From NCBI GenBank assembly GCA_029567195.1, contig JAKQLJ010000020.1:3971-67970 (forward strand): a stretch of DNA of 64,000 bases, given 5' to 3'. Numbering within the stretch: position 1 is the stretch's first letter; each line of letters opens with the position of its first letter. Origin of the DNA: a bacterium (GTDB lineage: Bacteria; Patescibacteriota; Minisyncoccia; Moranbacterales; UBA2206). The position numbers were made by a program, and so were the translations under genes. Of this stretch, positions 1 through 64,000 are shown in pieces. Below the pieces are notes generated by a model that saw nothing but the letters and a program-made list of their open reading frames with translations, was not told where the DNA came from and did not search any database.

Positions 1-1096
1 CCTCTATTCCTAGACTCATTTCTGAGACTATCACCGGATTGTTTTTGCTCCAAGAAAGAGCGGCAGAGGATGAAGGCAAGGAATGTTTTTGATTGTTTTT
101 TATCAGATAATATTTTTGATCTTCATTGGTAACAAAAATCGTTCCGTCGGGATGGGGGCTGAAGATGGTGAATAACTTTTCTTTTTTATACATAGCCATT
201 TCATCTCCGGAGATTTTCCGGAGATCATCCCAAGAATATCCCATATTTTCAAAAGTAATGGAACTGTCGATGGGAAGCGTTTTTCCGTTTGATACGAGAA
301 AGGCGGAGTCGCCATAAGACACTAAAGATCCGTCGGCAAAACCCTCCGTGTCATCAGAAAGCGGATATTTTTTCAAAAAATCAGCTGTTTTTTCTATCGC
401 CTGATTGTCGGCGTAACTACTCAGATAGGCTTGGCTACTCACAAATTTTCTTAATATATCATCTTTTAAAATATAATATTCATTGTCAATTTTAAAAATG
501 GAATAATTAGGATAAGTGGAAATATCGGAAATTTCCTCTCCTTTCGGATTATATTTCAAATCTTCTGCGGTTGTTTCAATAAAATAATTTTTGTCAAATC
601 CCAGCGTTTCTAAGATTGAATCATTGCGAAATTTTTTCAATTTTCCGTCAGAAACCAAGTAATAATTTCCCTCACTTTTTACGGCCGTTCCGTCCCTAAA
701 GCCTACCGGTTCTCCTTCCGGATAAAAAAAGGCTTGATAGGATTTTCTGGCATTCAAAGAAGCTGAAACAAATTCTTCCGATTTTTTGCTTAGAATTATG
801 GAAACTCTTCCCGTAGAATAATTGCCGATAACAGAAGCATCGAATGTCAATGGTTTTGTTCCTTCTATCCTTCCTCTTTCGGGAAATAACCCTTCCGAGT
901 TTCTTATGTTTGCCAAGTTATTTTTAGTAGAGTTGGGGTTTAGAAAGGAAAATGTTAGGAATTGAGTCGGAAAGGCAATTATAATAAATAAATAGACAGC
1001 TAAAAAAAGAGCCAAAAGATAAACAGCCGTCTGGAACAATCGGTAATGTTTATAATTTTTTTCGTCTAATTCTATTTTTTTAGTGAGATCAAACAT
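1..1096 (-). CDS. Hypothetical membrane-anchored protein, partial (C-terminus beyond window start); N-terminal TM helix then ~340 aa extracytoplasmic region
   Basis: Manual minus-strand translation from ATG at 1094-1096 (MFDLTKKIELDEKNYKHYRLFQTAVYLLALFLAVYLFIIIAF...) shows no stop down to position 1. It is missing from the ORF track only because it runs off the window edge. Spot-checked codons around 300-360 and 990-1096. Confidence 0.45.
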   Translation of the reverse strand, partial: MFDLTKKIELDEKNYKHYRLFQTAVYLLALFLAVYLFIIIAFPTQFLTFSFLNPNSTKNNLANIRNSEGLFPERGRIEGTKPLTFDASVIGNYSTGRVSIILSKKSEEFVSASLNARKSYQAFFYPEGEPVGFRDGTAVKSEGNYYLVSDGKLKKFRNDSILETLGFDKNYFIETTAEDLKYNPKGEEISDISTYPNYSIFKIDNEYYILKDDILRKFVSSQAYLSSYADNQAIEKTADFLKKYPLSDDTEGFADGSLVSYGDSAFLVSNGKTLPIDSSITFENMGYSWDDLRKISGDEMAMYKKEKLFTIFSPHPDGTIFVTNEDQKYYLIKNNQKHSLPSSSAALSWSKNNPVIVSEMSLGIE

Positions 1097-1186
1097 ATCT
1101 TTTTTAATCCGAATCATTTAAGTCATTTTAAGTTAATTCCATCCTGTCTTTATGATAAGCTACTTTATTGGAATAACTTTTGTCTG

Positions 1187-1310
1187 TTGTCATTCCCGCG
1201 AAAGCCATGCCTACCGGCAGGCAGGCCTGCCTACCGGCAGGCAGGCGGGAATCCAGTCTTCATAATCTAGCTTGTTTTCTGGATTCCCAATCAAGTTGGG
1301 AATGACATCG
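1187..1310. repeat. Composite GC-rich palindromic element (intergenic copy): gtcattcccgcg + 2x tandem gcctaccggcaggcaggc + gggaatccag...ctggattcccaatcaagttgggaatgac
   Basis: The outer arms ttgtcattccc/gggaatgacatc are inverted repeats. An internal 20-bp unit is tandemly duplicated (1211-1230, 1231-1250). attcccaa-tcaag-ttgggaat is an 8-bp-stem hairpin. The same cores recur at 11805-11890, 55553-55640 and 56466-56523. Confidence 0.6.
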
Positions 1311-1341
1311 GGAAGAAACTTAATATGATTTTATTATCATT

Positions 1342-3102
1342 CTATTTTATCATGTATATTTTTCCGTAGATAATGGTTTTTTGGCTCTCTGGCAGGCTTA
1401 AATCGGAGTTTTGCGGTTTGTCTTTTTCTCCGCTTTTTATGTTTAAAGACGTGGTTTCTATGCGATATTCCCTCTGAAAATACATTTTTTCTCCTAAGGG
1501 GCTTTTTTCGTATAGCTCAATATTTTTATCTGGCACAACAAGATATACATTGCTAAACCGGCTTAGTTTTATTTTTTCCAAATCTTTGGAATTAAAGAAG
1601 TAAACAGCTTGTTTGCCGTAAAGAAAATTCAACGGTCCTGCCATCATTGACCAGCCGGATCCGGAAGCTTCCCTATCCATCAAAACCAAATCGGAGGAAC
1701 TGAAATGGCGGCTCATTTCTTCAGTCTGGGCCAGTAAATTCTGGTTTTCTTTTACCGGAAAATAAGGGATGAAAATAAAAAGATTTATTATAAGCAGGGC
1801 CAGGGACAGAAAATGGAAAAATATTCTTTTTCTTTCAAAAAATTTGTCCAACAACCAAACGGAATAGAAAATGGAAACGGGAACTATGGTAAAAACAAAT
1901 CTTCTGAGCATCCAAGGGTGGTCGGAAGAAATGCTGGGATTAATAAGATACAAAAAAGCCGGCGAAGATATGAGAAGGGGAAACAAGTTTTCGTAATGTT
2001 TGTTTTTTAAGGCGTAAAAAAGGGCGATGAAAGCGATAATAACAAAATCAAAAATGGCATAGACAAAAAGAACCTTGAAAACATAAAAAAAGGAGAAAAT
2101 ATTACCGGATGGCGTAGTAGTATTTGCCAGTGAACCGAAAAGACCCTTCAGAGCATTTAAATAGAAAGGGTAATTAACGTTGAAACTGAAAAGATAAAGA
2201 ACTATCAAAGAGGCAAAAGCTACAGCCATCCATTTTTTTCTCAAAATATTTCCAAAATCGTTCCAGCTCTTTTGTTTTATGCGGATAAGAAAGATGGCAA
2301 TAGCCAAAAAAGCCAAGCCTTCAATCCTGGTAAAGGCCAGAAAAAGAAAAGAAAGAAGGGCGGACGAGAGATGGAGAGTATGTTTTCTTTCCATAAAAAT
2401 GGAAAAATTCCACAGTCCAAACCAGAAAAGAAAAAGAGCCAGGTTTTCGCTCAGAGTAAATTTAAAAAACCAGGAAAAAACAAAAGAGGTGAGGACCAAA
2501 AGCCAGGCGACAAAAGAAGGATAAGTCTTTAAATAAATTCGGCTGAAAGAAAAAAAGAAAATAAGAAACAAAAATAAGGTAATCCCGTTGGCTAAAACAA
2601 GGCCGGAAAGGCCAAAAATTGAATAAAAAGAAGCCAGCCAGGAAATGTAGCCGATGGGAAAATGGGTTATTAACTGTCCGTCCGCGGTATAGTTAAAGCC
2701 GGGAAAATTAAGCGCTTTTCCAGGACCGTAAATATTAAAAAACTCCCGAGAAGCTGGAAAGCTGAATTTTAATTGATGTTTTTGAGAGAGCCTAATGGCG
2801 GCTTCCGAAAAAGAGCCTTGGTCGCGGCCGGAAAAAATAGTGGGAGAAACAAAGGAAGACAAAATGTATACAAACAACAGGGAAATTATGATAATAACGG
2901 AAAATTTCGCGTGTTTGTAAAAAAAACGCCAATTTTTTCCGAAAATAAAAAAAAGAACGGCAGATCCTAAAATTAAATAAGCGGTTAAAATTTGCCCGTA
3001 AAATAATCCAATGATTGTCATTAAAAGGCTTAAAAAAAGAAGCCCCAACCAAAAAAGTCCCAAAATAGCCAGCAATTGGTTTTTGCCAAAATTAAATTTC
3101 AT
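1342..3102 (-). CDS. Polytopic integral membrane protein, putative GT-C-fold glycosyltransferase
   Basis: 586 aa, more than 12 predicted hydrophobic helices throughout and no soluble domain. It sits beside the glycosylation locus. Confidence 0.45.
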   Translation of the reverse strand: MKFNFGKNQLLAILGLFWLGLLFLSLLMTIIGLFYGQILTAYLILGSAVLFFIFGKNWRFFYKHAKFSVIIIISLLFVYILSSFVSPTIFSGRDQGSFSEAAIRLSQKHQLKFSFPASREFFNIYGPGKALNFPGFNYTADGQLITHFPIGYISWLASFYSIFGLSGLVLANGITLFLFLIFFFSFSRIYLKTYPSFVAWLLVLTSFVFSWFFKFTLSENLALFLFWFGLWNFSIFMERKHTLHLSSALLSFLFLAFTRIEGLAFLAIAIFLIRIKQKSWNDFGNILRKKWMAVAFASLIVLYLFSFNVNYPFYLNALKGLFGSLANTTTPSGNIFSFFYVFKVLFVYAIFDFVIIAFIALFYALKNKHYENLFPLLISSPAFLYLINPSISSDHPWMLRRFVFTIVPVSIFYSVWLLDKFFERKRIFFHFLSLALLIINLFIFIPYFPVKENQNLLAQTEEMSRHFSSSDLVLMDREASGSGWSMMAGPLNFLYGKQAVYFFNSKDLEKIKLSRFSNVYLVVPDKNIELYEKSPLGEKMYFQREYRIETTSLNIKSGEKDKPQNSDLSLPESQKTIIYGKIYMIK

Positions 3103-3206
3103 ACCATTATTATAGCTTCAAAAAAGCTTTCTGCCAATAAGCCGCCCCTTTGCTAGAAGTTGGTTTTTAAGGTAGAATTGTAAAAGAAATAATTTATCAT
3201 TCAATT

Positions 3207-4385
3207 ATGAAAATATTGGTCATCGCGCCAACTCCTTTTTTTTCTGATCGGGGAACGCACATAAGAATATTGGAAGAAGCTCTGGCTCTGGAAAAATTGG
3301 GGCATGAAATTACCATCTCTACTTATCATATTGGGAAAAATATTGATCGGAGAATTAACACCAAGATAGATGTCAGAAGGATTTTGCGCCTTCTTTTTTG
3401 GTATAAAAAGCTGGAAGCGGGACCGGATTGGCAGAAAATAATTTTGGATATCATGCTTATCAGAAAAACTTTTTTTCTGGCCAGAACCAAAAAACCGGAC
3501 ATTATTCACGGCCATCTTCATGAAGGAGTGCTCATCGGCTGGATAGTAAAATACCTTCTTTTTTGGCGCAAGATTAAATTGGTGGCTGATTTCCATGGAA
3601 GCCTTACCGGGGAGATGCTTTCTCATGGCTATCTTAAACGCGGACTCAAGGGAATTTTCTCTCAGATTGAAAAATTTATCAATAAACGTGGCGATTATGC
3701 CATAACCAGTTCCTGGGAATGCACAAAGGATGTGAAAAAATCCAGAAAAGATGGTAAAATAGAAACAGTGCTGGATGGAATTAATCTCGACAGTTTTGTT
3801 TTTTCTTCAAAAAAAGAAGAGATGAAAAAAGAATGGGAAATTCCGGACGGAAAATTTATCGTTGGTTATACCGGGGGACTCATTCCCAATAAAGGAATCG
3901 ATTATCTTTTGAAAGCTATCCCTTTAGTCTTGGAAAAACGGAAGGATGTATTTTTTTTGATTGGCGGTTTTCCTCCGGAAGAAATAGAAAGATTCATAAA
4001 AGACAAAAAATTGGGAGAATTCGTCCGTTTGGTCAGTCCTTTGGATTATTTCCGCTTGCCTGAGTTTTTGCATATTTGCGACATTGCTATCGATCCCAAA
4101 GGCAGTGATACTAACCAAGCCAGCGGCAAGATGCTGAATTATATGGCAGCCGGACTGGCCGTTGTCTGTTTTGACAAAGTTAATAACCGGGAATATTTAG
4201 GTGAAGGGGGATATTTTTGTCGGGAGATGTCTCCTCTGGCTTTGGCCGAAGGGATTTTTTATTTTCTGGAAAAACCGGAAGAGGCGAAACAAAAAGGATT
4301 ATATAACAGGGAAAAAGCTAAAACTTTTAGTTGGGATGCTCCGGCTAAAAAAATTGAATTAATATATAATAAAATAAAAAGTTAA
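3207..4385 (+). CDS. Glycosyltransferase family 4 (GT-B, glycosyl transferase group 1)
   Basis: Motif YTGGLIPNKGIDYLLKAIPLV, and a C-terminal EGGYF...E/K pattern typical of GT4 donor-binding domains. Confidence 0.8.
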   Translation: MKILVIAPTPFFSDRGTHIRILEEALALEKLGHEITISTYHIGKNIDRRINTKIDVRRILRLLFWYKKLEAGPDWQKIILDIMLIRKTFFLARTKKPDIIHGHLHEGVLIGWIVKYLLFWRKIKLVADFHGSLTGEMLSHGYLKRGLKGIFSQIEKFINKRGDYAITSSWECTKDVKKSRKDGKIETVLDGINLDSFVFSSKKEEMKKEWEIPDGKFIVGYTGGLIPNKGIDYLLKAIPLVLEKRKDVFFLIGGFPPEEIERFIKDKKLGEFVRLVSPLDYFRLPEFLHICDIAIDPKGSDTNQASGKMLNYMAAGLAVVCFDKVNNREYLGEGGYFCREMSPLALAEGIFYFLEKPEEAKQKGLYNREKAKTFSWDAPAKKIELIYNKIKS

Positions 4386-4387
4386 CT

Positions 4388-5785
4388 ATGAAAAAAATCG
4401 CAAGGTATTTAGCCGAAAAGAAGGCAATTATTATAGGTTTGGTTATTTTTATCGCTATCTTTACAGCGGCCTTTTTCTTTGCCAGCGGCAACAAAAAGAT
4501 CATCGGGCTAAAATCCCTTTCTTTGGCCAGCAAAGTATCAAAATTTTTGCCTATTACCAAGGACGAGCAAAAAGAATTGGAAGTGGTCAATAAATTGGTG
4601 GAAACATTAAATAAAAAAGACGATCGCACCTGGACATTTATGATATTTCTCCAAAATAATATGGAGCTTCGTCCAGGCGGAGGATTTCTGGGCCAGTATG
4701 CGGTAGTAAAGATAAAAAACGGAGAAGTTATTTCCACTACCATTGAGGATGCCAATTTGTTGGACCAAAGAATCACTGCCAAAGTGGCTCCTCCCTATCC
4801 ATTTAAAAGAATGATGCAGATAAAAAGCTGGAAATTTAGAGATTCCAACTTTTCCCCCGATTTTCCAACTAACATTGAAAAAGCTAAATATTTTTATCGT
4901 TTGTCTGGAAGAGGCGGTGACTTTGACGGTTTTGTTGCTGTCAATACTGAAGTGTTCAATCATATTTTGGCTCTTACCGGTCCAATTACTGTTCCCGGAT
5001 ATTCAGGAGAATATAACAGCCGGGATGGAGCTTTAAAGCTGGAAGAATTTGTGGAAAAGCAATACATTATGAATCCGGAGCTGGACACCCAAAACCGAAA
5101 AATGATTCTTCAGAAAATGGGTCCAATGATAATTGAAAAACTTTTTACTCTTGGCAATGTGACTAAAATCGCTGAATTGGTGCACAATGATCTCAAAAAC
5201 AAGAATATAATGCTCAATTTTAAGGATCCCGCTCTTCAGTCCCAAGTGGAAAGCGTTTTTTGGGACGGCAAAGTGGCAACCGATTGGGGATCGGATTATT
5301 TGATGCTGGTGGATGCCAATATGGGGGCTTTAAAAACTGATTATTACATCAAGCGGGAAATTTCCTATGATGTTGATTTGACGGCAGAGAAGCCAACGGT
5401 TACCCTTAATATCAAATATAAAAATACTGCTCCTTACGGCGATTGGCGAACAAGCGATTATCACACCTTTCTTCGGGTTTACGTGCCGAAAGGATCGACT
5501 TTTTTGGAAAGAACCATGGTAGGTTATCCTAATATTGGAGAAGAATTCGGCAAAACTTATTTCGGGGTGATTGTCCATGTGCTTATAAATGGAGAAACAA
5601 ACGGAATGCTTAAATATGAGCTTCCGGCTGACTTTAACAAGGATGATTACCGGCTTTTGGTTCAGAAGCAATCAGGAGTGGGTGACGTGCCGATAAAAAT
5701 TCACCTGAAAACCAAAGACGGAGAATTTACCCAAGAATCAATTCTCAATCATGACACAAGATTTGAGTTTCAGAAGGGAAAATAA
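4388..5785 (+). CDS. Exported protein with N-terminal TM anchor; possibly DUF4012-like
   Basis: N-terminal helix IIGLVIFIAIFTAAFFFA, then a soluble domain with an LRPGGGFLGQYAVV motif. The family assignment is from memory only. Confidence 0.4.
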   Translation: MKKIARYLAEKKAIIIGLVIFIAIFTAAFFFASGNKKIIGLKSLSLASKVSKFLPITKDEQKELEVVNKLVETLNKKDDRTWTFMIFLQNNMELRPGGGFLGQYAVVKIKNGEVISTTIEDANLLDQRITAKVAPPYPFKRMMQIKSWKFRDSNFSPDFPTNIEKAKYFYRLSGRGGDFDGFVAVNTEVFNHILALTGPITVPGYSGEYNSRDGALKLEEFVEKQYIMNPELDTQNRKMILQKMGPMIIEKLFTLGNVTKIAELVHNDLKNKNIMLNFKDPALQSQVESVFWDGKVATDWGSDYLMLVDANMGALKTDYYIKREISYDVDLTAEKPTVTLNIKYKNTAPYGDWRTSDYHTFLRVYVPKGSTFLERTMVGYPNIGEEFGKTYFGVIVHVLINGETNGMLKYELPADFNKDDYRLLVQKQSGVGDVPIKIHLKTKDGEFTQESILNHDTRFEFQKGK

Positions 5786-5806
5786 TACTTAGAGTTTTTC
5801 AAAAGT

Positions 5807-6988
5807 ATGAAATCATTTCTGGTAAAACTCGGAAAAATATATAAGATGATCAGAAAAAACGGTCCTTGGAACGGATGCAGGATCGTTTTTATGTATGTCG
5901 GAATATTCATAAAAAGCCTTTTCGGAGTTAAGTCGGGAGATATCCTTATCATTACCGGCGGAGTGGGTGATAGCGCTTTTTATCGGGCCGGTAACCAAAA
6001 AGAAGAATTGAATATGCACGGTTTTCGCTGTTTTTCTACTATCACCGATAATCCTTTTCTTTTAAAATATGTTTCCCGGTTTAAAATTTTTATTTTTCAC
6101 CGAACAATTGTCACTCCTAAAATTGCCGCATTTTTGGAAGAAATAAAAAAAGCGAAAAAAGAGATAATTTTTGATACTGATGATCTGGTTTATGATATAA
6201 AATATTTTGAGAATACGGACAGCTATCAGAGTATGAACGCTTTGGAAAAACGCCAATATGAAAAAGGGGTGGGAGAGGAAATTGTGAAAGACGGTTATGT
6301 AAAAGTGGCTACAACTACCACCAGTTTTCTGGCCAACAAACTAAGGGAATCGGGGAAGATTGTTTATATTTCCAAAAATAAAATTTCCAACCACGAATTG
6401 GAGATAGCGGAAAAAATACGCCAAAATTTCAAGAAAAAAGAGGATGGGATTGTCAGAATCGGCTATTATAGCGGCACTATTTCCCACAATAAGGATTTTG
6501 CTTCCATTACTCCGGCGCTTATGAATATTTTAGAAAAGTATGAAAAGACGGAATTGCTTTTAGCCGGACCGCTGGACAGTGAAAACGAGCTGAATAAATT
6601 TAAGGACAGAGTTAAAAAGCTGCCTTTTGTGCCAAGGGATCAATATTATGAAAATCTTTATTTGTCTGATATCAATCTGGCTCCCTTGATTAAAGGCGAT
6701 CCTTTTTGCGAATCAAAATCGGAAATCAAATTTACGGAACCGGGAGTTTTGGGAGTGCCGACGGTGGCAATTAGGAATCAGACCTTTTCTGAAGCCATAG
6801 AAGACGGGGTGGACGGGTTTTTAGCGGACAATATTTCCGAATGGACAGAAAAAATATCCCGGTTAATTGAAAATGAAAATTTACGGCGGGAAATGGGAGA
6901 AAAAGCGCGGGAAAAAGTTTTACGCGAATATTCTAACAAAAATAGTCATAACGAGAAATATTACAATTATCTAAAAAGCAAATTATAA
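5807..6988 (+). CDS. Glycosyltransferase, GT4-like C-terminal domain
   Basis: C-terminal half FTEPGVLGVPTVAIRNQTFSEAIEDGVDGFLADN...EKAREKVLREYS matches the GT1/GT4 donor-binding domain. The N-terminus is divergent. Confidence 0.55.
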   Translation: MKSFLVKLGKIYKMIRKNGPWNGCRIVFMYVGIFIKSLFGVKSGDILIITGGVGDSAFYRAGNQKEELNMHGFRCFSTITDNPFLLKYVSRFKIFIFHRTIVTPKIAAFLEEIKKAKKEIIFDTDDLVYDIKYFENTDSYQSMNALEKRQYEKGVGEEIVKDGYVKVATTTTSFLANKLRESGKIVYISKNKISNHELEIAEKIRQNFKKKEDGIVRIGYYSGTISHNKDFASITPALMNILEKYEKTELLLAGPLDSENELNKFKDRVKKLPFVPRDQYYENLYLSDINLAPLIKGDPFCESKSEIKFTEPGVLGVPTVAIRNQTFSEAIEDGVDGFLADNISEWTEKISRLIENENLRREMGEKAREKVLREYSNKNSHNEKYYNYLKSKL

Positions 6989-7057
6989 GGTTAAAAAGGA
7001 TTATTGAAAATTAATTTTTTTTGAAAATTATAATTATTTAATAGTCAGAAGATAAAA

Positions 7058-8011
7058 ATGGCAACAATATTAATCACTGGCGGAGCGGGGTTTATCGGCT
7101 CGGCGTGCGCTAAAAAATTAATGGATAGAGGAGACAAGGTTGTTATAATTGATAATTTTAATAACTATTACGATCCGTCTTTAAAAGAAGCGAGAATTAA
7201 AAAATTTCTTAAAGGTTACAAGTTCAAGCTCTACCGTGGCGATATTCGGGATGCAAAACTAATTGAAAAAATATTCAGGAAAGAAAAAATTGACAAAGTT
7301 ATCCATCTGGCGGCTTTGGCCGGAGTGAGGAATTCTCTGCTGGATCCCAGAAGTTATTTTGATGTAAACGTCATGGGATCAATCAATCTTCTGGAAGCGG
7401 CGGTGAAATATAAAATAAAAAACTTTGTTTTTGCTTCCTCTTCTTCGGTTTATGGTAATAATAAAAAAACGCCCTTTTCGGAAAGTGATCCGGTGGATAC
7501 TCCCATTTCTCCTTATGCGGCCAGCAAAAAAACAGACGAGCTTATTGCCCACACTTATAGTCACATTTATGGACTCAATATTACGGCGTTAAGGTTTTTT
7601 ACCGTTTACGGCCCTTGGGGAAGGCCGGATATGGCGCTTTTTCTGTTTGCCGACGGGATAACCAGCGGAAAACCGATAAATGTTTTTAATCGCGGAAAAA
7701 TGAGCCGCAATTTTACCTATATTGATGACATCGTTTCCGGAACAATCACAGTCTTGGATAAGTGCCAGGGCTATGGCGTCATGAATATCGGCGGGGATAA
7801 AGAAGAGACGCTTATGCGTTACATCGAAGTTTTGGAAAAAAATCTTGGCAAAAAGGCCAAAAAAAATATGTTGCCAATGCAGCCGGGAGATGTGCCAAAA
7901 ACGGTTGCCGACATTAGAAGACTTAGAAAGCTCGGCTGGAAACCGACTACCAGAATCGAAAAAGGAATAGCTAATTTTGTGGAGTGGTATAAGAAATACT
8001 ACAATAAATGA
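7058..8011 (+). CDS. NAD-dependent epimerase/dehydratase, UDP-glucuronate 4-epimerase-like (Cap1J/Gla family)
   Basis: [12 protein letters not shown] Rossmann motif and YxxxK (YAASK). VYGPWGRPDMALF is the signature seen in UDP-GlcA 4-epimerases. Confidence 0.75.
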   Translation: MATILITGGAGFIGSACAKKLMDRGDKVVIIDNFNNYYDPSLKEARIKKFLKGYKFKLYRGDIRDAKLIEKIFRKEKIDKVIHLAALAGVRNSLLDPRSYFDVNVMGSINLLEAAVKYKIKNFVFASSSSVYGNNKKTPFSESDPVDTPISPYAASKKTDELIAHTYSHIYGLNITALRFFTVYGPWGRPDMALFLFADGITSGKPINVFNRGKMSRNFTYIDDIVSGTITVLDKCQGYGVMNIGGDKEETLMRYIEVLEKNLGKKAKKNMLPMQPGDVPKTVADIRRLRKLGWKPTTRIEKGIANFVEWYKKYYNK

Positions 8012-9276
8012 TCCAAAGGATAAAAAACAACGCTTTTGCCAGAAATAGCCTTATTCTTTTCATTGGCACAATGACAGCCAATGTCCTTAATTATGTTTTT
8101 CATTTGGTAATTGGAAGAATGGTTAGTGCTGAAGTTTATGGAGAAGTGGAATCTTTAGTCTCGCTTATTGCCATAATTTCCGTTCCGGCGGCGACGCTTA
8201 CCATGGTGGCCACAAAATTCAGTGCGGCCAACAAAGCCGAAAATGACAGGGTGGGAAGCAGTGAAATAATGAAATATTTCAACAGGAAAATTTTCGTCTA
8301 TGGCTTGCCTGTTTTTATTGTCGCTGTTGCGATTTCTCCTTTTATCAAGAATTTTTTAAAAATTGAAAGTGTCTGGCCGCTCATTCTGGTCTGGATTATG
8401 ATGTTTTTGTCTTTTTTGGCAGCTGTCACAAGTGGAATTATAAACGGCTGGCAAAAATTCAAAGATGCCAGCTGGATGGGAATTTTTTCAGCGGTTATAA
8501 AACTGGTGGCGGCTGTTTTTTTGGTTAAATTAGGCTTTGCAGTGAACGGAGTGATTGGCGGTTTTGCCTTGGGGGCGCTGGTATCATACGCATTGTCTCT
8601 TTATTTTCTCCGTTTCATTAAAGATGGGGAAAAAAATAACAAAAATACTGTTTCCAATACCAATTTTTTCCCCATAAAAAGATATATTATCCCGGTTTTT
8701 ATTGGAAATTTGGCCATAAATATTTTGAGCAATGCCGATATGGTTCTGGCCAAACATAATCTGGATTCTATTTCAGCCGGCCAATACGGAGCGTTGACGG
8801 TGGTTTCTAAAGTTATTTTTTTTGCCACCGGTATCATTGGCACGGTTCTTTTCTCCATGTCAGCGGAAGATAACCACAAAAAAAATAATTCCAAGTCGAC
8901 ATTTAAACACGCTTTCTGCTTGATGTCAGTTGTGTCGGCAGGAGCGATTTTTTTCTATCTGCTATTTCCTGAATTTATTCTGGCGATGCTGTTTGGCGAT
9001 AAATATCGGGACGTTTCCAACTATCTTATCTGGTTTGCCATATCGGTAACTCTTTTCTCTTTTGTTAACTTGGTTTTTCAGTATCTTATTTCCATTCATA
9101 AAACAGATATCGCCTATGTTCTTTTGGTCGTTTCTGTCTTGGCCTCTCTGGCCGTCTTATTTGTAGGGCGCGGTATTTTTGCTATAATAAGCATAATGAT
9201 AACGGCCCAAGCTTCCGCTCTGATTTTGGGTGCTTATTATGTCTATAAAAATAGGAAAGAAGCCTATGGAAGATAA
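8008..9276 (+). CDS. Polysaccharide biosynthesis protein / oligosaccharide flippase (Wzx, MOP superfamily)
   Basis: 422 aa with ~12 TM helices, and an N-terminus NSLILFIGTMTANVLNYVFHLVIGRMVSAEVYG typical of the Wzx/RfbX family. ATGA start/stop overlap with the upstream epimerase. Confidence 0.75.
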   Translation: MIQRIKNNAFARNSLILFIGTMTANVLNYVFHLVIGRMVSAEVYGEVESLVSLIAIISVPAATLTMVATKFSAANKAENDRVGSSEIMKYFNRKIFVYGLPVFIVAVAISPFIKNFLKIESVWPLILVWIMMFLSFLAAVTSGIINGWQKFKDASWMGIFSAVIKLVAAVFLVKLGFAVNGVIGGFALGALVSYALSLYFLRFIKDGEKNNKNTVSNTNFFPIKRYIIPVFIGNLAINILSNADMVLAKHNLDSISAGQYGALTVVSKVIFFATGIIGTVLFSMSAEDNHKKNNSKSTFKHAFCLMSVVSAGAIFFYLLFPEFILAMLFGDKYRDVSNYLIWFAISVTLFSFVNLVFQYLISIHKTDIAYVLLVVSVLASLAVLFVGRGIFAIISIMITAQASALILGAYYVYKNRKEAYGR

Positions 9277-10204
9277 AAAAATCATTTCTATCATCACTCC
9301 GGTTTATAATGAGGAAAAAAATATCCCCATTTTTTATGCGGAGCTTCAAAAAGTTGTTAACTCTATGGATAAGTATGATTTTGAACTGATTTTTGTAAAT
9401 GACGGCAGTCGGGACAAAAGCCTGGAAGAATTAAGAAAAATGGAAAAGGAAGATGAAAGAGTGATGGTTATTGACTTGTCTCGAAACTTCGGCAAAGAAA
9501 TTGCCACCACTGCCGGAATAAACCATTGTCGGGGTGAAGCCTGTATTATGCTTGATAGCGATCTCCAACACCCGGTGGAAAAAATTCCTGAATTTGTTTC
9601 CAAGTGGGAAAATGGAGCGGAAGTGGTTATAGGAGTGCGAAAGAAAAATAATGGGGAAGGATTAGTGAAAAAAATGGGATCATTTTTCTTTTATAAAATC
9701 ATCAATCGCATATCGGATACTAAAGTTATGTCTAATGCCACTGATTATCGCCTTTTGGACAGGATGGTGATAAATGAGTTCAATAAGTTAACGGAAAAAA
9801 ACCGGATGACAAGAGCGCTTATCGATTGGCTGGGCTTCAAAAGAGAATATATTTATTTTGAGGCCAGGCCTAGAATTCATGGGGAAGCCGGATATAGTTT
9901 TTGGAAGCTAATGAGGCTGGCTTTTAACAGCATGATTTCGCTCAGCATTTTTCCTCTTCGTATTGCCGGATATCTGGGCATTATTATTACCATTTTTTCG
10001 GGCGTTTTGGGCTTATTTATTTTTATAACCAACTATGTGACAGAGAGTCTTGATTTTTCTGGTCCGGCTATTTTGGCGGTAGTGATTCTTTTTCTTATCG
10101 GCATTGTCCTTATTTGCCTCGGACTCATTGCGCTCTATATCGCTAACATCCATTCGGAAGTAAACAATCGGCCGCTTTATGTTGTGAGAAGATCCAGAAA
10201 GTAG
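9266..10204 (+). CDS. GT2 polyprenyl-phosphate glycosyltransferase (GtrB/ArnC/DPM1-like)
   Basis: ISIITPVYNEEKNI...IFVNDGSRDKS...LDSDLQHP, plus two C-terminal TM helices. The start is moved to the ATG at 9266 (MEDKK) rather than the overlapping 9230. Confidence 0.75.
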   Translation: MEDKKIISIITPVYNEEKNIPIFYAELQKVVNSMDKYDFELIFVNDGSRDKSLEELRKMEKEDERVMVIDLSRNFGKEIATTAGINHCRGEACIMLDSDLQHPVEKIPEFVSKWENGAEVVIGVRKKNNGEGLVKKMGSFFFYKIINRISDTKVMSNATDYRLLDRMVINEFNKLTEKNRMTRALIDWLGFKREYIYFEARPRIHGEAGYSFWKLMRLAFNSMISLSIFPLRIAGYLGIIITIFSGVLGLFIFITNYVTESLDFSGPAILAVVILFLIGIVLICLGLIALYIANIHSEVNNRPLYVVRRSRK

Positions 10205-10219
10205 CTTAGACCAACTTTC

Positions 10220-11203
10220 ATGATTAAATACAGTTTTATAATTCCTGTTAAGGAAATAAACGATTATATTCGGGAGTCCATCCCGAAGATTTTGGAAATT
10301 TCCCGGGAGGATTATGAAATAATAATATATCCTGACAATGAGAGCTCGGAATCATGGCCAAAGACAAGGCAAATTGCCAGCGGTCCGGGAGGGCCGGCGA
10401 TGAAAAGGGGGCTGGCAATGAGAGACGCGTTGGGGGATTTTTTGATTTTTATAGACGACGATGCTTTTCCCGAAAATGACATATTAGAAAAGTTAGACGG
10501 CGATTTTTCTGATGAGAAAATAGCGGCCGTCGGCGGTCCGGCAATTACGCCTAGGAATAACAGTTTTTTACAGAAAGTTTCCGGCGGGGTTTATCTGAGC
10601 AATTTAGGAGGAAATTTTCCGGAAAGATATTGCTCTATTGGCAAAAAGAGATTGGTCAGCGACTGGCCAACCGTAAATTTATCTGTTCGAAAAAAAGTTT
10701 TTTTGGAAGTAGGCGGTTTTGACTGCAGTTTTTGGCCGGGAGAGGATACAAAATTCTGTCTGGATATAATCAACAAGCTTGAAAAAAACAACAAGATTCT
10801 CTATGACCCGGAAATTATAGTTTGGCATCATCGAAGAGAGGGGCTGTTGAGGCATCTGAAACAAGTTGCCGGCTATGGTATTCATCGGGGTTTTTTCGCT
10901 AAAAAATATCCTAAAACCTCTTTTAAATTCCGATATTTTGTGCCAAGTTTTTTCTTTTTGTTTGTGGCTTTCGGCTGGCTGACAGTTTTTCTTTCTCCTT
11001 GGATTTTTAAACTTTATCTTTTTGGTTGGATTATATACGGTCTGGCTCTGGTTAAGGTTTTTTTTGATATCACTCGGCGCCAGAAAAATGTTTTAGTCGC
11101 TCTTTATTCTCTGGTTTATGTTTTTTTCACGCATTTGGTTTATGGAGCCAGATTTATACAAGGATTTTTTTATACTAAAGAATTAAAAAGTAAGCTTAGA
11201 TAA
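10220..11203 (+). CDS. Glycosyltransferase family 2 with C-terminal membrane anchor
   Basis: SFIIPVKEIN...IFIDDDAFPEND (DxD), then hydrophobic C-terminal helices. Confidence 0.7.
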   Translation: MIKYSFIIPVKEINDYIRESIPKILEISREDYEIIIYPDNESSESWPKTRQIASGPGGPAMKRGLAMRDALGDFLIFIDDDAFPENDILEKLDGDFSDEKIAAVGGPAITPRNNSFLQKVSGGVYLSNLGGNFPERYCSIGKKRLVSDWPTVNLSVRKKVFLEVGGFDCSFWPGEDTKFCLDIINKLEKNNKILYDPEIIVWHHRREGLLRHLKQVAGYGIHRGFFAKKYPKTSFKFRYFVPSFFFLFVAFGWLTVFLSPWIFKLYLFGWIIYGLALVKVFFDITRRQKNVLVALYSLVYVFFTHLVYGARFIQGFFYTKELKSKLR

Positions 11204-11206
11204 TTT

Positions 11207-12874
11207 ATGGCTGATCAAAATATGCCCGCCAAAGGCGGGTCCGCCTTTGGCGGAAAAATTTCAATTTCTTACCCTCCTTTGGAATCGGAAAAAGGCGTAG
11301 CGTGCCTGAGTCAAAATCGCCAGTTTCAATGGTTTGCCCATCCGACTTACATTTATCCGGTCATTCCGGCTTATGCCGCGTCGCTGTTGGCCAAAAACGG
11401 TTACCAGGTTTTTTGGGATGACGCTATTGCAGAGGAGCTGACTTATGATCAATGGAAAGAAAGAATAATGCGGGAAAAGCCGGACGTCATTGCTATAGAA
11501 ACCAAAACGCCGGTCGTAAAGATGCACTGGAGGATAATTGATGAGATAAAAAAAGAATTGTCGAATTTCTCCCTCCCCTCTGTCCCTTCGGGACATCTCC
11601 CCTCGGGCAAGGGAGAAGGCAATGGATGGAAGCCAATCTTTGTTTTGATGGGGGATCATGTGACAGCGCGCCCTGAAGAATCGCTCAAGAATTGCCAGGT
11701 AGATTATGTAATGGCTTCAGGTGACTACGATTTTATGCTTTTAAATCTAGCCAATCATTTGAGTAAAAACGAACCGCTTGAAGGAGGATTTTGGTATAGA
11801 AAAAGTTGTCATTCCCGGACCTACCTGCCAGAAAGGCAGGAAAGCGGTAATTTAGAGACTGGATCCCCAATCAAGTCGGGGATGACAAATTCAGAAATAA
11901 CTTCTGAATTTGTCAATTCCGGTCCATCAGACATTTCCAAACACAATCTTGACACATTGCCTATAATTGACCGGAAACTCACCAGATGGAAGATGTATGC
12001 TTACAAAAACGGCAATTTCAAATATACTCCCGGCGCTTATATGATGAGCGGCCGCGATTGCTGGTGGGGAAAATGCACTTTTTGTTCCTGGACAACTTTT
12101 TTTCCAGGGGAAAAATTTCGCACTATGTCTGCCCAAAAGGCGCTGGAAGAAGTGGAAAATCTTATCCGGCTGGGAGTGAAAGAAATTATGGAAGACAGCG
12201 GATCTTTGCCGATTGGAAAATGGCTCGATGATTTTTGCAAGGGAATGATTGATAGGGGTTACAATAAAAAAGTGACCATCAGTTGCAATATGCGGATTAC
12301 CGGCATAAAAAAATTGGAAACATGGAAAATGATGAAAAAGGCGGGTTTTAGATTCATCCTTTTCGGTCTGGAATCGGCCAATCAGGAAACTCTGGACAAA
12401 ATCAACAAAAATCTCAAAGTCGAAGAGATTGAGCCGGGACTCAAGATGTGTAAATCCGGAGGGCTCGAACCGCATATAACGGCGATGATCGGCTATCCTT
12501 GGGAAACAAAAGAAATGGCCCAAAAAACGATTGATTTGGCTAAAGATTTATTTAAAAAAGGTTATGTTGATACGCTCCAAGGAACGATTGTCATTCCTTA
12601 CCCCGGAACGCCGCTTTATAAGTATTGCGAAGAAAATAATATGCTTCTGACCCGCGATTATGATCATTTTGACCAGCGAGAAATGGTTATGAAATCATCC
12701 TTATCGTCAGCTGACGCCAAAGAGATGGTCCAGGGCCTTTATAAATCATTCATGAGCCCGCAGTTTATCTGGCGGAAAATAACTTCTATCAGAAGTTTTG
12801 CCGATATCAAGTTTCTTTTTATGGCCGGCTGGAAATGGCTGGGTAAGATGACGGATTTTCACTCTGTCAAATAA
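11207..12874 (+). CDS. Cobalamin (B12)-binding domain radical SAM protein carrying three in-frame GC-rich hairpin insertions
   Basis: N-terminal B12-binding-like region, radical SAM cluster motif DCWWGKCTFC (Cx4Cx2C) and TIM-barrel motifs (ILFGLESANQETLD). Paralogous to 21544-23076. Confidence 0.7.
   Translation: MADQNMPAKGGSAFGGKISISYPPLESEKGVACLSQNRQFQWFAHPTYIYPVIPAYAASLLAKNGYQVFWDDAIAEELTYDQWKERIMREKPDVIAIETKTPVVKMHWRIIDEIKKELSNFSLPSVPSGHLPSGKGEGNGWKPIFVLMGDHVTARPEESLKNCQVDYVMASGDYDFMLLNLANHLSKNEPLEGGFWYRKSCHSRTYLPERQESGNLETGSPIKSGMTNSEITSEFVNSGPSDISKHNLDTLPIIDRKLTRWKMYAYKNGNFKYTPGAYMMSGRDCWWGKCTFCSWTTFFPGEKFRTMSAQKALEEVENLIRLGVKEIMEDSGSLPIGKWLDDFCKGMIDRGYNKKVTISCNMRITGIKKLETWKMMKKAGFRFILFGLESANQETLDKINKNLKVEEIEPGLKMCKSGGLEPHITAMIGYPWETKEMAQKTIDLAKDLFKKGYVDTLQGTIVIPYPGTPLYKYCEENNMLLTRDYDHFDQREMVMKSSLSSADAKEMVQGLYKSFMSPQFIWRKITSIRSFADIKFLFMAGWKWLGKMTDFHSVK
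11223..11258. repeat. GC-rich near-perfect palindrome inside the 5' end of the radical SAM CDS (gcccgccaaaggcgggtccgcctttggcgg)
   Basis: cccgccaaaggcggg and ccgcctttggcgg are mutually complementary hairpins. They encode PAKGGSAFGG in-frame. Confidence 0.45.
11566..11625. repeat. In-frame GC-rich double hairpin (gtcccttcgggac / tctcccctcgggcaagggaga) within the radical SAM CDS
   Basis: Two stem-loops of 5-6 bp stems. The local GC is far above the surrounding coding sequence. It encodes LPSVPSGHLPSGKGEG. Confidence 0.4.
11805..11890. repeat. In-frame palindromic mobile-element copy (ttgtcattcccgg...ctggatccccaatcaagtcggggatgacaa) inside the radical SAM CDS
   Basis: It shares its termini (ttgtcattccc / ggggatgacaa) and the ccccaatcaagtcgggg hairpin with the 1187-1310 element. 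It translates as SCHSRTYLPERQESGNLETGSPIKSGMTNS without a stop. Confidence 0.6.
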
Positions 12875-12889
12875 GACTTGAGTTTGTTG

Positions 12890-12975
12890 ATCCATTCAAC
12901 ATTAATTCGTCATCCTGAATTTGATTCAGGATCTTCTAATAAACCTGCCTACCGGACAGGCAGGCAAGTTCAGCA
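12890..12975. terminator. Pair of hairpins between convergent genes (atcctgaat-ttg-attcaggat; cctgcc-taccggaca-ggcagg), putative bidirectional terminator
   Basis: A 9-bp and a 6-bp stem sit in the 125-bp gap between the stop of the + strand rSAM gene (12874) and the stop of the - strand TPR gene (13000). The second hairpin is related to the gcctaccggcaggcagg repeat core. Confidence 0.4.
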
Positions 12976-12999
12976 TAACAAAAAAATAAACAAGCCCTG

Positions 13000-14739
13000 T
13001 TACTTGGTAGAGTTTAACTTTGATTCAATTATCTTTAAATTTCCCTGAATATTCGGGTCGTTAGGATTTGTCTCCGCGGCTTTTTTTATCATCTCATATG
13101 ACTTTTGGTAATTGCCTCGTTCAAAATAAATGGCGGCTATGTTTTGATAACTTTGCCAAAGGTTGGGATTTATGGAAACGGCCTTTTGATAGCTTTCCAA
13201 CGCTTCCTCAATTTTTCCCATTTCTATATATGTATTGCCTAGATTATGGTAAGCATCGGCATAGTTGGGATTAATTTCAACGGCTTTTTTAAATTCTTCA
13301 ACCGCTTTTTCATAATTTTTCTGCCGGCCGTAAACGTCACCCAAATTATTATGAATATTTTGTCCGGAAGGAGAGGTTTTGGCGGTGGCAAGCCAAAGCG
13401 TATCTTCATTTTGCCAATCCATATTTCTGACGATGGTCCTTGCAGAAAGCAAAACAATTAGAATGGCAAAAACGGAATAAATAATATTTTTTCGGTTGCT
13501 GTATTTTTCAATCAGCCAGTTGAAAAACAGGGCGATAACCACAAATATTCCCAAGGATCCGAGGTAAACATATCGTTCGGCGACTATCCAGGAAATTTTG
13601 AAAGGTGTCAGGGTGGGGGAAAGAGTGATGATGAAAAAGGATAGCCAAAAGAAAACGGCTTTGTTTTTTTTCCAGCCGTAAAATATAAAAGCCAAAAACA
13701 GAAAAAATACCGACAAAAAAATAATATATTGGAAAGTGCTAAAAAACATCTCTGTTTGGTAAAGGCTTAATTTATCCGGCCAGAAAATTAATTTAAGATA
13801 AGAAGAAGTGGCTATTGGAATCTGGACAAATAGGTTGATTGACTGAGTGTCTTGATAGGTAGTTGATTCCAAATCGGCTATCCTGCCACCAATCCTGGCG
13901 GCATACATGATAATTAAAAGCAAACTCATCGAGAAGAAAGGGATAATTTTTTTCCAATTATCTTTCAATTTTCCGGCTGAAATTTCATAAACGAAAAGAA
14001 TAGCAAAAAAAACCATCGATTTTTCAGAAGACAAAAGGGAAAAGGCAAAGGCTAAAACCGCTACCCAGTATATTTTTTTGTTTTCTCCAGAAATAAGATA
14101 AAGGAAAAAGGAAAGAAGGAGAAAAAAGCCGTATTGGGAATACGGTCCGCCGGAGATCCATGTTATAGATTCTGCCATAATGGGATGAATGGCGAAAAGC
14201 AAAGAAGCAAAAATGGCAATCAATTTTTTATTGGTCAAGAAGTTTAGTATGGCAAAAGCCAAGAAAGACGATCCAAGATGAAAAGCGATATTGATTACAC
14301 GGAAAAAGGCTGGATTCAGACCGCCGAGGTGAAAAGAAAAAAAATATAAAATATTTCTCACCGATCCTACCAGTGATTGCGTTAGGGCAAAGGTAAAATC
14401 TCCCACTCGGGGATTTTTTGAAATAAGCTGAACGTCATCGGAAACAAAGCCATTATCAAAAGCATTAAAATAAACTAAAAAAATAGATAGGGATAACATA
14501 ATCAATATATTTATGTTATCAGCGATAAATTCTTTAAAATTGAAATTCGAATCTTTCAAAAAAGGCTTATTAGATGGGTTTTTGGCAATGAAGGAGTTGT
14601 ATTTTTCCTTAGGCCAATGAGTTTTGATGTAGCGGAGAACTTCACCTTCCGGCAAATCCAAGTCCCTCCTTATCTTTTCCAAAGAGAGTCTTTTGATATT
14701 TTTCTTGATGTAATGCTTTTGGCTGGATGTCAGAGACAT
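13000..14739 (-). CDS. Membrane protein with C-terminal TPR repeats (TMTC/PMT-like putative glycosyltransferase)
   Basis: An N-terminal cytoplasmic segment is followed by ~10 TM helices. The C-terminal ~140 aa contain three or four TPR units (AYHNLGNTYIEMGKIEEALESYQKAVSINPN...). Confidence 0.6.
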   Translation of the reverse strand: MSLTSSQKHYIKKNIKRLSLEKIRRDLDLPEGEVLRYIKTHWPKEKYNSFIAKNPSNKPFLKDSNFNFKEFIADNINILIMLSLSIFLVYFNAFDNGFVSDDVQLISKNPRVGDFTFALTQSLVGSVRNILYFFSFHLGGLNPAFFRVINIAFHLGSSFLAFAILNFLTNKKLIAIFASLLFAIHPIMAESITWISGGPYSQYGFFLLLSFFLYLISGENKKIYWVAVLAFAFSLLSSEKSMVFFAILFVYEISAGKLKDNWKKIIPFFSMSLLLIIMYAARIGGRIADLESTTYQDTQSINLFVQIPIATSSYLKLIFWPDKLSLYQTEMFFSTFQYIIFLSVFFLFLAFIFYGWKKNKAVFFWLSFFIITLSPTLTPFKISWIVAERYVYLGSLGIFVVIALFFNWLIEKYSNRKNIIYSVFAILIVLLSARTIVRNMDWQNEDTLWLATAKTSPSGQNIHNNLGDVYGRQKNYEKAVEEFKKAVEINPNYADAYHNLGNTYIEMGKIEEALESYQKAVSINPNLWQSYQNIAAIYFERGNYQKSYEMIKKAAETNPNDPNIQGNLKIIESKLNSTK

Positions 14740-14802
14740 AAGAGTGTTGTTTATTTAATACTATTATATTATGATTTAAAAGTAAATTGATAAAAACAAA
14801 AA

Positions 14803-15300
14803 ATGAATCTTTTTGTCCATCTTTTAATTCACATTTTGTTCGGCCTTCTGGCCGGATTTATTGTTTGGAGAATTTGGAAAAAAATAATTCTGTCTTTTTT
14901 TTCGGCTCTTCTTTCCGGGGTAGCAGTGGATTTTGATCATCTAATTGATTATTTTCTCGTTTTTGGCGCTGATTTCCGGCTGGATTATTTCATAAACGGC
15001 TATTCTTTTTTAAAAAGCGACAAAATTTACGTTTTGTTTCACGGCTGGGAATATGTTATCATAGGGGCGGCGCTGGCGTTAATTTTGGAAAATAAAACAG
15101 CAAAAACAATTTTTTTGGCACTGTCTTTAGGGCTATTTTTTCATTTAAGTGCCGATGTTTTTATTGATAATTTGCCGGTGAAATCTTATTCCTTGCTTTA
15201 TCGGGCTAAAAATAATTTTGATTCTCAAAAATTGCTTTATCCCGATCATTGGCAAAAACACCTGAGGCAAAAAGGGGAGCTAATTTTAATTAAAGAATAA
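14803..15300 (+). CDS. Small inner-membrane protein, DUF457/YdjM-like putative metal-dependent hydrolase
   Basis: 165 aa with four hydrophobic segments and conserved His/Asp motifs ([23 protein letters not shown]). Confidence 0.4.
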
Positions 15301-15301
15301 A

Positions 15302-16273
15302 ATGATTGATAATAAATCCGCTTATGGCGGAAAAAAAATATTAGTAACAGGCGGAGCAGGTTTTATCGGGTCGCATTTATGCCGAAGACTTTTGGAAGAG
15401 GGGAATGAAGTTTTGTGCGTGGATAATTTTTTTACCGGCAACAAAAAAAACATCCTGGATTTAACGGAAAACAAAAAATTCGAATTTATGCGTCACGATG
15501 TGACTTTTCCCCTTTATGTTGAAGTGGATCAGATTTATAACTTGGCTTGTCCGGCTTCGCCTATTCATTATCAGTTTGATCCGGTTCAAACCACCAAAAC
15601 TTCGGTTCACGGAGCAATCAATATGCTGGGGCTGGCCAAGAGGACAAAAGCCACAATTCTTCAGGCTTCCACTTCTGAAGTTTACGGGGATCCGGAAATT
15701 CATCCTCAAGTGGAATCATATTGGGGACGGGTAAATCCTATCGGTATTCGCTCCTGCTATGATGAAGGAAAGAGATGTGCCGAAACCTTGTTTTTTGACT
15801 ATTGGCGCCAGCATAAATTGCCGATACGAGTTATTAGAATTTTTAACACTTACGGTCCTAATATGCACCCTCGGGACGGCCGGGTGGTTTCTAATTTTAT
15901 TGTCCAAGCCCTTAAAAATGAAGACATAACCATTTATGGCGACGGATCGCAAACCAGAAGTTTTCAGTATGTTGATGATCTTATTAGTGGCATGATAAAA
16001 ATGATGGACAATAAGGAAAATTTTACTGGTCCGGTAAACATCGGTAACCCGCATGAATTTACCATAAAGGAACTGGCGGAAAAAGTTTTGAAGATGATTC
16101 CGGAAAGCAAAAGCCGGATTATCTACAACGATCTTCCGCAAGATGATCCGAAAAAGAGACAGCCGGATATAACTCTGGCCAAGGAAAAACTCGATTGGGA
16201 GCCAAAAATACAGCTGGAGGAAGGGCTTAAAAAAACAATCGGATATTTCAACAGTATAAAGAGTGAATTATAA
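15302..16273 (+). CDS. uxs: UDP-glucuronate decarboxylase (UDP-xylose synthase)
   Basis: [24 protein letters not shown], the YDEGKR catalytic Tyr/Lys and [22 protein letters not shown] are near-canonical UXS/ArnA-C-terminal-domain motifs. Confidence 0.85.
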
Positions 16274-16291
16274 ATTTAATATTGAATTTTT

Positions 16292-17299
16292 ATGAAACAA
16301 AAATTTTCATTACCCTTGGTTAATGCTCATACTCATCTGGCGATGATTGCCTTTCGGGGAAAAGCGGAAGACTTACCGCTCGAAAAATGGCTGGAGGAGA
16401 ATATCTGGCCGGCAGAAAGTAAATTTGTCCGTCCGAAATTTGTTTATGAAAATTCCAAAAAAGCGATAAGGGAAATGCGCAAAAACGGGATTGAATTTTT
16501 TTTGGATATGTATTTTTTTGAAGACGAAGTGGCCAGGGCGGCCAGGGAACTGAAAATGAAGGCGGTAATCGGGGAGGCGATGCTTGATTTTCCTACTCCC
16601 AGTGCCAAAAATTTCGATGAAAGCATTGTTATTACTGAGAAATTATTAAAAAAATACAAAAAAGATCCTTTTGTTAAAGTGGCGGTTTCTCCCCACTCTA
16701 TTTATACGGTATCAAAAGAAAACCTGATAAGAGCTAAAAAATTGGCCCGGCAGTATAATGCCATTTATCATATTCATGTAGCGGAAACGAAGTATGAAGT
16801 GGAGGAGTGTCTTAAGAATAATAAAATGGCGCCGATTGAGTATCTGGATAAGATCGGGGTGTTGGATGAAAAAACGATTATGGCTCATTGCGTTTGGCTC
16901 ACTGACAAAGAAATAAACATAATAGCCAAACGAAAAGCGAAGGTTGTCCATTGCCCTTTGAGCAATCTAAAACTCGGGTCAGGCATTGCTCCAATAGCCA
17001 AATTAAGAGAAAAGGGGGTGGCGGTGGCTCTGGGAACCGATGGCGCGGCCAGCTCGAATAGGCTTGATATCTGGGAGGCAGGCAAATTCGCTGCTCTCCT
17101 TCAAAAAGGCATAAGTCATGATCCGACTAAAATTCCAGCCAGAGAGGCTGTTTACATGATGACAATAGCCGGAATGGAAGCCCTGGGAATAGACAGCATT
17201 AAGGGCGTTTCGCTTTCCAATTGGAAGAAAAAATTTCAAAAAATGAAGGATTTTAGTTATCTTTACGAACTTAACTCGGAAAAAATTAAATTTTGGTAA
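16292..17299 (+). CDS. Amidohydrolase family protein (MtaD/chlorohydrolase-like deaminase), short form
   Basis: LVNAHTHLAMIAFRG metal-binding HxH motif, HIHVAETKYE and ALGTDGAASSNRLD. At 335 aa it is about 100 aa shorter than typical family members. Confidence 0.6.
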   Translation: MKQKFSLPLVNAHTHLAMIAFRGKAEDLPLEKWLEENIWPAESKFVRPKFVYENSKKAIREMRKNGIEFFLDMYFFEDEVARAARELKMKAVIGEAMLDFPTPSAKNFDESIVITEKLLKKYKKDPFVKVAVSPHSIYTVSKENLIRAKKLARQYNAIYHIHVAETKYEVEECLKNNKMAPIEYLDKIGVLDEKTIMAHCVWLTDKEINIIAKRKAKVVHCPLSNLKLGSGIAPIAKLREKGVAVALGTDGAASSNRLDIWEAGKFAALLQKGISHDPTKIPAREAVYMMTIAGMEALGIDSIKGVSLSNWKKKFQKMKDFSYLYELNSEKIKFW

Positions 17300-17303
17300 A
17301 TTT

Positions 17304-18119
17304 ATGGAACGTCCTCTTGTTTCCGTTATTATAACCACCAGAAACGAAGAAAAAAATATCGGCAACTGTCTGGAATCAATAAAAAAACAAAAGTATCCAA
17401 CGGAACTTTTGGAAATCATTGTTGTGGATAACAATTCAGAGGACAAGACAAAGGAGACAGCCTTAAAATATACGGATAAGTTTTTTAATAAGGGACCGGA
17501 ACGCAGTGCGCAAAGAAATTATGGGGTGGAAAAATCAAGCGGGGAATATTTTATTTATCTTGATGCCGATATGGTGATGAATGAGAATGTTATTGATCAT
17601 TCGATAGAAAAGATTAAAAGCAATCCGGAAATAGTCGCTCTTTATATCACGGAAATTGTTACCGGAAAAAAGTTTTGGAGCAAAGTCCGAAGGTTTGAGC
17701 GGAGTTTTTATGACGGAACGGTCATTGATTGCGTTCGGTTTATAAAAAAAGACAAATTTCTGGAAGTCGGGGGATTTGACGAGAAACTGACTGGTCCTGA
17801 AGATTGGGATTTGGATAAAAAATTGAGAAATATTGGGAAAACCGTTCTTTTGAAAACCCCTATTTATCATAATGAGGCAGAATTTAATATAAGAAAATAT
17901 CTTAGTAAAAAAGGATATTACGCTCAAAATTTTAATGCCTATATTGCCAAATGGGGGAAAGATGACCCGGACGTCAGCAAGCAATTTGGATTTTTTTATC
18001 GATTTTTCAGTGTTTTTTTAGAAAGAGGAAAATGGAAAAAAATTATTTTTCATCCTATTCTAACACTGGGGATGTATTTGCTTAGATTTTTGGTAGGGAT
18101 AAAATTTTTGTTTCGTTAG
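17304..18119 (+). CDS. Glycosyltransferase family 2
   Basis: VSVIITTRNEEKNI...IVVDNNSEDKT...YLDADMV (DxD). Confidence 0.7.
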   Translation: MERPLVSVIITTRNEEKNIGNCLESIKKQKYPTELLEIIVVDNNSEDKTKETALKYTDKFFNKGPERSAQRNYGVEKSSGEYFIYLDADMVMNENVIDHSIEKIKSNPEIVALYITEIVTGKKFWSKVRRFERSFYDGTVIDCVRFIKKDKFLEVGGFDEKLTGPEDWDLDKKLRNIGKTVLLKTPIYHNEAEFNIRKYLSKKGYYAQNFNAYIAKWGKDDPDVSKQFGFFYRFFSVFLERGKWKKIIFHPILTLGMYLLRFLVGIKFLFR

Positions 18120-18129
18120 ATTTAAATAA

Positions 18130-18165
18130 TTGATAAAGAGGCTGAAAATATGCTATATTGGGTTA
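18130..18165 (+). promoter_or_regulatory. Candidate sigma70-type promoter (TTGATA - 18 nt - TGcTATATT extended -10)
   Basis: Located in the 108-bp gap upstream of the gene starting at 18228. The hexamers are read directly from the sequence. Confidence 0.35.
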
Positions 18166-18227
18166 AGTTATCTTTGCGAAAACAAGGATATGTTTTTTGA
18201 TTAATTAATTAAAAATTCACAAAAAAA

Positions 18228-19274
18228 ATGAAAAAAATGCTTGTTACTGGATCAGGGGGGCTTATTGGATCAGAATCCGTCCGATTTTTTTCGGAAAAAG
18301 GATTTGAAATTCATGGAATCGACAATAATATGCGGGCTTATTTTTTTGGGAAAGATGCCAGCACAGAATGGAGCGTAAAAGAACTCAAAAAAAATATTCC
18401 TAATTATGTTCACCATGATGTTGATATTCGGAACAAGGAAGGGATTGAAAAAATATTTAAAAAATATAAATTTGATCTTATAGTTCATACTGCTGCTCAA
18501 CCGTCTCATGATTGGGCGGCCAGAGAACCATACACTGATTTTGAAGTCAATGCTCACGGGACATTAGTTATGCTGGAAAACTTCAGAAATTATTGTCCGA
18601 AAGCGGTTTTTATTTTTACTTCTACTAATAAAGTTTATGGTGATACTCCCAACATCTTGCCTATAGTGGAACTAGAAAGTCGTTTTGAGATTGATGTTCG
18701 TCATCCTTTTTATAAGGGAATAGATGAAAGTATGAGCATTGATCATTCTAAGCATAGTATTTTTGGAGCTTCTAAATGTGCGGCGGATATAATGGTTCAG
18801 GAATATGGACGTTATTTTAATTTAAAAACAGCTGTTTTTAGGGGAGGTTGCCTAACAGGCCCTAACCACAGCGGAGCAGAACTTCATGGATTTTTAGCCT
18901 ATCTTGGCAAATGTATTGCTACTGGCAAACAATATACAATTTTTGGTTATAAAGGAAAGCAAGTCCGGGATAATATTCACTCCTATGATTTGGTTAATGC
19001 TTTTTGGCATTTTTACAAAAAACCGCGAATAGCGGAAGTTTACAATATGGGTGGTGGACGTCATTCTAATATTTCCATGAAGGAGGCGATAGAAAAATTT
19101 GAAAAAATTACCGGGAAAAAAGCAAATATAAAATATATCAAGCAAAACCGAATTGGAGATCATATCTGGTATATAAGTGATGTATCTAAATTTCAAAGGC
19201 ATTATCCGAAATGGAATTTTAAATATGGAATTGATGACATTATGCATGAGATTTGTAAGTACGGTCATTTCTAA
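18228..19274 (+). CDS. NAD-dependent epimerase, CDP-paratose/tyvelose 2-epimerase-like
   Basis: [34 protein letters not shown] and NMGGG...[10 protein letters not shown] resemble RfbE/Tyv-family motifs ([19 protein letters not shown]). Confidence 0.6.
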
Positions 19275-19283
19275 GTAAATTTT

Positions 19284-20360
19284 ATGAATTATAAAACCAT
19301 TCTTATAACCGGTGGAGCGGGATTCGTCGGATCAAATCTGGCGCTAAAGCTAAAAAAACAATATCCGGACGTAAAGATTATCTCTCTGGACAATTTGATG
19401 CGGCGCGGTTCAGAGCTCAATCTGTCAAGATTGAAAAATGCCGGGGTGGAATTTATCCATGGCGATATCAGAAACAAGGAGGATCTGCTCAATTTAAAGG
19501 ATAAAATAGAATTGATAATTGAATGTTCGGCCGAACCGTCCGTTCTTGCCGGCACAGAAGGATCGCCGGAATATGTCATTAATACCAATTTAATTGGAAC
19601 ATATAACTGTCTGGAGCTGGCCAGAAAAGACAGGGCGGATGTGGTTTTTATGTCAACCAGCCGGATTTATCCGGTGGATGGAATTGCCAAACTCAATTTT
19701 ATTGAAGAGGAAACAAGGTTTTCCATTGCTCCTGAACAAAGCGTGCCGGGAGCAGCGCCCAAGGGGTTTTCAGAGGAATTTCCCCTGGGGAAAAACCGTT
19801 CTTTTTATGGAATGACGAAGCTTTGCTCGGAGTTTTTAATTAACGAATACGCGGCGGCTTATGGCATAAAGGCGGTTATCAACCGGTGCAGCGTGATTAC
19901 CGGTCCGTGGCAAATGGGGAAAATTGATCAGGGGGTGGCGGTTCTCTGGGTAGCCAGGCATATTTGGGCTAATAAGCACCTTTCTTATATTGGTTATGGC
20001 GGGTCTGGAAAACAAGTGCGTGATTTTATCCATATTGACGATATTTTTGATGTGATAAAGACAGAAATGGAAGATATGGAAAAGCACAATGGGGAAATTT
20101 ATAATATCGGTGGCGGACTGGAAAACAGTTTATCTCTTTTGGAGATGACCAAGATTTGTCAGGAAATTACCGGTCATAAACTGGAGATCGGATCAATTGC
20201 CCAAGACAGGCCTAACGATGTAAAATCATATATCACCGATTTTAGTAAATTTGAAAAATCTACCGGCTGGAAACCTAAAAAAAATGTAAAAGAAACATTG
20301 ACTGATGTCCATCAGTGGATTATGGAGAATAAGGAACAACTGGAGAGCATCTTAAATTAA
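19284..20360 (+). CDS. NAD-dependent epimerase, CDP-paratose/tyvelose 2-epimerase-like (paralog of 18228-19274)
   Basis: ILITGGAGFVGSNLA, GSGKQVRDFIHIDD, NIGGGLENSLSLLEMTKI and a KSYITDFSKFEKSTGWKPK tail. Confidence 0.65.
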   Translation: MNYKTILITGGAGFVGSNLALKLKKQYPDVKIISLDNLMRRGSELNLSRLKNAGVEFIHGDIRNKEDLLNLKDKIELIIECSAEPSVLAGTEGSPEYVINTNLIGTYNCLELARKDRADVVFMSTSRIYPVDGIAKLNFIEEETRFSIAPEQSVPGAAPKGFSEEFPLGKNRSFYGMTKLCSEFLINEYAAAYGIKAVINRCSVITGPWQMGKIDQGVAVLWVARHIWANKHLSYIGYGGSGKQVRDFIHIDDIFDVIKTEMEDMEKHNGEIYNIGGGLENSLSLLEMTKICQEITGHKLEIGSIAQDRPNDVKSYITDFSKFEKSTGWKPKKNVKETLTDVHQWIMENKEQLESILN

Positions 20361-21520
20361 TGAAAAAAATTCTTTTTTTAAACCACAATCAGGAAAATTT
20401 TGGCACTTATTATCGTTGCCTTTTTTTGGGGAAAAACCTGGCCAAGAGAGGGCACAGGATTACTATGCTCTGCGCTTCAGGTAAAAAGTTTGATCTTTTG
20501 GTGCGCCGAAAAAAGATAAGTGAAAATTTTACTATTATTACTTTACCCCGCATAAAATACCACGAATATTTTACCGGTCAGATTATTTTCCGCTTGCCGT
20601 TGGCTCTCTTTTTTGTTCTTTTTTCTCACTATGACATCTGCCATGCTTTTACCGTAGCCCAGCCGCAAATTGCTGTTCCGGCATGGGTGGCCAAAGTTAT
20701 TCGTCGGAAAAAACTGGTTATCGACTGGGATGATCTCTGGGGCGGAGGATTTGCGGAAGAGCATGGCGGAATTATTTCAAAGGTTCTTGGATTTTCCGAA
20801 AGATATTTTCTTCGCTTTGCTGACAGAATAACCTATGTATCTGAATTTATCGGAGAGCAAATCGAAAAAGTTAAGTTAAAAACGAAAAAAATAAAAATTC
20901 CCAACGGTTCAAACACGGAACAAATTTCTCCTTTAGAAAAAGGAAAAAGCCGTCAAAAATTGGGACTCAAAAACGAAGAAAATTATCTTGTTTCTATCGG
21001 CAATACTTATACTGATAGTCTTGGACTTATGCTTGAAGCTTTCCGGGAAACACTAAAAAAAGAAAAAGTCAAACTTATTATGGTAGGGGAAGGAAAAGTA
21101 ACGGGAAAATTCAAGAAGCTGTTTGACGAACTCAAGGAAAATATAATTGTTACTGGCAAAAGGCCCTTTGGCGAAGTGCCTCTTTATCTTTCCAGCGCCA
21201 ATGTCCTTCTTCTGCCGATGGATGATAACGGTATTGAAAAAGCGCGTTTTCCTATGCGGTTTGGCGATTATCTTTGTGCCAATCGACCGATAATTTCCAA
21301 TGCTGTGGGAGAGGTCGAATATTATATTAAAAAATATAATTGCGGCCTGGCTTCAAGCCCGGCTTCTTCCCAGGAATTTTCCCAAAATATTTCAAAGGCT
21401 TTGAATGACAGGAATTTATCTGATACAATTGGCTTAAATGCCAGGAAATTAGCCGAGGGGGATCTTAATTGGGATAACATCGGGGAAAAGCTGGAAAAAG
21501 AAGTGTATTTTAAAGTCTGA
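20360..21520 (+). CDS. Glycosyltransferase family 4
   Basis: N-terminal KKILFLNHN...GTYYRCLFLGKNLAKRGHRITMLC, and C-terminal GEGKV...E(x7)E-type GT4 motifs. TAATG overlap with the upstream gene. Confidence 0.75.
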   Translation: MKKILFLNHNQENFGTYYRCLFLGKNLAKRGHRITMLCASGKKFDLLVRRKKISENFTIITLPRIKYHEYFTGQIIFRLPLALFFVLFSHYDICHAFTVAQPQIAVPAWVAKVIRRKKLVIDWDDLWGGGFAEEHGGIISKVLGFSERYFLRFADRITYVSEFIGEQIEKVKLKTKKIKIPNGSNTEQISPLEKGKSRQKLGLKNEENYLVSIGNTYTDSLGLMLEAFRETLKKEKVKLIMVGEGKVTGKFKKLFDELKENIIVTGKRPFGEVPLYLSSANVLLLPMDDNGIEKARFPMRFGDYLCANRPIISNAVGEVEYYIKKYNCGLASSPASSQEFSQNISKALNDRNLSDTIGLNARKLAEGDLNWDNIGEKLEKEVYFKV

Positions 21521-21543
21521 GGTATTTTTAATAAATTTTTATT

Positions 21544-23076
21544 ATGAAGATATTATTAGCCAATCCGCCTTATCGAGTTTCTCTTAATGAACGGGAGGAA
21601 CGATTTTTTATTCGTGCCGGATCACGTTGGCCTTTTTCTGTCACTAAGTGCAAAAACGAAAAATCTGAATATATGCCCTTTCCTTTTTATCTAGCTTACA
21701 CTGCCGCCATGCTGGAAAAGGAAAAGGAAAAGGAAGAGGGAATAGAGGTCTTTGTTGAAGATAGCATCGCTCTTAATGAAACGGAGGAAAAATTTCTGGA
21801 AAAAGTCAAAAAAATAAATCCGGATGTTGTTCTTTTTGAAACTTCGACCAACACCATTCGTCATGACATTGGGTTGGCCAAAAAAATCAAGGAGTTTAAT
21901 GGTAATGCCAAGATAGTTATGGCCGGTTTTCATGTAACAGCGCTTGCCAGGGAAACTTTTGATATTTCCGGCCAGGCTATTGATTTCCTGCTGCTTTCTG
22001 AATACGAATTCAATTTTTTAGAGCTTCTAAGAACTTTGAAGAGGGGCGGAGAATGCTCTGGTCTTGAAGGAATTGCTTTTAAAAAAGGGGATGAAATAAT
22101 AATCAATCCGGTAAAATCGCTTCTTGATATTTCCAAATTACCTTACCCTGCCAGACATTTTTTTCCTTCTAACGGAAACAACGATCTAAGTGTTTATTGG
22201 GACGGATTTTGCCAGACAAAGCCGGCAATTCAAATGCATGCTTCCCGCGGTTGTCCTTTTCGTTGTAATTTTTGCGTCTGGAATCAGATAATGTATCGGA
22301 ATGAAAAATACCGCCCTTTCCCGGTAAATTATATTTGCGACGAAATCGAATCAGTCATTAAAGAGTATGGAGCTCGGGAAATATATTTTGACGATGATAC
22401 CTTCACTGGAAACAAAGAACATGTTTTAGATTTTTGCCGGGAGATGATAAAAAGAGGCCTTCATAAAAAAGTTTTCTGGTCGGCTATGGCTGATTTTATG
22501 ATAACGGACGAAGAGATGATAAGGACCATGAAAAAATCCGGCTGCATCGGTTTGAAATTTGGAGTGGAAAGCGGAAATAAGGATATATTAAATCATATTG
22601 GAAAGCCAATTAATTTTAATAAATTAAAAATCAATACTAGTCTTTGCGCCAAGCTGCGCATCAAGACTCATGGCACCTTTACTTTCGGCCTTTCCAGGGA
22701 AACTAGGAAAACCATGGCCGAAACTTTAAATCTTGCCAAATCTATAGATTGTGATAGTGTTCAGTTTAGTATAACCACTCCTTTTCCGGGAACAAGATAT
22801 TATGAGGAATTGAAAAAAGAAGGAAGACTTTTGTCGGAAAAATGGGAAGATTTTGACGGCAACAATAATTGTGTTGTCAAATTCGATGATTTTAACAGTG
22901 AATTCATAGTTGATTTTTATAAAAAAGCCACTGGCCGGTGGTTGAGACACAAATTAAAGCAGCCTCGATGGTTTTGGCGGCAGCTTTATTATCTTAACCG
23001 TTCCCGGTCATGGCAGGGCAACAGTTTTATTTTTAAGCGAATGAGGAGGGCGCTGATTTTGGTTTTAAGCAGATAA
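21544..23076 (+). CDS. Cobalamin (B12)-binding domain radical SAM protein
   Basis: MKILLANPPYR N-terminus, canonical cluster motif SRGCPFRCNFCVW (Cx3Cx2C) and GVESGNKDILNHIGK. Paralog of 11207-12874. Confidence 0.75.
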   Translation: MKILLANPPYRVSLNEREERFFIRAGSRWPFSVTKCKNEKSEYMPFPFYLAYTAAMLEKEKEKEEGIEVFVEDSIALNETEEKFLEKVKKINPDVVLFETSTNTIRHDIGLAKKIKEFNGNAKIVMAGFHVTALARETFDISGQAIDFLLLSEYEFNFLELLRTLKRGGECSGLEGIAFKKGDEIIINPVKSLLDISKLPYPARHFFPSNGNNDLSVYWDGFCQTKPAIQMHASRGCPFRCNFCVWNQIMYRNEKYRPFPVNYICDEIESVIKEYGAREIYFDDDTFTGNKEHVLDFCREMIKRGLHKKVFWSAMADFMITDEEMIRTMKKSGCIGLKFGVESGNKDILNHIGKPINFNKLKINTSLCAKLRIKTHGTFTFGLSRETRKTMAETLNLAKSIDCDSVQFSITTPFPGTRYYEELKKEGRLLSEKWEDFDGNNNCVVKFDDFNSEFIVDFYKKATGRWLRHKLKQPRWFWRQLYYLNRSRSWQGNSFIFKRMRRALILVLSR

Positions 23077-23087
23077 GGAAATAAAAA

Positions 23088-24269
23088 ATGGCAGAAATAA
23101 AAATAAAGCTGATGAAATCGGCTTTTTACAACGAAAAAGAAACCAAGGAGAAGCTGGCCAAATTTGTAATGGAAGCTTCTTTTTTCAGCATGGGCGAACA
23201 ATGTCGAAAGTTTGAGAATGATTTTGCCAAAAAACAAGGTAGAAAATTTGCCGTTTTTCTGACCAGCGGATCAAGTGCCAACCTTGTGCTTATTCAGGGA
23301 TTGCTCAATCTGGGACGGCTCAAGAAAGGCGACAAGGTGGGGTTTTCAGCTCTAACCTGGTCAACTAATGTTATGCCTTTAATTCAGCTGGGACTTATTC
23401 CAGTTCCCTTGGATTGCAGCCTGAAAACGCTTAATGTTTCTCCGGCAGAAGTGGAAAAGAAAGCGGATGATATCAAAGGAATTTTTCTTACTAATACACT
23501 GGGTTTTTCTGATGATATAGAAAAAATCAAGGAAATCTGTCAGAAAAAAAATATTGTTTTTCTGGAAGACAATTGCGAATCGATGGGTTCGGAAGTGAAT
23601 GGAGTGAAGCTGGGAAATTTTTCCTTAGCCTCCACCTTTTCTTTTTTTATCGGTCATCACATGTCCACTATTGAAGGCGGAATGATCCTGACGGACGATT
23701 CAGAACTTTATAATATGCTGCTTATGACCAGGATTCATGGCTGGGATCGGAATTTGCCAGAAGAAGAAAAAAAAAGAATGAGGACCCTTCACGGAATAGA
23801 TGATTTTTATAGCAAATACGCTTTTTATGATTTGGCTTATAATGCCCGGCCGACTGAAATCAATGGCTTTTTGGGAAATTCCCAGCTTCCTTATTGGGAC
23901 GAGATAGTTTTTAAACGCGAAGGCAATTTCAAACTTTTCCAATATGTAGCCAGAAAGAATGACGATTTGTTTTTACTGGATTTTCCTCATATGAACATTA
24001 TTTCTAATTTTGCTTATCCGGTTATTGCTAAAGATAAGGGGAAAGCGGATTTTTATAAACGAAAAATGGAAGAAGCGGGAGTGGAAATAAGGCCGATTAT
24101 CGCCGGAGATATAACCAAGCAGCCTTTTTTCAAGAAATATGTTTCAGAAACGACAACTTGTCCTAATGCTGATTTTATTCATAGTAACGGCTTTTATTTT
24201 GGCAATAATCCGGAAATGAATCAGGGGGAACTGGAAATTTTATGTAACGCGTTGGAAAAGAAACAATAA
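23088..24269 (+). CDS. colD: GDP-4-keto-6-deoxy-D-mannose 3-dehydratase (DegT-family, His-for-Lys ColD/E1 type)
   Basis: LEDNCESMGS, STFSFFIGHHMSTIEGGMILTDDSELYNMLLMTRIHGWDRNLP has His where aminotransferases carry the Schiff-base Lys, and IRPIIAGD. It closely follows the E. coli O55 ColD motif order. Confidence 0.8.
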   Translation: MAEIKIKLMKSAFYNEKETKEKLAKFVMEASFFSMGEQCRKFENDFAKKQGRKFAVFLTSGSSANLVLIQGLLNLGRLKKGDKVGFSALTWSTNVMPLIQLGLIPVPLDCSLKTLNVSPAEVEKKADDIKGIFLTNTLGFSDDIEKIKEICQKKNIVFLEDNCESMGSEVNGVKLGNFSLASTFSFFIGHHMSTIEGGMILTDDSELYNMLLMTRIHGWDRNLPEEEKKRMRTLHGIDDFYSKYAFYDLAYNARPTEINGFLGNSQLPYWDEIVFKREGNFKLFQYVARKNDDLFLLDFPHMNIISNFAYPVIAKDKGKADFYKRKMEEAGVEIRPIIAGDITKQPFFKKYVSETTTCPNADFIHSNGFYFGNNPEMNQGELEILCNALEKKQ

Positions 24270-24301
24270 AAAAATAACTAATACTAATTCGAACACCGAC
24301 T

Positions 24302-25663
24302 ATGTTAAAAAACGAGAAAAAAACCGAAAAGATAATCCTGTTATTTTTATCTTTGCTTTTGTTTTTTCTGATCTTGATTACGCCCCGGGTCATAGGCGAA
24401 GGCGGTTCCATAAGATTAGATCGCGGATCGGCCATTTCCCTTTTTATGGCTATTGAACTTGGCGCGTTTATTTATATAATTTACGCCTACTTGGTTTTAG
24501 ATAAGAATGTTTCTTCTGTTTTTCAGGAAAAAAAAGAAAACATGGAATATTCCAACTTTAACATTTCTCTTCAGGCTGATGAAAAGGAATTGGGAGAAAA
24601 AAAAGAAGAAAGAAAACAAAATAAAAAAAAGGCTTTGATTACCGGAATAACCGGACAAGACGGATCATACTTGGCAGAGCTGCTTTTGGAAAAGGGCTAT
24701 GAAGTTCACGGGATTGTCCGGAGAGTGAGCACATTTAACCGCCAAAGAATTGAACATCTTTTCATTGATCCGCATGTAGACAAATTTGACATCCATCTTC
24801 ATTATGGCGATCTGACTGATAGCGATTCTTTGCGCCATATCATTAATAAGATAAAACCGGATGAGATTTATCATCTGGGCGCGCAAAGTCATGTCCGGAT
24901 CAGTTTTGATATATCTGAATTTACCGGCAATACTACCGGACTGGGAACATTGAGGATACTGGAAGCTATCAGGGACTCGGGTTATCCGATAAAATTCTAT
25001 CAAGCTTCCAGCAGCGAGATGTTCGGTAAAGTCAAAGAAACTCCCCAAACGGAAACGACGCCATTTTATCCGCGCTCCCCTTATGCCTGTGCCAAAGTTT
25101 ATGCTTACTGGCTCACAGTTAACTATCGGGAAAGTTATGGCATTTTTGCTTGCAACGGAATTTTATTTAATCACGAATCGGAAAGAAGGGGGGAAAATTT
25201 TGTCACTCGAAAAATTACTATTGGTTTGGCCGGGATAAAGGCGGGAAAGCTCCAGAAGCTTTATCTTGGCAATCTGGACGCCAAGAGGGACTGGGGCTAT
25301 GCCAAGGATTATGTTGAAGGAATGTGGAGGATGTTACAACAAGAAAAGCCGAGCGATTATATTTTAGCTACCGGGGAAACTCACAGTGTCCGGGAGTTTG
25401 TCGAAGAAGCGGCAAAGCACGCCGGAATGGAGATTGAATGGCAAGGAGAAGGGTTGGAAGAAAAAGGAATAGACAAAAAAAGCGGAAAAGCGGTTATTGA
25501 AATTGACCCGCGTTATTTCCGGCCGGCAGAAGTCGATCTTCTGATTGGCAACCCGGAAAAATCCAAGAGGGAGTTGGGCTGGGAAGCCAGGACAAAATTT
25601 GCCGATCTTGCTAGAATTATGATGGAGCATGATTTGAAAAATATTAATAAAATTTTTCCCTAA
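24302..25663 (+). CDS. gmd: GDP-mannose 4,6-dehydratase with unusual ~105-aa N-terminal hydrophobic extension
   Basis: From about residue 106, [31 protein letters not shown]...YHLGAQSHV...[10 protein letters not shown]...[10 protein letters not shown] is canonical Gmd. The N-terminal 105 aa contain two hydrophobic helices, so the true start may be internal. Confidence 0.85.
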
Positions 25664-25665
25664 AA

Positions 25666-26610
25666 ATGAGCAAAATAAAAAAAAGAATATTGGTTACTGG
25701 CGGGACGGGATTTTTGGGAAAAAACCTTGTTCCAAAACTGGCTCAAAAATTTGAGTCGGTAACCGTTATTGCTCAGGAAAGGGAAAGGAATATCTTTTCT
25801 GGTTTGGATAATGTTCGAATATTGATTGGAGACATAAAAAATGAGGGATTTTTGCAGAGAGCCTTAAAGAAAAAAGATATTTGTTTTCATTTGGCATCTT
25901 TTAAAAGGAATTTTAAATATCACACGGAAAACCCGGGGAAAGTTTTTTGGGAAAACGAGGAGATTTCCCATTCTTTTTTTAAAAGCGTTTTTGAAAGTAG
26001 CTTAAAAAATCTGATAGTTATGGGATCAGCGGCTGTATATGCGCCAAAAGATTCTTTTATTTCGGAATCTGATCCGCTTAATCTCGAAAGCCAGGATGCT
26101 TATGCTCTTTCCAAGATATCGGCTGAAAATGGCGCGCGCGTCCTTTCTTATTCTCGTCCTGATATGTCCATTGTTCTTGTCCGGTCGGATAATTTTTATG
26201 GAGAAAAAGATAATTTTGGTCCGGAAGCCCAAGTCTTGCCTTCTCTTATTCGGAAATCAATCGAAGACGAGGAAATTGTTGTCTGGGGAAGCGGAAGACA
26301 GAAAAGAACCTTTATTTTCGTGGAAGATGTTTGTGACGCTCTGATCAGGTTGGGAAAACTAAAAAAAGGATTTTATGTTTTTAATATCAGCACCGGCGAA
26401 AAAACCGACTTTAAAAAAATTATTAAAATAATTAAAAAAATTGTAAAAGGCAACAAGAAAGTTATTTTTGATACTTCCAAACCGGAAGGTGCCAGTTGTC
26501 GTTTGGTTTCGGCCGAAAAAATCAAAAAGGAATTAAAATGGAAGCCGAAATATAATTTGGAAAAAGGATTGGAAAAAGCTATAAGATATTATTTAGAAAA
26601 TAAAAATTGA
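25666..26610 (+). CDS. GDP-L-fucose synthase-like NAD(P)-dependent epimerase/reductase (Fcl/ColC family)
   Basis: RILVTGGTGFLG, YALSKISAE (YxxxK), VVWGSGRQKRTFIFVED, IFDTSKPEGASCRL and KELKWKPKYNLEKGLEKAIRYYLEN parallel the Fcl C-terminal motifs. Confidence 0.65.
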   Translation: MSKIKKRILVTGGTGFLGKNLVPKLAQKFESVTVIAQERERNIFSGLDNVRILIGDIKNEGFLQRALKKKDICFHLASFKRNFKYHTENPGKVFWENEEISHSFFKSVFESSLKNLIVMGSAAVYAPKDSFISESDPLNLESQDAYALSKISAENGARVLSYSRPDMSIVLVRSDNFYGEKDNFGPEAQVLPSLIRKSIEDEEIVVWGSGRQKRTFIFVEDVCDALIRLGKLKKGFYVFNISTGEKTDFKKIIKIIKKIVKGNKKVIFDTSKPEGASCRLVSAEKIKKELKWKPKYNLEKGLEKAIRYYLENKN

Positions 26611-27770
26611 CAAAGATAATGCGTGTAGGTATTTTAATCAATTCTATCGAAGTCTTTGGTGGAATTGGAAAAATTGCAATTGAAGAAGTAAAAAATTTGA
26701 GAAAGCTGGGCGTGGATGCTGAGCTTTTAGTTTTTTCTGACTGGGGGAAGGAGAATAAGTATGAGGAAATTTCCTGCGATATTCCGATAGTGAGGTTGCC
26801 ACAAAGATTGCCCAAGAGTCTTAGGATTAACAGAAAAGTTCCTTTTTTTACCGTTTGGAATTTTTGCCATCTTTTTTATCCGCTTTATCTTCCCTTTTAT
26901 ATAAAAAAGGGAGAATGGGATCTAGTCATCAACCATGAGTCATATCTGACTTTTTTTCTTCTTCGTCTGAAACGGAAAAAAATAAAATATATCCAGTTTA
27001 TTTGGGATCCGATTTCGTATATAATCAAGAGGGTGTATACCAAGGGGATTTTAAATTACTTAAATCGAACACTATATCGTATCGGATTATGGCTTGATCA
27101 TCTTTTTATTCGCAAGTCGGAAATGGTATTGACCGGCGGTCAGGCGCACGAAGAATTTATAAAAAAAACAGGAAAGAAATATAAAATACTTTACCCTTCC
27201 GTTTATCCCCAGGAAAAAATAAATGAAAATAGGGAAAAATTCGTTTTTATGATGACGGCATGGAAACAAGGAAAAAATCCAGAGTATGTCTTGGAGCTTT
27301 TGGAAAAAATGCCGGAACTCAGGATAAAAATGGGTGGATTATGGCTGGATAAAAATTATGAAAAAAGCTTTCGGTCATTGGTAAGGGAGAAAAAATTGGA
27401 AGAGAGAATAGAAGTTCTGGGCAGCATCAGCGAAAGGGATCTGAATAACTATTTATCCCGGGCAACGGTTTTGTTGCAAACCAATGATGATAGGGGGTTT
27501 GGCATGCCGGCCTTAGAGACGGCGGCTTGTGGCTGTTCGTTTATTATTCCCGAGGGACAGGGCGTATGTAATCTTTTTTCCAACGAGAAAGAAGGATTTT
27601 TTACCAGGGAAAAAGATACGGAAAGGATAATTTCGCTTCTTGGCCGGTTCTTGTCTGATCAGGTTTTTGCCCGGCAGATGGGAAAAGCGGCATGGGAAAG
27701 GGTAAAAAATAATTACTCATGGCGAATTCATGCCCAGGAAATAATTAATTTGGCCAGGGGTTTAAAATAA
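26607..27770 (+). CDS. Glycosyltransferase family 4
   Basis: The N-terminal MRVGILINSIEVFGGIGKIA is typical of GT4. The C-terminus has RGFGMPALETAACGCSFIIPEGQG. The likely true start is the ATG at 26619. Confidence 0.75.
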   Translation: MTKIMRVGILINSIEVFGGIGKIAIEEVKNLRKLGVDAELLVFSDWGKENKYEEISCDIPIVRLPQRLPKSLRINRKVPFFTVWNFCHLFYPLYLPFYIKKGEWDLVINHESYLTFFLLRLKRKKIKYIQFIWDPISYIIKRVYTKGILNYLNRTLYRIGLWLDHLFIRKSEMVLTGGQAHEEFIKKTGKKYKILYPSVYPQEKINENREKFVFMMTAWKQGKNPEYVLELLEKMPELRIKMGGLWLDKNYEKSFRSLVREKKLEERIEVLGSISERDLNNYLSRATVLLQTNDDRGFGMPALETAACGCSFIIPEGQGVCNLFSNEKEGFFTREKDTERIISLLGRFLSDQVFARQMGKAAWERVKNNYSWRIHAQEIINLARGLK

Positions 27771-27823
27771 TCCAGTAATAAATCTGGTCTTTGATTTTCT
27801 GTTTCAATTTTTAAATTTAATTT

Positions 27824-28960
27824 ATGCCTTCCGCTAAAAAAATAATAAAAATAGCTCTTTCTAATCCGCAATCGGCCCTTCTTCAGGGATTTCATAAATT
27901 ACGAAGAAAAAGCCGGCTGGAATATAATCTGAAAAGCGGTTGGAGTCTGTGTCCTGATTTCATCACCTTTCTTATAACTAAAAGATGCAACTATCGCTGC
28001 TATCGTTGCAGTGCTCATGCGCCGGAAGAAATGAAGGAGCAACTGGCGGCCGAAATGACAACAGATGATTATAAAAGAATAATTGACGAAGTGGCGCCTT
28101 ATAAGCCGGCTATTTATTTTTGCGGTGGAGAGCCAACGTTGCGGGACGATCTTGTAGAAATAATAAAATATATTAAAAAGAAAAAGATGCTTTGCGCCAT
28201 GACTACCAACGCCAGCCTTCTGGAGGAAAAATTAGCGAAAGACTTGGTGGAGTCGGGAATTGATTTTATCTCTATTTCTCTTGATGGTGACGAGGCTGCT
28301 CATGATAGGTCTCGGGGGATTCCAGGCGCTTATAAAAATGTTCTAAGGGGAGTCCGGAATTTACAAAAATATCGGGGCAAAAAATCCCGGCCGCACATAA
28401 AGCTGGTGGGCATTATCGATCCGGAAAACCCCATAGTTTCCCGCCATGTGCTTGAAATGGCCAAGAGTCTGGGAGTAGACGAGGCTAATTTCGGGCACCT
28501 GATGTTTTATCCAAAAAATGTTAAAATTGATCAGGAGGAATTTGCAGCTAAATATAAAATCGGATCGGATTATATAACCGGAATGGAAGCGGAAAAAGAT
28601 TTCCAATCTGACATAAGCGGGCTCAAAAAAATGATCCGGGAAATAAGAAAATTTGAGGGTGTCCATACGAGCATTGCCCAGGGATTTGAAATCGACGTAG
28701 AAAAATATTACGCCTCTCCTTATCAATATCCGAGCTTGAAATCCGAGTGTATGACGCCCTGGTTTTCCGCCATAATCCGGCCTGACGGGAATGTTTCATC
28801 TTGTATGGAATTTGATGTTGGAAACATCAAAGAGAGAAAATTTCTTAAAATTTGGAATGATCCAAAATGGAAACTGTTTCGCCGGTTAAAATCCAGAAAA
28901 AAAGAGCATATTCCGGCCTGTTTTCGTTGCGGAGAGGGGCAGAAAATAAAATTTGATTAA
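27824..28960 (+). CDS. Radical SAM protein with C-terminal SPASM/twitch-like Cys-rich domain
   Basis: ITKRCNYRCYRCSAH (Cx3Cx2C) and GGEPTL. The C-terminal region SSCMEF...ACFRCGEG carries additional Cys. Confidence 0.7.
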   Translation: MPSAKKIIKIALSNPQSALLQGFHKLRRKSRLEYNLKSGWSLCPDFITFLITKRCNYRCYRCSAHAPEEMKEQLAAEMTTDDYKRIIDEVAPYKPAIYFCGGEPTLRDDLVEIIKYIKKKKMLCAMTTNASLLEEKLAKDLVESGIDFISISLDGDEAAHDRSRGIPGAYKNVLRGVRNLQKYRGKKSRPHIKLVGIIDPENPIVSRHVLEMAKSLGVDEANFGHLMFYPKNVKIDQEEFAAKYKIGSDYITGMEAEKDFQSDISGLKKMIREIRKFEGVHTSIAQGFEIDVEKYYASPYQYPSLKSECMTPWFSAIIRPDGNVSSCMEFDVGNIKERKFLKIWNDPKWKLFRRLKSRKKEHIPACFRCGEGQKIKFD

Positions 28961-30125
28961 AATGAAAAATGTATTATTTTTTAATCTAAATAGGATCACC
29001 TATCAAGGCGGCGCGGAGAGTTATATAATAGATATAGGCAATAAGCTTCTGGAATCAGGAAGGCCGGTAGTATATATTGGAGATTTTCGGATTATTTTAA
29101 AATTGTTCGTTATTATTGGATTTTTGCTTCGAAATATTTCTTTTTCTAAGTGTAAAAAAATTATAAAGGAAATAAATCATTATCCGGTAACAGATGAAAA
29201 TAAAATAAAATTTTCAATCAGCTCCATAACGGTTAAGTTTATTTGCCCCTTTTCCCTTCAGAGAAGAAAGATAAAAAGTTTAGTGAAAGAATCCGCCACT
29301 ATTTTTGTTAAAAATGAATTTATTGATATGATGTTTTTTTGGCTTTTTATGCCCAAGCCGGAAAAAAAATATGCCATTATTTTCACATCAATAAAATATC
29401 CGGAAACAAAAACCTTTCGGGCCAAAATTCACAATTTATTTTATCTGGGAAGCATCTATAAGTTTTTTTTAAAGAGATATGACGGATTGATTGTGTCCAA
29501 TATGGCTGATTATGATTTATTAATTTCTCATTTCAAAATAAACAAGGAAAAAATTATTTATATTCCCTATGGCCTTGATTTCGATGAATTCAGGAAGAAA
29601 AAAATTGATTTTGATATTTCCGGACTAAAAGAAGAAAAAAGAAAAATCCTTTTTGTCGGCCGGCTAGAAGAGCAAAAAGGAATAGAGGATTTGATAAAAA
29701 TAATTTCCAAGGCTAATAAATCCGAAAATAATTACCAATTTATAATTATAGGAGACGGACCGTTAAAAGAAAAAATAGAAAAATTATCAAGGGAGCAAGA
29801 AAATGTTATTTATCTGGGGGCGAAGCAGCACGGCGAAGTTCTGGGAATTTATGAAAAAGCAGATATAATTGTTGTTCTTTCTCGCTGGGAAACGTTTTGC
29901 TATGTGGCGCTGGAGGCTCAATTAAGTGGCAAGCCGGTTTTGGCCTATGACGTTTCCGGTCCCAACGAAATTATACTAGACGGAGTTTCCGGAAAAATAA
30001 TAAAAGGTGACTGGAAAGAAATGCTAAAAAATTTAGACGTTGATTATAATTTTGATAAAAATTATTTTGCCTATAAATTTTCGCAGGACAGAGTTCTGGA
30101 GAAATACCGGGCCATTTTAAATTAA
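28953..30125 (+). CDS. Glycosyltransferase family 4
   Basis: ILFVGRLEEQKGIEDLI...ADIIVVLSRWETFCYVALEAQLSGKPVLAYDVSGPNEIILDGVSG is a canonical GT4 C-terminal domain. Confidence 0.75.
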   Translation: MIKMKNVLFFNLNRITYQGGAESYIIDIGNKLLESGRPVVYIGDFRIILKLFVIIGFLLRNISFSKCKKIIKEINHYPVTDENKIKFSISSITVKFICPFSLQRRKIKSLVKESATIFVKNEFIDMMFFWLFMPKPEKKYAIIFTSIKYPETKTFRAKIHNLFYLGSIYKFFLKRYDGLIVSNMADYDLLISHFKINKEKIIYIPYGLDFDEFRKKKIDFDISGLKEEKRKILFVGRLEEQKGIEDLIKIISKANKSENNYQFIIIGDGPLKEKIEKLSREQENVIYLGAKQHGEVLGIYEKADIIVVLSRWETFCYVALEAQLSGKPVLAYDVSGPNEIILDGVSGKIIKGDWKEMLKNLDVDYNFDKNYFAYKFSQDRVLEKYRAILN

Positions 30126-30128
30126 TAT

Positions 30129-32966
30129 ATGTTTGAAGAAATATTGCATAAAATATTTAACAAGACAAAAATGTGGTTTCGAAAGGAATCCGCCTGGGCT
30201 TTTCTATTGGCTTTCATCAATCTTATTGTTATCTGGAATATTTTCGATACCAATTTTCTGATGGGGGTAGATGAATTTTCTCTTCAGTATGATGGATTTT
30301 TTGCCGAAAAATCATCGCTATATACATGGAATGACTGGATTAATCTGGGCCATAACAATCTTTCTACTAATAATATTGCTTATCTGGCCTTGTTTAATTT
30401 TTTTAATTTTATTTTTTCTTCTTCTGTTGTCGAAAGGATTCTTTACTGGATACTTTTCTTTTTCTGCTGTTACTCAATGTTTATCTTACTGGCCAGATAT
30501 TACAAAATAAATTATTTCGTCGCTGCAACCTTTTCCCTGTTTTTTGAATACAATCTCCACCATGTGATTATGCCGCTGGCTGTAAATCCCAAGCTGGTTT
30601 ATATTGCCCTGCCCATGGTCATTATCATATTAAAAAAATATATTCTGGACAGAAAACTGCTGAAACTTTCTATTGTTATGCCTCTTGGCCTTTTGGTAAT
30701 TGCCCAGGTGGCGGCCAACCCGCCGGCTGTTTCGATTATTTTTATTTTAATTTTGGCTTATCTTATTTATCAAATTATTTTAAAAAACATTAAATTTAAA
30801 GAAGCGTTGCTTTTCTTTTTTGGAGCGTCATTTTTTTTCGTTCTTTTCAATTTTTGGTGGCTTTCCACTCTGATTCCAGCCATGCTGGAATCATCAGGTA
30901 ATATTGTTACGGGTTTAAACGCGGCGATTCTAAGAGCTTCGCAATATCTCAATGTTTTTAACGTAATGAGATATTTGGGCTATGGGCCATGGTGGCTGGG
31001 TGAGGGAGTCGGACATAAATATGTCCAATTTTCCCAAGTTTTTGACGGCAGTTATTTCCTTATTGCTTATTCTTTTCTCCCGCCACTTTTTATCATCGGC
31101 GCCTTGGCACTTTTTGGTCTTAGTAAGCAAAAAAACTACTGGAAAGAAAAAGATCTCATTTTTTGGGTGCTGATTTTTATTTTTGGCGTATTCTTGGCGA
31201 AAGGAATTAACGCGCCCGGAGGGTGGTTTTTTGGTTTTCTGTGGCAAAACATCCCGGGCTTTTGGATATTCCGCGACCCTTGGGCGAAATTCATCCCATT
31301 GGTGGTTTTATCTTCGGTAATCACCGGGGCGATAGTTTGTGATTATATCATTCAAAGATTCAAGATTTTCAGGGTGGCAATTTTAGGAATTATGTTGATA
31401 ACTGTATATTTTTATGCTGTCTTCCCTGATATTTATTATAACGATAACTTTTTGACTATGCGCAGCTTGCATGTCGACGTTCCCCAATATTGGGAGAATT
31501 ACGCGGATAAATATGAAAAGAAAAAACTTGTTATGCGCAATCTTACTTTTCCCAAAACTCCCAACGGCAGCCACTTTTTTTCTAGCGGATTTTCCGGTCC
31601 CTTGCCTTTTATTTCTCTTGTTTCCCGCCAGCCTTTTATTATCTATCCCAATTTTAGCAATACGGGAAATGTCAACGACAGAATAATCGATGATTTTTAC
31701 GGTTCCGAATATAAAAATTCCAAACTGTGGAGTTATTTGAATGTCGGTTATGCTACTCAGCAGAATGATTATAACTGGCTGGTCGGATATAAAGACACTT
31801 TTCCTCCTTCGGAAATGGAGAAAATTCTAAATAGCATAGAATTTTTGGAAAAAAAGGATAGTTTTGGAAATTTTGACTTCAATTATATCAGAGGAATAGA
31901 TTTCGGAAGAGACAAGACGGGTGAGGAAAGGCGATTGATTGCCGATGAACTTCGCGGTCGATCGGCACTAGACATTTATAAATTAAAGCCAAATTATTTT
32001 CTTCCGCTTGTTTATATCCCCAAAGAAATAACCTTTTCTTCGAGGGAAGTAGAAAGTATTGCGCGAATTTCCAATGAACAAAAATTGGGCGTTTCTTCAG
32101 CAGTTTTTTTTCTAAACCAAAACAACGGCGAAATCGATGAAGAAAATATTAAAAAAACAAAAATCCTGAATAATTATCAGAAAAGTGATGATACCACGGT
32201 GGAATTTAAAAAAATCAATCCGACAAAGTATAGGATTATAGTGCATAATGCCAGTTCTAAATTTCCTTTGGTTTTTTCAGAGAGTTTTCATGAAAAATGG
32301 AAAATTTATCTGGTCAATGAATTTTCTAAGGATAATAAGCCTGCAAGCTTCTTAAGCGAATATAAAATTTTGGATGGAAATGATGATGATCAGGCAACCA
32401 AAGAGGAGCTTAGTGGTTATATACAAAACGGTTGGATTAGCACATTGGGAGAGGGAAAAGAAAAACAAACTGAATATTACAAGCAAAAGGACAGCAAAAG
32501 GAAATTGGATTATGTGGAAAAATATAAAATAAGTTTTGTTTCTAAAAATTTTCAAGGAACCATTCAAAACGATAATTTACCCGATGGTTATTTTTGGGAA
32601 ACATGGTTTAAAAATCCGATCAGCGAGGAGGATAATCATCTTATGGTTAACGGATATGCCAACTCTTGGATTATAGACGTAGAGAAAATGTGCAAGGACA
32701 ATCCGAATTTTTGCGTAAATAATCTTTCTTGTGAAACGGGGCAGGGCAAATCTTGTCTTTCACAAGACAAGGGTGAATCTTATGATTTTGAACTGGTGGT
32801 TGAATTTTGGCCGCAAAGACTTTTTTATATCGGAGTGGTCGTTTCTTCGGTTGCCCTGTTGCTCTGCGGGGGATATTTAGCGTATGATTGGCGCAAGAGA
32901 ATGAATAATAAATTTTTTATAAATAAAAAAGGGGAAGAATATAAAAATGGCAAAAAAATTATTTAG
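30129..32966 (+). CDS. Large polytopic membrane protein, YfhO-like (putative GT-C glycosyltransferase), 945 aa
   Basis: About 13 N-terminal TM helices, a large extracytoplasmic domain and a final C-terminal TM. The C-terminal motif NGYANSWIID...WPQRL is shared with 34469-36628 (GYANGWKID...YYPTRL). Confidence 0.5.
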   Translation: MFEEILHKIFNKTKMWFRKESAWAFLLAFINLIVIWNIFDTNFLMGVDEFSLQYDGFFAEKSSLYTWNDWINLGHNNLSTNNIAYLALFNFFNFIFSSSVVERILYWILFFFCCYSMFILLARYYKINYFVAATFSLFFEYNLHHVIMPLAVNPKLVYIALPMVIIILKKYILDRKLLKLSIVMPLGLLVIAQVAANPPAVSIIFILILAYLIYQIILKNIKFKEALLFFFGASFFFVLFNFWWLSTLIPAMLESSGNIVTGLNAAILRASQYLNVFNVMRYLGYGPWWLGEGVGHKYVQFSQVFDGSYFLIAYSFLPPLFIIGALALFGLSKQKNYWKEKDLIFWVLIFIFGVFLAKGINAPGGWFFGFLWQNIPGFWIFRDPWAKFIPLVVLSSVITGAIVCDYIIQRFKIFRVAILGIMLITVYFYAVFPDIYYNDNFLTMRSLHVDVPQYWENYADKYEKKKLVMRNLTFPKTPNGSHFFSSGFSGPLPFISLVSRQPFIIYPNFSNTGNVNDRIIDDFYGSEYKNSKLWSYLNVGYATQQNDYNWLVGYKDTFPPSEMEKILNSIEFLEKKDSFGNFDFNYIRGIDFGRDKTGEERRLIADELRGRSALDIYKLKPNYFLPLVYIPKEITFSSREVESIARISNEQKLGVSSAVFFLNQNNGEIDEENIKKTKILNNYQKSDDTTVEFKKINPTKYRIIVHNASSKFPLVFSESFHEKWKIYLVNEFSKDNKPASFLSEYKILDGNDDDQATKEELSGYIQNGWISTLGEGKEKQTEYYKQKDSKRKLDYVEKYKISFVSKNFQGTIQNDNLPDGYFWETWFKNPISEEDNHLMVNGYANSWIIDVEKMCKDNPNFCVNNLSCETGQGKSCLSQDKGESYDFELVVEFWPQRLFYIGVVVSSVALLLCGGYLAYDWRKRMNNKFFINKKGEEYKNGKKII

Positions 32967-34464
32967 ATTTATAAAAGAAAACAAGCAATATGTTTTAGCA
33001 GCCTTGGCACTGATAATGTTTTTTCTGATTGGCAGGATTTTCCCGGCCAATATCATTACTTCAAAAAGTTGTGAGGGAGGAAAATGCAAAGCGGTTATCA
33101 AGGCTCCTGACTTGACCAATGAGAAGCCAAGGTTTTATGTTAATGATATTTTTAATTCCCGGGAAAAAGAATTCTATCGGATAATTTTTGAAGCAAAATC
33201 CAACAGACCAACCAGTCTGAGTATTTTTGCCGCCAATCCGCTGGATGAAAATAAAAAAATGAAGGAAGTGGAATTGGAAAGTGTCAATAACTATCAAACG
33301 AAGGAAATTTTTCTTGCGTCCGATAAAATTTATACGGATTTGCTGTTCAAAAAAAATAATCCTCAGGACGGAGCTGATGTCAGTATCGGCCATATTTATA
33401 TTTCCCGCCTGAATATTTCCAGCGAAGAAGAAATTAAAAATCTTTCTCCGACCATAATCGGCGGCGCTGATGCGGAAATTCTCGATCAAAAACAGGAAAA
33501 CAACAGCGCTTCTTTTGATCAGCTCAAAGAGCCGGGAGTTTTTTTGGGACAGACTTTTGAAGCCGAATTCAACTATATTACCGGAGTATCTTTGGATATT
33601 GATATTATCAAACAGAGCAATATGGGGGATAAGAAATATTCCCTGGAGCTTCGAGAGGTGGAAGACGAGGATACGGTTCCTAATATCAAAAGTGATCCGT
33701 TGGCCATAGTTAAATTTTCAGCAGACGGCATAGAGGAATTTCGCCAGGAAAACGGAAAATTTCTTTTTCCGATTATGGCCAAATTAAAAAAAGACAAAAA
33801 ATATTTTATCGGCATTAATAACGACAATGTAAAAACCAATGAATTTAATTATCTGATTCCCAAAGGCACGAAAAACGGCAATGCTTATGCCAAGGGATCG
33901 GCAGCTGTCAAGTATAAAAAATATTCCTATCTGACTACCGGCGATCTTTATTTTAAAACTTTCGGCTTTAATCTCAAAGAATACGAGGGGTACAATATTT
34001 TACCGGGAACGATCATCGAGGATCGAGGAAAGGGGCAATTGTTTTTTTCATACTCTCAAAGAAACAACAAATATGAATTTATCAACTCAGATTCCGTTTC
34101 CGAGGACATTTATTTTGACGGGGAAAACAATTATATGGCGGGAACAATCAGGGAGGGGAGGGATTCTTTCATAATTTATAAGGTTAACACTATTCATCCG
34201 TTTAAAAACTTTTCTATTTCTGCCAGTCAGGGCGATTTGAATTTAAACAAGATAAGAATATATTTTTCTTTTGATAAAAAGGACTGGCAAGAAGCTCCAT
34301 GGGAGACAAAAAATGAGTTGCAGGTCTGGGATTATACCAGCTTGCAAGTTCCGAATAATCAGAAAGAAATATACGTGAAGATAGAACCGGAAAAAGACAA
34401 ATATCCCGGTCAGACAAAATTTGGCGTGAAAAACTTTAAATTTCAAGCGGAACTTATTAAGTAA
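32947..34464 (+). CDS. Hypothetical exported protein with N-terminal signal-anchor
   Basis: One N-terminal hydrophobic helix (YVLAALALIMFFLIGRIF), then a hydrophilic 470-aa domain. No recognizable motifs. Confidence 0.4.
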   Translation: MAKKLFRFIKENKQYVLAALALIMFFLIGRIFPANIITSKSCEGGKCKAVIKAPDLTNEKPRFYVNDIFNSREKEFYRIIFEAKSNRPTSLSIFAANPLDENKKMKEVELESVNNYQTKEIFLASDKIYTDLLFKKNNPQDGADVSIGHIYISRLNISSEEEIKNLSPTIIGGADAEILDQKQENNSASFDQLKEPGVFLGQTFEAEFNYITGVSLDIDIIKQSNMGDKKYSLELREVEDEDTVPNIKSDPLAIVKFSADGIEEFRQENGKFLFPIMAKLKKDKKYFIGINNDNVKTNEFNYLIPKGTKNGNAYAKGSAAVKYKKYSYLTTGDLYFKTFGFNLKEYEGYNILPGTIIEDRGKGQLFFSYSQRNNKYEFINSDSVSEDIYFDGENNYMAGTIREGRDSFIIYKVNTIHPFKNFSISASQGDLNLNKIRIYFSFDKKDWQEAPWETKNELQVWDYTSLQVPNNQKEIYVKIEPEKDKYPGQTKFGVKNFKFQAELIK

Positions 34465-34468
34465 AAAA

Positions 34469-36628
34469 ATGACTCCCCAATTTATTAGAAAAAATGGTTT
34501 TTTTATCGGCGGGCTTTTTCTTTTGTTTCTTGTTGTTTTGGTAAATATTTTTCCCAGCGGATATGTTTTTGGCGGCGGCGATACAATCCAATTTTTTGGA
34601 AATTGGGAAAATCTCAGGTCGTTATTTTTTGATTGGGGCGGAAGAGCCTGGTTCTTTTATCTGATATTTTATTTGCTTAATATTTTTGGCATTTCGGAAG
34701 CCGGTCAGCTTTCCTGGTATCTGGGTGTTTTTATTTTCGGATCCTACATTTCTTTTTTTATTTTTTCCCGTTTAATTTTAGAAGATTCTCCAGGAAAGAG
34801 GGCTTTTGCCTCCCTTTTTTATGCGCTTAATCTCTATACCCTTTTTATTTTTACGGGCAATTGGGGCTATTCCTATTTTCCGTCCCTTTATATTTTTCTT
34901 CCGCTGATGTTGCTGTTTTTCATTAAATTCATAAAAACTCAAAAAAATATTTTTGGGGCGCTGTTTGTGCTGATTCTCTTTTTGGGCTCTTCCGGGTTTG
35001 GCAATCCGGCCTTTTTACTTTCTTTTATTATTTTTCTTTCAGCTGTTTTTCTGGGACTCTTAATTTTTGGATATTTTCAATGGGACAATAAATTGGCGGT
35101 AAAACTGTTTTTTCTGGCGGTTTTTTCTTTTTTGATAAATTCTTTTTGGATCTTACCGCTTGTCCCCGAAATCAGCCAGGGAGTGGAAAAGTTGCAGTCG
35201 TCCGAGGTGGTGGAATTTGATTGGTGGATACGCCACTCCGCCAGCCCCATCGTGAAAACCGTAAGCCTTAATCATTTTTCCGAAGATTATTTTCCCTATA
35301 ATTTTTATTATAAAGATTTTTCCTATTTTAAAGTTCCTTTTATGGTTATTTCTTTTCTTCCCATGTTAGTTATCGCTTATGGACTGGCTTTTTTTAGGAA
35401 AAAAATGTCTTCTTCTGATCATTCTCTTTTTCTTTCTTTTCTTTTTGTTTTAGTAATTTTTATTCCTTTGGTAGCTCGCCTTATTGAGCCGTTTGAAAGA
35501 ATAAACTATTATATCTATCATTTGCCGGGATTTGTTACCTTGAGAGGTTATGATAAAACCGCTATTTTTATTCCCTTTGTTCTGGCGACACTTTTGCTTT
35601 TGACCATAAATCACTTAAGCAGAAAAAAAGCATTTTTTATCTTAATTTTAATATTAATTATTCCGCTGCCATTTTATCTGGGAAAACTTCAGCAGACAGC
35701 CGGCTATAGAGTAAATTCAGAAAAAGATTTCCGAAAAGCTGCCATGAGCTTTTTAGTCAAGATTCCTGATGAATATCATTCTGTTCGGCCGCTAATTGCC
35801 AATGACAAGGATAAATTTTTTCTAGCCGCTCTGCCGGCCACCAAAAGTGACGGTTCGGGAATAGTATATTATCCAAAATGGAATTTTTACGGAGCGGATA
35901 TGTCGGAAACTCTCTATAACAGGAAGCAAATCCAGCCCAATGTTGTTTATTTTAACGAATGGAATTTTGCGGAGGAATTTGGCGAACAGCAAGGCGAAAA
36001 AAACGACTGGTTGCCAAAGCTTCTCGGGATGATGAACGTTAAATATTTAATTTATCATAAAGATGCTCCCGAGAGTTCAGTGGAAAAAAGCCAGAACAAA
36101 ATAGATGACTTGAAAAACAAAGGACTTATTAAAAATATCGAAAACAATGAATATTTTACTCTATATGAAATTAATTCAAGTCTGTTTTTCCCTTATATAA
36201 CCTATCAACAAGAAAACTTGGATTTTCAAAATGATTCTGTTTGGATTGAGAGAAATCTGGAAAAAATGAAAAACCTGACTGCCAGCGCTGATTTTAGGGA
36301 GATTAATCCCAAAAAGTTCGAAGTGCTTTTTGATAATTTGGAAAATCAAAAAGAATTGGTTTTGGCGGAAAGTTATAATTCTAATTGGAAAGCTTATGCC
36401 ATTTTAAAAAATGGAAGAGAGATTGAAATAGAAAATCACTTTATGGCTCGCGGCTATGCCAATGGCTGGAAGATAGACAGCAATCCAGATATTAAAAAAA
36501 TCGTCATAGAATATTATCCTACTAGGCTTTTGTGCCAAGGATCCGCTGTCAGCCTCTTAGCCCTTTTGTTTTTATCTGTTTATTTGGTAAGATACTATTA
36601 TAACAAACGAGGAAAAAATAATGTTTAA
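34469..36628 (+). CDS. Large polytopic membrane protein, YfhO-like (paralog of 30129-32966)
   Basis: 719 aa with many TM helices, then an extracytoplasmic domain and a terminal TM. It shares the C-terminal motif noted under 30129-32966. Confidence 0.5.
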   Translation: MTPQFIRKNGFFIGGLFLLFLVVLVNIFPSGYVFGGGDTIQFFGNWENLRSLFFDWGGRAWFFYLIFYLLNIFGISEAGQLSWYLGVFIFGSYISFFIFSRLILEDSPGKRAFASLFYALNLYTLFIFTGNWGYSYFPSLYIFLPLMLLFFIKFIKTQKNIFGALFVLILFLGSSGFGNPAFLLSFIIFLSAVFLGLLIFGYFQWDNKLAVKLFFLAVFSFLINSFWILPLVPEISQGVEKLQSSEVVEFDWWIRHSASPIVKTVSLNHFSEDYFPYNFYYKDFSYFKVPFMVISFLPMLVIAYGLAFFRKKMSSSDHSLFLSFLFVLVIFIPLVARLIEPFERINYYIYHLPGFVTLRGYDKTAIFIPFVLATLLLLTINHLSRKKAFFILILILIIPLPFYLGKLQQTAGYRVNSEKDFRKAAMSFLVKIPDEYHSVRPLIANDKDKFFLAALPATKSDGSGIVYYPKWNFYGADMSETLYNRKQIQPNVVYFNEWNFAEEFGEQQGEKNDWLPKLLGMMNVKYLIYHKDAPESSVEKSQNKIDDLKNKGLIKNIENNEYFTLYEINSSLFFPYITYQQENLDFQNDSVWIERNLEKMKNLTASADFREINPKKFEVLFDNLENQKELVLAESYNSNWKAYAILKNGREIEIENHFMARGYANGWKIDSNPDIKKIVIEYYPTRLLCQGSAVSLLALLFLSVYLVRYYYNKRGKNNV

Positions 36629-36956
36629 AAAGATAAATTTAAAACTAAAAACCATTCCTTTAAAGATATATGTTGACACCATTTTTGTCGCTATGGCTGT
36701 ATTCATAGGCGCTTATTTCAAATGGAATGTTGTCGAAATAATGATTTTTGGGGTATTCATTGGAACGCTTCTCCGTCCCGTTCCCAGCCATTATCCGGCT
36801 GTTGTCGCGCTTTTTTTTCTTGCTTTAACGCCTGTTTTTTTGGCTTTTGGCAACAATCTGGTGCCTGAGAAATTGGCTATTTATGCCTATTTTTTCATAA
36901 TAATTTCCGTAATCATGGGAATTTATGAAATTAGAAACGAAAAAAGCCCCAGTTAG
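36621..36956 (+). CDS. Small membrane protein (3 TM helices)
   Basis: 111 aa and hydrophobic. Its start overlaps the upstream stop by 8 nt. Confidence 0.35.
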   Translation: MFKKINLKLKTIPLKIYVDTIFVAMAVFIGAYFKWNVVEIMIFGVFIGTLLRPVPSHYPAVVALFFLALTPVFLAFGNNLVPEKLAIYAYFFIIISVIMGIYEIRNEKSPS

Positions 36957-37020
36957 CTTGTAAACCGTCCGGAAAGAAGCTAAAATGGATTTAATCATAA
37001 TTTATAAATTTCAATAGTTT

Positions 37021-37959
37021 ATGAACGAAAAACCACATATTTCAGTAGTCGTGCCTCTCTATAATGAAGAAGACAATGTCCAAGAACTCCATCGCCGAAT
37101 TTCACAGGCCTGTCAAAAATTGGATAAAACTTTTGAAATTATCTTTATCGATGACGGTTCAAAAGACGGAACGGTCAATAATTGCAAGGGATTATCTCCG
37201 TTAAAACTTATAAAATTCAGGCGTAATTTCGGGCAAACAGCTGCTTTTGACGCGGGCATAAAAGAAGCCAGAGGCGAAATTGTCATTACTATGGACGGTG
37301 ATCTTCAAAATGATCCGGACGACATCGGTCTGCTTTTGGAGGAAATGGAAAAAGGTTTTGACGTGGTTTCCGGTTGGCGAGCCAAAAGAAGAGACAGCTT
37401 GTCCAAAAAAATATTTTCCCGGGGAGCCAATATCCTGAGAAAAATTCTGATTCATGACAAGATTCATGATTCAGGATGCAGTCTGAAAGCTTATAGGCGG
37501 GAATGCTTTCATGATGTTGACTTATTCGGAGAGATGCACCGTTTTATGCCAGCCATTTTGGAAATGGAAGGTTTCAGGGTGGGGGAAGTGAAAGTTTCCC
37601 ATCATCCTCGAGTTCACGGAAAAACCAAATATAACTGGAAAAGAGGAATAAAAGGTTTCGTCGATATGGTTTCTATTTGGTTTTGGAGAAAGTATGCCAA
37701 TCGGCCTCTTCACCTTTTTGGCGGAGGAGGAATAATTTCTTTTTTGGCGGGAACAGTAATTCTTATCTGGATGGCGGTGGAAAAAATATTTTTTAACGCT
37801 TCTCTTTCAGAAAAAATCTGGCCTCTTATGGGGGCATTTCTCGTAATGGTGGGAATTCAATTATTCATTTTCGGACTTTTGGCGGATATTTTAATCAAAA
37901 ATTATTATAAAAACCAAAAGAGAATGAATTATTCGATAAAAGAAATATTAGAATCATAA
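37021..37959 (+). CDS. GT2 polyprenyl-phosphate glycosyltransferase (GtrB/ArnC-like)
   Basis: ISVVVPLYNEEDNV...IFIDDGSKDGT...ITMDGDLQNDPDDI, plus two C-terminal TM helices. Confidence 0.8.
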   Translation: MNEKPHISVVVPLYNEEDNVQELHRRISQACQKLDKTFEIIFIDDGSKDGTVNNCKGLSPLKLIKFRRNFGQTAAFDAGIKEARGEIVITMDGDLQNDPDDIGLLLEEMEKGFDVVSGWRAKRRDSLSKKIFSRGANILRKILIHDKIHDSGCSLKAYRRECFHDVDLFGEMHRFMPAILEMEGFRVGEVKVSHHPRVHGKTKYNWKRGIKGFVDMVSIWFWRKYANRPLHLFGGGGIISFLAGTVILIWMAVEKIFFNASLSEKIWPLMGAFLVMVGIQLFIFGLLADILIKNYYKNQKRMNYSIKEILES

Positions 37960-37962
37960 ATT

Positions 37963-39270
37963 ATGAAAATTGCTATTATCGGTACCGGTTATGTAGGCCT
38001 GGTCAGCGGAACCTGCTTTTCTCAGTTTGGTCATAATGTCACTTGCATAGACAAAGACAAACAAAAAATAGAAGCTCTGAAAAATGGCCAAATTCCCATT
38101 TATGAACCGGGACTGGAAGATTTAGTGAAAGAAAACGTGGCGGCCGAAAGACTTTCTTTTACTACAGAAACAGCGGAGGCGGTCAAAAATGCCAATGCTG
38201 TTTTTATCGCTGTCGGCACGCCCACTTCCCGAAGAGGAGACGGCTATGCCGATCTCAGTTATGTTTATGCGGCGGCGCGGGAAATTGCGCCCTATCTGGA
38301 AAATTACACGGTAATCGTGGATAAAAGCACGGTTCCGGTAGGCACGGCTCAACAAGTGAAAAGAATAATAAGAGAGGAAAATCCCAAGGCCCAGTTTGAT
38401 GTGGCAAGCAATCCGGAATTTCTCCGGGAGGGGGCGGCTATTGATGATTTCATGCAGCCGGACAGAGTGGTGATTGGAGTGGAAACGGAAAAAGCGGCCG
38501 AAGTCTTGAAACAAATTTATAGCCCTCTTGGTCTCACGGAAGCGTCTCTCGTGATAACCAATCCGGAAACGGCTGAACTCATCAAATATGCTTCTAACGC
38601 CTTTTTAGCCGTTAAAATCAGCTATATTAACGATATGGCGAATTTGTGCGAAAAGGCGAAAGCGGATGTTGTGACGCTGGCCGAAGGGATGGGACTGGAC
38701 AGCCGCATTGGTAGTAAATTTCTTCAACCAGGACCGGGTTATGGCGGCTCATGCTTTCCAAAAGACACGCTGGCGCTTAATAAAATAGCTCAGGAGCACG
38801 GAACGACTTTGCGGGTGGTAGAAGCCGCTATTGAAGTAAATTCCGCTCAGAAAGCCAAAATGGTAAAAAAGATAAGAGAAGCTTTGGGGGGCAGTGAATC
38901 AGGGAAAACCATTAGTTGCTTGGGACTGACTTTCAAGCCGGAAACCGACGATATGCGTGAAGCTCCCTCCCTTTCCATCTTGCCGGCGCTTTCTGAAAAA
39001 GGGGCCAAAGTCCGAGCTCATGATCCGCACGGAATGGAAGCGGCCAAGGTTTTAATGTCGGAAATAGAATATTTGGATGATCCGTATGAGGTATGCGAAG
39101 GAGCTGACTGCGTGGTGCTTATGACTGGCTGGAATGAATACCGGGCATTGGATTTGGAAAAATTGGCATCCGTTATGAAGGACAAACTTTTTATCGACCT
39201 GCACAACATCTACGAACCGGAAATATTAAAAGAAAAAGGGTTTAAATATTTCGGCGTAGGGAGAAATTAG
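37963..39270 (+). CDS. ugd: UDP-glucose 6-dehydrogenase
   Basis: MKIAIIGTGYVGLVSG, the NPEFLREGAAI catalytic motif and GGSCFPKDT with the catalytic Cys. Visibly GC-richer than neighbouring genes. Confidence 0.9.
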   Translation: MKIAIIGTGYVGLVSGTCFSQFGHNVTCIDKDKQKIEALKNGQIPIYEPGLEDLVKENVAAERLSFTTETAEAVKNANAVFIAVGTPTSRRGDGYADLSYVYAAAREIAPYLENYTVIVDKSTVPVGTAQQVKRIIREENPKAQFDVASNPEFLREGAAIDDFMQPDRVVIGVETEKAAEVLKQIYSPLGLTEASLVITNPETAELIKYASNAFLAVKISYINDMANLCEKAKADVVTLAEGMGLDSRIGSKFLQPGPGYGGSCFPKDTLALNKIAQEHGTTLRVVEAAIEVNSAQKAKMVKKIREALGGSESGKTISCLGLTFKPETDDMREAPSLSILPALSEKGAKVRAHDPHGMEAAKVLMSEIEYLDDPYEVCEGADCVVLMTGWNEYRALDLEKLASVMKDKLFIDLHNIYEPEILKEKGFKYFGVGRN

Positions 39271-39273
39271 ATT

Positions 39274-40434
39274 ATGAGGGTATTATTTTTCAATTACGAA
39301 TATCCGCCTCTTGGTGGGGGAGCAGCCAATGCTACCTCTTATATTTTGCATGAATTTAAACACATCTCTGACTTGAAGGTAGATTTGGTGACTTCTTCCA
39401 TAGATAATAATTTTCATCTGGAAAAAATAGGGGAAAATATCATAATTCACAAGCTTCCTGTAGGAAAAAATAAAAAAAATCTTCATTATCAGTCACAAAA
39501 AGATTTGCTCGTTTATTCATGGAAAGCTTATTTTTACGCCCGGAAATTGGTAAAAAAAGAGAAATACGATCTCTCACATTCCTTTTTTTCTGTTCCTTGC
39601 GGTTTTATTTCCTGGATTTTAAAAATCCAATATAAAATTCCCTATATTGTTTCTTTGAGGGGGGCGGATGTCCCTGGTTATAGTGAAAGATTTTCTTTTT
39701 GGTATTGGCTGTATACTCCGATAATAAAAATGGTGTGGTCCGGCGCCAAAGCGGTTATTTCCAATAGCCAAGGCTTAAAAGAGTTGGCGCTGAAATCAAG
39801 TCCAAAAAAAGAAATAGGCGTTATTTTTAACGGAATAAATATAAATGACTTTCGGCCGGACGGCAGTCGGAAACCGGAAGACAGATTTATCATTACCAAT
39901 GGCGCTACCAGGCTTACGGCCAGAAAAGGAACGGAATATTTAATAAGGGCAATTTTTTTGCTGATTAAAAAATATCCCCAAATCCGGCTAAAAATCATAG
40001 GTGATGGCAGTGACAGCGAAGATCTTAAAAAACTTTCTTGTAAATTAAAGCTGGAAAAAAATATAGAATTTTTAGGGCGTGTTCCCCATGAGGATGTCCA
40101 AAAATATTATCAGGAAGCGTCTGTTTTTGTTTTGCCGTCGTTAAACGAAGGAATGAGCAATGCGATGCTGGAAGCCCTGTCATCGGGCCTGCCTATTTTG
40201 GCTACTGATACTGGAGGGACAAAAGAATTGATAAGGGAAGGAGAAAACGGTTTCATAATAAAAATGAGAGACAGCGCAGATATAGCGGAAAAAATTGAAA
40301 AATTAATAGAAGATAAAAATTTGCGCCAAAAGATGGCCCAGAACAGCCGAGAAATGGCCAAAAAACTAAGTTGGAAGAATGTGGCGGATAAATATTACCA
40401 ATTGTATGAAAAAATATCTAAAAATATTTCTTAA
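39274..40434 (+). CDS. Glycosyltransferase family 4
   Basis: MRVLFFNYEYPPLGGGAANA, and LPSLNEGMSNAMLEALSSGLPILATDTGGTKELI. Confidence 0.75.
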   Translation: MRVLFFNYEYPPLGGGAANATSYILHEFKHISDLKVDLVTSSIDNNFHLEKIGENIIIHKLPVGKNKKNLHYQSQKDLLVYSWKAYFYARKLVKKEKYDLSHSFFSVPCGFISWILKIQYKIPYIVSLRGADVPGYSERFSFWYWLYTPIIKMVWSGAKAVISNSQGLKELALKSSPKKEIGVIFNGININDFRPDGSRKPEDRFIITNGATRLTARKGTEYLIRAIFLLIKKYPQIRLKIIGDGSDSEDLKKLSCKLKLEKNIEFLGRVPHEDVQKYYQEASVFVLPSLNEGMSNAMLEALSSGLPILATDTGGTKELIREGENGFIIKMRDSADIAEKIEKLIEDKNLRQKMAQNSREMAKKLSWKNVADKYYQLYEKISKNIS

Positions 40435-41335
40435 AATTTTAGTCAGTCTTTTTTTTCTGTGGCTGGTTGTTTATAAGACCGACTGGCCGGAGGTAATGTT
40501 TTATCTTAAAAAAATAGAGATCTGGCAGATAATATTATATGTCGTTGTCTTGCTTTTGGGTATACTCATTTCCGCTTATAAGTGGAAAAAGCTGGCAGAA
40601 TTCAAGGAAATTAATTCTTCTCTTTGGGATTTTTTCAAGCTTTATCTGGTAGGAACTTTTATCAATAATTTTATGCCTTCCTTTATTGCTGGCGATGCTT
40701 TTAAGGCTTATGCCATAGCCGGAAAGGAAAAAAAATACAACGAAGCCGTTTCCACCGTTATGATGGACAGAATCACGGGACTAATTGGGATAATGATCCT
40801 TTCCCTCATGTGCAGTATTTTGAATTTTAAAATGGTGTTGGGAAACGGAATTTTGATAACCATTAACATTCTTATCATTCTTTCTCTCTTTGCTGATATT
40901 ATCATTGCTGAACTTAAAAAAATAACTTTTCTAAAAAATTGGGTGTCCAGGGTTATGCCGAAAAGAGTGATTGATTTTCTTCGCGAGCTTTATAGCTATA
41001 ATAATAATTCTGAAATAATAAAAAAAACCATCTTTCTTTCTTTGGTTTTTTCTCTTGTCGGCGTGGCTTTTTTAAATTATATTCTTTTTTGGGGGCTGGG
41101 AATAGAAATCGGGTTTCTGGATTATCTCTCCGTCATTTTTATAATTAGCATCATTTCTTCCCTTCCTATAAGCATTAACAATATCGGGCTTAAGGAATGG
41201 GCTTATATCACTTTTTTCGGCCTATTTGGCGTAACTTCCGGAGCAGTGGTGGCTGTTTCCGTCATCAGCCGATTTTTGCAGATGGCGGTAAGCTTTTTTG
41301 CCCTGCCGGCTTACCTGAAAGCCAAGAAAAAATAA
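40406..41335 (+). CDS. Flippase-like membrane protein (UPF0104 / LPG-synthase TM-domain family)
   Basis: About 8 TM helices. The N-terminus MKKYLKIFLKILVSLFFLWLVVYKTDW resembles UPF0104 family openers. Start chosen at the internal ATG (40406). Confidence 0.45.
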   Translation: MKKYLKIFLKILVSLFFLWLVVYKTDWPEVMFYLKKIEIWQIILYVVVLLLGILISAYKWKKLAEFKEINSSLWDFFKLYLVGTFINNFMPSFIAGDAFKAYAIAGKEKKYNEAVSTVMMDRITGLIGIMILSLMCSILNFKMVLGNGILITINILIILSLFADIIIAELKKITFLKNWVSRVMPKRVIDFLRELYSYNNNSEIIKKTIFLSLVFSLVGVAFLNYILFWGLGIEIGFLDYLSVIFIISIISSLPISINNIGLKEWAYITFFGLFGVTSGAVVAVSVISRFLQMAVSFFALPAYLKAKKK

Positions 41336-41341
41336 TCAGCA

Positions 41342-42361
41342 TCAGTGCCCTATTTTTTCCAAATGCACCCCATTTTTGTTCCACTCCAGAAAGGCCCAGC
41401 TTCCTTGGTTATTGCTTAGCCTGTTTATGACAAAGTATTTTATCCCATCTCTTTCTTCTTCATGCCAGATGTGGGCGTCGCCGGAAACGGCGATTATTTT
41501 TTTGCCGCTTTCTTTGAGTATTTTTTGAACTTCACCGGCATTGTCTATTTCATAAATTTTTTCACCGGTATCAAGCCTGAAAAGGGGATGATGGCTGATA
41601 ATGATCACTTTTTCTTTTTTTGTTTTTTCCAGCTCATTTCGGAGCCAGTCCAATTGGAGGAGGGAAATTTTTCCCCGGTCAAAAGAACGACTGTTTCTTA
41701 TGTTTTTTTCTTCCCTGAAATAGGAGTCTTTTCGCCGGTCTTTTTCCCATTCCAATCTTTCCCGGGAAATATTATTTTTTTTTGAGAAATTATCAAACTT
41801 TTCCTGGTCTTTTAATATGTCCCGATAAAGTTCATATTGAGTTTTTAACTCTTGGCAATTTTCATCTTCCGAGCATCTATTTTGAGTTCCTTCTCCGCCG
41901 GTCGCGGTGTCCAGAATAATTATTTTAAAATTTTTCAATTCTATCGAATAGTAGGAACTTTTTAATCGGTTGGTTCTTAACCAAAAATCAAAAGAAGAAG
42001 AATTATCAATATCATGGTCGCCCAAAACGTTTAAAAAAGGAAAATTTTTATTGGAAAAATAGTCTACTGTTTGTCTCAGATCAATCTCGGCTGTTTCGTG
42101 GCATTTACCTACGCGATAACTCAAGAGATCGCCAAGATTTATAATTGCATCCGCTTTTTCCGTCTCAACATCAGTTGTAAAATCATTCAACAGCCCGTCT
42201 TTTTCTATTTCCGGACTAAAAGGCAGGCATTTATGCATATCAGCGATGAGTGCCAATTTCAATTGCTCGTTTTTTTCTTCCTTTTTTATTTTTAAAAATA
42301 TAAAAAATATGGAAAAGATAAAAAGGATAAAAATCGCGGAAAAGATGATATTTTTTTTCAT
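41342..42361 (-). CDS. Metallophosphoesterase (calcineurin-like) with N-terminal membrane anchor
   Basis: LALIADMH, INLGDLL, GDHD and SHHP motifs are in the expected order. Confidence 0.6.
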   Translation of the reverse strand: MKKNIIFSAIFILFIFSIFFIFLKIKKEEKNEQLKLALIADMHKCLPFSPEIEKDGLLNDFTTDVETEKADAIINLGDLLSYRVGKCHETAEIDLRQTVDYFSNKNFPFLNVLGDHDIDNSSSFDFWLRTNRLKSSYYSIELKNFKIIILDTATGGEGTQNRCSEDENCQELKTQYELYRDILKDQEKFDNFSKKNNISRERLEWEKDRRKDSYFREEKNIRNSRSFDRGKISLLQLDWLRNELEKTKKEKVIIISHHPLFRLDTGEKIYEIDNAGEVQKILKESGKKIIAVSGDAHIWHEEERDGIKYFVINRLSNNQGSWAFLEWNKNGVHLEKIGH

Positions 42362-42365
42362 AATT

Positions 42366-43952
42366 TTAATTTTTTCCTTCCAATGCCAAAACGGTAAACC
42401 GGCCCAGATTTTTTGAAGCTAGGGTTAGATAACAACATTCATTTTCCGTTTCTGCGTCTTTTGCGTTCTTACTTTTTATAACCATAAATAAAATCGAGTT
42501 TTTGTCCAGTTTTTCTCCGGAAAGGACGGAGATGTTCACACCGGCTCTTTTGTTCAGGTAATTAACAGACCGGCTGAACTCGAAAGGGTAAAGGTAGAGT
42601 TTTTTTCCTGTTTTCTCATTTTTCTTTTGGGAAAAATCATGGATAAATTGGGAAATATCTCGCGCTTCTTTCAGACTTATTCCTCCATAAATATCACTTT
42701 TACCGTTATAATTTTCCAAATCATAAACATTTTTATATGTTTTCAAATTGAAAAAGGCCGAAACTAAAGCGACTAAGGCCATAGCCAGATAAACCGTTTT
42801 TTTATCCAAAAATCTGCTAAAAAAATTGATTAAAAGACCTAAAAAAATAAAAGGCAGAAAGACCAGGACGATGAAAAATCGTAAATTTAATTCGCTGGCC
42901 AGAGGCAAAAACAGAACAAAAGAAAAAGCGAATGACAAAAGGACAAGTCCCAAAAATTTTTTTCTTTTTTCTTCTTTCTCTTTTTGAAAAGACAATATTA
43001 ATCTTATTAACCCAAAAAGAAAAAACAAGCTGCCTGAAAAAGCGGCAATTATTTCCTTGGAGGCGCCAGAGCTGACCAGTTTTTTTACTTTTAGCCAATT
43101 TTTTTGAGGTTCATAGGAAGAAAGGACATAAAAATTTCCCTGCACAAAGAACTGTCCTTCCGCCAAAATATTTTTTACTATCGTGCCGTCTGCTTCTGTT
43201 TTCTTTTCAGCTCCCTTGAAGAAAGAATTAATGTTGTTGCCATTATTTTTTATATCCGAAATTAAAAACGGCAAATTTAAAACGATAGCAATGGTAAAAA
43301 CATAAAGCAATTTGGCTAAAATTTTATTTTGTTTTTTGAAATAGAGAAAAATAAAAGCCGTTGCGACAAGTGCCGGCATCAAAAAAAGAAGAATTGTGTG
43401 CAATTGAATGCCTATGCCCAAAGCTATTCCCAAAATGACAGGCCAAACAAAATCTTTTCTTTCTCTCTTGCCGGCAATTTTTAAAATGGCAATCAAAAAA
43501 AGAAGGATAAAAAAAGGAATAACATTGGGGTTCCAGGCAAAGCGGGAATATTTAATGGCATAAAAAGATGTAGCGTAAAGAAAGCTCAAAAAAAGGGAAA
43601 GAGGTGGCGAAAAATAGTAGCGCAGAAAAAGAAAGAAAAGGGGAATGGAAAGAGTAGCGAGAAGAGGAATGAAAAAAGCCATACCGGCTGGATTATGGCC
43701 GAAAAGAAAAGCGGAAATATATTCCAAATAATAAAAAGCCGGTCCCAACTTGAAAGTGGTTCCGCCGGCTTTTGGGCCAAGGAGGGGAAATTCATTTTTA
43801 TCCATCATTTGGTCAATCACGCTTGCATCCCTTGCCTGGTCGGCGTTAAAGCGGAGAAGATCGGAGAATTGGTAAAATCTCAAAAATCCTCCAATAAAAG
43901 TGATAAGAATTAGCAATAATATAATTTTTCTTCTTTTGATGAAGTTAGTCAT
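42366..43952 (-). CDS. GT-C membrane glycosyltransferase, ArnT/PMT-like (GT39/GT83 family)
   Basis: FLRFYQFSDLLRFNADQARDA...LGPKAGGTTFKLGPAFYY resembles the ArnT/PMT N-terminal loop motif. More than 10 TM helices. Paralog of 48232-50076. Confidence 0.6.
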   Translation of the reverse strand: MTNFIKRRKIILLLILITFIGGFLRFYQFSDLLRFNADQARDASVIDQMMDKNEFPLLGPKAGGTTFKLGPAFYYLEYISAFLFGHNPAGMAFFIPLLATLSIPLFFLFLRYYFSPPLSLFLSFLYATSFYAIKYSRFAWNPNVIPFFILLFLIAILKIAGKRERKDFVWPVILGIALGIGIQLHTILLFLMPALVATAFIFLYFKKQNKILAKLLYVFTIAIVLNLPFLISDIKNNGNNINSFFKGAEKKTEADGTIVKNILAEGQFFVQGNFYVLSSYEPQKNWLKVKKLVSSGASKEIIAAFSGSLFFLFGLIRLILSFQKEKEEKRKKFLGLVLLSFAFSFVLFLPLASELNLRFFIVLVFLPFIFLGLLINFFSRFLDKKTVYLAMALVALVSAFFNLKTYKNVYDLENYNGKSDIYGGISLKEARDISQFIHDFSQKKNEKTGKKLYLYPFEFSRSVNYLNKRAGVNISVLSGEKLDKNSILFMVIKSKNAKDAETENECCYLTLASKNLGRFTVLALEGKN

Positions 43953-43955
43953 TTT

Positions 43956-45845
43956 TTAATTTTCAAATTTTATTATTTTTACAAAATTGTCCGGACGTCC
44001 GTCAATAAAAAGCGCCCACTCGTAATCAGTTTTCATTTTTTCAAAATAATAGCCGCTGTCCTTTCCGGTAAAATCCGGGTTGGTAAAGACGAATCTTTTT
44101 TTAACTTTCAAATCTCCTCTTTTGGAAATGACAAAATAATCAGGCCGGACGATGTTAAGATCTATTTTTCTGGAGTTTAGGCATTTGCCGTGGAAAAACT
44201 GGCAAATGGTGGCAGTGTTGGACCAAATGATCTTATTTTGGGCGTCAGGAAGAGAGTTGAGATACTGAGCCGCTTCATAAGAGCCGTGCCCCCAGGAATT
44301 ATTAATGGTGAATTTTTTGGGAAGCATGGAATTGGCGTAACTGAAATAGAAGGGACGGATGGACCAAAGCGAATAAAAACTGGTAAAAAAAATAAGACAA
44401 GCGCTGAGGATGAGGATTTTTTTGTTTTTAGATTTTAAAACTTCCAAAAATTCTATCAATGCCACAGCGGAAAGAATGGAAAACAGCGGGTAAAGGATGA
44501 TACTGTAGCGAACGTTGGTTACCACTTTGGTAAAAAGAGTGGCGGTGAAATAGATAAGAAAAAAAGAAAGAGTAAAAAATAGGACGGAGAAAGTCCGGTT
44601 GGTTAATTTTCCGGAAAATGACCGGTAGGAAAGAAAAATAACCAAAAGAAGACCGAGGGGAGTAAGAGAGAAAACGAAAGGATAAAATTCCATCAGCAGC
44701 AGTTTTATGTTTTTTTCAATTACTCCGTCGTTGGCCAAAAGTTTTCCAAAATTAAATTCTTTCGGTTCGTTGGCATAGGCGGCGTCACGAAGAAGATCAA
44801 AAGGAATCGCCTTTTGGCCGCTCCAAACGTTCAGAAAAATGGGAATTATCACCAGGAAAAACATCAAAGAAACAAGAATTATGATAACCGATCTCTTTTT
44901 TCTTAAAAATCCGACTAATTGTTCAAAAATATTTTTTTTGAAGAAAATTATTGCTCCCAGAATAAAAACCAAAAAAGCGCCGATTAAAAAATTGTCTTTA
45001 TTTATAAATTGGGAAATTCCCTTCAAGAGGTATTCCGGCTTAACAAAAACAGCCGGCAAGAGGACGGAAAAAATGGCAATGGCAATGGCAAAAATAAGGG
45101 CAACATTTAAAAATTCTTTGCCTAGGAATTTGTAGTCAGTTTTCGGGCTGTTTTTCGGGTCATCGAAAATAATTTTTGCCAAAATGGCTAAAAGATAAAA
45201 AAGAAAAAGAGTAACGGCGGTGTATTTGGAAAGAATAGAAAAACCGGAAAAAATTCCGGCTAAAATCAAAAATTTCTTTTCTCTTTTGTTTTGAAAAGCG
45301 AGAAAAGAAAAAATGGACAAACTGGCAAAAATCCACAAAAAACTATCAGGATTTATGATTTGAGAAATGCCGACGATAACGGGATTTAAAGAAAGAAACA
45401 TCACGGAAAAAAGCGCCAGCCACCAGAAATCAAAGGCTTTAAAAGCCAGCCATAATAACAGCGGCAAGGAGAGAACGGAAAGTAGAAGAATCGGCAGGCG
45501 AAAAAGCAAATTAATAAGCTCGGTTTTAGAGGTGTCAAAAAGGGTAAAAAGACCGCCCTGAGTGGCAATAGGATCAACTATTTTGTGAGTTTCCGGATTA
45601 GGCTCAAAAAGAAGAGCGGAACCGGAAAAAAGAGCGATGGTTACACCGGGCTTATCATTTATGTAAGTTTTCTTCCAATCTTTGTTTTCTATGGCTTGCC
45701 AATATTGCTTTATCCGGCCGTATTTCCATAAATGTTCGTCGGTGGTTTCAAATTTAGTCAAATGGTAAAGACCGAAGGCGAAAAACAATATCACCGAAGC
45801 CAGAAAAAAAATAACAACGATTGCTTTTTCATTTTTCAAATTCAT
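43956..45845 (-). CDS. GT-C membrane glycosyltransferase, ArnT/PMT-like
   Basis: LYHLTKFETTDEHLWKYGRI...DKPGVTIALFSG, and a C-terminal soluble domain. Tandem paralog of 45850-48219. Confidence 0.55.
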   Translation of the reverse strand: MNLKNEKAIVVIFFLASVILFFAFGLYHLTKFETTDEHLWKYGRIKQYWQAIENKDWKKTYINDKPGVTIALFSGSALLFEPNPETHKIVDPIATQGGLFTLFDTSKTELINLLFRLPILLLSVLSLPLLLWLAFKAFDFWWLALFSVMFLSLNPVIVGISQIINPDSFLWIFASLSIFSFLAFQNKREKKFLILAGIFSGFSILSKYTAVTLFLFYLLAILAKIIFDDPKNSPKTDYKFLGKEFLNVALIFAIAIAIFSVLLPAVFVKPEYLLKGISQFINKDNFLIGAFLVFILGAIIFFKKNIFEQLVGFLRKKRSVIIILVSLMFFLVIIPIFLNVWSGQKAIPFDLLRDAAYANEPKEFNFGKLLANDGVIEKNIKLLLMEFYPFVFSLTPLGLLLVIFLSYRSFSGKLTNRTFSVLFFTLSFFLIYFTATLFTKVVTNVRYSIILYPLFSILSAVALIEFLEVLKSKNKKILILSACLIFFTSFYSLWSIRPFYFSYANSMLPKKFTINNSWGHGSYEAAQYLNSLPDAQNKIIWSNTATICQFFHGKCLNSRKIDLNIVRPDYFVISKRGDLKVKKRFVFTNPDFTGKDSGYYFEKMKTDYEWALFIDGRPDNFVKIIKFEN

Positions 45846-45849
45846 AAGT

Positions 45850-48219
45850 TTATAGTTTTTGGATAAATTCTACCTTGGAGACGGAAAATATTTTTATAAA
45901 ATTATTCGGCCGGCCGCCAATTTCGATATTAAAATCCCAATCTGGGGAGTCATAGAGGGGGTAAATTTTTAAGGATGTCAGTCCGGCGTTCAAATGATTG
46001 AGGTTCATGCCGGTTGTTCGGTTTTCTCTGCCTGAAGATACGACAAAATAATCAAATTGAACATTGTCTTCATGCGTAAACTCCACGCCGATATAGCATC
46101 TTCCTTTAAAAAAAGAACAAACGCCTTTTTTATCCGTCCAAACGCCAAGATTTTTGGCGTTAGGCAAATTATTCAGATACTGAGCCGCCTCAAAGGAGCC
46201 GTCTCCCATATCCTTAAGATTGAGAACGTATTTTTTAGGCAGTAGATCGGAAGCATAACTGAAATAAAAAGGCTTTATGGAAAAAAGGCTGAAAAGCGAA
46301 AAAATAATCAGTAAAGAATATAAAAAGATATATTTACCTCGTGCCAGATATGTTCCTTGGTCAAATTCGCCGGTGCGGGTTTTGCGATAACCCAAGTAGT
46401 TTAGAAAATGATGAATTCCGATGGCGGCCAAAATAAAGCCGATAGGGAAAATGATGACCTGATATCTTATGGTCGCGCCGACCAGGTTAATGGTGGAAGC
46501 AAAATAATAAAGAAGAATGAAGAGGACAAAATAAAAAGTTAAAACAGAGTGGGGCGAAAAGTCGTTTTTCCGGAGAGTCTTTTTGATGACAAAAATAATT
46601 AAAAATATAATTGACAAAAAAGCGATGGGCGATATGCCAAAAATCAGGGAATAGAAACTGGAGAAAAAGAGGCCAAAAAATCCAGTTTCCCTGTAAGAAG
46701 TTTTGGGCGAAGCCAGAATTGATTCAAAATCGTACCATTTCATGCCTAAATAAGTATTGGCAAGGACAAAGGCGATGCTTAAGACAAAAAATAAAAGAAA
46801 GGAACAAAGCAGATGCTTTCTTTTTTTAATTAAGGTGGCAATAAGAAAAGATGATATTTTTCCCTTAAGGGCGGAAAGATCAAAAAAAAGAAAAATCATA
46901 ATGGCCGAAAAAAGAAGGTAAACTTTTTGAAAAGCCTGAGAAAAAATTGTGCCTTTAAGAACCAGGGACGGCTCAATCCAGGCGGCTGGCAGAAAAAGGA
47001 AAAAAACCAAAAGGGAGAAAAAAACCAGAACGACATAATCGGCAAGATTTTTTTTAAGGTAGTCTTTCCAAGAAATTGATTTATATTTTTGGCAGTTAAA
47101 CAGATATTCCAAAAACAGAAGAGCGAGAAAAAAAACATAAAAAATATTGGCCACATATTTGGTCAACAGGGAAAAACCCAGAAAGAGTCCGCTGAGATAA
47201 AGATACCGGTCTTTCCTGTCTCTTTGATAGATTATAAAACTCAAAAGGACGCAGGAAGAAAAAATCCAAAGGAGGGCGTCTGGATTTATAATTCGAGAAA
47301 TTCCCAGAAGAATAGGGGAGAGACCGATAAAAATGATGGCTATCAAAGATGTTTCTTTTCCCAGGAGTTTTCGGATAAAAAAATAAAGAAGAAAAAGGGA
47401 CAGGGAGCTGAAAAAGAGAATGGGGAGGCGCATAAAAAAATTCATTTCTTCCACATTTTTTTCTGGCGGGTTGATCTGGCTTTTGAATCTGGTTGATTCG
47501 TAATCTTCCGGATTGACAAAATTAAGTCCCGCGCCGGAAAGAAGAGCCACCGTTATGCCGGGCTTGTCGCTGACATTGGTTTTATACCATTCCCAATCTT
47601 TCAAGTTTTCCCAAAATTTGGGAATTCTGTCAAAAGTCCAAAGCGCTTCATCAACTGCTGAGAATTTTGCCAGATGATAAAGGCCAAAACCAAAGTTTAA
47701 AATTACAACTGTCAGGACCAGGATTATTTCCGCCCGGTTTTTTTTATCGAATATTTTTCCAAAAACGGAAAAGTAATTTTTAATCTTAAAAACGCCTTCT
47801 TTTTTCCTTGCTTTCCAATGAATGATTGTAAAAGCCATAAGAAGAAAAAAAGCGATAATGGAGAGGGGAACAAAATGGTTGATGTTGTAGCAAAAAAGAC
47901 TGCTAGCTTTTTGGCATATCAGCTGATCCAGAGCATAAATCAATACGGCCTGAGTAGGAAAAAAGACGATAATGATTTCCTTGATAATTTTTGGCACGCT
48001 TCTGTTTTTCAGAAAAACCAAGGAAATTACCATAAAAGACAAAAAAATGATCAGATAAGAAAGGGCAAAATAATCCCAAATTTTTCCCGGATCGGAGGGT
48101 GCATTAAACAAGCTGATCCATCGAGGTCGATAAAAGGCGAAGAAAAAGGCGTTAAGAAAGGAAATGAAAGAAATAACCCCAAATGCTACTTTTTTTGAGC
48201 TATTGGTGAAAAAAATCAT
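45850..48219 (-). CDS. GT-C membrane glycosyltransferase, ArnT/PMT-like (paralog of 43956-45845)
   Basis: LYHLAKFSAVDEALWTFDRI...DKPGITVALLSG. At 789 aa it has additional N-terminal TM helices. Confidence 0.55.
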   Translation of the reverse strand: MIFFTNSSKKVAFGVISFISFLNAFFFAFYRPRWISLFNAPSDPGKIWDYFALSYLIIFLSFMVISLVFLKNRSVPKIIKEIIIVFFPTQAVLIYALDQLICQKASSLFCYNINHFVPLSIIAFFLLMAFTIIHWKARKKEGVFKIKNYFSVFGKIFDKKNRAEIILVLTVVILNFGFGLYHLAKFSAVDEALWTFDRIPKFWENLKDWEWYKTNVSDKPGITVALLSGAGLNFVNPEDYESTRFKSQINPPEKNVEEMNFFMRLPILFFSSLSLFLLYFFIRKLLGKETSLIAIIFIGLSPILLGISRIINPDALLWIFSSCVLLSFIIYQRDRKDRYLYLSGLFLGFSLLTKYVANIFYVFFLALLFLEYLFNCQKYKSISWKDYLKKNLADYVVLVFFSLLVFFLFLPAAWIEPSLVLKGTIFSQAFQKVYLLFSAIMIFLFFDLSALKGKISSFLIATLIKKRKHLLCSFLLFFVLSIAFVLANTYLGMKWYDFESILASPKTSYRETGFFGLFFSSFYSLIFGISPIAFLSIIFLIIFVIKKTLRKNDFSPHSVLTFYFVLFILLYYFASTINLVGATIRYQVIIFPIGFILAAIGIHHFLNYLGYRKTRTGEFDQGTYLARGKYIFLYSLLIIFSLFSLFSIKPFYFSYASDLLPKKYVLNLKDMGDGSFEAAQYLNNLPNAKNLGVWTDKKGVCSFFKGRCYIGVEFTHEDNVQFDYFVVSSGRENRTTGMNLNHLNAGLTSLKIYPLYDSPDWDFNIEIGGRPNNFIKIFSVSKVEFIQKL

Positions 48220-48231
48220 ATCGGATAACGT

Positions 48232-50076
48232 TTGCCAAATGGCTTAATAATGATTAAAATAAAGAAAGATACGCATCCTCATTATAAACCAAACAACATG
48301 AAAAATAAAGTCCTGGTGATGTTTAAAAATAAGTATTTTCTGGTCTTTCTGGCAATTATGTTTTTGGGTATTTTCTTGAGAGCCTACCATTTTTCCGACT
48401 GGCTTCATTTCGAATTGGATCAGGCGCGGGACGCTAAAATTACCGATTTGGCTTACCGGGAAGGAGTGGAAAATCTGCCGCTTTTGGGACCGAAAGCGGC
48501 TGGCACTTTTTTGCGGCTAGGACCGGTTTTCTATTATTTTAATTATCTGACTGTTGTTATTTTTGGTAATAATCCGGCTGGAAATGCTGCCAGTTCGCTT
48601 ATTTTTGGCGTTTTATCTATTGTCGTTTTTTATTTTTTAATGAAACGATATTTTGGGGAGAAGATATCCTTGCTTTTAGCGCTTCTTTTTTCTTCTTCCA
48701 TTTTTCTGGTTGTCTACTCGCGTTTTGCCTGGAATCCTAATCCGATTCCTTTTTTCTCTCTTTTGCTTTTTCTTTCTCTTCTCAAGGTGACCGATAAAAA
48801 TGAAAAAAGAAGGGGGGTTTGGCTGGTAGTTTCCGGATTTTCCCTGGCCTGTGTCACGCATATGCATTTTTTGGCTTTTGTTTCCATGCCGGTTATAACC
48901 GCGCTATTTTTGCTTATAAAGTGGCCGAAAATAGCCTGGAAATATTGGCTAATGAGCCTTATGGTGATATTTCTTCTTTATCTTCCGCCAATAATCAACG
49001 ATATCGCCACCGGCGGAGATAATTACGGCCAGTTTTTCAAGGTGGCCGAAGGAAAATCAAATAAAGATGATCACAATTTGCCGGAAAAAGTAATCAAGAA
49101 TTATAAAGAAAATTCTCTCGGATATTTTCTGATTCTGACCGGCCAGGGGCGAACAGAATTGCCAAAAGTGGAAATAAAAAACGAAGTCAATTTGACTTGC
49201 GATCCGAATTGTATGACAAAAGTAAATCTGGGCATGGTGGCGCTGGTTGTTTTTACTGTAGGATTGGGATTGATGATTTTTTATTTCTGGAAAGGGCGAA
49301 AAAATGAAAATAATGATTTTTTGACGCTTTCAGTTTTATGGTTTGCTGTTATTTTCGGCCTTTATACCCTGATTGCTTTTGACATTTCCCCGCGTTTTTG
49401 GCTGGCAGTTTCCGGCTTGCCCTTTATTTTTCTCGGGCTGTTTTTGAAAAGCCTGGAAGATTATTCCCGATTAAACAAGAATCTTATAAATATTTTAGTA
49501 TTCCTTCTGGTGGGAGTCTTGGTGTTTTTTAATCTTTGGGAAGTTAAAAAAAGATTTTGGCAGTATGCCAATGCCCATCAAGAAAGCTTTGCCATTGAAA
49601 CGGATAAAATTTTAAAAGAAAGAACCCGCGTGACTTTGGAACAGCAGTATTTGATTATTGATTATATCGTTGACTTTTATGAAAAAAACAAATATCCGGT
49701 TTATCTTAACAGTGATCCCCAGTTTCGCCGTTCTTTTGTTTTTCATCTGAAAAATAAATCAATTCCCAATGATGATTGGCGAAATGCGGTTATTGGCGGA
49801 AAAGTTTATGCTGAAGGCAACTATTTTCTGGTTTATCCCACGCTTTCTAGCTGGACAGGCGACGTTCAAAAATATGAAAATAATTACCGGTTGATTGATA
49901 AAAAGGAATTTGGAACATTGACCGTTTTTCATCTGGAACCGCTTCCCGGAGCGATTAATTCCCAAAGGCAGGAATTTGAAGAAGATGGAAAAAATAGTAG
50001 CGCACCCGGTGTGCCGGTTCGTTATCAGTGGGATGAAATATTCAATGACGACAGTGAAACCGAAGAAGAAAATTAA
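48232..50076 (+). CDS. GT-C membrane glycosyltransferase, ArnT/PMT-like (paralog of 42366-43952)
   Basis: FLRAYHFSDWLHFELDQARDA...LGPKAAGTFLRLGPVFYY. The likely true start is downstream (MKNKVLVMF, ~48298). Confidence 0.6.
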   Translation: MPNGLIMIKIKKDTHPHYKPNNMKNKVLVMFKNKYFLVFLAIMFLGIFLRAYHFSDWLHFELDQARDAKITDLAYREGVENLPLLGPKAAGTFLRLGPVFYYFNYLTVVIFGNNPAGNAASSLIFGVLSIVVFYFLMKRYFGEKISLLLALLFSSSIFLVVYSRFAWNPNPIPFFSLLLFLSLLKVTDKNEKRRGVWLVVSGFSLACVTHMHFLAFVSMPVITALFLLIKWPKIAWKYWLMSLMVIFLLYLPPIINDIATGGDNYGQFFKVAEGKSNKDDHNLPEKVIKNYKENSLGYFLILTGQGRTELPKVEIKNEVNLTCDPNCMTKVNLGMVALVVFTVGLGLMIFYFWKGRKNENNDFLTLSVLWFAVIFGLYTLIAFDISPRFWLAVSGLPFIFLGLFLKSLEDYSRLNKNLINILVFLLVGVLVFFNLWEVKKRFWQYANAHQESFAIETDKILKERTRVTLEQQYLIIDYIVDFYEKNKYPVYLNSDPQFRRSFVFHLKNKSIPNDDWRNAVIGGKVYAEGNYFLVYPTLSSWTGDVQKYENNYRLIDKKEFGTLTVFHLEPLPGAINSQRQEFEEDGKNSSAPGVPVRYQWDEIFNDDSETEEEN

Positions 50077-50105
50077 AATTATTTTTAATAAAATTAATAA
50101 AATAA

Positions 50106-51647
50106 ATGGATCTGACGAAAAAAAATGCCTTTACTGTCCTGGTGGCAATAATATTATTAGGCGCGTTCCTGCGTTTTTATAATATTGGAGCGACATCTTT
50201 TGTGGCCGATGAGTTTTTGGATATTAACTCCAGTTATGCCTATTTCAAAACCGGCGTATGGCAAAATTGGGATTTTAATTTTTCCCGGGTGAATAGCGAT
50301 AATGTTTTTGAAGCGCGGGATTCGCGGGCTTGGATATATAAAGGGCAAGTGGCTCAGGTTTTTAAATTCCTGCCGCCCACCGAAAGCGTTGCTCGTTCCG
50401 TTAGCGCCGCTTGGGGCGTAATTTCCATCATTCTTATTTATCTGGTGGCCAAGTATTTCACCCGAAAAAAAGAAATCGGGCTTATCTCTGCTTTTCTTTT
50501 TGCGGTCAGCGTTTCCGGCATTATTTTTGACCGGAAGCTGAGGATGTATGCTATGTTTTTTGCCGTATTTTTGGCTTTTTCCTGGATGCTTTATCGATTT
50601 TTGGAAGAAAAATACAAAGGAAAGAATAAGCTGGGTGTTTTCTTTTACCAAAAATTGGATATAAATATTATTTATCTCCTTCCGGCTATAATTTTAGGGG
50701 CTGTGAGCTTTTTGACCCATCAATTGACGGGCAATATAGTCATTATAATTTTTATTTATCTTTTGATCAGATTAATTCAAACCAGGAAAAATCTTTGGCC
50801 GAATAAATATTTGTTGGGACTGTCAGTCTTCTTTGCTGGTTATATCGTGGCTCTTCTTCTTTTTCCTGACAAATTAGCTGTTTTTTCCAAAGGAATCCGA
50901 TTATTCGAAAATCACTGGAGCTATCTGGCGGTAACCTTTTCCGATTACAGCAATTTCATCTTAGCTGGAATTTTTTTAGCAACCGGAATTTATTATTTAG
51001 CCAAAAAAGAAAAGCTAAAAAAGGAAACGCTTTGGCTGGCCGTTTCGTTTTTTGCCGTTCTCTTTTCGGCTATATTAATTTGGAATAGAAACGTGGGCGA
51101 TCAATACATTTTCTTTATCCAATCTTTTATGATAATTATTGTAGCTTCCGGCATTTATGCCGTTTGCAGTTTTTTCAAGGAGAATCTTAGCCAATTCGGC
51201 CGGCGCGCTGTTTATGCGCCGATAATTATCATCGCTCTTATTTTACCCAACTGGGGTTATTTTTGGACGGAAAGCAACACATATAAACAAACCAGTCAGT
51301 CAGATAACCCCAATTTTAGGCGGGTTTTTACTTATTTCAAAAAAGCTAAAAATAGCGAGGATGTTCTCATTACCAGAAATTTCAGAAATTATTATTGGAG
51401 TGGAGCGGGCGTAAAGGTTTTTGATTTTGGCGGAGAACTATCAACAGAGAAGCTGAAAACGGAAGATATCCAAAAAATTCAAAACGAAAATCACAGCGGC
51501 TGGTTTATCGTAACCGACAATGATGAAAGTTATGTTTCCAATGATGCTATGGAATATGCAGAAAAAAACTTCCAGCGCGTGAGCAATCCGGAAGTTCGGG
51601 GAAAAATCAAAGTGTATAGATGGCCGGCATCAGAAACTAATCTATAA
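50106..51647 (+). CDS. GT-C membrane glycosyltransferase, ArnT/PMT-like
   Basis: FLRFYNIGATSFVADEF, with an Asp/Glu-containing first periplasmic loop. About 11 TM helices. Confidence 0.6.
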   Translation: MDLTKKNAFTVLVAIILLGAFLRFYNIGATSFVADEFLDINSSYAYFKTGVWQNWDFNFSRVNSDNVFEARDSRAWIYKGQVAQVFKFLPPTESVARSVSAAWGVISIILIYLVAKYFTRKKEIGLISAFLFAVSVSGIIFDRKLRMYAMFFAVFLAFSWMLYRFLEEKYKGKNKLGVFFYQKLDINIIYLLPAIILGAVSFLTHQLTGNIVIIIFIYLLIRLIQTRKNLWPNKYLLGLSVFFAGYIVALLLFPDKLAVFSKGIRLFENHWSYLAVTFSDYSNFILAGIFLATGIYYLAKKEKLKKETLWLAVSFFAVLFSAILIWNRNVGDQYIFFIQSFMIIIVASGIYAVCSFFKENLSQFGRRAVYAPIIIIALILPNWGYFWTESNTYKQTSQSDNPNFRRVFTYFKKAKNSEDVLITRNFRNYYWSGAGVKVFDFGGELSTEKLKTEDIQKIQNENHSGWFIVTDNDESYVSNDAMEYAEKNFQRVSNPEVRGKIKVYRWPASETNL

Positions 51648-53223
51648 AAACCCGACTTTTAATCCTTTCTTCTATATCAAGCATTTTCTTTTCGTATGAA
51701 ATGTTTTTTAGGCTGATATTGTCAGTTTTTTTGCCTTTTATCTTAAAACAAAGTCCCCGATAATCCTGGCAATCAAAGCCGGAAACAGTTATATTTTGAC
51801 TTTCTTTGATTTCAAAAAGGGGATTGTTGTCTATCATTTTTAAAGTTATATTTTCAAAATTGATATTTTTTGCTTTGCTTAGGTATATTCCGTCCTTGGA
51901 AAGTATTTTCAAATTGGAAAAATTTATATTTTCCATCACCCCTTCAAGAAGTCCGTCTACTTTCAAGGTTCTTTGGTATCCAGAAGCTTCGATGTTTTTA
52001 ATATTGATATTTCTTATCTCCGGTTCCCGATCAATACTCGATTTCAATTTGGAATTATAAGAAAGGTCAATGATAGCTATTTCATTGGTGATATTTTCCA
52101 TCTTTATATCTTCCACCCACACATTCTCTATGAAGCCTCCCCGGCTCTTGGCTGACTTTATGCGGATGCCATTGTCAGTATTGGAGAAAATAGAATCATG
52201 AACAAAAACATTTCTTACTCCTCCTGACATTTCACTTCCAATAGCTATTGCTCCATGACCTTTTTGGAAGTAGCAGTTTTTGACGATGATGTTTTCTGAC
52301 GGGCGGTTGACTCTGAATCCGTCTTCTTCCAGTCCGGATTTTATGGCGATAACATCGTCGCCAGTGGAGAATGATGAATTTTCAATGACAACATTCCGGG
52401 AAGAATCAATAACAATGCCGTCAGTGTTGGCGGAATATGTGTCCACCTTTATTTTTCTGATTATAATGTTTTCAGAATAAACCGGATGAATGGTCCACAT
52501 CGGTCCGTCGCCGATAGACAAATCTTCAATCAAAATATTTTTACTGTTTACAAATTGGATAAAGGAAGGGCGCAATCCTGATTTTTCTGTGCCAAAAATT
52601 CTTTTTTCCGTTGGGACGCCGGAAGAAGCCATTTCAAACAATCTTTGGCGTTCTTCCCGACTTTCTACGCTGTCTTTTTGGGCCCAAGTCCACCAAAAAT
52701 CTCCGTTTCCAGTGAGCTTACCTTTTCCGGTTAAGGCTATATTTTGGCAATTAAGTGCGTAAATCAATGGAGAAAAACCATACATTTCCATTCCCTGAAA
52801 GCGGGTAAAAACCACCGGCAAATAATCGTTAAAATCGGTGCTGAAAACTATTTCCGCCCCTTCTTCCAGATGAAAATTTATGTTGCTTTTCAGGTGAATG
52901 GCGCCACTTTTCCATTTACCGGCAGGGATAACCACTTTTCCGCCTCCTTTTTGATGGCAGTCGTCGATGGCTTTTGTTATGGAGTTTGTGCTTAGCCCTT
53001 CGTCATTGTCAATGGCTCCGTAATCTCGGATATTACAAATCAAATTGGGAAATGCCGGCTCTTTTAAATCAGGCATGGAAAAAGGAACCGGCTTATCTTT
53101 TTCCGATTCTTTTTGACTGGTTTCTTTTGTTGAATTAGCTGTTTTTTCTTGATGCCAAAAATAAAAAGCGGTGCCGAATAGAAAAGTAAAAACAAAAAAA
53201 GCAAATAAAATTTTTTTATTCAT
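51637..53223 (-). CDS. Secreted glycoside hydrolase family 28-like (polygalacturonase-type right-handed beta-helix)
   Basis: Signal peptide, then DYGAIDNDEGLSTNSITKAIDDCHQKGGGKVVIPAGKWKSGAIHLKSNINFHLEEGAEIVFS. Later NTDGI.IDS and G.GHG..IGSE motifs are typical of GH28. Confidence 0.65.
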   Translation of the reverse strand: MNKKILFAFFVFTFLFGTAFYFWHQEKTANSTKETSQKESEKDKPVPFSMPDLKEPAFPNLICNIRDYGAIDNDEGLSTNSITKAIDDCHQKGGGKVVIPAGKWKSGAIHLKSNINFHLEEGAEIVFSTDFNDYLPVVFTRFQGMEMYGFSPLIYALNCQNIALTGKGKLTGNGDFWWTWAQKDSVESREERQRLFEMASSGVPTEKRIFGTEKSGLRPSFIQFVNSKNILIEDLSIGDGPMWTIHPVYSENIIIRKIKVDTYSANTDGIVIDSSRNVVIENSSFSTGDDVIAIKSGLEEDGFRVNRPSENIIVKNCYFQKGHGAIAIGSEMSGGVRNVFVHDSIFSNTDNGIRIKSAKSRGGFIENVWVEDIKMENITNEIAIIDLSYNSKLKSSIDREPEIRNINIKNIEASGYQRTLKVDGLLEGVMENINFSNLKILSKDGIYLSKAKNINFENITLKMIDNNPLFEIKESQNITVSGFDCQDYRGLCFKIKGKKTDNISLKNISYEKKMLDIEERIKSRVFID

Positions 53224-53251
53224 TGGTGAAAAATTTTATTAACAAATCAAT

Positions 53252-54679
53252 TTATATGCCAAAAAGTCTCAAAGCCCATCCGAACAAGCTAAAAGATTTT
53301 TCTTTCTGCTGCACAAAAGCTTCATTTTCCTTTAGGCGACCGTCCATCTCATTTTTTAATTGGTCAATGTCCAGTTTGACTTCATCAAGATTAGTATTGT
53401 TGGAAAGTTCACTAAGGACGGCTATGTTTGCCTTAATTTTCTCATTGTATTCCTTGACAGGGGAAACCGCTTTTGGATCGAAGCCGAAAAAGAAAGATTT
53501 AAAGCGGTTGGTTTTGTTAATTTCTGTTTTTTTATTAGAAATTTCCTCCCATAATCTATTTTTATCTGATTTTATTTGCGCCAAAGTTTCCTTATTCTTT
53601 GTTTCTTTTTCCTCTTCCTGTTTGAAAACATCTTCTTCCTGCTCTTGTTTTACAATTTCTTCGGCGGATTTGTCTTCTTCTTTTATGGCTGTTTCACTCT
53701 CGATCGTTTCATTGGTTTTCTTTTCTTCTTCCGTTACCGCCTTTACCACATCGCAAGATCCACTGATGGCCTTTTTTTTGTTAAGTTCGATCTTATTGTT
53801 TGTTACGTCCAGAGAATCACTCCAATAATTGCTAGGCCTGCCTTCTCCGCCGCTGGGAGCGCCGCAATACATGCCGTAATGTCCATTTCGGCTGATAGTG
53901 TTTTTAGTGATGGTTATTTTTCCCGTTTTGCTGGCGCTGGAATAGAACTGGTTGGCTATGCCGCTGGCTTTATTTTTTTTAATGTCATTTCCTCTAATGG
54001 TAAGATTGGCGCTGCCGACCACTATTTCAATGCCACCTTCCCCGTTGCTGAATACATCGTTGCCAATAACCGAACCGCGCACTTTTTCCCTGATATCAAT
54101 TCCTTCTTCATCATTATCGTGAATGGAATTATCAACAATATCAATAGCCCTTCCTTTTTGGACATACATTCCCTTGGCGTTATAAGCCAATTCTGATTTT
54201 TCAATCACTACTGGAGAGCTGCCTTCTGTCATGTTGACTCCATTTTTTCCGGCGTTTTTTATAATACAGCCGGAAACAGTGGTTTTACCCTTGAGATTTA
54301 GGGCGTTCATGCCTCCCGAAACAGTCAGATTTTCCAGCTTATTGTTGCCTTCCAGATTAAGATTATTAAAATCATGCCCCTTTATTATAACCTTGGCTTT
54401 TTCTTGGCCATAAAGCTCTGTTTCCTTGGGAAGAGTCAGGTCGCCATCATACTCGCCATTTTTAAGATGGATTTTTCTTTCGCCGGAACCGTTGCTTTCA
54501 GCTTTTTCCACCGCTTTTTTAAGAGTCTTATATGGCTTGTCAGATGTCCCTTCTTCATCGCCGTCATAGCTCTTGTCAACATAAATGTTATAACTGGCTG
54601 CCCGGGCCATTTGAGGACAAAAAATAACAAACAAAAAAAGCATGACCGGGAGCAAAAGACACCTTTTAAAATGGTTCAT
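53252..54679 (-). CDS. Secreted right-handed parallel beta-helix repeat protein with acidic coiled-coil C-terminal region
   Basis: Signal peptide (MNHFKRCLLLPVMLFLFVIFCPQMARA), repeated NxGxxI/V motifs, then an EEDK/KE-rich tail. Confidence 0.55.
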   Translation of the reverse strand: MNHFKRCLLLPVMLFLFVIFCPQMARAASYNIYVDKSYDGDEEGTSDKPYKTLKKAVEKAESNGSGERKIHLKNGEYDGDLTLPKETELYGQEKAKVIIKGHDFNNLNLEGNNKLENLTVSGGMNALNLKGKTTVSGCIIKNAGKNGVNMTEGSSPVVIEKSELAYNAKGMYVQKGRAIDIVDNSIHDNDEEGIDIREKVRGSVIGNDVFSNGEGGIEIVVGSANLTIRGNDIKKNKASGIANQFYSSASKTGKITITKNTISRNGHYGMYCGAPSGGEGRPSNYWSDSLDVTNNKIELNKKKAISGSCDVVKAVTEEEKKTNETIESETAIKEEDKSAEEIVKQEQEEDVFKQEEEKETKNKETLAQIKSDKNRLWEEISNKKTEINKTNRFKSFFFGFDPKAVSPVKEYNEKIKANIAVLSELSNNTNLDEVKLDIDQLKNEMDGRLKENEAFVQQKEKSFSLFGWALRLFGI

Positions 54680-54696
54680 TAAATTTGAAATAAATA

Positions 54697-56271
54697 TTAT
54701 TTATTTTTTTTAAATCCAAAACTTCGGGCTAAAAACTGCAAATCTTCTTTTTTTATCTCTCTTAAAGTATATAAAATAATAAGGTAAAAGACAAACAGAA
54801 TTACGGACCAGGGAATGAAAATCAAGCTTCCTTTGGAAAAAAAGAAGGAAACTGCGTAGACAACAAGTCCGGCCGAAGATATTTTCAAAAAACTTTTCAG
54901 TTTTATTTTCACGCCGAAATCTCTCCAGACGTAATAGAGCATAAAAAAGGTGACGACGGCCGAAGCGATAGAAGTGGCGATGGCCGATCCCATAATGCCG
55001 TATTTTTTTATTAAAAAATAATTCAAAATGGTGTTGACAGCCAAGCCAAAAATGGAAAGAATCATGGGGATTTTAACTTTTCCGGCGCCGCTCATAACAA
55101 AGCAAAAAACATAATAAATCGTTAAAAAGCCGACACCCCAGACCAAAACGGACATTGGAGCGGCGGCATCAATATAGCGGCTGGAATAAAAAAGCTTGAT
55201 TATTGGCGCGGAAAAAACGCTCATAAGGATGACAGACGGAACAAGAAGAACAAGCATAAGTCGTAGTGTTTGATTGACGATTTCGCCGGCTTTGGTATGA
55301 TTTTTTTCCGCTGTCGTTTTGGAAATAACAGGAAGAAGCACGACAGTCAGAGCGTAAAAAATATAATAAGGAATGCGGCCGATGGTAAGTGCGGCATTGT
55401 ATATGCCGGTCAGATAATCATCTTTCAAAATGCCTTTTACCAGATATAAATCAATGCTGATCAGAAGTTCGTAAGCCAAAAAGAAGATGACAATTTGCCA
55501 GGCATAGTTGACTAACTTCTTCCAGTCAAATGTTATGTCATCGGGCATCTTGTTGTCATTCCCGCGAAGGCGGGAATCTAGCATGGAAATTTTAGCTATC
55601 TCATTGGATGTCGGATCAAGTCCGGGATGACAATTTTCTAATTCTATTTCCTTTGCTTTGATTTTCGGACTTATCCGGATTTTATCGATGGCATAACCGA
55701 TAAAGAACAAAATTCCGGGAGCCATAATATATCCAACTATGGAACCTTTCAACTTGAAATAATAGGCCAAGGCAATGATGAATATCAATCGTAAAACTGA
55801 GCGGGTAATTTTCAGGATTGATTGGATGCCAAATTCGTGAAGTCCGGTGAAATAAGAAAAATAAAATGAAGCGGCGGCAAAGGCGGGAATTATAAGCGTG
55901 GAAATTTGGAAAAGGGGAGTGAGGGTTGGATCTCCAAGAATCTTGGAAATAAGCGGCGCAGACAAGAAAAAAAGGACAGTGATGGAGCCTATAATGATGC
56001 TTTGTAAAATAATAGCTTGCCGTTTTATTATCCCAACCATTCTCGGATTAGATTCAAAAATTTCACTGATATATTTGCTCATGGCGGTCGGAATGCCGTT
56101 GCCGATAAGAATGATGACCATGGTGGTAAGAGTTACCACTAACCCGTATCGTCCATAATCTGCCGGGCCCAAAATTCTTCCGACAACCGAGTGAATGACA
56201 AAACCGGAGATATTAAAGATTATCTCCGAAACAGTGACCCAAATTGTGGCCTTGGCGAAACTTTTAGACAT
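54697..56271 (-). CDS. Polysaccharide biosynthesis protein / flippase (Wzx, MOP superfamily) carrying an in-frame palindromic element
   Basis: 524 aa, 12-14 TM helices and a Wzx-like N-terminus (ATIWVTVSEIIFNISGFVIHSVVGRILGPADYGRYG). A hydrophilic insert ENCHPGLDPTSNEIAKISMLDSRLRGNDNKMP lies mid-protein. Confidence 0.7.
   Translation of the reverse strand: MSKSFAKATIWVTVSEIIFNISGFVIHSVVGRILGPADYGRYGLVVTLTTMVIILIGNGIPTAMSKYISEIFESNPRMVGIIKRQAIILQSIIIGSITVLFFLSAPLISKILGDPTLTPLFQISTLIIPAFAAASFYFSYFTGLHEFGIQSILKITRSVLRLIFIIALAYYFKLKGSIVGYIMAPGILFFIGYAIDKIRISPKIKAKEIELENCHPGLDPTSNEIAKISMLDSRLRGNDNKMPDDITFDWKKLVNYAWQIVIFFLAYELLISIDLYLVKGILKDDYLTGIYNAALTIGRIPYYIFYALTVVLLPVISKTTAEKNHTKAGEIVNQTLRLMLVLLVPSVILMSVFSAPIIKLFYSSRYIDAAAPMSVLVWGVGFLTIYYVFCFVMSGAGKVKIPMILSIFGLAVNTILNYFLIKKYGIMGSAIATSIASAVVTFFMLYYVWRDFGVKIKLKSFLKISSAGLVVYAVSFFFSKGSLIFIPWSVILFVFYLIILYTLREIKKEDLQFLARSFGFKKNK
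55553..55640. repeat. In-frame palindromic mobile-element copy within the flippase CDS (ttgtcattcccgcgaaggcgggaatc...gtccgggatgacaa)
   Basis: Same termini and internal cccgcg-aa-ggcggg hairpin as the 1187 and 11805 copies. Read on the minus strand it gives NCH...RLRGNDN with no stop. Confidence 0.55.
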
Positions 56272-56899
56272 TGTTTTTTATTTCTTCGAAAATTTGCATC
56301 TTGTCCCTGTTGCCGTCAATTATTTTCCAATTCCATTGGTCGGATTTCTTATCATAAATTTCCTTTTTCTTCCGAAGATATTCTATGCCCTGTTCAGGTT
56401 TTCTTTCGCGTTGCATGATTTGTTCGGGAGAGGCTTGGAGGTAAATCGCTATATCGGGACGTATAATTTTGTCATTTCCGCCAAAGCCATGCTTACCGGC
56501 AGGCAGGCGGTAATGACAACTTAAGAATTCTATATTTATTATGCTATCATAAAAATAACGGTCGCTGAGAATATAGTCATAACCGGAATTACGTAATTTA
56601 TTGCGTAATTTTTCAAATCTCCAGATATCGATTTTTAAAAATATTTTTCTCAGTTGAATTTGCATCCAGTTGGCCTTGGTGACGCTTTTTTCTTCGCTGT
56701 TTTTAATATTGCATTTTCCGGTCAACCGGCAAATCAGGCAATATTTATTTTTAAAATTGGCCAGCTTTTTAGCCGTCCCGTGCTGGATGGCATGGAAATA
56801 AAAAACCTTCTTGCCTTGCTGTTCAAGATAGTTTTTGAGCAGTTCTATTTGGGTTGATTTTCCACTGCCATCAAGGCCTGAGATAGTAATAATTTTCAT
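56264..56899 (-). CDS. tmk: Thymidylate kinase-like P-loop kinase carrying an in-frame palindromic element
   Basis: P-loop GLDGSGKSTQ, a DRYFYDSII (DRY..S) motif and a PDIAIYLQASPEQIMQRERKPEQ lid region. A 19-aa insert SCHYRLPAGKHGFGGNDKI lies between the two. Confidence 0.6.
   Translation of the reverse strand: MKIITISGLDGSGKSTQIELLKNYLEQQGKKVFYFHAIQHGTAKKLANFKNKYCLICRLTGKCNIKNSEEKSVTKANWMQIQLRKIFLKIDIWRFEKLRNKLRNSGYDYILSDRYFYDSIINIEFLSCHYRLPAGKHGFGGNDKIIRPDIAIYLQASPEQIMQRERKPEQGIEYLRKKKEIYDKKSDQWNWKIIDGNRDKMQIFEEIKNNV
56466..56523. repeat. In-frame palindromic mobile-element copy within tmk (ttgtcatttccgcc-aaagccatgcttaccggcaggcaggc-ggtaatgacaa)
   Basis: 14-bp inverted arms. The core aaagccatgc(c/t)taccggcaggcaggc is identical to the 1201-1230 copy. 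It is 57 nt long, a multiple of 3. Confidence 0.6.
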
Positions 56900-56955
56900 T
56901 GATTTCTCTGCGAATTACTAATTTTATATAAATATACGAAAAAGAAGATAATTTT

Positions 56956-57789
56956 TTATAACGGGCTTTTGATGTTTTGCAAATTATTATTGGCCACTTT
57001 CGTGTAAATCTGGGTTGTTTCCAGCTTGGCATGCCCTAAAAGCGTCTGGATATATCTTATATCAGTTCCACCTTCCAGTAAATGCGTGGCAAAAGAGTGG
57101 CGAAGAGAATGGCAAGAGGCGCATTTTTTTATGCCTGAATTTTTGAGCGCTTCAGCAAAAACCTTTTGTGCGGTTCGTTCCGTCAGTTTGCCTCCGCGAT
57201 CTGATTCAAAAACATAATTATCCGCGTTTTTATTTTTTACATATTTTCGCAGAACATTGATTATTTTTTCCGACAAAATAGTCGTTCTGTCTTTTGCGCC
57301 TTTAGCGCCGCGGATAAATAATAATTTACCGTCAAAATCAAAATTTTTCACTTTTACGCTCACAACTTCTGATACTCGCAATCCTGATGAATACATAAGT
57401 CCCATCATTAGTTTATGTTTGACGCTTAAAATAGTTCCCAGAATTTTCCTAATTTCCTCTTTTGTAAAAACTTCCGGTATTTTCTTGGGTTTTTTGGCGC
57501 GAGGAATATTGGCAAAAAACCGGCGGCGGAGTATTTTTTCAAAATAAAATCGGAGGGCGCTATAAGCGGTGTTTAGTGTTGAGGCGGATTTGCTGTCATC
57601 TACCAACTTTTCCAAATAATTCCGTAAATCCTGGGCGTTGATATTCCTGGGATTTTTATTTGCGAACTTTAAGGCGGCTGTTATATAATAAAGATAAGAT
57701 TCGACAGTTCTGGGACTAAAATGCCGCAGTTTCATCTCCTGTTTTAATTGATAAACCGGATCCTTGCTAGGGTAATAATTTCCATTCAT
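56956..57789 (-). CDS. Tyrosine site-specific recombinase (Xer-like, 277 aa), divergent from cassette array
   Basis: Catalytic residues are in order: SGLRVSEV (Arg), GAKGAKDR (Lys), HSLRHSFAT (HxxR), LLGHAKLETTQIYTKV (His and the Tyr nucleophile). Confidence 0.8.
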   Translation of the reverse strand: MNGNYYPSKDPVYQLKQEMKLRHFSPRTVESYLYYITAALKFANKNPRNINAQDLRNYLEKLVDDSKSASTLNTAYSALRFYFEKILRRRFFANIPRAKKPKKIPEVFTKEEIRKILGTILSVKHKLMMGLMYSSGLRVSEVVSVKVKNFDFDGKLLFIRGAKGAKDRTTILSEKIINVLRKYVKNKNADNYVFESDRGGKLTERTAQKVFAEALKNSGIKKCASCHSLRHSFATHLLEGGTDIRYIQTLLGHAKLETTQIYTKVANNNLQNIKSPL

Positions 57790-57839
57790 ACCCTCTTATG
57801 ATTAGAAATTTATATTCTAATTTTAGCACAATTAAAGTA

Positions 57840-57885
57840 TATTTTAAAACAATTCGCATATAAGAAGTTATCGGAAATAAATTAA
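57840..57885 (+). other. Putative attI-like recombination site (caaTTCGCATataagaaGTTATCGGAAATA)
   Basis: Lies between the recombinase start and the first cassette gene. It contains a GTT triplet followed by the same 13-mer, GTTATCGGAAATA, found at cassette junction 60901-60913. The TTCGCAT...GTT half resembles the right arms of the downstream attC-like sites. Confidence 0.4.
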
Positions 57886-57897
57886 AAACCTCAACCT

Positions 57898-58323
57898 ATG
57901 AAGAGATTAAAATGTAATGTCGGCGAATATGGCGTAATCGTAAATCAACGAGAAGAATTTTTGATTTTAAGACTCCCCCTAAACAAAGAGTTTGCCAAAG
58001 AAATGTGGATGTTCCCGGGTGGCCGACTTGATGCTGATGACCAACCTGAGCTTGGCTTACAGCGTGAAGTACTAGAAGAAACCAGCCTTAAAATAAAAAT
58101 TATCGCTCCTGTTCACGTCGCCAGATGGGGAATTGAGAATCCGTCGAAGTACTCGGTATTTTTTCTATGTCGTTTAATTGGCAAGCAGGAAGTAAAGATC
58201 AGCCACGAACATATTGAAAGCAAATGGATAAAATTTAGTGATATAGAAAAAATCCCTTGGCATAATATTAACAGTAAGCTAGCAGCAAAAAAATCAAAAA
58301 TTCTCCTGGCGAAAGGTTTTTAA
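57898..58323 (+). CDS. Nudix hydrolase (cassette 1)
   Basis: Nudix box GGRLDADDQPELGLQREVLEETSL (Gx5Ex7REVxEE). Confidence 0.7.
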   Translation: MKRLKCNVGEYGVIVNQREEFLILRLPLNKEFAKEMWMFPGGRLDADDQPELGLQREVLEETSLKIKIIAPVHVARWGIENPSKYSVFFLCRLIGKQEVKISHEHIESKWIKFSDIEKIPWHNINSKLAAKKSKILLAKGF

Positions 58324-58330
58324 TTTACAT

Positions 58331-58406
58331 CCGATAACACGCGATATCCAAAATTTACTACGTTGCACTTTAGTAAACTTCGGATATCGCGGATACGTTA
58401 TCTGAA
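58331..58406 (+). other. attC-like imperfect palindrome 1 (gatAAC-a-cgcgatatcc...ggatatcgcg-gatac-GTTatctgaaat)
   Basis: 10-bp L-type stem with an extended outer stem (aaatttacta/tagtaaa). 5'-AAC is 1 nt from the stem and GTT-3' is 5 nt from it. It directly follows the stop codon. Confidence 0.5.
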
Positions 58407-58428
58407 ATTGCAAAAAGCTTTCTAAAAA

Positions 58429-58980
58429 ATGATAAAAAAACCAAAAAGGATAATCATTGTTCCCAGCAACGACATCAATCCTCTGAACCAGCTATCAAAT
58501 ACTCATACATTGTTGAGATGTAAGGACGCTTTGAAGCTATGGAAAACAAATGGGTTTGATTTTATCGTAACTTCTGGAGGTTGCTACTACAACAAAAAAG
58601 TACAAACTATACCCGCCGCTGACATAATGAAGAGTTGGTTTGTTTCAAATGAAGTTCCTGAGGCTCAAATTATCAGTGAGAATAAATCGCTTGATACTTA
58701 CACTAACCTTCATTATTCGTTGAAATTATTGAAAGATAGCAACATCACTCTTGGTAATTTAGCTATTGTCAGTCATTGGACACACCTGACCAGAATAAAA
58801 ATAATTTTGTGGCGAAATTATAAAATCAAACCCGTTTGTTTTCCCGTTGAGTATAAACTGTCTTTTGCTGAATGGCTACATGAATTTTTTTGGTTTTTTT
58901 ATCATTTTTTAGACAAAACAGGCGATGGATTTCTGGAAAGAAAGATTCGCAAAATGGTTGAGGTTAGAGCTTCTTCGTAG
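58429..58980 (+). CDS. DUF218 (YdcF/ElyC-like) domain protein (cassette 2)
   Basis: IIIVPSNDINPLN...IVTSGG...IISENKSLDTYTNLHYS matches the DUF218 pattern (GG...E...S.nT.eN). Confidence 0.5.
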   Translation: MIKKPKRIIIVPSNDINPLNQLSNTHTLLRCKDALKLWKTNGFDFIVTSGGCYYNKKVQTIPAADIMKSWFVSNEVPEAQIISENKSLDTYTNLHYSLKLLKDSNITLGNLAIVSHWTHLTRIKIILWRNYKIKPVCFPVEYKLSFAEWLHEFFWFFYHFLDKTGDGFLERKIRKMVEVRASS

Positions 58981-58994
58981 GAGCTTTTTGCAAC

Positions 58995-59178
58995 ATCAGA
59001 TAACACGGCACATGCGGTTCATCCCGCCCTTTCATTTTTATATCAAGGTATGGCGGGACTCTCCCAAATTGCGCTGACGATATGGCTAGCTTAGTGATAT
59101 AATCAAGTAAAGCGAAATTAACAAATTTAATCAATAATCCACGGCGCAACTTCGCATGTGCCGAAACGTTGAGCGAAA
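58995..59178 (+). other. attC-like imperfect palindrome 2 (agatAAC-a-cggcacatgcg...cgcatgtgccg-aaac-GTTgagcgaaat)
   Basis: 11-bp stem, internal 7-bp hairpin (tcccgcc...ggcggga). GTTGAGC fits GTTRRRY. Confidence 0.5.
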
Positions 59179-59232
59179 TAATAATAAATTTTCCTTTTAA
59201 CTAAGACAGTTCAATTCCGGTCATTTTCTTAT

Positions 59233-59712
59233 ATGCAGAAAAAAATCAAATATTTAAAATCTTTACCAAGCAAAACCGTGGCAGTAGGTGTTTTATTGTT
59301 TGATAGAAATAATCAACTTCTAGTCTTGAAGCCTGGGTACAAGGATTGCTGGACAATCCCAGGCGGTATTGTAGAAAAACTTGAATCGCCGAATATAGCT
59401 GCAATACGAGAAGCAAAAGAAGAAGTTGGCTTAGCTATTAAGCTTGTTCAATGTATTGGCGTTGATTATTTGTCATACCAACTCGCAGATTATAAAGGTG
59501 AAAGTTTGCATATTATTTTCATTGGCAATCGCTTATCAAGCAAAGATGTTAATAATATTCATATTGATGGTAAGGAAATTATTGAATACAAATTTGTTGA
59601 TTTTAAAGATGCGGTAAAAATGATTGACCCGCTTCTTTCTAGAAGGCTAAGGGGATTGCATAAAAAGCTCAACAAATTTGTGTTTATGGAAAACGGGATA
59701 AGGAAAGCGTAA
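59233..59712 (+). CDS. Nudix hydrolase (cassette 3)
   Basis: Nudix box GGIVEKLESPNIAAIREAKEEVGL. Confidence 0.7.
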   Translation: MQKKIKYLKSLPSKTVAVGVLLFDRNNQLLVLKPGYKDCWTIPGGIVEKLESPNIAAIREAKEEVGLAIKLVQCIGVDYLSYQLADYKGESLHIIFIGNRLSSKDVNNIHIDGKEIIEYKFVDFKDAVKMIDPLLSRRLRGLHKKLNKFVFMENGIRKA

Positions 59713-59767
59713 AAGAAAATGACCCGAATTGAATTACAAATAAGGAATGAAAAATTTATTATTACAT

Positions 59768-59903
59768 CGCCCAACATCGAGTATGGGGTAAAAATATTTA
59801 CCTTTTAGTAATTTAATAGATGAACGTAAAATATTTTTGACCCAAATTCTGTTTCGTTTCACTTCAACAGAACTTCCCATACTCGAAAACGTTAAACGAA
59901 ATT
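59768..59903 (+). other. attC-like imperfect palindrome 3 (gcccAAC-a-tcgagtatggg...cccatactcga-aaac-GTTaaacgaaat)
   Basis: 11-bp stem whose sequence differs from site 2 but keeps identical spacer geometry (1 nt / 4 nt). GTTAAAC fits GTTRRRY. Confidence 0.5.
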
Positions 59904-59912
59904 TTGAAAAAT

Positions 59913-60287
59913 ATGGATTTATCGCAATTAAAAAACGGCAAATATTTTAGAGGGCACTACACTGACCGTGGTGAATATAGAGGGTGGTTTTGTGGATCGT
60001 TTTTAAAAGAAAATCACCCCGGAAAAACGGAACAATTGGAAATAAAATACGCTGAACATAAAAAGGGAGACATCGAAAAGCCGCACTATCATCAAAAAAT
60101 GATTGAAGTATTAATTTTTTTGGAGGGGAAGGCTAAATTTAACGTAAATGGAGAAAATGTTATGCTCGGCAAGGGTGATTTTCTTTTTGTGGATGTGAAC
60201 AATATCATTTCCGGAGAGTTCCTTGAACCCTCTAAAATATTTGCTTTGCATACCCCAAGCCTTCCTGATGATGAAGTATTTGTGTAG
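59913..60287 (+). CDS. Cupin-domain protein (cassette 4)
   Basis: HYHQKMIEVLIFLEGKAKFNVNGENVMLGKGDFLFV is a cupin motif pair. ATG at 59913 is preferred over the TTG at 59904. Confidence 0.6.
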   Translation: MDLSQLKNGKYFRGHYTDRGEYRGWFCGSFLKENHPGKTEQLEIKYAEHKKGDIEKPHYHQKMIEVLIFLEGKAKFNVNGENVMLGKGDFLFVDVNNIISGEFLEPSKIFALHTPSLPDDEVFV

Positions 60288-60304
60288 TAATATTTTTCAA
60301 AACA

Positions 60305-60460
60305 TCGCCTAACACAACATATCCGGCTCATCCCACCTTTCATTTTTATTATTCAAAGTATGGCGGAATTCACCCAAATTGCCGATTTTCTTTTCATTCT
60401 ATATACTTAAATCAAGGTAAAAATCGGCAACTTCGCATGTGCCGAAACGTTATGCGAATT
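60305..60460 (+). other. attC-like imperfect palindrome 4 (gccTAAC...caacttcgcatgtgccg-aaac-GTTatgcgaatt)
   Basis: The right arm is nearly identical to site 2. The left arm is degenerate (acaacatatccgg). It has a GCCTAAC R''-like box. Confidence 0.45.
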
Positions 60461-60510
60461 TTCTTTTAAATTATTTTTTGCTCTTTGGAAACCACAAGAA
60501 GGAGGATGCC

Positions 60511-60732
60511 ATGAAATTCAGTACTATTGCAAGGGTTGTTGTTATTGGCGTATCTTGCATCATAGTTGGATACGTCATGCTAAAGGTGTTCGAGGCTAAT
60601 TGTCGCGAGGGGCTAACTAAGACGAATCATGAGCTTGCTCACTTGGAAAGCATGACTCCGGAAAAATACTACCAGGAGGTGAGGGAGAAGCTTATTCTTC
60701 AAAGAGATAACTACGAGCAAGCACTTAAGTAA
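60511..60732 (+). CDS. Small membrane protein, 73 aa (cassette 5)
   Basis: Strong RBS aggagg 6 nt upstream of the ATG at 60511. One TM helix (VVVIGVSCIIVGYVML). The track ORF start at 60439 lies inside the attC-like site and is unlikely to be real. Confidence 0.45.
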   Translation: MKFSTIARVVVIGVSCIIVGYVMLKVFEANCREGLTKTNHELAHLESMTPEKYYQEVREKLILQRDNYEQALK

Positions 60733-60879
60733 ACAAGGGGTGGCTTTCCCAAGGAGGCCACCCATTCATTCTTAGCAAAAAATTTTTCAAAATGAAACTC
60801 AAGGGACATTGCGCTTTTGCCCCACTCAAATTTTGTGCCCTTTTCTTTCTTTTATATTATAATAAGGAAGAAAGACAAA

Positions 60880-60915
60880 AACTTCGGATGATGCGTAAAC
60901 GTTATCGGAAATACT
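60880..60915 (+). other. Cassette junction with right-arm-only attC remnant (aacttcggatgatgcgtaaac-GTTATCGGAAATA)
   Basis: The 13-mer after GTT is identical to the attI-like site 57867-57879. No matching left arm was found. A ggggtggc...gccaccc hairpin upstream at 60737-60763 may be a terminator. Confidence 0.35.
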
Positions 60916-60936
60916 TAATTTTTTAATTTCAAAATT

Positions 60937-61194
60937 ATGGATAATAAAAAATTAGCAGAATATATTATGGCTATTTCTAATTTTAAGTGTATACGTGCTG
61001 AGGATAGAATTACATTGAATTCATATTTGGCTGATTCTGCAAAGATACTTGCAAAAATAGAGCTTAATCTTCCTCTCGAAAACGATATTGATAATCATGA
61101 AAAGTTGTGGGGGCATACTTGGCTGATTGATGGAAATAGCCATGAAGTTTTATATAAAAAGTGGTCTGATTTCAAAGAATCTTTAAAAAATTAA
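60937..61194 (+). CDS. Hypothetical protein, 85 aa (cassette 6)
   Basis: ORF directly after the junction site. No motifs recognized. Confidence 0.4.
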   Translation: MDNKKLAEYIMAISNFKCIRAEDRITLNSYLADSAKILAKIELNLPLENDIDNHEKLWGHTWLIDGNSHEVLYKKWSDFKESLKN

Positions 61195-61295
61195 GCGCAT
61201 TCTATAATACCCAATATTTAGTTCCACAAAAGAGAAAAATCCGCATAATTTTTTCATTTTGAATTGAGCTTTTTTTATGATTTTTTACCAAAATA

Positions 61296-61318
61296 AAACC
61301 CCGGGCATTGCTCGGGGC
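61296..61318 (-). terminator. Rho-independent terminator (minus strand): ccccgagcaatgcccgggg + TTTTATTTTGG
   Basis: A 5-bp GC stem followed by a T-run on the minus strand, immediately 3' of ORF 61336-61557. Confidence 0.5.
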
Positions 61319-61335
61319 GAAGAGAACCGTGGAAG

Positions 61336-61557
61336 TTACGAACGGTTATGGTCAATGATTTGCCGAAGCGCTTCCGGCACATTATATTGCGGAAACTCAT
61401 CTGATAATTCACGAACTATCTCTGACGAAAGTTTGGTCGTACGTGCGTATCTATGCGTATACTCACTCCTAATCTTGATTTCTATCAGTATCGGAGCGGA
61501 CGTACGTCCTTCCTGTTTCTGCTGCTCTGCAAGAGCATTAAATTGATCAAAATACAT
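61336..61557 (-). CDS. Hypothetical small protein, 73 aa, in locally GC-rich (~50%) segment
   Basis: RBS aaggagg 7 nt upstream. Its composition is clearly distinct from the flanks. Confidence 0.45.
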   Translation of the reverse strand: MYFDQFNALAEQQKQEGRTSAPILIEIKIRSEYTHRYARTTKLSSEIVRELSDEFPQYNVPEALRQIIDHNRS

Positions 61558-61773
61558 CGCTGTCCTCCTTGGCTGGATGATTTTTTACGGAACTACATCA
61601 ACGTAATAGGATAGCATAAAATAACATTCCTGTCAAATGCCGTTGGCAAAAAATTATAAAAAAGCTCTTAAATTAAGGAAATTATACGGATTTTTCTTTT
61701 TCACTCCACTCAAATTTTCTATTAATCGCTAATCCTTCTTTCTAAAGCCCGAAACGGGAAAATAAATTTAAAA

Positions 61774-61801
61774 CCCCACATTGCAGAAATACAATGCGGG
61801 G
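61774..61801 (-). terminator. Rho-independent terminator (minus strand): ccccgcattg-tatttctg-caatgtgggg + TTTTAAATTTATTTT
   Basis: A 10-bp stem with one mismatch and a T-rich tail, 3' of ORF 61830-62114. Confidence 0.5.
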
Positions 61802-61829
61802 CTGGTTGTTGGTTGAGAGGGAAAATAGC

Positions 61830-62114
61830 TTACCCTTGAACTTCTGTGACGTTGATCGTTCCATCGTTGACATCTAGGAATCCTTTGACATAGAATTCTC
61901 TCCAATTTTCATAATTTGTGTCTAGAACATACACAGTTACAAGCATGCAATCCCTCGGGAACCCTCCTTTAATCAATTCAATCCGACAAATTTGCCCAAC
62001 AAAGTCTTTTTTATTGATTTTCAATTTGACCGGCAAGCCTTCATAAAACTGCCGTAATACAAACAGTCTTAGGCTGAGTCCCTGAACCAATACTGCATCG
62101 GAAACATTTTCCAT
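61830..62114 (-). CDS. Hypothetical protein, 94 aa
   Basis: An ORF with a downstream terminator. No motifs recognized. Confidence 0.4.
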   Translation of the reverse strand: MENVSDAVLVQGLSLRLFVLRQFYEGLPVKLKINKKDFVGQICRIELIKGGFPRDCMLVTVYVLDTNYENWREFYVKGFLDVNDGTINVTEVQG

Positions 62115-62345
62115 AATACCTCCTTAGGCTTAAGTTCAGAGCTATATTGATTTTATGATATTTTGTTAAATTATGATAGTTTTGTCAAGTTATTGTCATA
62201 AAATTTCAAAAAGGACTTGAATCAATTAAAATACTAGCAATTTCAATAAAGATATTTTATAATACACATACGAATGCAATTTGCGGGAAATTTAAGACCA
62301 GATTTTCCTTAAAATAAAACATAATAAACATTATTAAACAGCATT

Positions 62346-62954
62346 ATGAAAAAAATAATCATATCCAGCCTTCTGTTATTTAGCATTTTTCTTTTTACCG
62401 GATGCGGACAAAAGCAAACTGATAAAAACCAAATGCCAAAAGAAGCCGATCCTTTAATAAGGCAATCTCAAGAACCATCAGAAAGTCAGTGGCAAAATGG
62501 CGCAGAAAGCCAATTGTTAAATAATAGCGCTCAAAAAACCTATCAAAATCAAAAATACGGTTTTGGTTTCAATTACCCGGGAAGTTATAAAATCCAGGAA
62601 AATGATTGGGAGAAAGAACCTCAGCCGGGCGGTTCAATCTATCTTGTCCAGCTTGGCGACGAAACCATTACGGACTTTGAAGCTGAATTTGACAAAGGAA
62701 TTTTGATTTATGTAGTTAAAGTTGAAAAAGGACCAGATGGCGCAGATCCGCTTATGGCGCCAAGCGGTGCGGATCCAGTATCAAAAAAGGATATAATTAT
62801 TGGCGGACAAAAAGCCAGGAATTACAATAATGGTCAAATTTATACCGTCGCAAAAAATGGATATGGATATTGGCTAATTTTAGGCGATCAAGCAAGCCGG
62901 TCCACCAAGGATAATTTTGCAAAAATTGTTTCTTCCTTTGAGTTTATCAAATAA
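62346..62954 (+). CDS. Lipoprotein (signal peptide + lipobox LFTGC)
   Basis: MKKIIISSLLLFSIFLFTGCGQ, followed by a low-complexity Q/N-rich linker. Confidence 0.6.
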   Translation: MKKIIISSLLLFSIFLFTGCGQKQTDKNQMPKEADPLIRQSQEPSESQWQNGAESQLLNNSAQKTYQNQKYGFGFNYPGSYKIQENDWEKEPQPGGSIYLVQLGDETITDFEAEFDKGILIYVVKVEKGPDGADPLMAPSGADPVSKKDIIIGGQKARNYNNGQIYTVAKNGYGYWLILGDQASRSTKDNFAKIVSSFEFIK

Positions 62955-63016
62955 AATTGCCAAAAAAAATTAAAAAATAAAACCCGTCCTTTTTTGGCGG
63001 GTTTTTATAAAATCTG

Positions 63017-64000
63017 TTAATACATCAAAACCGCTACCGGTTCCATCTTGGCAACAACATGCGCGATGCCATTGGCTTCAACTCCTTCAATTACCTTGTC
63101 GATATTTTTGTATCGTGCCGAATCCTGGTTAATGACAATTGAAGACTTGGCGTTATAAAGCCGAACATTTTTTTCTTTCATTTTGGCAAATAATTCATCT
63201 TTCGTAAAAACAGATTTTTCTTTTTCATTTTTCCCTTTTCCGGTGCCGTGAGGGGCTGAAAAGAAGCTGTCTTCATTGCGATCGGTTCCGACGCAGATAT
63301 ATGCGTCAGTTGACATGGAAGAGGGGATGAAGACCGGTTCCCCAGTTTTTTTATAAAGCGGATGGCCGGTCATTTTGGCCGGTCCGTAGGCTCTTGAAGT
63401 ATTGCTGCGGTGGACATAAACGTCATGGCCAAAATGATTTTCTCTGGAAATGGAAATATGCGGCATGTCATAAATCAAATCCATCTCCGGGTCTTTATCC
63501 AAGACTCTTTTTATTGTTTCAGAAATATTGTGAGTGATAACAGCTCGATTGGCGGTGCCAAAATTAGACGCGGCGGCCCGGGCATTCATATAAAGTTCTC
63601 CTTCCGGAGCTTTGGCGTCATATTTCAAAAGCGATTCATCGCCAGCCATATGTTTTTCGATTTTTTCCTGCATTTTATTATAAACATCTCTTTTCCTGGT
63701 TTTGAATGTAAATTTTCCCAAACGCACCATTAATGATTGTGACAAGTGTTCCGGTTTTTTAGCGGTGTGGGTGTACATAGTATATTGGCCGAGGATTCCT
63801 GAGCCGGTATGGATCATGAAAAGGTATTGGCCCTTCCTTATTCCCATAAGATCGGCAATTTCCGGATCAATGATGTCGTTCACTTTCAAAAGATCAAGAA
63901 AGTGATTTCCGGCCGCGCCCAGGATGCCCAGGCGGAATTTCGCAAAAAACAAATAAAGTTTCGGAATAACATCAAAAATATCCTGCTTGGAAGCTTCGCT
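63017..64000 (-). CDS. rtcB: RtcB-family RNA ligase, partial (N-terminus beyond window end)
   Basis: SAPHGTGKG (HGAGR-like), VFIPSSMSTDAYICVG (IPGSMG-like), YVHRSNTSRA (VHRKGAT-like) and GNHF motifs. The reading frame stays open through position 64000. Confidence 0.55.
   Translation of the reverse strand, partial: SEASKQDIFDVIPKLYLFFAKFRLGILGAAGNHFLDLLKVNDIIDPEIADLMGIRKGQYLFMIHTGSGILGQYTMYTHTAKKPEHLSQSLMVRLGKFTFKTRKRDVYNKMQEKIEKHMAGDESLLKYDAKAPEGELYMNARAAASNFGTANRAVITHNISETIKRVLDKDPEMDLIYDMPHISISRENHFGHDVYVHRSNTSRAYGPAKMTGHPLYKKTGEPVFIPSSMSTDAYICVGTDRNEDSFFSAPHGTGKGKNEKEKSVFTKDELFAKMKEKNVRLYNAKSSIVINQDSARYKNIDKVIEGVEANGIAHVVAKMEPVAVLMY

Follow-up and report, generated by a model that had tools for sequence, protein, structure and literature searches.

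How do copies of a palindromic repeat come to lie within protein-coding genes that remain open, and to which family does the repeat belong? The question is raised by a 64,000-nt stretch of DNA (the window) from a Candidatus Moranbacteria MAG, for which a preliminary description had proposed elements inserted in frame into three genes in the manner of the Rickettsia palindromic elements (RPEs). The best homologs of all three host proteins come from Candidatus Moranbacteria/Patescibacteria.

Members and Structure of the Repeat Family

The repeat family is present essentially at the positions first described, with four dimer or long-hairpin copies (A-D) and one monomer in the 64-kb window. The places were thus essentially right, and the ends given here replace those first proposed (copy C, for instance, ends at 55633 and not at 55640).

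1187-1308, plus strand: copy A, 122 nt, intergenic inverted dimer with the TGTC tags outermost and CCAG tails
1189-1252: copy A hairpin 1, stem ATTCCCGC/GCGGGAAT, loop expanded to 45 nt
1210-1245, plus strand: nested small hairpin unit in two tandem copies (CCTACCGGCAGGCAGG / CCTGCCTACCGGCAGGCAGG), within the loop of copy A hairpin 1
Between hairpins 1 and 2 of copy A: spacer of 23 nt
1283-1306: copy A hairpin 2, ATTCCCAA-CTTGA-TTGGGAAT in the minus-strand reading
11806-11888, plus strand: copy B, 83-nt dimer, read forward in a B12-binding radical SAM (rSAM) gene, residues 200-228, SCHSRTYLPERQESGNLETGSPIKSGMTN
11820-11840: nested unit CCTGCC-AGAAA-GGCAGG, in the loop of copy B hairpin 1
12908-12936, plus strand: REP monomer with a CGTC tag, from another subfamily, CGTC-ATCCTGAA-TTTGA-TTCAGGAT-CTTC, in a convergent intergenic spacer
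12944-12964, plus strand: solo small hairpin CCTGCCT-ACCGGAC-AGGCAGG, intergenic, fold z -3.99
55553-55633, minus strand: copy C, 81-nt heterodimer, read in reverse in a Wzx-type gene, residues 213-240, NCHPGLDPTSNEIAKISMLDSRLRGNDN
56469-56519, minus strand: copy D, 51-nt single long hairpin, read in reverse in a Tmk-like gene, residues 127-144, SCHYRLPAGKHGFGGNDK

Copies A-D share the termini TTGTCATTCCC...GGGAATGACAA. At up to one mismatch, TTGTCATTCCC occurs 12 times, against 1.69 expected, and none of 100 shuffles reaches this count. Copies A and D are 92.5% identical across 40 nt (E 1e-10), copies A and B 90% identical across 29 nt, and the first 16 nt of A and C are exactly alike. The excess and the pairwise identities bear out the proposal of common termini in the intergenic copy and in those within the rSAM, Wzx and tmk genes. 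Copy D resembles copy A minus everything between two GGGAAT repeats, and from its sequence looks like a deletion derivative. As ssDNA, all four copies fold better than shuffles (z -3.0 to -7.0), with -32.7 kcal/mol and z -6.97 for copy A and z -4.68 for copy D. The nested unit of copy A is also found nested within CGTC-type hairpins of two other loci, L059 (Doudnabacteria) and L079 (Ignavibacteriaceae).

Several of the attributes first ascribed to the family did not hold on measurement. The elements have a GC content of 0.47-0.53 against a window mean of 0.376, where about 60% against a genome at about 35% had been given. Among the end-to-end lengths of A-D (122, 83, 81 and 51 nt), only those of C and D are divisible by three, a property claimed for every copy within a gene and lacking also from the intervals originally listed (86, 88 and 58 nt). 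The copies within genes were also said to share one orientation; relative to the asymmetry of copy A, B runs forward, and C and D are reverse complements in genes on the minus strand. The bases on either side of the window copies are T...A or T...T, with no consistent target-site duplication.

Three independent assemblies (JGI, NCBI and Logan) are 100% identical to the window, so the copies are not an assembly artefact. One contig ends exactly at the edge of copy C. The monomer at 12908-12936 and the solo CCTGCC..GGCAGG hairpin at 12944-12964 were absent from the initial list.

In-Frame Insertion Into Three Genes

Copies B, C and D lie in the following genes; two further palindromic segments occur in the first of these.

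11207-12874, plus strand: host gene 1, B12-binding radical SAM protein, 555 aa, with Radical_SAM and B12-binding matches
11226-11253, plus strand: perfect palindrome with a 13-bp stem, CCGCCAAAGGCGG-GT-CCGCCTTTGGCGG, at the 5' end of the rSAM ORF
11567-11629, plus strand: second GC-rich hairpin insert, unrelated, in frame in the rSAM gene, residues 121-141, FSLPSVPSGHLPSGKGEGNGW, with no CGTC tag
54697-56271, minus strand: host gene 2, Wzx/MOP-family polysaccharide flippase, 524 aa, matching Polysacc_synt (6-195), MatE (273-419) and also MurJ
56264-56899, minus strand: host gene 3, thymidylate-kinase-like P-loop kinase, 211 aa, with a Thymidylate_kin match

All three copies lie within long ORFs, introduce no stops, are entered in phase x-TGT-CAT (giving S/N-C-H) and add 17-28 residues, mostly hydrophilic, to the predicted proteins. 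The insertion sites are a domain linker (rSAM), an inter-lobe linker (Wzx, joining the N- and C-terminal halves between their Pfam matches) and a variable loop (Tmk); all three loops vary in length within their protein families, and in other Moranbacteria they hold other subfamilies of the CGTC/TGTC superfamily. In ortholog alignments, most orthologs are without the inserts. The rSAM loop is 40 aa long here and has a median length of 9 aa in orthologs; for Wzx the figures are 39 and 11 aa, and for Tmk 21 and 15 aa. By these comparisons, the three segments are not ancestral. The rSAM catalytic residues C285/C290/C293 and the Tmk kinase P-loop are retained, and the view that these are RPE-like insertions into intact genes is thereby upheld.

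AlphaFold2 models of the rSAM and Tmk proteins (pLDDT 84.9 and 79.9, respectively) place low-confidence coils mainly at the inserted segments. For rSAM, the model gives coil at residues 203-232 (pLDDT below 50), with flanks at about 80 or above; for Tmk, residues 130-149 are coil with pLDDT of about 53, between a helix (116-129) and a strand (150-155). Both inserts are thus predicted to be disordered coil outside the folded core, and hence tolerated.

The rSAM gene is informative on the age and diversity of such insertions. Its orthologs are mostly 485-500 aa, compared to 555 aa here. In a DNA alignment an orthologous element is present in the related loci L124 and L125, with a clean gap in L127 and L128; judged from this alignment, the insertion is old enough to be common to two related species. 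The elements of the three species keep hairpin complementarity despite differing stem bases (GT/AC versus GC/GC). The untagged insert at 11567-11629 is absent from L124, L125 and L127, and L128 has a different hairpin at that site; pLDDT falls below 50 at residues 129-138, within this insert. In-frame hairpin insertion is therefore not confined to one family. The palindrome at 11226-11253 replaces the Met-Lys with which the protein usually opens and contributes PAKGGSAFGG, with pLDDT below 50 across residues 1-14.

Use of the Reading Frame

A common, stop-free frame had been proposed for the family. This is correct for B, C and D but does not extend family-wide, as relatives are read in the V-I-P frame in TrmD (L241) and FtsZ (L144) and in the S-F-P frame in a membrane protein (L060). 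Within the rSAM, Wzx and Tmk families, all orthologs seen to bear an element read it in the C-H frame.

Copy A has stops in six of six frames, and copies B and C are each open in one of six, the frame in use, which fits a filter by selection; four of six frames are open in copy D. The shared frame of B, C and D is therefore partly forced by which frames are open. In a set of 196 related dimer orientations, taken from viral contigs and metagenomes, 89 are open in the C-H frame (mean hydropathy -0.65), 69 in the V-I frame (+0.03) and 63 in the S-F frame (-0.91). As the S-F frame is likewise hydrophilic and often open, stop avoidance and hydropathy do not fully explain the universal use of C-H in the three families.

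Relationship to CGTC-REP, dRS3, NTS and RPE-6 Repeats

The hairpin at 55554-55581 in copy C is a canonical NTS/SRM: it matches the SRM regular expression and the dRS3 pattern exactly and the NTS consensus at 27 of 28 positions, by the definitions in PMC11893778. One of about eight window hairpins passes the strict SRM expression, the others having expanded loops or degenerate stems. By blastn, each N. gonorrhoeae genome has 11-12 places that match 35 nt at 91% identity. Exact copies of the 19-mer TTGTCATTCCCGCGAARGC are present in at least 120 genome loci, and among the matches listed are Patescibacteria, Bacteroidota, Planctomycetota, Pseudomonadota, Omnitrophota and a Tisiphia (Rickettsiaceae) symbiont (L037).

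The architecture largely agrees with that of CGTC-REPs. In these, one end of the hairpin bears the tag CGTC or a variant of it, TGTC or CCTC; here A-D have TGTC ahead of the stem at either end, and the 12908 monomer has CGTC. Stems of 8-9 bp that start with A-T/T-A are found in A1 and C1 (ATTCCCGC/GCGGGAAT), A2 (ATTCCCAA/TTGGGAAT) and the 12908 monomer (ATCCTGAA/TTCAGGAT); B2 and D carry one mismatch, and B1 and C2 are degenerate. Loops are 4-5 nt in C1 (GAAG), in A2 and B2 (5 nt) and in the 12908 monomer (5 nt). Longer loops occur in A1 (45 nt) and in B1 and D (25 nt) and are filled by the nested CCTGCC..GGCAGG unit; atypical loops of CGTC-REPs are known from some taxa (PMC3733652). The tail, with consensus CCA, is CCAG in A1, A2 and B2 and CTAG in C1. 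CGTC-REPs occur mostly as inverted dimers, and copies A, B and C share this arrangement, with spacers of 20-30 nt.

The CGTC-1 family has been equated with Neisseria dRS3 and with RPE-6 of R. conorii, and RPE-6 and RPE-4 (Ogata et al.) have been reassigned to the REP families CGTC-1 and CGTC-4, respectively (Di Nocera et al. 2013, PMC3733652). CGTC-1/dRS3 repeats have in turn been linked to the GIY-YIG ssDNA nuclease Ssn (PMC11893778). Taken together with the CGTC/TGTC-tagged REP hairpins of the window, the equation of CGTC-1, dRS3 and RPE-6 suggests that the likeness to RPEs is probably homology rather than analogy. RPE-like in-frame insertion is a known phenomenon, and the host lineage (Moranbacteria) is new.

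As with RPE-6 and RPE-4 in R. conorii, the bacterium has a small genome, its short palindromic repeats lie in frame within intact genes, dimers code for about 20-30 residues outside the folded core (here by prediction), insertions are common to related species and the tag/stem/loop/tail architecture largely matches. In contrast, the repeats here come from a MAG of Moranbacteria (Patescibacteria/CPR), obtained from an engineered or anaerobic metagenome, and not from an alphaproteobacterial endosymbiont, most copies are tagged TGTC rather than CGTC, and several hairpins hold a nested secondary unit. The equivalence to RPE-6 derives from PMC3733652 and the exact 19-mer match in Tisiphia L037, and not from a direct comparison with RPE-6. 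With the Neisseria dRS3/NTS and SRM repeats the family shares a near-identical hairpin, an oriented tag and tail, spread across phyla (PMC11893778) and small GIY-YIG genes flanked by the repeats (in the related loci L024, L134, L218 and L228). Neisseria repeats are intergenic and in clustered mosaic arrays, whereas three of the four dimer/long-hairpin copies here are coding; Neisseria has SsnA paired with NTS, whereas the 64-kb window is without ssnA. Neither in-frame/intragenic copies nor Patescibacteria are discussed in PMC11893778.

Similar to REPINs and REP/BIMEs (mobilized by RAYT, IS200/IS605-like Y1), the replicating unit is an inverted doublet of a tagged hairpin, non-autonomous, presumably recognized as an ssDNA hairpin and free of target duplication. 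Their tag is GTAG, compared to CGTC/TGTC here, and the candidate partner is a GIY-YIG nuclease rather than a RAYT; CGTC repeats have no associated RAYT (PMC3733652). Small non-autonomous repeats that now and then add peptide segments to proteins are also known as in-frame bacterial MITEs, for example in Coxiella burnetii (PMC5896051) and, as intragenic RU elements, in enterobacteria (PMC2759123); these are longer TIR elements of unrelated sequence.

Origin of the Insertions

We consider it likely that non-autonomous CGTC/TGTC-tagged REP hairpins spread in this lineage and were then filtered to in-frame copies in permissive loops. The full element is an inverted pair of units, each with a TGTC tag, an 8-bp stem starting AT, a loop of 4-5 nt and a CCAG/CTAG tail; with its tags facing outward, such a pair resembles a small transposon with 11-nt inverted ends. 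The smaller CCTGCC..GGCAGG unit has invaded some of the hairpin loops. Spread may have proceeded via ssDNA hairpin intermediates with an enzyme acting in trans, and selection would purge insertions that shift the frame, bear stops or fall in structured regions, leaving in-frame copies in permissive loops. The recurrent C-H...N-D/M-T frame would stem largely from that filter, as it most often gives stop-free, hydrophilic peptides.

The best candidate for the enzyme would be a single-domain GIY-YIG nuclease of the Ssn type, with its gene in another part of the genome or horizontally acquired. Ssn, a GIY-YIG nuclease of cd10448 whose gene is typically flanked by the hairpin motif, is known only as an ssDNA nuclease that modulates transformation, and neither it nor any other enzyme is known from experiments to transpose these repeats. 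Within the 64-kb window no GIY-YIG gene and no transposase was found. In L024, L134, L218 and L228, strict SRMs flank single-domain GIY-YIG ORFs (95-96 aa; PF01541, E 1e-14 to 1e-18). In L124, a related Moranbacteria locus, the inverted repeats on either side of an 84-aa GIY-YIG gene are of a different kind. Cleavage by Ssn is strand-specific on ssDNA, about 3 nt upstream of the tag (PMC11893778).

An alternative that we hold to be unlikely is that selection maintains the hairpins as functional DNA sites, with translation incidental, as Ssn-type targets for trimming transforming DNA and limiting or shaping recombination of a variable glycan cluster in a naturally competent CPR bacterium. The copies do lie at the borders of and within a gene cluster of about 55 kb for glycosylation and polysaccharides (A at 1.2, B at 11.8, C and D at 55.5-56.5 kb), Neisseria NTS repeats cluster near variable surface genes and modulate transformation (PMC11893778), and the pairing kept in the rSAM hairpins of three species would be expected of such sites. 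However, four copies in one window are too few to establish clustering, no Ssn gene lies in the window, several hairpins are degenerate or loop-inserted, which would probably disrupt recognition, and placement in permissive loops is what purely selfish insertion followed by filtering predicts. That the elements are classical MITEs of an insertion sequence, whose DDE transposase recognizes the 11-nt TIRs so that hairpins and Ssn are irrelevant, appears very improbable. TTGTCATTCCC and GGGAATGACAA are indeed perfect or near-perfect inverted repeats and the tmk element of L262 has TA on both sides, but the flanks of the window copies make target-site duplication inconsistent, the apparent TIRs correspond to the tag and half-stem of two inverted REP hairpins, monomers exist too, at 12908-12936 and, encoding LDSRLRGND, in L020, P0076 and P0089, and an insertion sequence with these ends was found in none of the loci examined.

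Removal of the segments before maturation, by RNA processing, translational bypass or protein splicing, would leave the proteins unaltered. Strong hairpins would form in the mRNA too, and the Cys-His start and Asn-Asp end superficially recall intein junctions; yet inserts of 17-28 aa are far below intein size, they have stayed stop-free and in frame across the divergence of the window, L124 and L125, which would be needless if they were excised, and RPE-decorated Rickettsia proteins are expressed, according to literature cited in PMC3733652. We therefore give this explanation very little credence. Loop length does vary in all three protein families, as it would if these were ordinary lineage-specific loops, or misassembly, with coincidental similarity of the DNA; but the similarity at the DNA level includes the intergenic copy and repeats of other phyla, the hairpin folds are significant and three independent assemblies are identical, which leaves this reading with practically no credibility.

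Beyond the insertion and filtering of tagged hairpins, a more speculative reading, which we find rather doubtful, is that in Moranbacteria, and perhaps in CPR generally, such repeats are still active and keep generating variation in protein loops. The permissive loops of Tmk, Wzx and rSAM, proteins unrelated to one another, would have been colonized repeatedly and independently, almost always in the C-H...N-D/M-T frame, and the hairpin loops themselves targeted by a second-order nested unit. The colonizers are of different subfamilies and have insertion points 0-4 codons apart. If such variation is ongoing, a live ssDNA-based insertion machinery, Ssn-like or otherwise, would be working in CPR genomes, with either a mechanistic preference for frame or target or strong selection for the C-H-frame peptide.

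Implications

The phenomenon itself is not new, and a function of the inserts is not implied by the evidence here. The finding links the RPE literature on 'selfish DNA in protein-coding genes' with recent work on the Ssn nuclease and NTS/SRM hairpins, and extends both topics to the candidate phyla radiation, a group outside the scope of either source paper. In practice, the peptides CHSRESGN..., ...LDSRLRGND and ...AFAGMT can be recognized and masked in the annotation, alignment and structure prediction of CPR proteins. As CPR genomes, being small and dense, leave little room between genes, they offer a natural test of how hairpin repeats survive within genes, and would also allow testing of whether Ssn-type enzymes mobilize these repeats.

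Structure of the repeat copies

Four dimer or long-hairpin copies of the repeat lie in the window, and a tag-plus-stem scan recovers a fifth member, a monomer.

Repeat copies in the window, with z of the single-stranded DNA fold relative to shuffled versions
Copy A: 1187-1308, intergenic, z -7.0
Copy B: 11806-11888, in a B12-binding radical SAM gene, z -3.5
Copy C: 55553-55633, in a Wzx/MOP flippase gene, z -3.0
Copy D: 56469-56519, in a thymidylate-kinase-like gene, z -4.7
Monomer: 12908-12936, CGTC-ATCCTGAA-TTTGA-TTCAGGAT
Solo small CCTGCC..GGCAGG hairpin: 12944-12964, adjoining the monomer

As single strands, the four copies all fold far better than their shuffled versions, and they have the ends TTGTCATTCCC...GGGAATGACAA in common. 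With at most one mismatch allowed, the window contains 12 occurrences of the 11-mer of these ends where 1.69 are expected, and none of 100 shuffles has as many. Copy A is 92.5% identical to D over 40 nt and 90% identical to B over the 29 nt of the right module, and its first 16 nt match C exactly. The elements have a GC content of 47-53%, compared to 37.6% for the window, values that replace the roughly 60% and 35% of the preliminary description.

In a full element, two hairpins are paired in inverted orientation. Each consists of a TGTC tag, an 8-bp stem starting with AT (ATTCCCGC/GCGGGAAT or ATTCCCAA/TTGGGAAT), a loop of 4-5 nt and a tail, CCAG or CTAG. With its tags facing outwards, the pair seems to have terminal inverted repeats. 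In A, B and D, the first hairpin has a loop of 25-45 nt, widened by one or two CCTGCC..GGCAGG units. This unit is also nested in tagged hairpins of other subfamilies, in comparison loci from Doudnabacteria (L059, ~5738) and Ignavibacteriaceae (L079, ~4051, minus strand), which suggests a second-order element targeting hairpin loops. Judging from the alignment, D looks like A minus all sequence between two GGGAAT repeats.

As a census, the strict regular expression for the "Ssn-related motif" (SRM) picks up a single hairpin of the window, and the tag-plus-stem scan is needed for the others, with a high background (14 matches versus 6.9 in simple shuffles). An assembly artefact is excluded by the JGI, NCBI and Logan contigs, all of which match the window with 100% identity. 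The Logan contig from SRR5007225 (L003), assembled independently from the same strain, ends exactly at the outer edge of C (window 55552). Assemblers stop at repeats, and such a break would be expected of an element repeated in that community.

The region upstream of A (1-1186) contains no ORF of at least 80 aa and no Rfam match, and such an ORF-free stretch of about 1.2 kb is unusual for so densely coding a window. No RNA family was found with Rfam in the whole window at the gathering threshold, or in 1-1400 at E up to 1, and the tRNA and tmRNA scan found none.

Insertion into the host genes

Host genes of the intragenic copies
11207-12874, + strand, B12-binding radical SAM gene, host of B
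54697-56271, - strand, Wzx/MOP flippase gene, host of C
56264-56899, - strand, thymidylate-kinase-like gene (tmk), host of D

For each of the three host proteins, the best homologs belong to Candidatus Moranbacteria and other Patescibacteria. Each family was represented by about 115-119 orthologs in a comparison of loop length at the insertion site.

Loop length at the insertion point
Radical SAM: ortholog median 9 aa, this genome 40 aa
Wzx: ortholog median 11 aa, this genome 39 aa
Tmk: ortholog median 15 aa, this genome 21 aa

In DNA alignments, the radical-SAM genes of two related species carry an orthologous element with the same left boundary as B (L124 and L125, with 85% and 81% protein identity, respectively), and two others have a clean gap at this site (L127 and L128). 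The element has persisted across speciation. The alternative that the segments are ancestral parts of the proteins does not agree with the loops exceeding the ortholog medians or with the clean gaps in L127 and L128, and the insertions proposed in the preliminary description are supported. An intein or intron reading of the inserts was rejected because of their size and the conserved open frame.

The inserts occupy permissive loops. In AlphaFold2 models, Tmk residues 130-149 are coil with a pLDDT of about 53 (model mean 84.9) and radical-SAM residues 203-232 are coil with a pLDDT below 50 (model mean 79.9), both between confidently folded elements, and in Wzx the insert separates the Pfam matches of the two transporter halves. 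Catalytic residues of the radical-SAM motif (C285, C290, C293) and the kinase P-loop are intact.

Reading frame of the copies

At the sequence level the inserts are read through in frame. B, C and D are all entered in the phase x-TGT-CAT and encode the peptides SCHSRTYLPERQESGNLETGSPIKSGMTN, NCHPGLDPTSNEIAKISMLDSRLRGNDN and SCHYRLPAGKHGFGGNDK, respectively; the junction peptides from conceptual read-through include EFLSCHYR, GGNDKIIRPD, ELENCHPGLDPT and SGMTNSEITSEF. The shared phase noted in the preliminary description therefore holds for these three copies, but it is largely forced by stop codons: of the six frames, A has none open (stops in all six), B one, C one and D four, and the single open frame of B and of C is the one actually used. 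A common orientation was also described, whereas B is read forward and C and D are read reversed. With end-to-end lengths of 83, 81 and 51 nt for B, C and D, the proposed divisibility by three applies to C and D but not to B.

Nor is a common frame a hallmark of the family, as had been suggested, because relatives lying in other genes are read in all three phases. Named after the first residues encoded on entering the element, these are V-I for TrmD (V-I-P...G-N-D, L241) and for FtsZ, near the N-terminus (V-I-P...G-M-T, L144), S-F for a membrane protein (S-F-P...G-N-D, L060) and C-H for an O-antigen-ligase-like protein (C-H...D-D, L066). Every recognized element-bearing ortholog of the three host proteins begins in the C-H phase (about 13 of 119 for Tmk, 10 of 115 for radical SAM and 20 of 119 for Wzx); their elements fall into several distinct subfamilies and are inserted at points 0-4 codons apart.

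Metagenome and viral scans gave 196 dimer orientations, of which 89 are stop-free in the C-H phase and 69 and 63 in the other two. The C-H peptides are hydrophilic (mean GRAVY -0.65) and the V-I peptides markedly less so (+0.03; p = 1.5e-11). A stop-free phase and a hydrophilic peptide explain the C-H bias in part, but not fully, because S-F peptides are likewise hydrophilic. Elsewhere, copies within genes are rare (roughly 3 of 146 genome-scan matches and, among 56 low-GC metagenome loci, 2), too few for a formal frame test. Setting the latter figure against the three coding copies out of four dimer or long-hairpin copies here introduces a bias, since in-gene copies were what the window was chosen for.

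Other palindromes in the radical-SAM gene

Two further palindromic inserts, unrelated in sequence to B, are present in frame in the radical-SAM gene.

11567-11629, GC-rich hairpin, encodes FSLPSVPSGHLPSGKGEGNGW
11226-11253, perfect palindrome with a 13-bp stem at the 5' end of the ORF, CCGCCAAAGGCGG-GT-CCGCCTTTGGCGG

Both coincide with low-confidence coil in the AlphaFold2 model. The GC-rich hairpin is absent from the three closest relatives (L124, L125 and L127), and other lineages differ in the hairpins they have at its site, a "PSPCKGEGG" hairpin being found in other orthologs. The perfect palindrome replaces the usual Met-Lys start, the ORF starting at an upstream ATG, and the "PAKG.SAFGGK" extension is also found in orthologs P0123 and P0131.

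Directly 3' of B, an AT-rich hairpin with a 10-bp stem (11887-11911, AAATTCAGAA-ATAAC-TTCTGAATTT, translated NSEITSEF) is present in L124 and absent from L125. The radical-SAM gene also hosts inteins in other lineages, since some orthologs (P0191, P0215, P0217 and P0226) are about 950 aa long with intein and LAGLIDADG Pfam domains.

Relation to known repeat families

The left hairpin of C (55554-55581, TGTCATTCCCGCGAAGGCGGGAATCTAG) matches exactly the Neisseria dRS3 pattern ATTCCC-N8-GGGAAT and the degenerate SRM, and matches 27 of 28 nt of the Neisseria Transformation Sequence (NTS) consensus (pattern definitions from PMC11893778). By blastn, each of two N. gonorrhoeae genomes contains 11-12 matches of 35 nt with 91% identity, and Azospirillum and Sphingopyxis replicons have matches as well. 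A further intragenic copy, in an alphaproteobacterium, is seen on the Sphingopyxis indica plasmid NZ_CP076395.1, where the annotated CDS of ileS (isoleucine-tRNA ligase) overlaps a related hairpin at 32499-32532. The exact 19-mer TTGTCATTCCCGCGAARGC is found at no fewer than 120 loci in species-representative genomes, spanning many phyla, several CPR lineages and a Tisiphia symbiont. In an Azospirillaceae MAG (L083, 2529-3043) it occurs five times with an exact 124-nt period, a spacing that indicates a tandem array of the element. Complete dimers are carried by 13 viral and at least 120 metagenome contigs.

Exactly this architecture has been described for the CGTC-tagged REP superfamily, with a CGTC/TGTC tag, 8-9 bp stems starting from AT, 4-5 nt loops, a CCA tail and mostly dimeric copies, the intragenic dimers encoding 20-30 residues (Di Nocera et al., 2013; PMC3733652). 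As the same work equates CGTC-1 with dRS3 in Neisseria and with RPE-6, a Rickettsia palindromic element (RPE), in R. conorii, the "RPE-like" reading of the preliminary description is supported, and the likeness is probably one of homology, not analogy alone. The initial observation is real and its description imprecise.

Possible mode of movement

How the copies move we can only infer: the best available hypothesis is that they would be mobilized through ssDNA hairpins by an Ssn-type enzyme, although Ssn is not known to transpose DNA. SsnA is a 94-aa GIY-YIG nuclease that binds the hairpin on one ssDNA strand, with a cleavage site about 3 nt upstream of the tag; ssnA is typically flanked by its motif, and its discoverers noted the IS-like arrangement (PMC11893778). 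The arrangement recurs in four comparison loci that were chosen only for carrying the motif (L024, L134, L218 and L228): strict motif matches lie within 600 nt of an ORF that encodes a GIY-YIG protein of 95-96 aa (PF01541, E 1e-14 to 1e-18). For a partner enzyme in the 64-kb window, Pfam searches of ten small ORFs and two six-frame GIY-YIG regular-expression scans found no GIY-YIG gene. The syntenic glycan cluster of the closest relative, likewise one of the Moranbacteria, encodes an 84-aa single-domain GIY-YIG protein (L124, 6488-6827; PF01541, E 6e-16) in a cassette absent from the window. This gene is bounded by perfect 16-nt inverted repeats (CCCCACACCAATTATG) unlike the TGTC hairpins, with its start codon within the left repeat, and belongs to a subgroup that looks different. 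A classical MITE reading was set aside because no consistent target-site duplication was found at the window copies or at the tmk element of L262.

A XerC/D-like tyrosine recombinase gene (56956-57789) adjoins tmk, and nothing ties it to the repeats. It lies about 0.6 kb from a perfect 27-nt inverted repeat (58421-58447 and 58887-58913, arms 439 nt apart), the left arm of which is over the start codon of a DUF218 gene (58429-58980) and the right arm near the 3' end of that gene; the segment between the arms could be invertible. A 32-nt direct repeat (GCAACTTCGCATGTGCCGAAACGTT...) is present in three copies (59146-59177, 59869-59900 and 60427-60458; two are 94% identical), each just upstream of a small gene; it may serve these genes as a common promoter or operator, or may represent a different repeat family.

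Occurrence in Patescibacteria

Patescibacteria were outside the scope of both studies of these repeats (PMC3733652; PMC11893778), and the more recent one, from 2025, does not discuss intragenic copies. Our literature search found no account of such repeat insertions in CPR genomes. The elements belong to a known cross-phylum superfamily of hairpin repeats that, to our knowledge, had been unreported in the Moranbacteria, the lineage that hosts them here.

What the first reader, a model, noticed from the sequence alone, without database searches (positions are those of the whole stretch)
11207..11890. One radical SAM gene carries three separate in-frame GC-rich hairpin insertions
Three elements lie in this gene: a near-perfect palindrome at 11223-11258, a double hairpin at 11566-11625 and the MITE-like element at 11805-11890. 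All three sit inside ORF 11207-12874 without breaking the frame, and each coincides with a hydrophilic, low-complexity peptide stretch (PAKGGSAFGG; LPSVPSGHLPSGKGEG; SCHSRTYLPERQESGNLETGSPIKSG). The paralog at 21544-23076 lacks all three. The gene may be tolerating insertions in linkers, or may be on the way to pseudogenisation. The unusual Cx4Cx2C cluster spacing adds to the doubt about function.
Basis: seen in the sequence. Interest (0 to 1): 0.6.

Follow-up and report, generated by a model that had tools for sequence, protein, structure and literature searches.

The report
Selfish hairpin repeats inside enzyme gene
A working radical-SAM enzyme gene of a tiny uncultured bacterium (Candidatus Moranbacteria) carries three unrelated short hairpin-forming repeat elements inserted in frame. 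They sit in floppy surface parts of the protein, which repeats in this phylum a phenomenon best known from Rickettsia.

Summary
ORF 11207-12874 is an intact 555-aa B12-type radical SAM gene. It carries three extra GC-rich, hairpin-forming segments that most of 115 orthologs lack: 96 lack the first, 66 the second and 98 the third. All three keep the frame and fall on the only low-confidence parts of a good AlphaFold model (residues 1-13, 131-137, 210-231). The gene is not decaying: dN/dS is 0.05-0.07, and the Cx4Cx2C motif is invariant in all orthologs.

Each segment belongs to a dispersed repeat family:
- A: a 30-nt palindrome found at 119 or more genomic places, mostly Patescibacteria. It is usually read in one frame (SAKGGSAFGG; 61 : 9 : 6).
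- B: a double hairpin also found on Rhizobiaceae replicons and in many metagenomes.
- C: an 83-nt head-to-head dimer of dRS3/NTS-type ("CGTC-REP") hairpins. Its ends match the hairpins that flank small GIY-YIG (Ssn-like) nuclease genes in Moranbacteria. It carries a further nested hairpin.

In other orthologs the same loops hold other elements, and two more genes in the window carry in-frame copies. I read this as selfish palindromic repeats tolerated in permissive loops, as with Rickettsia RPEs. It is a new member of a known kind.

The parts
11207..12874 (+). Host gene: a B12-binding-domain (class B) radical SAM enzyme, 555 aa. The subfamily is uncharacterised and sits in a glycan-biosynthesis locus. 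The sequence is identical to a Candidatus Moranbacteria protein.
   Evidence: Pfam PF04055 at 2.8e-16, PF02310 weak. NCBIfam hits only far below cut-off, HpnJ and BchE. Fold matches MgmA, AprD4, OxsB and TsrM. 100% identical to P0001. Neighbours are glycosyltransferases, flippases and an epimerase, and synteny is conserved in orthologs.
11225..11254 (.). Family A: a 30-nt palindrome, a variant of the canonical TCCGCCAAAGGCGGATCCGCCTTTGGCGGA. It is inserted between the ancestral start codon and codon 2 and encodes PAKGGSAFGG. In-frame ATGs lie at 11207 and 11222.
11567..11619 (+). Family B: a double-hairpin element with core CTCTGTCCCTTCGGGACATCTCCCC at 11578-11602. It encodes FSLPSVPSGHLPSGKGEG (residues 121-138).
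11806..11888 (+). Family C: an 83-nt head-to-head dimer of dRS3/NTS-type hairpins (MITE-like). Its terminal inverted repeats are TTGTCATTCCCG...CGGGGATGACAA. It encodes CHSR...SGMT and is open in only one of six frames, the one used.
11824..11840 (.). Family D: a small hairpin, CCTGCC-AGAAA-GGCAGG, nested in the loop of the left hairpin of element C. It accounts for the extra TYLPERQ relative to P0002 and P0003.
   Evidence: Related nested copies lie at 1206-1245, 56488-56507 and 12944-12964.
11883..11915 (.). AT-rich perfect 14-bp hairpin, TGACAAATTCAGAA-ATAAC-TTCTGAATTTGTCA. It overlaps the right end of element C and the native codons ..EFVN. The arms are identical in ortholog P0002 and the loop differs.
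   Evidence: (z = -6.5).
12903..12977 (.). Another hairpin element in the spacer just downstream of the gene, with ends GTCATCCTGAA...TTCAGCAT. It carries a nested CCTGCCTACCGGACAGGCAGG (12944-12964).
   Evidence: Peptides of this type (CHPELDSGS...SGMT) fill site 3 in orthologs P0040, P0075 and P0083.
1187..1308 (.). Intergenic family C dimer with two tandem 20-nt family D hairpins nested in its left hairpin. No frame is open.
55553..55633 (-). Family C dimer, 81 nt, in frame inside the flippase-like ORF 54697-56271 (-). It is open only in the frame used. Its left hairpin matches the NTS consensus at 27 of 28 positions.
56469..56519 (-). Short family C/D composite, 51 nt, in frame inside the dTMP-kinase-like ORF 56264-56899 (-). 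It lies at a loop that carries other element-derived peptides in orthologs.

Best explanation
The three segments are copies of three unrelated families of short, GC-rich, hairpin-forming dispersed repeats (REP- or RPE-like selfish DNA). They landed in the coding sequence of a functional B12-type radical SAM gene and persist because they cost little.

Shown:
- Each is a presence/absence polymorphism among orthologs.
- Each has many copies elsewhere, in unrelated contexts.
- Each adds a whole number of codons with no stop.
- Each maps to the N-terminal tail or a disordered loop.
- The host gene is under strong purifying selection.

Inferred:
- Copies spread through a single-stranded hairpin intermediate. 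For family C the partner is probably the small GIY-YIG (Ssn-type) single-strand nuclease, whose gene is flanked by the same terminal hairpins in Moranbacteria. The enzymes for A and B are unknown.
- In this genome 92% of the window lies in long ORFs, so little intergenic space is available. Selection then keeps only copies that stay in frame, stay open and encode flexible hydrophilic peptides at permissive sites. Hence the same three sites are colonised again and again in different lineages.
- The inserts are translated as disordered loops and the enzyme works.
- At site 1 translation probably starts at the ATG at 11207, three nt after the upstream stop. That places the hairpin about 19 nt downstream, outside the initiation footprint.
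For: Ortholog comparison. Of 115 orthologs, 96 start MK, 66 have the short form at site 2 and 98 the short form at site 3. The window protein is about 70 aa longer than the roughly 485-aa baseline. The nearest relatives of carriers lack the insert, except window/P0002 for C and P0098/P0111 for B.

Structure. AF2 gives pLDDT 87 and pTM 0.88. The only segments below 50 are 1-13, 131-137 and 210-231.

Selection. dN/dS is 0.05-0.07. The Cys triad and core are invariant.

Family A. At least 119 loci were found in species-representative genomes, with unrelated flanks. 76 of 120 copies lie in stop-free frames of 150 aa or more. Their frame usage is 61 SAKGGSAFGG-type, 9 PPKADPPLAE-type and 6 FRQRRIRLWR-type, although all frames are open. 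A split copy occupies site 2 in ortholog P0110.

Family B. At least 119 metagenome loci and 151 Rhizobiaceae replicons.

Family C. Four copies in the window. Its termini match the hairpins flanking GIY-YIG genes in L097, L248 and L249; the rSAM right end is 32 of 33 nt identical to the L249 left end. It fits the NTS consensus, the ssDNA target of SsnA (PMC11893778). Coding copies are open only in the frame used and the intergenic copy in none.

Nucleotide conservation. Inserts at sites 1 and 2 are 85-97% identical between orthologs whose third codon positions are only 49-54% identical. They are therefore young or constrained as DNA.

Generality. In-frame copies occur in a flippase-like and a dTMP-kinase-like gene, and the latter has a hypervariable element-filled loop across orthologs.

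Assembly. The identical 555-aa protein is recorded on 3 contigs and in five source databases.
Against: - No expression or protein data exist, so translation through the inserts and enzyme activity are inferred.
- Synonymous sites are saturated (dS 1.4-2.5). dN/dS is therefore approximate and cannot isolate the window lineage.
- Element B folds no better than shuffled sequence.
- No consistent target-site duplication was found.
- No GIY-YIG or transposase gene turned up in the window, by a regex over all ORFs plus Pfam scans of 24 of about 49 genes. The mobilising machinery for this genome is therefore not shown.
- Ssn-mediated copying of hairpins has not been demonstrated experimentally anywhere.
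- Repeated hits at exactly the same nucleotide positions could instead reflect one old insertion plus many precise losses, or recombination between lineages. The similar ATG-4 codons-ATG-palindrome layout in the window and P0017 hints at shared ancestry.
Confidence: 0.84

Rival explanations
1. Exaptation. The hairpins were recruited for a function. Examples are a translation or mRNA-stability control element just after the start codon (site 1), intragenic attenuators or RNase sites, sites that limit recombination of incoming ssDNA as NTS/Ssn does in Neisseria, or peptides that serve as functional linkers.
For: Palindromes at sites 1 and 2 are far better conserved at the nucleotide level than synonymous sites. 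In six independent genes the family A hairpin starts 17-20 nt after the first ATG. The stems of element C and of the AT-rich hairpin are identical between the window and P0002 while the loops differ. NTS hairpins have a demonstrated role in Neisseria (PMC11893778).
Against: Most orthologs do without each insert. The same loops hold unrelated elements in other lineages. Copies sit in unrelated genes at internal positions, 50 of 63. The near-identity of copies across phyla fits recent spread better than local function. Nothing reached E = 1 over 10900-13100 except one weak sRNA hit (E = 0.25, 24 bits against a gathering score of 105) in the downstream spacer.
Confidence: 0.1
2. Native hypervariable linkers. 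The segments are ordinary fast-evolving low-complexity loops that happen to be GC-rich and self-complementary, not insertions of mobile DNA.
For: The three sites are indel hot spots in the family with many different lengths. Element B is not more stable than shuffles.
Against: The exact 25-30-nt cores recur at 119 or more unrelated loci each, where about 3e-4 chance matches are expected for A (my own estimate). Family C has four copies in the window and shares its ends with GIY-YIG units. GC content is 51-73% against 42% for the rest of the gene.
Confidence: 0.03
3. Incipient pseudogene. The gene has been hit three times because it is no longer needed and is decaying.
For: Three insertions in one gene. 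The B12-binding Pfam score falls below its cut-off in the window protein.
Against: The frame is intact. dN/dS of 0.05-0.07 equals that of the P0006/P0004 pair, which lacks most of the inserts. All invariant columns, including the Cys triad, are retained. The fold is confidently predicted and synteny is conserved. Other clearly essential-type genes carry inserts too.
Confidence: 0.02
4. Assembly or sequencing artefact. Palindromes were introduced by chimeric reads or mis-assembly of metagenomic data.
For: The source is a metagenome-assembled genome, and palindromes can arise from amplification chimeras.
Against: The identical protein is recorded on 3 contigs and in five source databases. The same elements sit at the same sites in orthologs from other samples with sequence variation. 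Frame preservation and frame bias are not expected of artefacts.
Confidence: 0.01

Closest known systems
Rickettsia palindromic elements (RPEs; Ogata et al. 2000, 2002; Claverie & Ogata 2003, as summarised in PMC10969869, PMC3733652 and PMC6649704)
   Same: Dispersed palindromic repeats inserted in frame in unrelated, still-functional genes of a small AT-rich genome. The inserted peptides lie where the fold tolerates them. Several families coexist.
   Different: The elements here are shorter: 30, 53 and 83 nt, against the ~150 bp that the review read (PMC10969869) gives for RPEs. The host is a Patescibacteria lineage, not an alphaproteobacterium. One gene holds three families plus nested hairpins. 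Families A and B are shared across phyla at near identity. Direct sequence homology to RPE-1..10 was not tested, although RPE-6 and RPE-4 belong to the same CGTC-tagged class as dRS3 (PMC3733652).
CGTC-tagged REPs, Neisseria dRS3 / NTS and Ssn-related motifs with GIY-YIG single-strand nucleases (PMC3733652; PMC11893778)
   Same: The family C hairpin (G)TCATTCCCGCGAAGGCGGGAATCTAG fits the NTS consensus CGTCATTCCCGCGMAVGCGGGAATCYRG. It is organised as a head-to-head dimer, as is typical of CGTC REPs. The same hairpins flank a roughly 100-aa GIY-YIG gene in related genomes.
   Different: The tag is TGTC, not CGTC. In N. meningitidis only 2% of NTS lie inside genes, whereas here 3 of 4 window copies are in frame inside genes. 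No ssn gene lies in the window. The phylum was not among those reported.
REP/BIME elements mobilised by RAYT (Y1 HUH) transposases, including intragenic REPs (PMC3733652)
   Same: Hairpins of 20-40 nt in many copies, sometimes nested or clustered, and occasionally inside ORFs at N- or C-termini.
   Different: There is no GTAG tag. No RAYT turned up in the 24 of about 49 window genes scanned. Family A is a perfect symmetric palindrome open in all six frames and is mostly intragenic (76 of 120 copies in long frames).
Dispersed hairpin repeats of Rhizobiaceae replicons. The RIME / Sm-repeat name is from memory and was not checked.
   Same: The family B unit CCCCCTCTGTCCCTTCGGGACATCTCCCCC..GGGGGGAGAT matches 151 Sinorhizobium, Rhizobium, Shinella and related records at 80-98% identity, with several copies per replicon.
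   Different: Of the 25 best rhizobial copies listed, 13 have no annotated gene under the match; for the other 12 the record carries no annotation. The window copy is in frame in a gene of a 38% GC genome from another phylum.
Coding palindromes and GC-rich hairpin insertions in organelle genes (Nematomorpha mitochondria, PMC6649704; yeast GC clusters from memory)
   Same: Stable hairpins embedded in protein-coding sequence of AT-rich genomes, gained and lost between species.
   Different: The nematomorph repeats are long (up to 284 bp), gene-specific and not members of cross-genome families.

Membership tests
Protein-coding palindromic repeats (RPE-type phenomenon) | Member of a dispersed, multi-copy repeat family | tested here: met
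   A has at least 119 genomic loci. B has at least 119 metagenome loci plus 151 plasmid records. C has 4 copies in the window.
Protein-coding palindromic repeats (RPE-type phenomenon) | Palindromic, hairpin-forming sequence | tested here: met
   A has z = -3.1 and C z = -4.0. B has two visible hairpins but z = -0.09, so stability is inconclusive for B alone.
Protein-coding palindromic repeats (RPE-type phenomenon) | Inserted in frame in an ORF that stays intact and conserved | tested here: met
   The ORF is intact. Indels relative to orthologs are whole codons. dN/dS is 0.05-0.07.
Protein-coding palindromic repeats (RPE-type phenomenon) | The insert lies where the fold tolerates it (surface, loop or terminus) | tested here: met
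   In the AF2 model the only regions with pLDDT below 50 are 1-13, 131-137 and 210-231, which are the inserts.
Protein-coding palindromic repeats (RPE-type phenomenon) | Sequence homology to RPE-1..10 of Rickettsia | not tested
   No RPE sequences were available. The only link is indirect: CGTC-1/-4 in R. conorii equal RPE-6/-4, and CGTC-1 in Neisseria equals dRS3 (PMC3733652).
CGTC-REP / dRS3-NTS / Ssn-related motif | Hairpin fitting ATTCCC-N8-GGGAAT and the 28-nt NTS consensus | tested here: met
   Copy 55553 matches NTS at 27 of 28 positions. Copy 1187 and the rSAM copy carry the same arms, interrupted by nested hairpins. blastn finds the same hairpin in Neisseria at 16-17 places.
CGTC-REP / dRS3-NTS / Ssn-related motif | CGTC tetranucleotide tag at one end | tested here: not met
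   All window copies and the Moranbacteria and Parcubacteria units start TGTC (TTGTCATTCCC).
CGTC-REP / dRS3-NTS / Ssn-related motif | The same hairpins flank a small GIY-YIG (ssn) gene in the host lineage | tested here: met
   L097 (Parcubacteria), L248 and L249 (Moranbacteria) have a 100-105-aa PF01541 gene between inverted hairpins. No such gene lies in the window itself.
CGTC-REP / dRS3-NTS / Ssn-related motif | Sequence-specific cleavage of the hairpin as ssDNA by the nuclease | not testable with these tools
   This needs biochemistry with a Moranbacteria Ssn homolog such as P0245 or P0265.
Classical MITE | Terminal inverted repeats and small size (about 50-300 bp) | tested here: met
   Met for C: 83 nt with 12-13-nt TIRs. 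A (30 nt) and B (53 nt) are REP-sized rather than MITE-sized.
Classical MITE | Target-site duplication of fixed length | tested here: not met
   No TSD appears at the four window copies of C. For A the flanks are TTT/AAA, with only sporadic direct repeats of 10-12 nt.
Classical MITE | Deletion derivative of an IS that encodes a transposase with the same ends | tested here: not met
   The gene-bearing unit with the same ends encodes a GIY-YIG nuclease, not a known transposase.
REP/RAYT | GTAG tag and an associated RAYT (Y1) gene | tested here: not met
   No element carries a GTAG tag. No RAYT turned up among the 24 window proteins scanned. About half of the roughly 49 genes were not scanned.
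Class B (B12-binding) radical SAM enzymes (host gene) | Radical SAM core with three cluster cysteines | tested here: met
   PF04055 at 2.8e-16. C285/C290/C293 are invariant. The spacing is Cx4Cx2C rather than the canonical Cx3Cx2C in every ortholog.
Class B (B12-binding) radical SAM enzymes (host gene) | N-terminal cobalamin-binding Rossmann-like domain | tested here: inconclusive
   PF02310 scores only 20 bits against a 32.1 cut-off in the window protein, although it is recorded for most orthologs. The fold matches OxsB, TsrM, MgmA and AprD4. Cobalamin ligands were not examined.

The most novel reading that the evidence does not exclude
Family A is an undescribed kind of mobile DNA. It is a 30-nt perfect palindrome (TCCGCCAAAGGCGGATCCGCCTTTGGCGGA) that is open in all six frames. 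It lives mainly inside protein-coding genes, about 80% of the time in the one frame that gives a Gly/Ser/Ala-rich linker. It is shared at near identity among many Patescibacteria classes and also with Omnitrophota, Melainabacteria, Planctomycetia and others. That would imply ongoing horizontal spread by unknown machinery, perhaps a further Ssn-type nuclease and hairpin pair. More broadly, Patescibacteria proteins would be systematically remodelled at loops and N-termini by several such families, the Rickettsia phenomenon on a phylum-wide scale.
Probability: 0.4. Interest if true: 0.65.

Novelty: new member of a known kind. Interest (0 to 1): 0.45.

Why it matters
It shows that in-frame colonisation of working genes by selfish hairpin repeats also occurs in Patescibacteria. 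This had been regarded as a peculiarity of Rickettsia and a few other bacteria. Here three families sit in one enzyme, and the same loops are hit repeatedly across thousands of orthologs.

That offers a large natural experiment on which protein sites tolerate insertions, and on how small, gene-dense genomes accommodate mobile DNA.

The match between the MITE ends and the hairpins that flank Ssn-type GIY-YIG nuclease genes gives a concrete, testable candidate for how "CGTC-type" repeats spread. A 2013 survey concluded that these repeats lacked a dedicated transposase.

There are also practical consequences:
- The inserts depress domain-model scores (the B12 domain falls below its cut-off).
- They inflate the apparent divergence of CPR proteins.
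- They can mislead start-codon calls.

Tried and rejected
- Paralog comparison. At only 26% identity it is too distant to define indels, so 115 orthologs replaced it.
- Rfam scan of 10900-13100 at E <= 1. It returned only a weak chance-level sRNA hit in the downstream spacer, so no known RNA family explains the hairpins.
- Viral contigs for family A: none, so there is no evidence for a phage vector.
- Plasmid collection for family A: one marginal hit only.
- Target-site duplications: no consistent TSD. The excess of direct repeats of 10 nt or more around family A comes from a few composite or low-complexity contexts.
- GIY-YIG, transposase or RAYT genes in the window (regex; Pfam on 24 ORFs). 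Only a XerC/D-like tyrosine recombinase at 56956-57789 turned up.
- Fold stability of element B: not distinguishable from shuffles.
- Full-text searches for the palindrome strings, their peptides and CPR MITEs: nothing relevant.
- Ogata 2002 (PMC186582) is not held, so RPE consensus sequences could not be compared.
- An intein or intron reading was considered and dropped. The inserts are 10-32 codons with no splicing motifs. Frame bias and the frame-specific openness of family C copies argue that they are translated.
Full report
**Observation.** ORF 11207-12874 (+) is uninterrupted and encodes 555 aa.
- The first is the 30-nt unit 11225-11254, CCCGCCAAAGGCGGGTCCGCCTTTGGCGGA, with 12-bp perfect arms. 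It folds at -24.9 kcal/mol, z = -3.1, and its half-site occurs nowhere else in the window.
- The second, 11567-11619, shows two hairpins (GTCCC-TTC-GGGAC and TCTCCC...GGGAGA). It is no more stable than shuffles of its own C/G-rich composition (z = -0.09).
- The third, 11806-11888, has terminal inverted repeats TTGTCATTCCCG / CGGGGATGACAA (z = -4.0). It has relatives at 1187-1308, 55553-55633 and 56469-56519.
- GC content is 73%, 64% and 51% for the three elements, against 42% for the rest of the gene and 37.6% for the window.
- Two further features were missed. A 17-nt hairpin (11824-11840) is nested in the third element. An AT-rich perfect 14-bp hairpin (11883-11915, z = -6.5) abuts its right end.

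**Host gene.** The product is a radical SAM enzyme with an N-terminal B12-type domain.
- Pfam finds PF04055, and PF02310 only weakly.
- NCBIfam hits (HpnJ, BchE and others) are all far below their cut-offs.
- The predicted fold is closest to MgmA, AprD4, OxsB and TsrM.
- The protein is 100% identical to a Candidatus Moranbacteria protein that is recorded on 3 contigs and in five source databases.
- The gene lies in a large glycan-biosynthesis locus of glycosyltransferases, flippases and an epimerase. Gene order is conserved in relatives.

**Are they insertions?** More than 6000 homologs exist, and the closest are typically 485-495 aa. I aligned 115 orthologs at 65-85% identity.
- 96 start directly with MK.
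- 66 have a 7-residue connection at site 2.
- 98 have 13-14 residues at site 3.
- The window protein instead has MADQNMPAKGGSAFGG-K at site 1, a 29-residue connection at site 2 and a 45-residue connection at site 3.

DNA alignments place the site-1 unit between the ancestral ATG and its AAA second codon. In insert-free orthologs that start overlaps the upstream stop as TAATG. The other two are whole-codon blocks.

Carriers are scattered. For every insert type, the nearest relatives of a carrier lack it. The exceptions are window/P0002 (type C at site 3) and P0098/P0111 (type B at site 2).

The same sites hold different elements in other orthologs.
- Site 2: simple SPxKGEGG hairpins in eight lineages, and a split family A copy in P0110.
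- Site 3: solo CHSREGGN hairpins, CHPELDSGS...SGMT elements and others.

The sites are therefore recurrent landing or retention spots.

**Is the gene alive?** An AlphaFold2 model built on the 115-sequence alignment is confident (mean pLDDT 87, pTM 0.88). Its only segments below pLDDT 50 are residues 1-13, 131-137 and 210-231. Insert 2 lies in a coil between helix 104-120 and strand 144-148. Insert 3 lies between strands 195-198 and 235-237.

Nei-Gojobori dN/dS between the window gene and six orthologs is 0.05-0.125, and 0.05-0.07 for the five closest. The value between P0006 (no inserts) and P0004 (only a simple site-2 hairpin) is 0.07. Synonymous sites are saturated, so these ratios are approximate.

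The cluster cysteines C285, C290 and C293 (Cx4Cx2C) are invariant in all 115 orthologs. The unusual spacing is thus a family trait, not decay.

**Family A.** I scanned one genome per species with a 28-nt pattern.
- Most are Patescibacteria classes: Doudna-, Saccharibacteria, Azam-, Moran-, Magasanik-, Nomura-, Staskawicz-bacteria and others.
- Other hits are Omnitrophota, Melainabacteria, Planctomycetia, Bdellovibrionales, Syntrophorhabdus and proteobacterial MAGs, some on contigs longer than 100 kb.
- I estimate about 3e-4 chance matches (my own arithmetic).
- The canonical unit is the perfect palindrome TCCGCCAAAGGCGGATCCGCCTTTGGCGGA, embedded in unrelated sequence and usually in a TTT...AAA context.
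- All six frames are open.
- 76 of 120 copies lie in stop-free frames of 150 aa or more. Of these, 61 are read as SAKGGSAFGG-type, 9 as PPKADPPLAE-type and 6 as FRQRRIRLWR-type. The chi-square against equal use is about 76 by my calculation.
- Of 63 copies in the SAKGG frame, 8 are near N-termini, 5 near C-termini and 50 internal.
- In five of those eight N-terminal cases, and in ortholog P0017, the hairpin stem begins 17-20 nt after the first in-frame ATG (my count from the sequences). The window has the same layout: TAA-ttt-ATG GCT GAT CAA AAT ATG CCCGCC....
- None was found in viral contigs and essentially none in plasmids of cultured bacteria.

**Family B.** The canonical unit is ACCCCCTCT-GTCCCTTCGGGAC-ATCTCCCC(loop)GGGGAGAT, and it is read in all six frames in different hosts. 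The GC-rich form matches 151 Rhizobiaceae replicons, several copies each.

Between the window and the 66%-identical ortholog P0098 the element is 85% identical in DNA, whereas third codon positions of the core gene are 49% identical. For family A the figures are 97% and 88% against 52-54%. The copies are therefore much younger than the genes, or constrained as nucleic acid.

**Family C.** The left hairpin (for example 55553: TTGTCATTCCCGCGAAGGCGGGAATCTAG) fits the 28-nt Neisseria Transformation Sequence CGTCATTCCCGCGMAVGCGGGAATCYRG at 27 of 28 positions.
- That sequence contains dRS3 and is the single-strand DNA target of the GIY-YIG nuclease SsnA (PMC11893778).
- blastn finds the same hairpin in Neisseria, Azospirillum, Photobacterium and Sphingopyxis.
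- Di Nocera et al. classed dRS3 with the "CGTC-tagged REPs". These typically form head-to-head dimers and include Rickettsia RPE-6 and RPE-4. At that time they had no known transposase (PMC3733652).

The 83-nt element in the rSAM gene is such a head-to-head dimer.
- In Parcubacteria locus L097 and in Moranbacteria loci L248 and L249, a 100-105-aa GIY-YIG gene (PF01541, 1.6e-14) sits between two inverted copies of the same hairpins.
- The right end of the rSAM copy is 32 of 33 nt identical to the L249 left end.
- The element therefore looks like that unit with the gene deleted.
- Close homologs of the nuclease (about 70% identity) occur in several phyla.
- No such gene lies in the 64-kb window.
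- Coding copies of family C are open only in the frame actually used. The intergenic copy at 1187 is closed in all six. This argues that the coding copies are translated and selected.

**Generality.** In this window three of four family C copies are intragenic and in frame.
- Besides the rSAM gene, these are a flippase-like ORF (81 nt) and a dTMP-kinase-like ORF (51 nt).
- In orthologs of the latter, the same loop carries a variety of other element-derived peptides.
- Long ORFs cover 92% of the window.

**Interpretation.** The best reading is that these are selfish REP/RPE-like hairpin repeats that entered a functional gene and are tolerated. What survives is filtered for whole-codon length, open frame, bland flexible peptide and permissive site.
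- Shown: the polymorphism, the family membership, the disorder of the inserts, and the purifying selection.
- Inferred: translation through the inserts, enzyme activity, and the mobilisation route. For family C that route would be a single-strand hairpin intermediate handled by an Ssn-type nuclease. For A and B it is unknown.

The rival readings score much lower. Exaptation as regulatory hairpins is the only one with some support, from the nucleotide-level conservation and the regular spacing from start codons. The others are native variable linkers, pseudogenisation and artefact.

Whether the recurrent occupancy of identical positions reflects repeated insertion, loss, or recombination between lineages is unresolved.

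**Novelty.** The phenomenon is known from Rickettsia, and sporadically for REPs inside genes (PMC10969869, PMC3733652, PMC6649704). I found nothing on it in Patescibacteria, nor on the family A palindrome, in the searchable library.

I file it as a new member of a known kind, with two leads that could be more:
- the frame-biased, cross-phylum 30-nt coding palindrome;
- the identity between MITE ends and the hairpins that flank Ssn genes.

Noticed in passing
orthologs P0071, P0095, P0097, P0106: Some orthologs of the same radical SAM gene are about 950 aa and carry intein domains (PF14528 LAGLIDADG_3, PF14890 Intein_splicing). The gene family is therefore also a target for inteins.
   Followed up: no
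window 11883-11915: AT-rich perfect 14-bp hairpin that overlaps the MITE right end and native codons (..EFVN). The arms are identical in ortholog P0002 despite saturated synonymous divergence, and the loop differs. It may be a quasi-palindrome 'corrected' by template switching, or part of the element.
   Followed up: partly
window 1187-1308: Intergenic family C dimer whose left hairpin loop holds two tandem 20-nt hairpins (CCTGCCTACCGGCAGGCAGG). The same small hairpin is nested in the rSAM copy (11824-11840), in the copy at 56488-56507 and in the element at 12944-12964. Hairpin loops thus seem to be preferred landing sites for other hairpins.
   Followed up: partly
window 12903-12977: A further element type, with ends GTCATCCTGAA...TTCAGCAT, lies in the spacer just downstream of the rSAM stop codon. 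Peptides of this type (CHPELDSGS...SGMT) fill site 3 of orthologs P0040, P0075 and P0083.
   Followed up: partly
window 55553-55633 and 56469-56519: Family C copies lie in frame inside a flippase-like ORF (54697-56271, -) and a dTMP-kinase-like ORF (56264-56899, -). Orthologs of the kinase-like gene have a hypervariable loop filled with different element-derived peptides.
   Followed up: yes
window 48477-48500: GC-rich perfect 8-bp hairpin GCCGCTTTTGGGACCGAAAGCGGC, in frame (LPLLGPKAA) in a PMT_2-like glycosyltransferase ORF (48232-50076).
   Followed up: no
loci L008, L029, L031, L055, L073, L085, L097, L102, L247: Family A copies near N-termini always follow an in-frame ATG by 4-10 codons. 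In six genes the hairpin starts 17-20 nt after that ATG, and in several a second ATG abuts the palindrome. This suggests a minimum spacing from the initiation site, or an element-borne start codon (TTGT/ATGT subfamily).
   Followed up: partly
loci L036, L043, L070, L082, L101, L110, L123 (one Omnitrophota MAG): The family A palindrome sits in the middle of a larger MITE with family-C-like ends (GTCATGCCAGCGTAGGCTGGCATC ... GATTCCGGCCTTCGCCGGAATGACAC), repeated on many contigs of the same genome.
   Followed up: no
loci L097, L248, L249; proteins P0241-P0360: Small GIY-YIG (Ssn-like) proteins are about 70% identical across Patescibacteria, Ignavibacteriales, Nitrospirae, Anaerolineae and Hydrogenedentota. 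That is unusually conserved for such distant hosts and is consistent with horizontal movement of the hairpin-gene-hairpin unit.
   Followed up: partly
loci L127, L148, L149, L158, L177, L178 (human-gut and other metagenomes): The family B core lies at the same place in what looks like one conserved locus. In four of these copies it lies in a stop-free frame of at least 150 aa that reads TGARPLCPFGTSPHPVGSHPFK. This is an in-frame copy in a gut organism unrelated to Patescibacteria.
   Followed up: no
window 59146-59177, 59869-59900, 60427-60458: A 32-nt direct repeat (GCAACTTCGCATGTGCCGAAACGTTGAGCGAA; two copies 94% identical) lies among small NUDIX and cupin genes. It may be a shared regulatory or promoter motif.
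   Followed up: no
window 63017-63952 (-): The RtcB-like ORF matches only profile positions 146-424 of 426. The N-terminal third is not accounted for within the 48 nt left before the window end.
   Followed up: no

Follow-up and report, generated by a model that had tools for sequence, protein, structure and literature searches.

Two radical SAM proteins, rSAM-A and rSAM-B, encoded in a cell-surface glycan locus of about 50 kb in a Candidatus Moranbacteria (CPR) MAG, are ancient paralogues, each of which belongs to its own large, widespread and uncharacterised orthologous family. As each family is locked to its own glycosyltransferase (GT) partners, both enzymes probably modify sugars by radical chemistry. 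We see about an even chance that they carry out radical tailoring of envelope glycan precursors as parts of two separate conserved modules, which lie side by side by chance.

Results

The window, by which we mean the whole stretch of 64,000 nucleotides that was analysed, encodes both proteins in intact reading frames which occupy exactly these positions:

11207-12874, + strand: rSAM-A, 555 aa, Rossmann (B12-type) domain plus radical SAM domain
21544-23076, + strand: rSAM-B, 510 aa, B12-binding domain plus radical SAM domain

The sequence-only reading had recognised two radical SAM proteins of the B12-domain type, which Pfam, AF2 models and Foldseek all confirmed. Against Pfam Radical_SAM (GA 29.5), rSAM-A scored 60.6 bits and rSAM-B 61.8 bits, while against Pfam B12-binding (GA 32.1) rSAM-B scored above the threshold (35.6 bits) and rSAM-A below it (20.3 bits). 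In both AF2 models (pLDDT 83 for rSAM-A, 94.5 for rSAM-B) a Rossmann-like N-terminal domain is joined to a radical SAM barrel, and the C-terminus consists of short amphipathic helices in rSAM-A and of basic amphipathic helices in rSAM-B. The cluster motif of rSAM-B is the canonical Cx3Cx2C (C237, C241, C244), accompanied by R235 and W246. That of rSAM-A is Cx4Cx2C (C285, C290, C293), accompanied by R283 and W295, a spacing which is invariant across the family (CWWG[KR]CTFC) and in which inteins are found. Members of the rSAM-A family, which come from CPR and other anaerobic bacteria as well as from archaea, share 48-80% identity, and rSAM-A itself carries two lineage-specific disordered insertions (approximately residues 118-145 and 200-232).

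The two proteins are homologous end to end, and alignment of the two families by hhalign gave a probability of 100% (E 1.9e-60, 444 columns). The term paralogs, used in the earlier reading, is correct in the sense of ancient paralogy, but at a mere 26% identity they are not the products of a recent duplication. Neither protein reached any curated subfamily cutoff in NCBIfam, and under the proposed subgroup check neither fell into a group that acts on tRNA, lipids or cofactors. HpnJ (cutoff 577.6) was the highest-scoring curated model in each case, at 140 bits for rSAM-A and, with nearly full-length coverage, 217 bits for rSAM-B.

Foldseek grouped both models with AprD4, MgmA, OxsB, TsrM, TokK and CysS, the top match for both being AprD4 (6fd2; E 4e-19 and 4e-24, target TM 0.77-0.78). 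A sequence search of the PDB with rSAM-B likewise ranked AprD4 first (5e-19 with a single sequence, 4e-29 with a profile). Residues 82-287 of rSAM-B match the TokK cobalamin domain by sequence, and its N-terminal domain can be aligned to those that bind cobalamin in TokK, OxsB and CysS. In TokK, cobalamin is contacted by Arg204, while Trp215 lies stacked between the cofactors (PMC9204698); their counterparts are R235 and W246 (rSAM-B) and R283 and W295 (rSAM-A). The Arg occurs in 120/120 homologues of each family and the Trp in 116-117/120. AprD4 has Phe and Tyr at these positions, and MgmA has Val in place of the Trp, which is therefore not universal among cobalamin-dependent methylases. The DxHxxG motif, suggested earlier as a check for B12 binding, is the wrong test, because class B enzymes of known structure bind cobalamin in the base-off state and do not rely on this motif. 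As for the claimed dependence on cobalamin, B12-type domains are present in both proteins, and the use of cobalamin itself is what we infer. Within the window we found no cobalamin transport or salvage genes and no cobalamin riboswitch. Patescibacteria are not generally known to synthesise corrinoids.

Both genes lie among GT2 genes (9230, 10220, 17304), GT4 genes (20360, 26607, 28953) and SDR epimerase/dehydratase genes (7058, 15302, 18228, 19284, 24302, 25666), in agreement with the placement previously described, although such neighbours are more numerous than had been noted. Many GT-C enzymes are also encoded in the locus. This embedding among glycan genes is not a matter of chance, as it recurs across phyla for each family separately. 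The rSAM-A module and its surroundings comprise the following features:

8008-9276, + strand: Wzx-type flippase (Polysacc_synt; Pfam PF01943, 72.8 bits)
9230-10204, + strand: GT2 of the polyprenyl-phosphate glycosyltransferase type (PgfS/ArnC-like), two C-terminal TM segments
10220-11203, + strand: GT2, obligate rSAM-A partner (Pfam GT2 families), 2-3 C-terminal TM segments
13000-14739, - strand: polytopic membrane protein with C-terminal TPR repeats (Pfam TPR families), ~10 TM segments
14803-15300, + strand: small 4-TM protein, DUF457/YdjM/YbcI membrane metal-hydrolase type
15302-16273, + strand: UDP-glucuronate decarboxylase (UDP-xylose synthase, UXS; human UXS1 2b69, 402 bits, E 2e-119)
16292-17299, + strand: short amidohydrolase, MTA/SAH/5'-deoxyadenosine deaminase family
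17304-18119, + strand: third GT2 (Pfam GT2, 90.3 bits), one C-terminal TM segment
18228-19274, + strand: CDP-tyvelose-2-epimerase-like SDR (133 bits to 9rl0)
37963-39270, + strand: UDP-glucose 6-dehydrogenase, Ugd (Pfam UDPG_MGDP_dh N, central and C domains: 240, 128 and 123 bits)

A membrane-anchored GT2 of the 10220 type is present in 61/80 rSAM-A loci, and lies directly 5' of rSAM-A in 55 of the 70 loci with enough upstream DNA. This pair spans Patescibacteria, Elusimicrobia, Nitrospirae, Desulfovibrionales, Acidobacteriota, Methanoperedens, Bathyarchaeia and Woesearchaeota. Two genes 5' of rSAM-A, 36/75 loci have a GT2 of the 9230 or 37021 type (the 9230 protein scored 234.5 bits to NCBIfam PgfS and 154 bits to ArnC, both below cutoff), and a 17304-type GT2 lies one or two genes 3' in 45/75 loci by best-hit analysis, or is present in 26/80 by strict tblastn. 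All three GT2s were TM-anchored in the TM scan. Together with the UXS and the tyvelose-epimerase-like SDR they form the recurrent rSAM-A module, found as a six-gene UXS-GT2-GT2-rSAM-A-GT2-SDR arrangement in Fundidesulfovibrio agrisoli and relatives, and the 8008-type flippase gene is a frequent further member (29/80 loci). The 18228 SDR is 64% identical in Desulfovibrionales rSAM-A loci and 88% identical in an rSAM-B orthologue locus (L090). UXS copies at least 50% identical to 15302 occur in 11/80 loci, and reach 72-73% in 4/5 loci of Desulfovibrionales, Acidobacteriota and Thermodesulfobacteriota (four with upstream DNA retained), the association being limited to approximately 15-20% of rSAM-A loci. 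A 37963-type dehydrogenase adjoins a 15302-type UXS, 5' of the GT2-rSAM-A pair, in L009, L011, L019, L023, L044 and L076.

On the 3' side of rSAM-A, the order is the minus-strand TM+TPR gene, the small membrane protein and then the SDR. The TM+TPR gene is an opposite-strand insertion into the module, found in 13/80 loci and at the same place in L004 and L006. The 14803 protein itself had no Pfam match, but nine of its homologues match PF04307 and one bears the name YbcI/DUF457. Such a gene lies directly 3' of rSAM-A in several loci, as a partner in CPR, and in P0224 the two are fused into one protein. The 16292 amidohydrolase retains its HxH, HIHVAE and GTDG motifs, scored below cutoff to NCBIfam PRK09045 (342 bits) and 5'-dA deaminase (242 bits), is kept in L004, L006 and L090, and could possibly scavenge by-products of radical chemistry. 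Approximately 12 of the 80 rSAM-A loci have no GT neighbour and lie near AsnRS, APS kinase or aconitase genes, with no alternative conserved theme.

Next to rSAM-B lie the following:

19284-20360, + strand: second CDP-tyvelose-2-epimerase-like SDR (171.6 bits to 9rl0)
20360-21520, + strand: GT4, rSAM-B partner (Pfam Glycos_transf_1, 66.7 bits)
23088-26610, + strand: ColD-like 3-dehydratase, GDP-mannose 4,6-dehydratase and Fcl/ColC-like SDR, a colitose-type dideoxyhexose cassette

Some GT4 adjoins the rSAM-B orthologue in 7/8 loci, and it is of the 20360 type in L088 (54%), L090 (60%) and L092 (32%). The SDR pair is likewise conserved, the 19284 SDR being 77% identical in L090 and 47-48% in L089 and L091. 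The ColD-Gmd-ColC-type cassette (ColD, 226.7 bits to 2gms; Gmd, TIGR01472, 564 bits, above the cutoff of 415) adjoins rSAM-B but is missing from most orthologue loci. The earlier description of rSAM-B as sitting between GT and epimerase genes thus holds for the upstream SDR pair and GT4, but not as a conserved feature for the downstream DegT/Gmd genes. In a phosphonate cluster of the Fom1/Fom3-like kind, one relative of rSAM-B (49% identical) forms a fusion protein with a nucleotidyltransferase, beside a phosphonopyruvate decarboxylase (456.7 bits, above the cutoff of 312.5) and an Fe-ADH. This mirrors the logic of Fom1/Fom3, in which Fom3 methylates CMP-linked HEP.

A third radical module lies further downstream:

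27824-30125, + strand: SPASM radical SAM enzyme and GT4 (Pfam Radical_SAM 79.7 bits, SPASM 51.2 bits)

The best NCBIfam match of this GT4 is TIGR04157 glyco_rSAM_CFB (92.7 bits, below cutoff), and L086 contains a counterpart of the pair (43% and 31% identity).

Discussion

Both proteins share the two-domain build, Rossmann (cobalamin) plus radical SAM, of the class B methylases TokK, CysS, MgmA and TsrM (Foldseek E 1e-17 to 1e-20), and both families retain the R-x-C...C-x-W signature seen in TokK and CysS. However, identity to these enzymes is only 12-17%, their substrates are carbapenems, peptides, MCR and tryptophan rather than glycans, and where TokK and CysS have large C-terminal domains, these two proteins end in short amphipathic helices. 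rSAM-A further departs from the Cx3Cx2C of TokK-type methylases, but its Cx4Cx2C has precedents in the cobalamin-dependent OxsB and in GenD1, which C-methylates C-4'' of a xylose-derived ring (PMC4340712). By description, GenD1 shares this motif with rSAM-A, and its xylose-derived substrate has a possible counterpart in the product of the UDP-xylose synthase that recurs in rSAM-A loci. The OxsB motif CDYSRCTFC resembles CWWGKCTFC of rSAM-A, although OxsB is a much larger protein with a deoxynucleotide substrate and 13-14% identity. The gene partners of rSAM-A are membrane GT2s and genes for primary envelope glycans, not those of an antibiotic pathway.

We counted several observations against cobalamin-assisted tailoring of glycan precursors: that no subfamily cutoff was reached, that AprD4 was the best match, the sub-threshold B12-binding score of rSAM-A, the Val of MgmA, the window without cobalamin genes, the GT-less loci and the sparse link to UXS.

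AprD4, a radical SAM 1,2-diol dehydratase of apramycin biosynthesis, has a sugar substrate and a Rossmann-like N-terminal domain yet does not bind cobalamin (PMC12931638), and suggests another explanation, which we consider unlikely: the radical would dehydrate a vicinal diol and an adjacent SDR would reduce the ketone, as AprD3 does for AprD4, to give a deoxy sugar. Its rank as top structural match for both models and top PDB sequence match for rSAM-B, the presence of AprD4 and ArsL homologues without cobalamin binding in the B12-rSAM network (PMC12931638), and the SDR genes flanking both enzymes agree with this, and a cobalamin-free mechanism fits a CPR organism without visible cobalamin supply. 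Nevertheless, AprD4 belongs to a secondary-metabolite context, its cluster motif is Cx3Cx3C, and the Arg and Trp kept in both families are absent from it. With the NCBIfam AprD4 model (cutoff 500) the two proteins scored no more than 32 and 84 bits, well below their scores with the HpnJ, BchE and P-methylase models, in a match confined to the radical SAM domain, and the N-terminal domain of rSAM-B aligns to those of proteins that do carry cobalamin.

Equally doubtful, in our view, is a radical rearrangement of the kind associated with HpnJ, calditol synthase or OxsB, in which ring contraction or rearrangement of a GT2-installed lipid-linked sugar would give an envelope glycolipid whose head group is carbocyclic or branched. 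HpnJ, the best curated family for both proteins, co-clusters with Fom3 and MoeK5 in a published network, all three acting on sugar- or nucleotide-bearing substrates, and our comparison with this group draws on the HpnJ model, the network and gene context. The HpnI/HpnJ logic of a GT2 gene followed by a radical SAM gene is that of the rSAM-A module; in the hopanoid pathway GT2 HpnI is followed by hydrolase HpnK and radical SAM HpnJ (PMC13459092), and rSAM-A has its GT2 directly 5' and a membrane metal-hydrolase directly 3' or fused. Cx4Cx2C and the CTFC ending are common to rSAM-A and the ring-contracting OxsB. However, HpnJ scores lie far below cutoff, the conserved Trp that follows the third Cys in both families is absent from OxsB, and the window yielded neither a squalene-hopene cyclase nor any other hopanoid gene, nor phosphonate or moenomycin genes. 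For HpnJ itself, the chemistry is a proposal drawn from genetics (PMC13459092).

A housekeeping role in tRNA, cofactor or membrane-lipid modification, with coincidental GT neighbours and with conservation and inteins marking an essential non-glycan function, is very improbable: the unusual conservation of rSAM-A across domains of life, its inteins (typical of core genes), the GT-less loci and weak matches to ladderane-lipid and MnmL tRNA-modification models are outweighed by the co-linear UXS, GT2 and SDR genes in distant phyla, the fusion of rSAM-A with a membrane protein from its own module, the lack of another theme in GT-less loci and the failure to reach any tRNA, cofactor or lipid family cutoff.

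We therefore favour radical tailoring of glycan precursors, for which we propose the following mechanism. In the rSAM-A module, Ugd and UDP-xylose synthase would supply a UDP-pentose, from which the membrane GT2s (9230, 10220, 17304) would assemble, on the cytoplasmic side of the membrane, a sugar linked to a lipid of the polyprenyl-phosphate type. There rSAM-A, together with the DUF457-type membrane hydrolase, would use the 5'-deoxyadenosyl radical to take a hydrogen from this sugar, and most likely the methyl group of methylcobalamin would quench the substrate radical, resulting in C-methylation as in GenD1, TokK and Fom3. The Wzx-type protein would flip the product, which would then serve the many GT-C enzymes of the locus. 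In the rSAM-B module, the tyvelose-epimerase-like SDRs would generate a modified nucleotide sugar, and rSAM-B would act likewise on it or on the product of the adjacent GT4, while the deaminase-like enzyme of the cluster may clear the by-products of radical chemistry. What the analysis establishes is the domain build, the conserved motifs, the breadth of the families, their synteny and the gene fusions; the lipid- or nucleotide-linked nature of the substrates and methylation as the outcome, like the use of cobalamin, are what we infer.

Enzymes of this kind were earlier considered not typical of O-antigen loci, which is true in comparison with textbook loci, but Patescibacteria and other anaerobes commonly have them in such a setting, and homologues number in the thousands. 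The most likely function of both families is cobalamin-assisted radical tailoring of lipid- or nucleotide-linked sugars, probably by C-methylation.

Two radical SAM enzymes in a glycan biosynthesis locus

Going by the naming of the identical proteins P0001 and P0121, the window comes from a MAG of Candidatus Moranbacteria (Patescibacteria/CPR); nearly all genes between 3207 and 41335 lie on the + strand and serve glycan biosynthesis. The two ORFs which a sequence-only reading had described as cobalamin-dependent radical SAM paralogues, rSAM-A and rSAM-B, were found in this locus at exactly the coordinates it gave. Around them are genes for GT4 and GT2 glycosyltransferases, a Wzx-type flippase, six SDR epimerases/dehydratases, a UDP-glucose dehydrogenase (Ugd) and, farther along, four to five GT-C (PMT_2) paralogues, unusually many transferases using lipid-linked sugars for a single locus. 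Genes discussed below are referred to by their start positions where no other name is given.

Genes of the glycan locus discussed in the text
9230 and 37021: GT2 of polyprenyl-phosphate type (top NCBIfam matches of 9230: PgfS, 234.5 bits, and ArnC, 154 bits, both below cutoff)
10220: GT2 (no informative match in a sequence search of the PDB)
11207-12874: rSAM-A, 555 aa
13000-14739, - strand: polytopic membrane protein with C-terminal TPR repeats
14803-15300: small protein with four TM segments, divergent member of the DUF457/YdjM/YbcI membrane metal-hydrolase family
15302: UDP-glucuronate decarboxylase, or UDP-xylose synthase (UXS; 402 bits, E 2e-119, to human UXS1)
16292-17299: 335-aa amidohydrolase, MTA/SAH/5'-deoxyadenosine deaminase family
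17304: GT2
18228 and 19284: SDRs, nearest match CDP-tyvelose 2-epimerase
21544-23076: rSAM-B, 510 aa
23088-26610: ColD-like 3-dehydratase (226.7 bits to 2gms), Gmd (564 bits, above cutoff) and Fcl/ColC-like SDR
27824-30125: SPASM radical SAM and GT4 pair
37963: UDP-glucose dehydrogenase

The amidohydrolase lacks the usual N-terminal 60 or so residues of its family. We considered whether it is a truncated pseudogene and ruled this out, because it keeps its catalytic motifs (HxH, HIHVAE and GTDG) and because the same short form recurs at this position in three further loci (L004, L006 and L090). We note as suggestive only that this enzyme could remove inhibitory by-products of the three radical SAM enzymes.

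Several other genes of the region are unusual. The protein encoded at 13000-14739 breaks an otherwise co-directional module, occupies the corresponding position in L004 and L006, recurs in 13 of 80 rSAM-A loci, and may be a GT-C-like transferase or polymerase. The stretches 30129-36628 and 42366-51647, which also take in the GT-C paralogues, encode three large membrane proteins without Pfam match, of 945, 719 and 505 aa; the two larger ones are polytopic and the 505-aa protein has one TM segment only. The Gmd ORF begins with an extra 108 aa in which no domain is clearly recognised (a DUF4271 match is weak). The intervals 56956-57789 and 63017-63952 contain a tyrosine recombinase/integrase gene, immediately beyond the glycan locus, and an RtcB ORF. 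The latter spans only positions 146-424 of a 426-position profile, so that either the gene is truncated or its start was called wrongly.

Architecture and kinship of rSAM-A and rSAM-B

Both proteins exceed the gathering threshold of the Pfam Radical_SAM family (PF04055, GA 29.5), with 60.6 bits for rSAM-A and 61.8 bits for rSAM-B. The B12-binding family (PF02310, GA 32.1) is matched above threshold by rSAM-B (35.6 bits) and below it by rSAM-A of the window (20.3 bits), although it is present in the precomputed annotation of most rSAM-A orthologues. Two lineage-specific low-complexity insertions in the window protein (residues ~118-145 and ~200-232, pLDDT <50), absent from most orthologues (~485-500 aa), probably explain this sub-threshold score.

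AlphaFold models built from the family alignments (pLDDT 83 for rSAM-A and 94.5 for rSAM-B) bear out the B12-type radical SAM architecture that had been read from the sequence, as in both a Rossmann-like N-terminal domain is followed by a partial TIM barrel, the radical SAM domain, and then by C-terminal helices. Foldseek searches of the PDB with either model retrieved AprD4, MgmA, OxsB, TsrM, TokK and CysS (E 1e-17 to 1e-24).

The earlier description of the two as paralogues holds in that they are homologous end to end: the family profiles align over 444 columns (hhalign probability 100%, E 1.9e-60), N-terminal domains included. It does not hold in the sense of a local duplication, since the proteins share 26% identity (BLASTP, E 3e-36). 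As judged from these alignments, rSAM-A and rSAM-B are ancient paralogues of like architecture, each representing its own orthologous family.

The rSAM-A family is associated with membrane GT2 genes

A protein search with rSAM-A gave >6,000 matches, the best 120 of which are 63-81% identical and come mostly from Moranbacteria, Parcubacteria and other Patescibacteria. All of these 120 carry the motif CWWG[KR]C[TSA]FC (CWWGKCTFC in the window), a Cx4Cx2C arrangement in place of the canonical Cx3Cx2C. Four orthologues (P0191, P0215, P0217 and P0226) are interrupted by an intein of ~450 aa with LAGLIDADG/Hint domains, inserted between F292 and the third Cys of the motif (CWWG[KR]CTF|C; C293 in the window, at about nt 12083), a position which marks a strongly constrained catalytic site.

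Scanning GTDB species genomes, we found 204 loci, of which we kept 80, all with an rSAM-A relative at least 48% identical. The bacteria among them include Elusimicrobia, Nitrospirae, Acidobacteriota and Thermodesulfobacteriota, with Fundidesulfovibrio agrisoli as a cultured carrier, and archaea are represented by Methanoperedens, Bathyarchaeia and Woesearchaeota, among others. A tblastn search detected a 10220-type GT2 in 61 of the 80 loci; where 1.2 kb or more of DNA precedes rSAM-A, which is so in 70 loci, it is the gene directly upstream in 55. In a best-hit analysis of 75 loci, the 17304-type GT2 followed rSAM-A at a distance of one or two genes in 45, and the polyprenyl-phosphate-type GT2 (9230/37021 kind) stood two genes upstream in 36; the Wzx-type flippase is also a frequent neighbour. 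In Fundidesulfovibrio agrisoli and in MAGs of Acidobacteriota and Thermodesulfobacteriota the genes form a module in the order UXS-GT2-GT2-rSAM-A-GT2-SDR, with identities to the window proteins of 72-73% for UXS (15302), 44% and 43-46% for the 9230- and 10220-type GT2s, 52% for rSAM-A, 50-59% for the 17304-type GT2 and 64% for the 18228-type SDR.

The three GT2s (9230, 10220 and 17304) all have C-terminal TM segments, and rSAM-A has none. In several CPR loci a protein of the 14803 type, nine homologues of which carry PF04307, is encoded directly 3' of rSAM-A, and P0224 (637 aa) is an rSAM-A orthologue that carries such a protein fused to its C-terminal end. Taken together, the GT2 partnership, the UXS module, the membrane anchoring of the GT2s and the P0224 fusion functionally tie rSAM-A to membrane-anchored GT2s and to a lipid-linked-sugar pathway that draws partly on UDP-xylose.

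A glycosyltransferase neighbour is absent in about 12 of the 80 loci, which have no other shared theme. Such loci (L037, L038, L041, L059, L060, L056, L068, L080 and L083) come from rumen RGIG, UBP3 and FCPU426 genomes, with orthologues ~50% identical, and are flanked by genes for an AsnRS-like tRNA synthetase, APS kinase, a CotH-like protein, GH35/42 or aconitase.

The rSAM-B family is associated with GT4 and SDR genes

With rSAM-B, the protein search gave >1,800 matches; the best 120, from Patescibacteria, Spirochaetes and Elusimicrobia, are 45-77% identical and invariably carry a Cx3Cx2C motif (CPFRCNFC in the window). Synteny was assessed in eight loci obtained from exact-protein look-ups. 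The orthologue in L090 (77% identical) retains the order of the window, namely amidohydrolase, GT2, SDR, SDR, GT4 and rSAM-B. A GT4 gene adjoins the rSAM-B orthologue in seven of the eight loci, and SDRs resembling tyvelose epimerase are present in four.

Directly downstream of rSAM-B in the window, the genes at 23088-26610 are a colitose-type 3,6-dideoxyhexose cassette. We dropped the idea that rSAM-B acts on the product of this ColD-Gmd-ColC cassette, because the cassette is not conserved with rSAM-B orthologues. A different context surrounds the relative P0087, which is 49% identical across the whole of rSAM-B and has a nucleotidyltransferase fused at its N-terminus. Its neighbours in two groundwater contigs (L084, 201-7243, and L085) are a phosphonopyruvate decarboxylase (456.7 bits, cutoff 312.5), an Fe-ADH, a second B12-type radical SAM enzyme and a GT4, and look like a Fom1/Fom3-like pathway to a methylated phosphonate, which probably decorates a glycan. 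In fosfomycin biosynthesis, the cytidylyltransferase Fom1 makes CMP-HEP, which the class B enzyme Fom3 methylates (PMC8158854, PMC6697681); the P0087 context matches this gene logic, the likeness to Fom3 being one of gene context. A tblastn search of the window with phosphonopyruvate decarboxylase, Fe-ADH and nucleotidyltransferase queries found no phosphonate genes, and therefore the context of P0087 cannot be transferred to rSAM-B itself. By analogy, what can be transferred is the notion of a nucleotide-linked substrate, not the identity of that substrate.

Further radical SAM genes occur in glycan loci of this kind. The SPASM radical SAM and GT4 pair of the window recurs close to the rSAM-B orthologue of L086 (12114-14445; identities 43% and 31%), and the top curated match of its glycosyltransferase, below cutoff at 92.7 bits, is TIGR04157, a glycosyltransferase family delimited by its association with radical SAM genes. 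An Elusimicrobia contig (L087, GCA_028718185.1, JAQUMH010000006.1) has five B12-domain radical SAM genes and one more radical SAM gene within 17 kb of a glycan locus with GT2, GT4, SDR and PMT_2 genes.

Subfamily assignment and the possible use of cobalamin

When the subgroup assignment by HMM that the sequence-only reading had proposed was carried out against NCBIfam, HpnJ (TIGR03471) was the top match for both proteins, but no cutoff was reached. The HpnJ scores were 140 bits for rSAM-A, covering the radical SAM domain only, and 217.3 bits for rSAM-B (cutoff 577.6), followed by BchE (93.6 and 131.2 bits, cutoff 481), P-methylases, ApyD, a ladderane model, HpnR and AprD4. BchE, PhpK (72 and 96 bits, cutoff 600), HpnR, MgmA, BzaD, TsrM and the other curated class B equivalogs all scored far under cutoff.

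The substrates of HpnJ, Fom3 and MoeK5 are all sugar- or nucleotide-bearing. A published network analysis groups these three enzymes together, a grouping which agrees with the glycan context of rSAM-A and rSAM-B and is not a membership test.

Cobalamin use is the weakest point of our interpretation, and we regard it as somewhat more likely than not. AprD4, which of all PDB entries has the top fold similarity to both despite sub-cutoff scores with its model (NF033070; 32.2 and 83.6 bits, cutoff 500), suggests an alternative, a cobalamin-free deoxygenation with an SDR as reductase. Homologues of AprD4 and ArsL fall inside the B12-type radical SAM network, yet do not bind cobalamin (PMC12931638), and since AprD4 has the Rossmann fold without the cofactor, the fold alone is no proof of cobalamin binding. 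The DxHxxG motif, earlier proposed as a check, was rejected as uninformative because class B enzymes bind cobalamin base-off and do so in its absence (PMC12931638).

The residues around the cluster motif are more informative. In TokK, Arg204, two residues before the first Cys, contacts cobalamin, and Trp215, at the second position past the third Cys, is sandwiched between the cofactors (PMC9204698). In profile alignments to six solved structures, the Arg204 equivalent is present in TokK, CysS, MgmA and OxsB and the Trp215 equivalent in TokK and CysS, whereas in AprD4 the two are replaced by Phe and Tyr and the cluster motif reads Cx3Cx3C. The equivalents are R235 and W246 in rSAM-B and R283 and W295 in rSAM-A; within each family the Arg is found in 120 of 120 homologues and the Trp in 116-117 of 120, the exceptions in the rSAM-A family being the four intein-bearing sequences. 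Sequence alignment further matches the N-terminal domain of rSAM-B to the cobalamin domains of TokK, OxsB and CysS. Together, the retained Arg and Trp and this alignment favour real cobalamin binding, as judged against six structures only, and R-x-C...C-x-W offers a simple signature setting both families apart from the cobalamin-free AprD4 type.

A second alternative is a ring rearrangement of a lipid-linked sugar, as by HpnJ or OxsB. HpnJ is the top model for both proteins, at the sub-cutoff scores given, and the window contains no hopanoid (hpn/shc) genes. The Cx4Cx2C motif of rSAM-A is documented in cobalamin-dependent OxsB and GenD1 (PMC9204698, PMC4340712); the features shared with GenD1 are this motif and the link to xylose only. 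A housekeeping role unrelated to glycans is strongly argued against by the synteny.

No cobalamin transporter, salvage gene or cobalamin riboswitch was found within the 64-kb window, and no tRNA genes.

Proposed roles in envelope glycan assembly

Both proteins are very probably radical SAM enzymes of a glycan pathway; C-methylation as the outcome of the reaction is a plausible but tentative assignment. From the observed architecture, motifs, family breadth, synteny and fusions, we infer the following steps for a cobalamin-assisted tailoring of glycan precursors by modules A and B, the conserved neighbourhoods of rSAM-A and rSAM-B. In module A, Ugd and UXS would supply a UDP-pentose, from which the membrane GT2s would build a lipid-linked sugar. 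[quoted passage not shown] The Arn and decaprenyl-phosphate-arabinose pathways likewise tailor a monosaccharide on its lipid carrier ahead of GT-C transfer. In module B, the tyvelose-epimerase-like SDRs would prepare a nucleotide sugar, and rSAM-B would modify either this sugar or the product of the GT4.

It is possible, if rather doubtful, that rSAM-A and its paired GT2, together with the polyprenyl-phosphate GT2, the third GT2, UXS and the DUF457 hydrolase, constitute a widespread and undescribed pathway in which cobalamin-dependent radical chemistry C-methylates or rearranges a lipid-linked envelope sugar, probably a pentose, ahead of its flipping and GT-C transfer. GT2 and rSAM-A would make a minimal system in which this is testable, Fundidesulfovibrio agrisoli being a cultured carrier.

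Neither the enzyme class nor radical tailoring of sugars is new in itself, both being known from GenK/GenD1, MoeK5, Fom3, HpnJ and AprD4. To our knowledge, almost all characterised examples of such tailoring belong to antibiotic, hopanoid or archaeal-lipid pathways. Literature searches gave no report that connects Patescibacteria, radical SAM and cobalamin, and none on B12-type radical SAM genes in loci for O-antigen or envelope glycans, the 12 best-ranked matches on that subject making no mention of O-antigen. What is new here is the existence of two distinct uncharacterised families, their fixed pairing with membrane GT2 or GT4 genes of primary envelope loci, and the breadth of both across CPR bacteria, other anaerobes and archaea, in whose glycan loci one of the two ranks among the most conserved genes.

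If these enzymes are truly cobalamin-dependent, they would provide a concrete reason for the corrinoid need of genome-reduced Patescibacteria and would indicate a conserved, unusual surface sugar relevant to recognition between episymbiont and host. Should the pathway reading also be true, a conserved and chemically unusual envelope sugar would be common to CPR bacteria, DPANN-type archaea and many anaerobes, and the surface assembly of corrinoid-auxotrophic episymbionts would depend on cobalamin scavenged from their hosts or neighbours.
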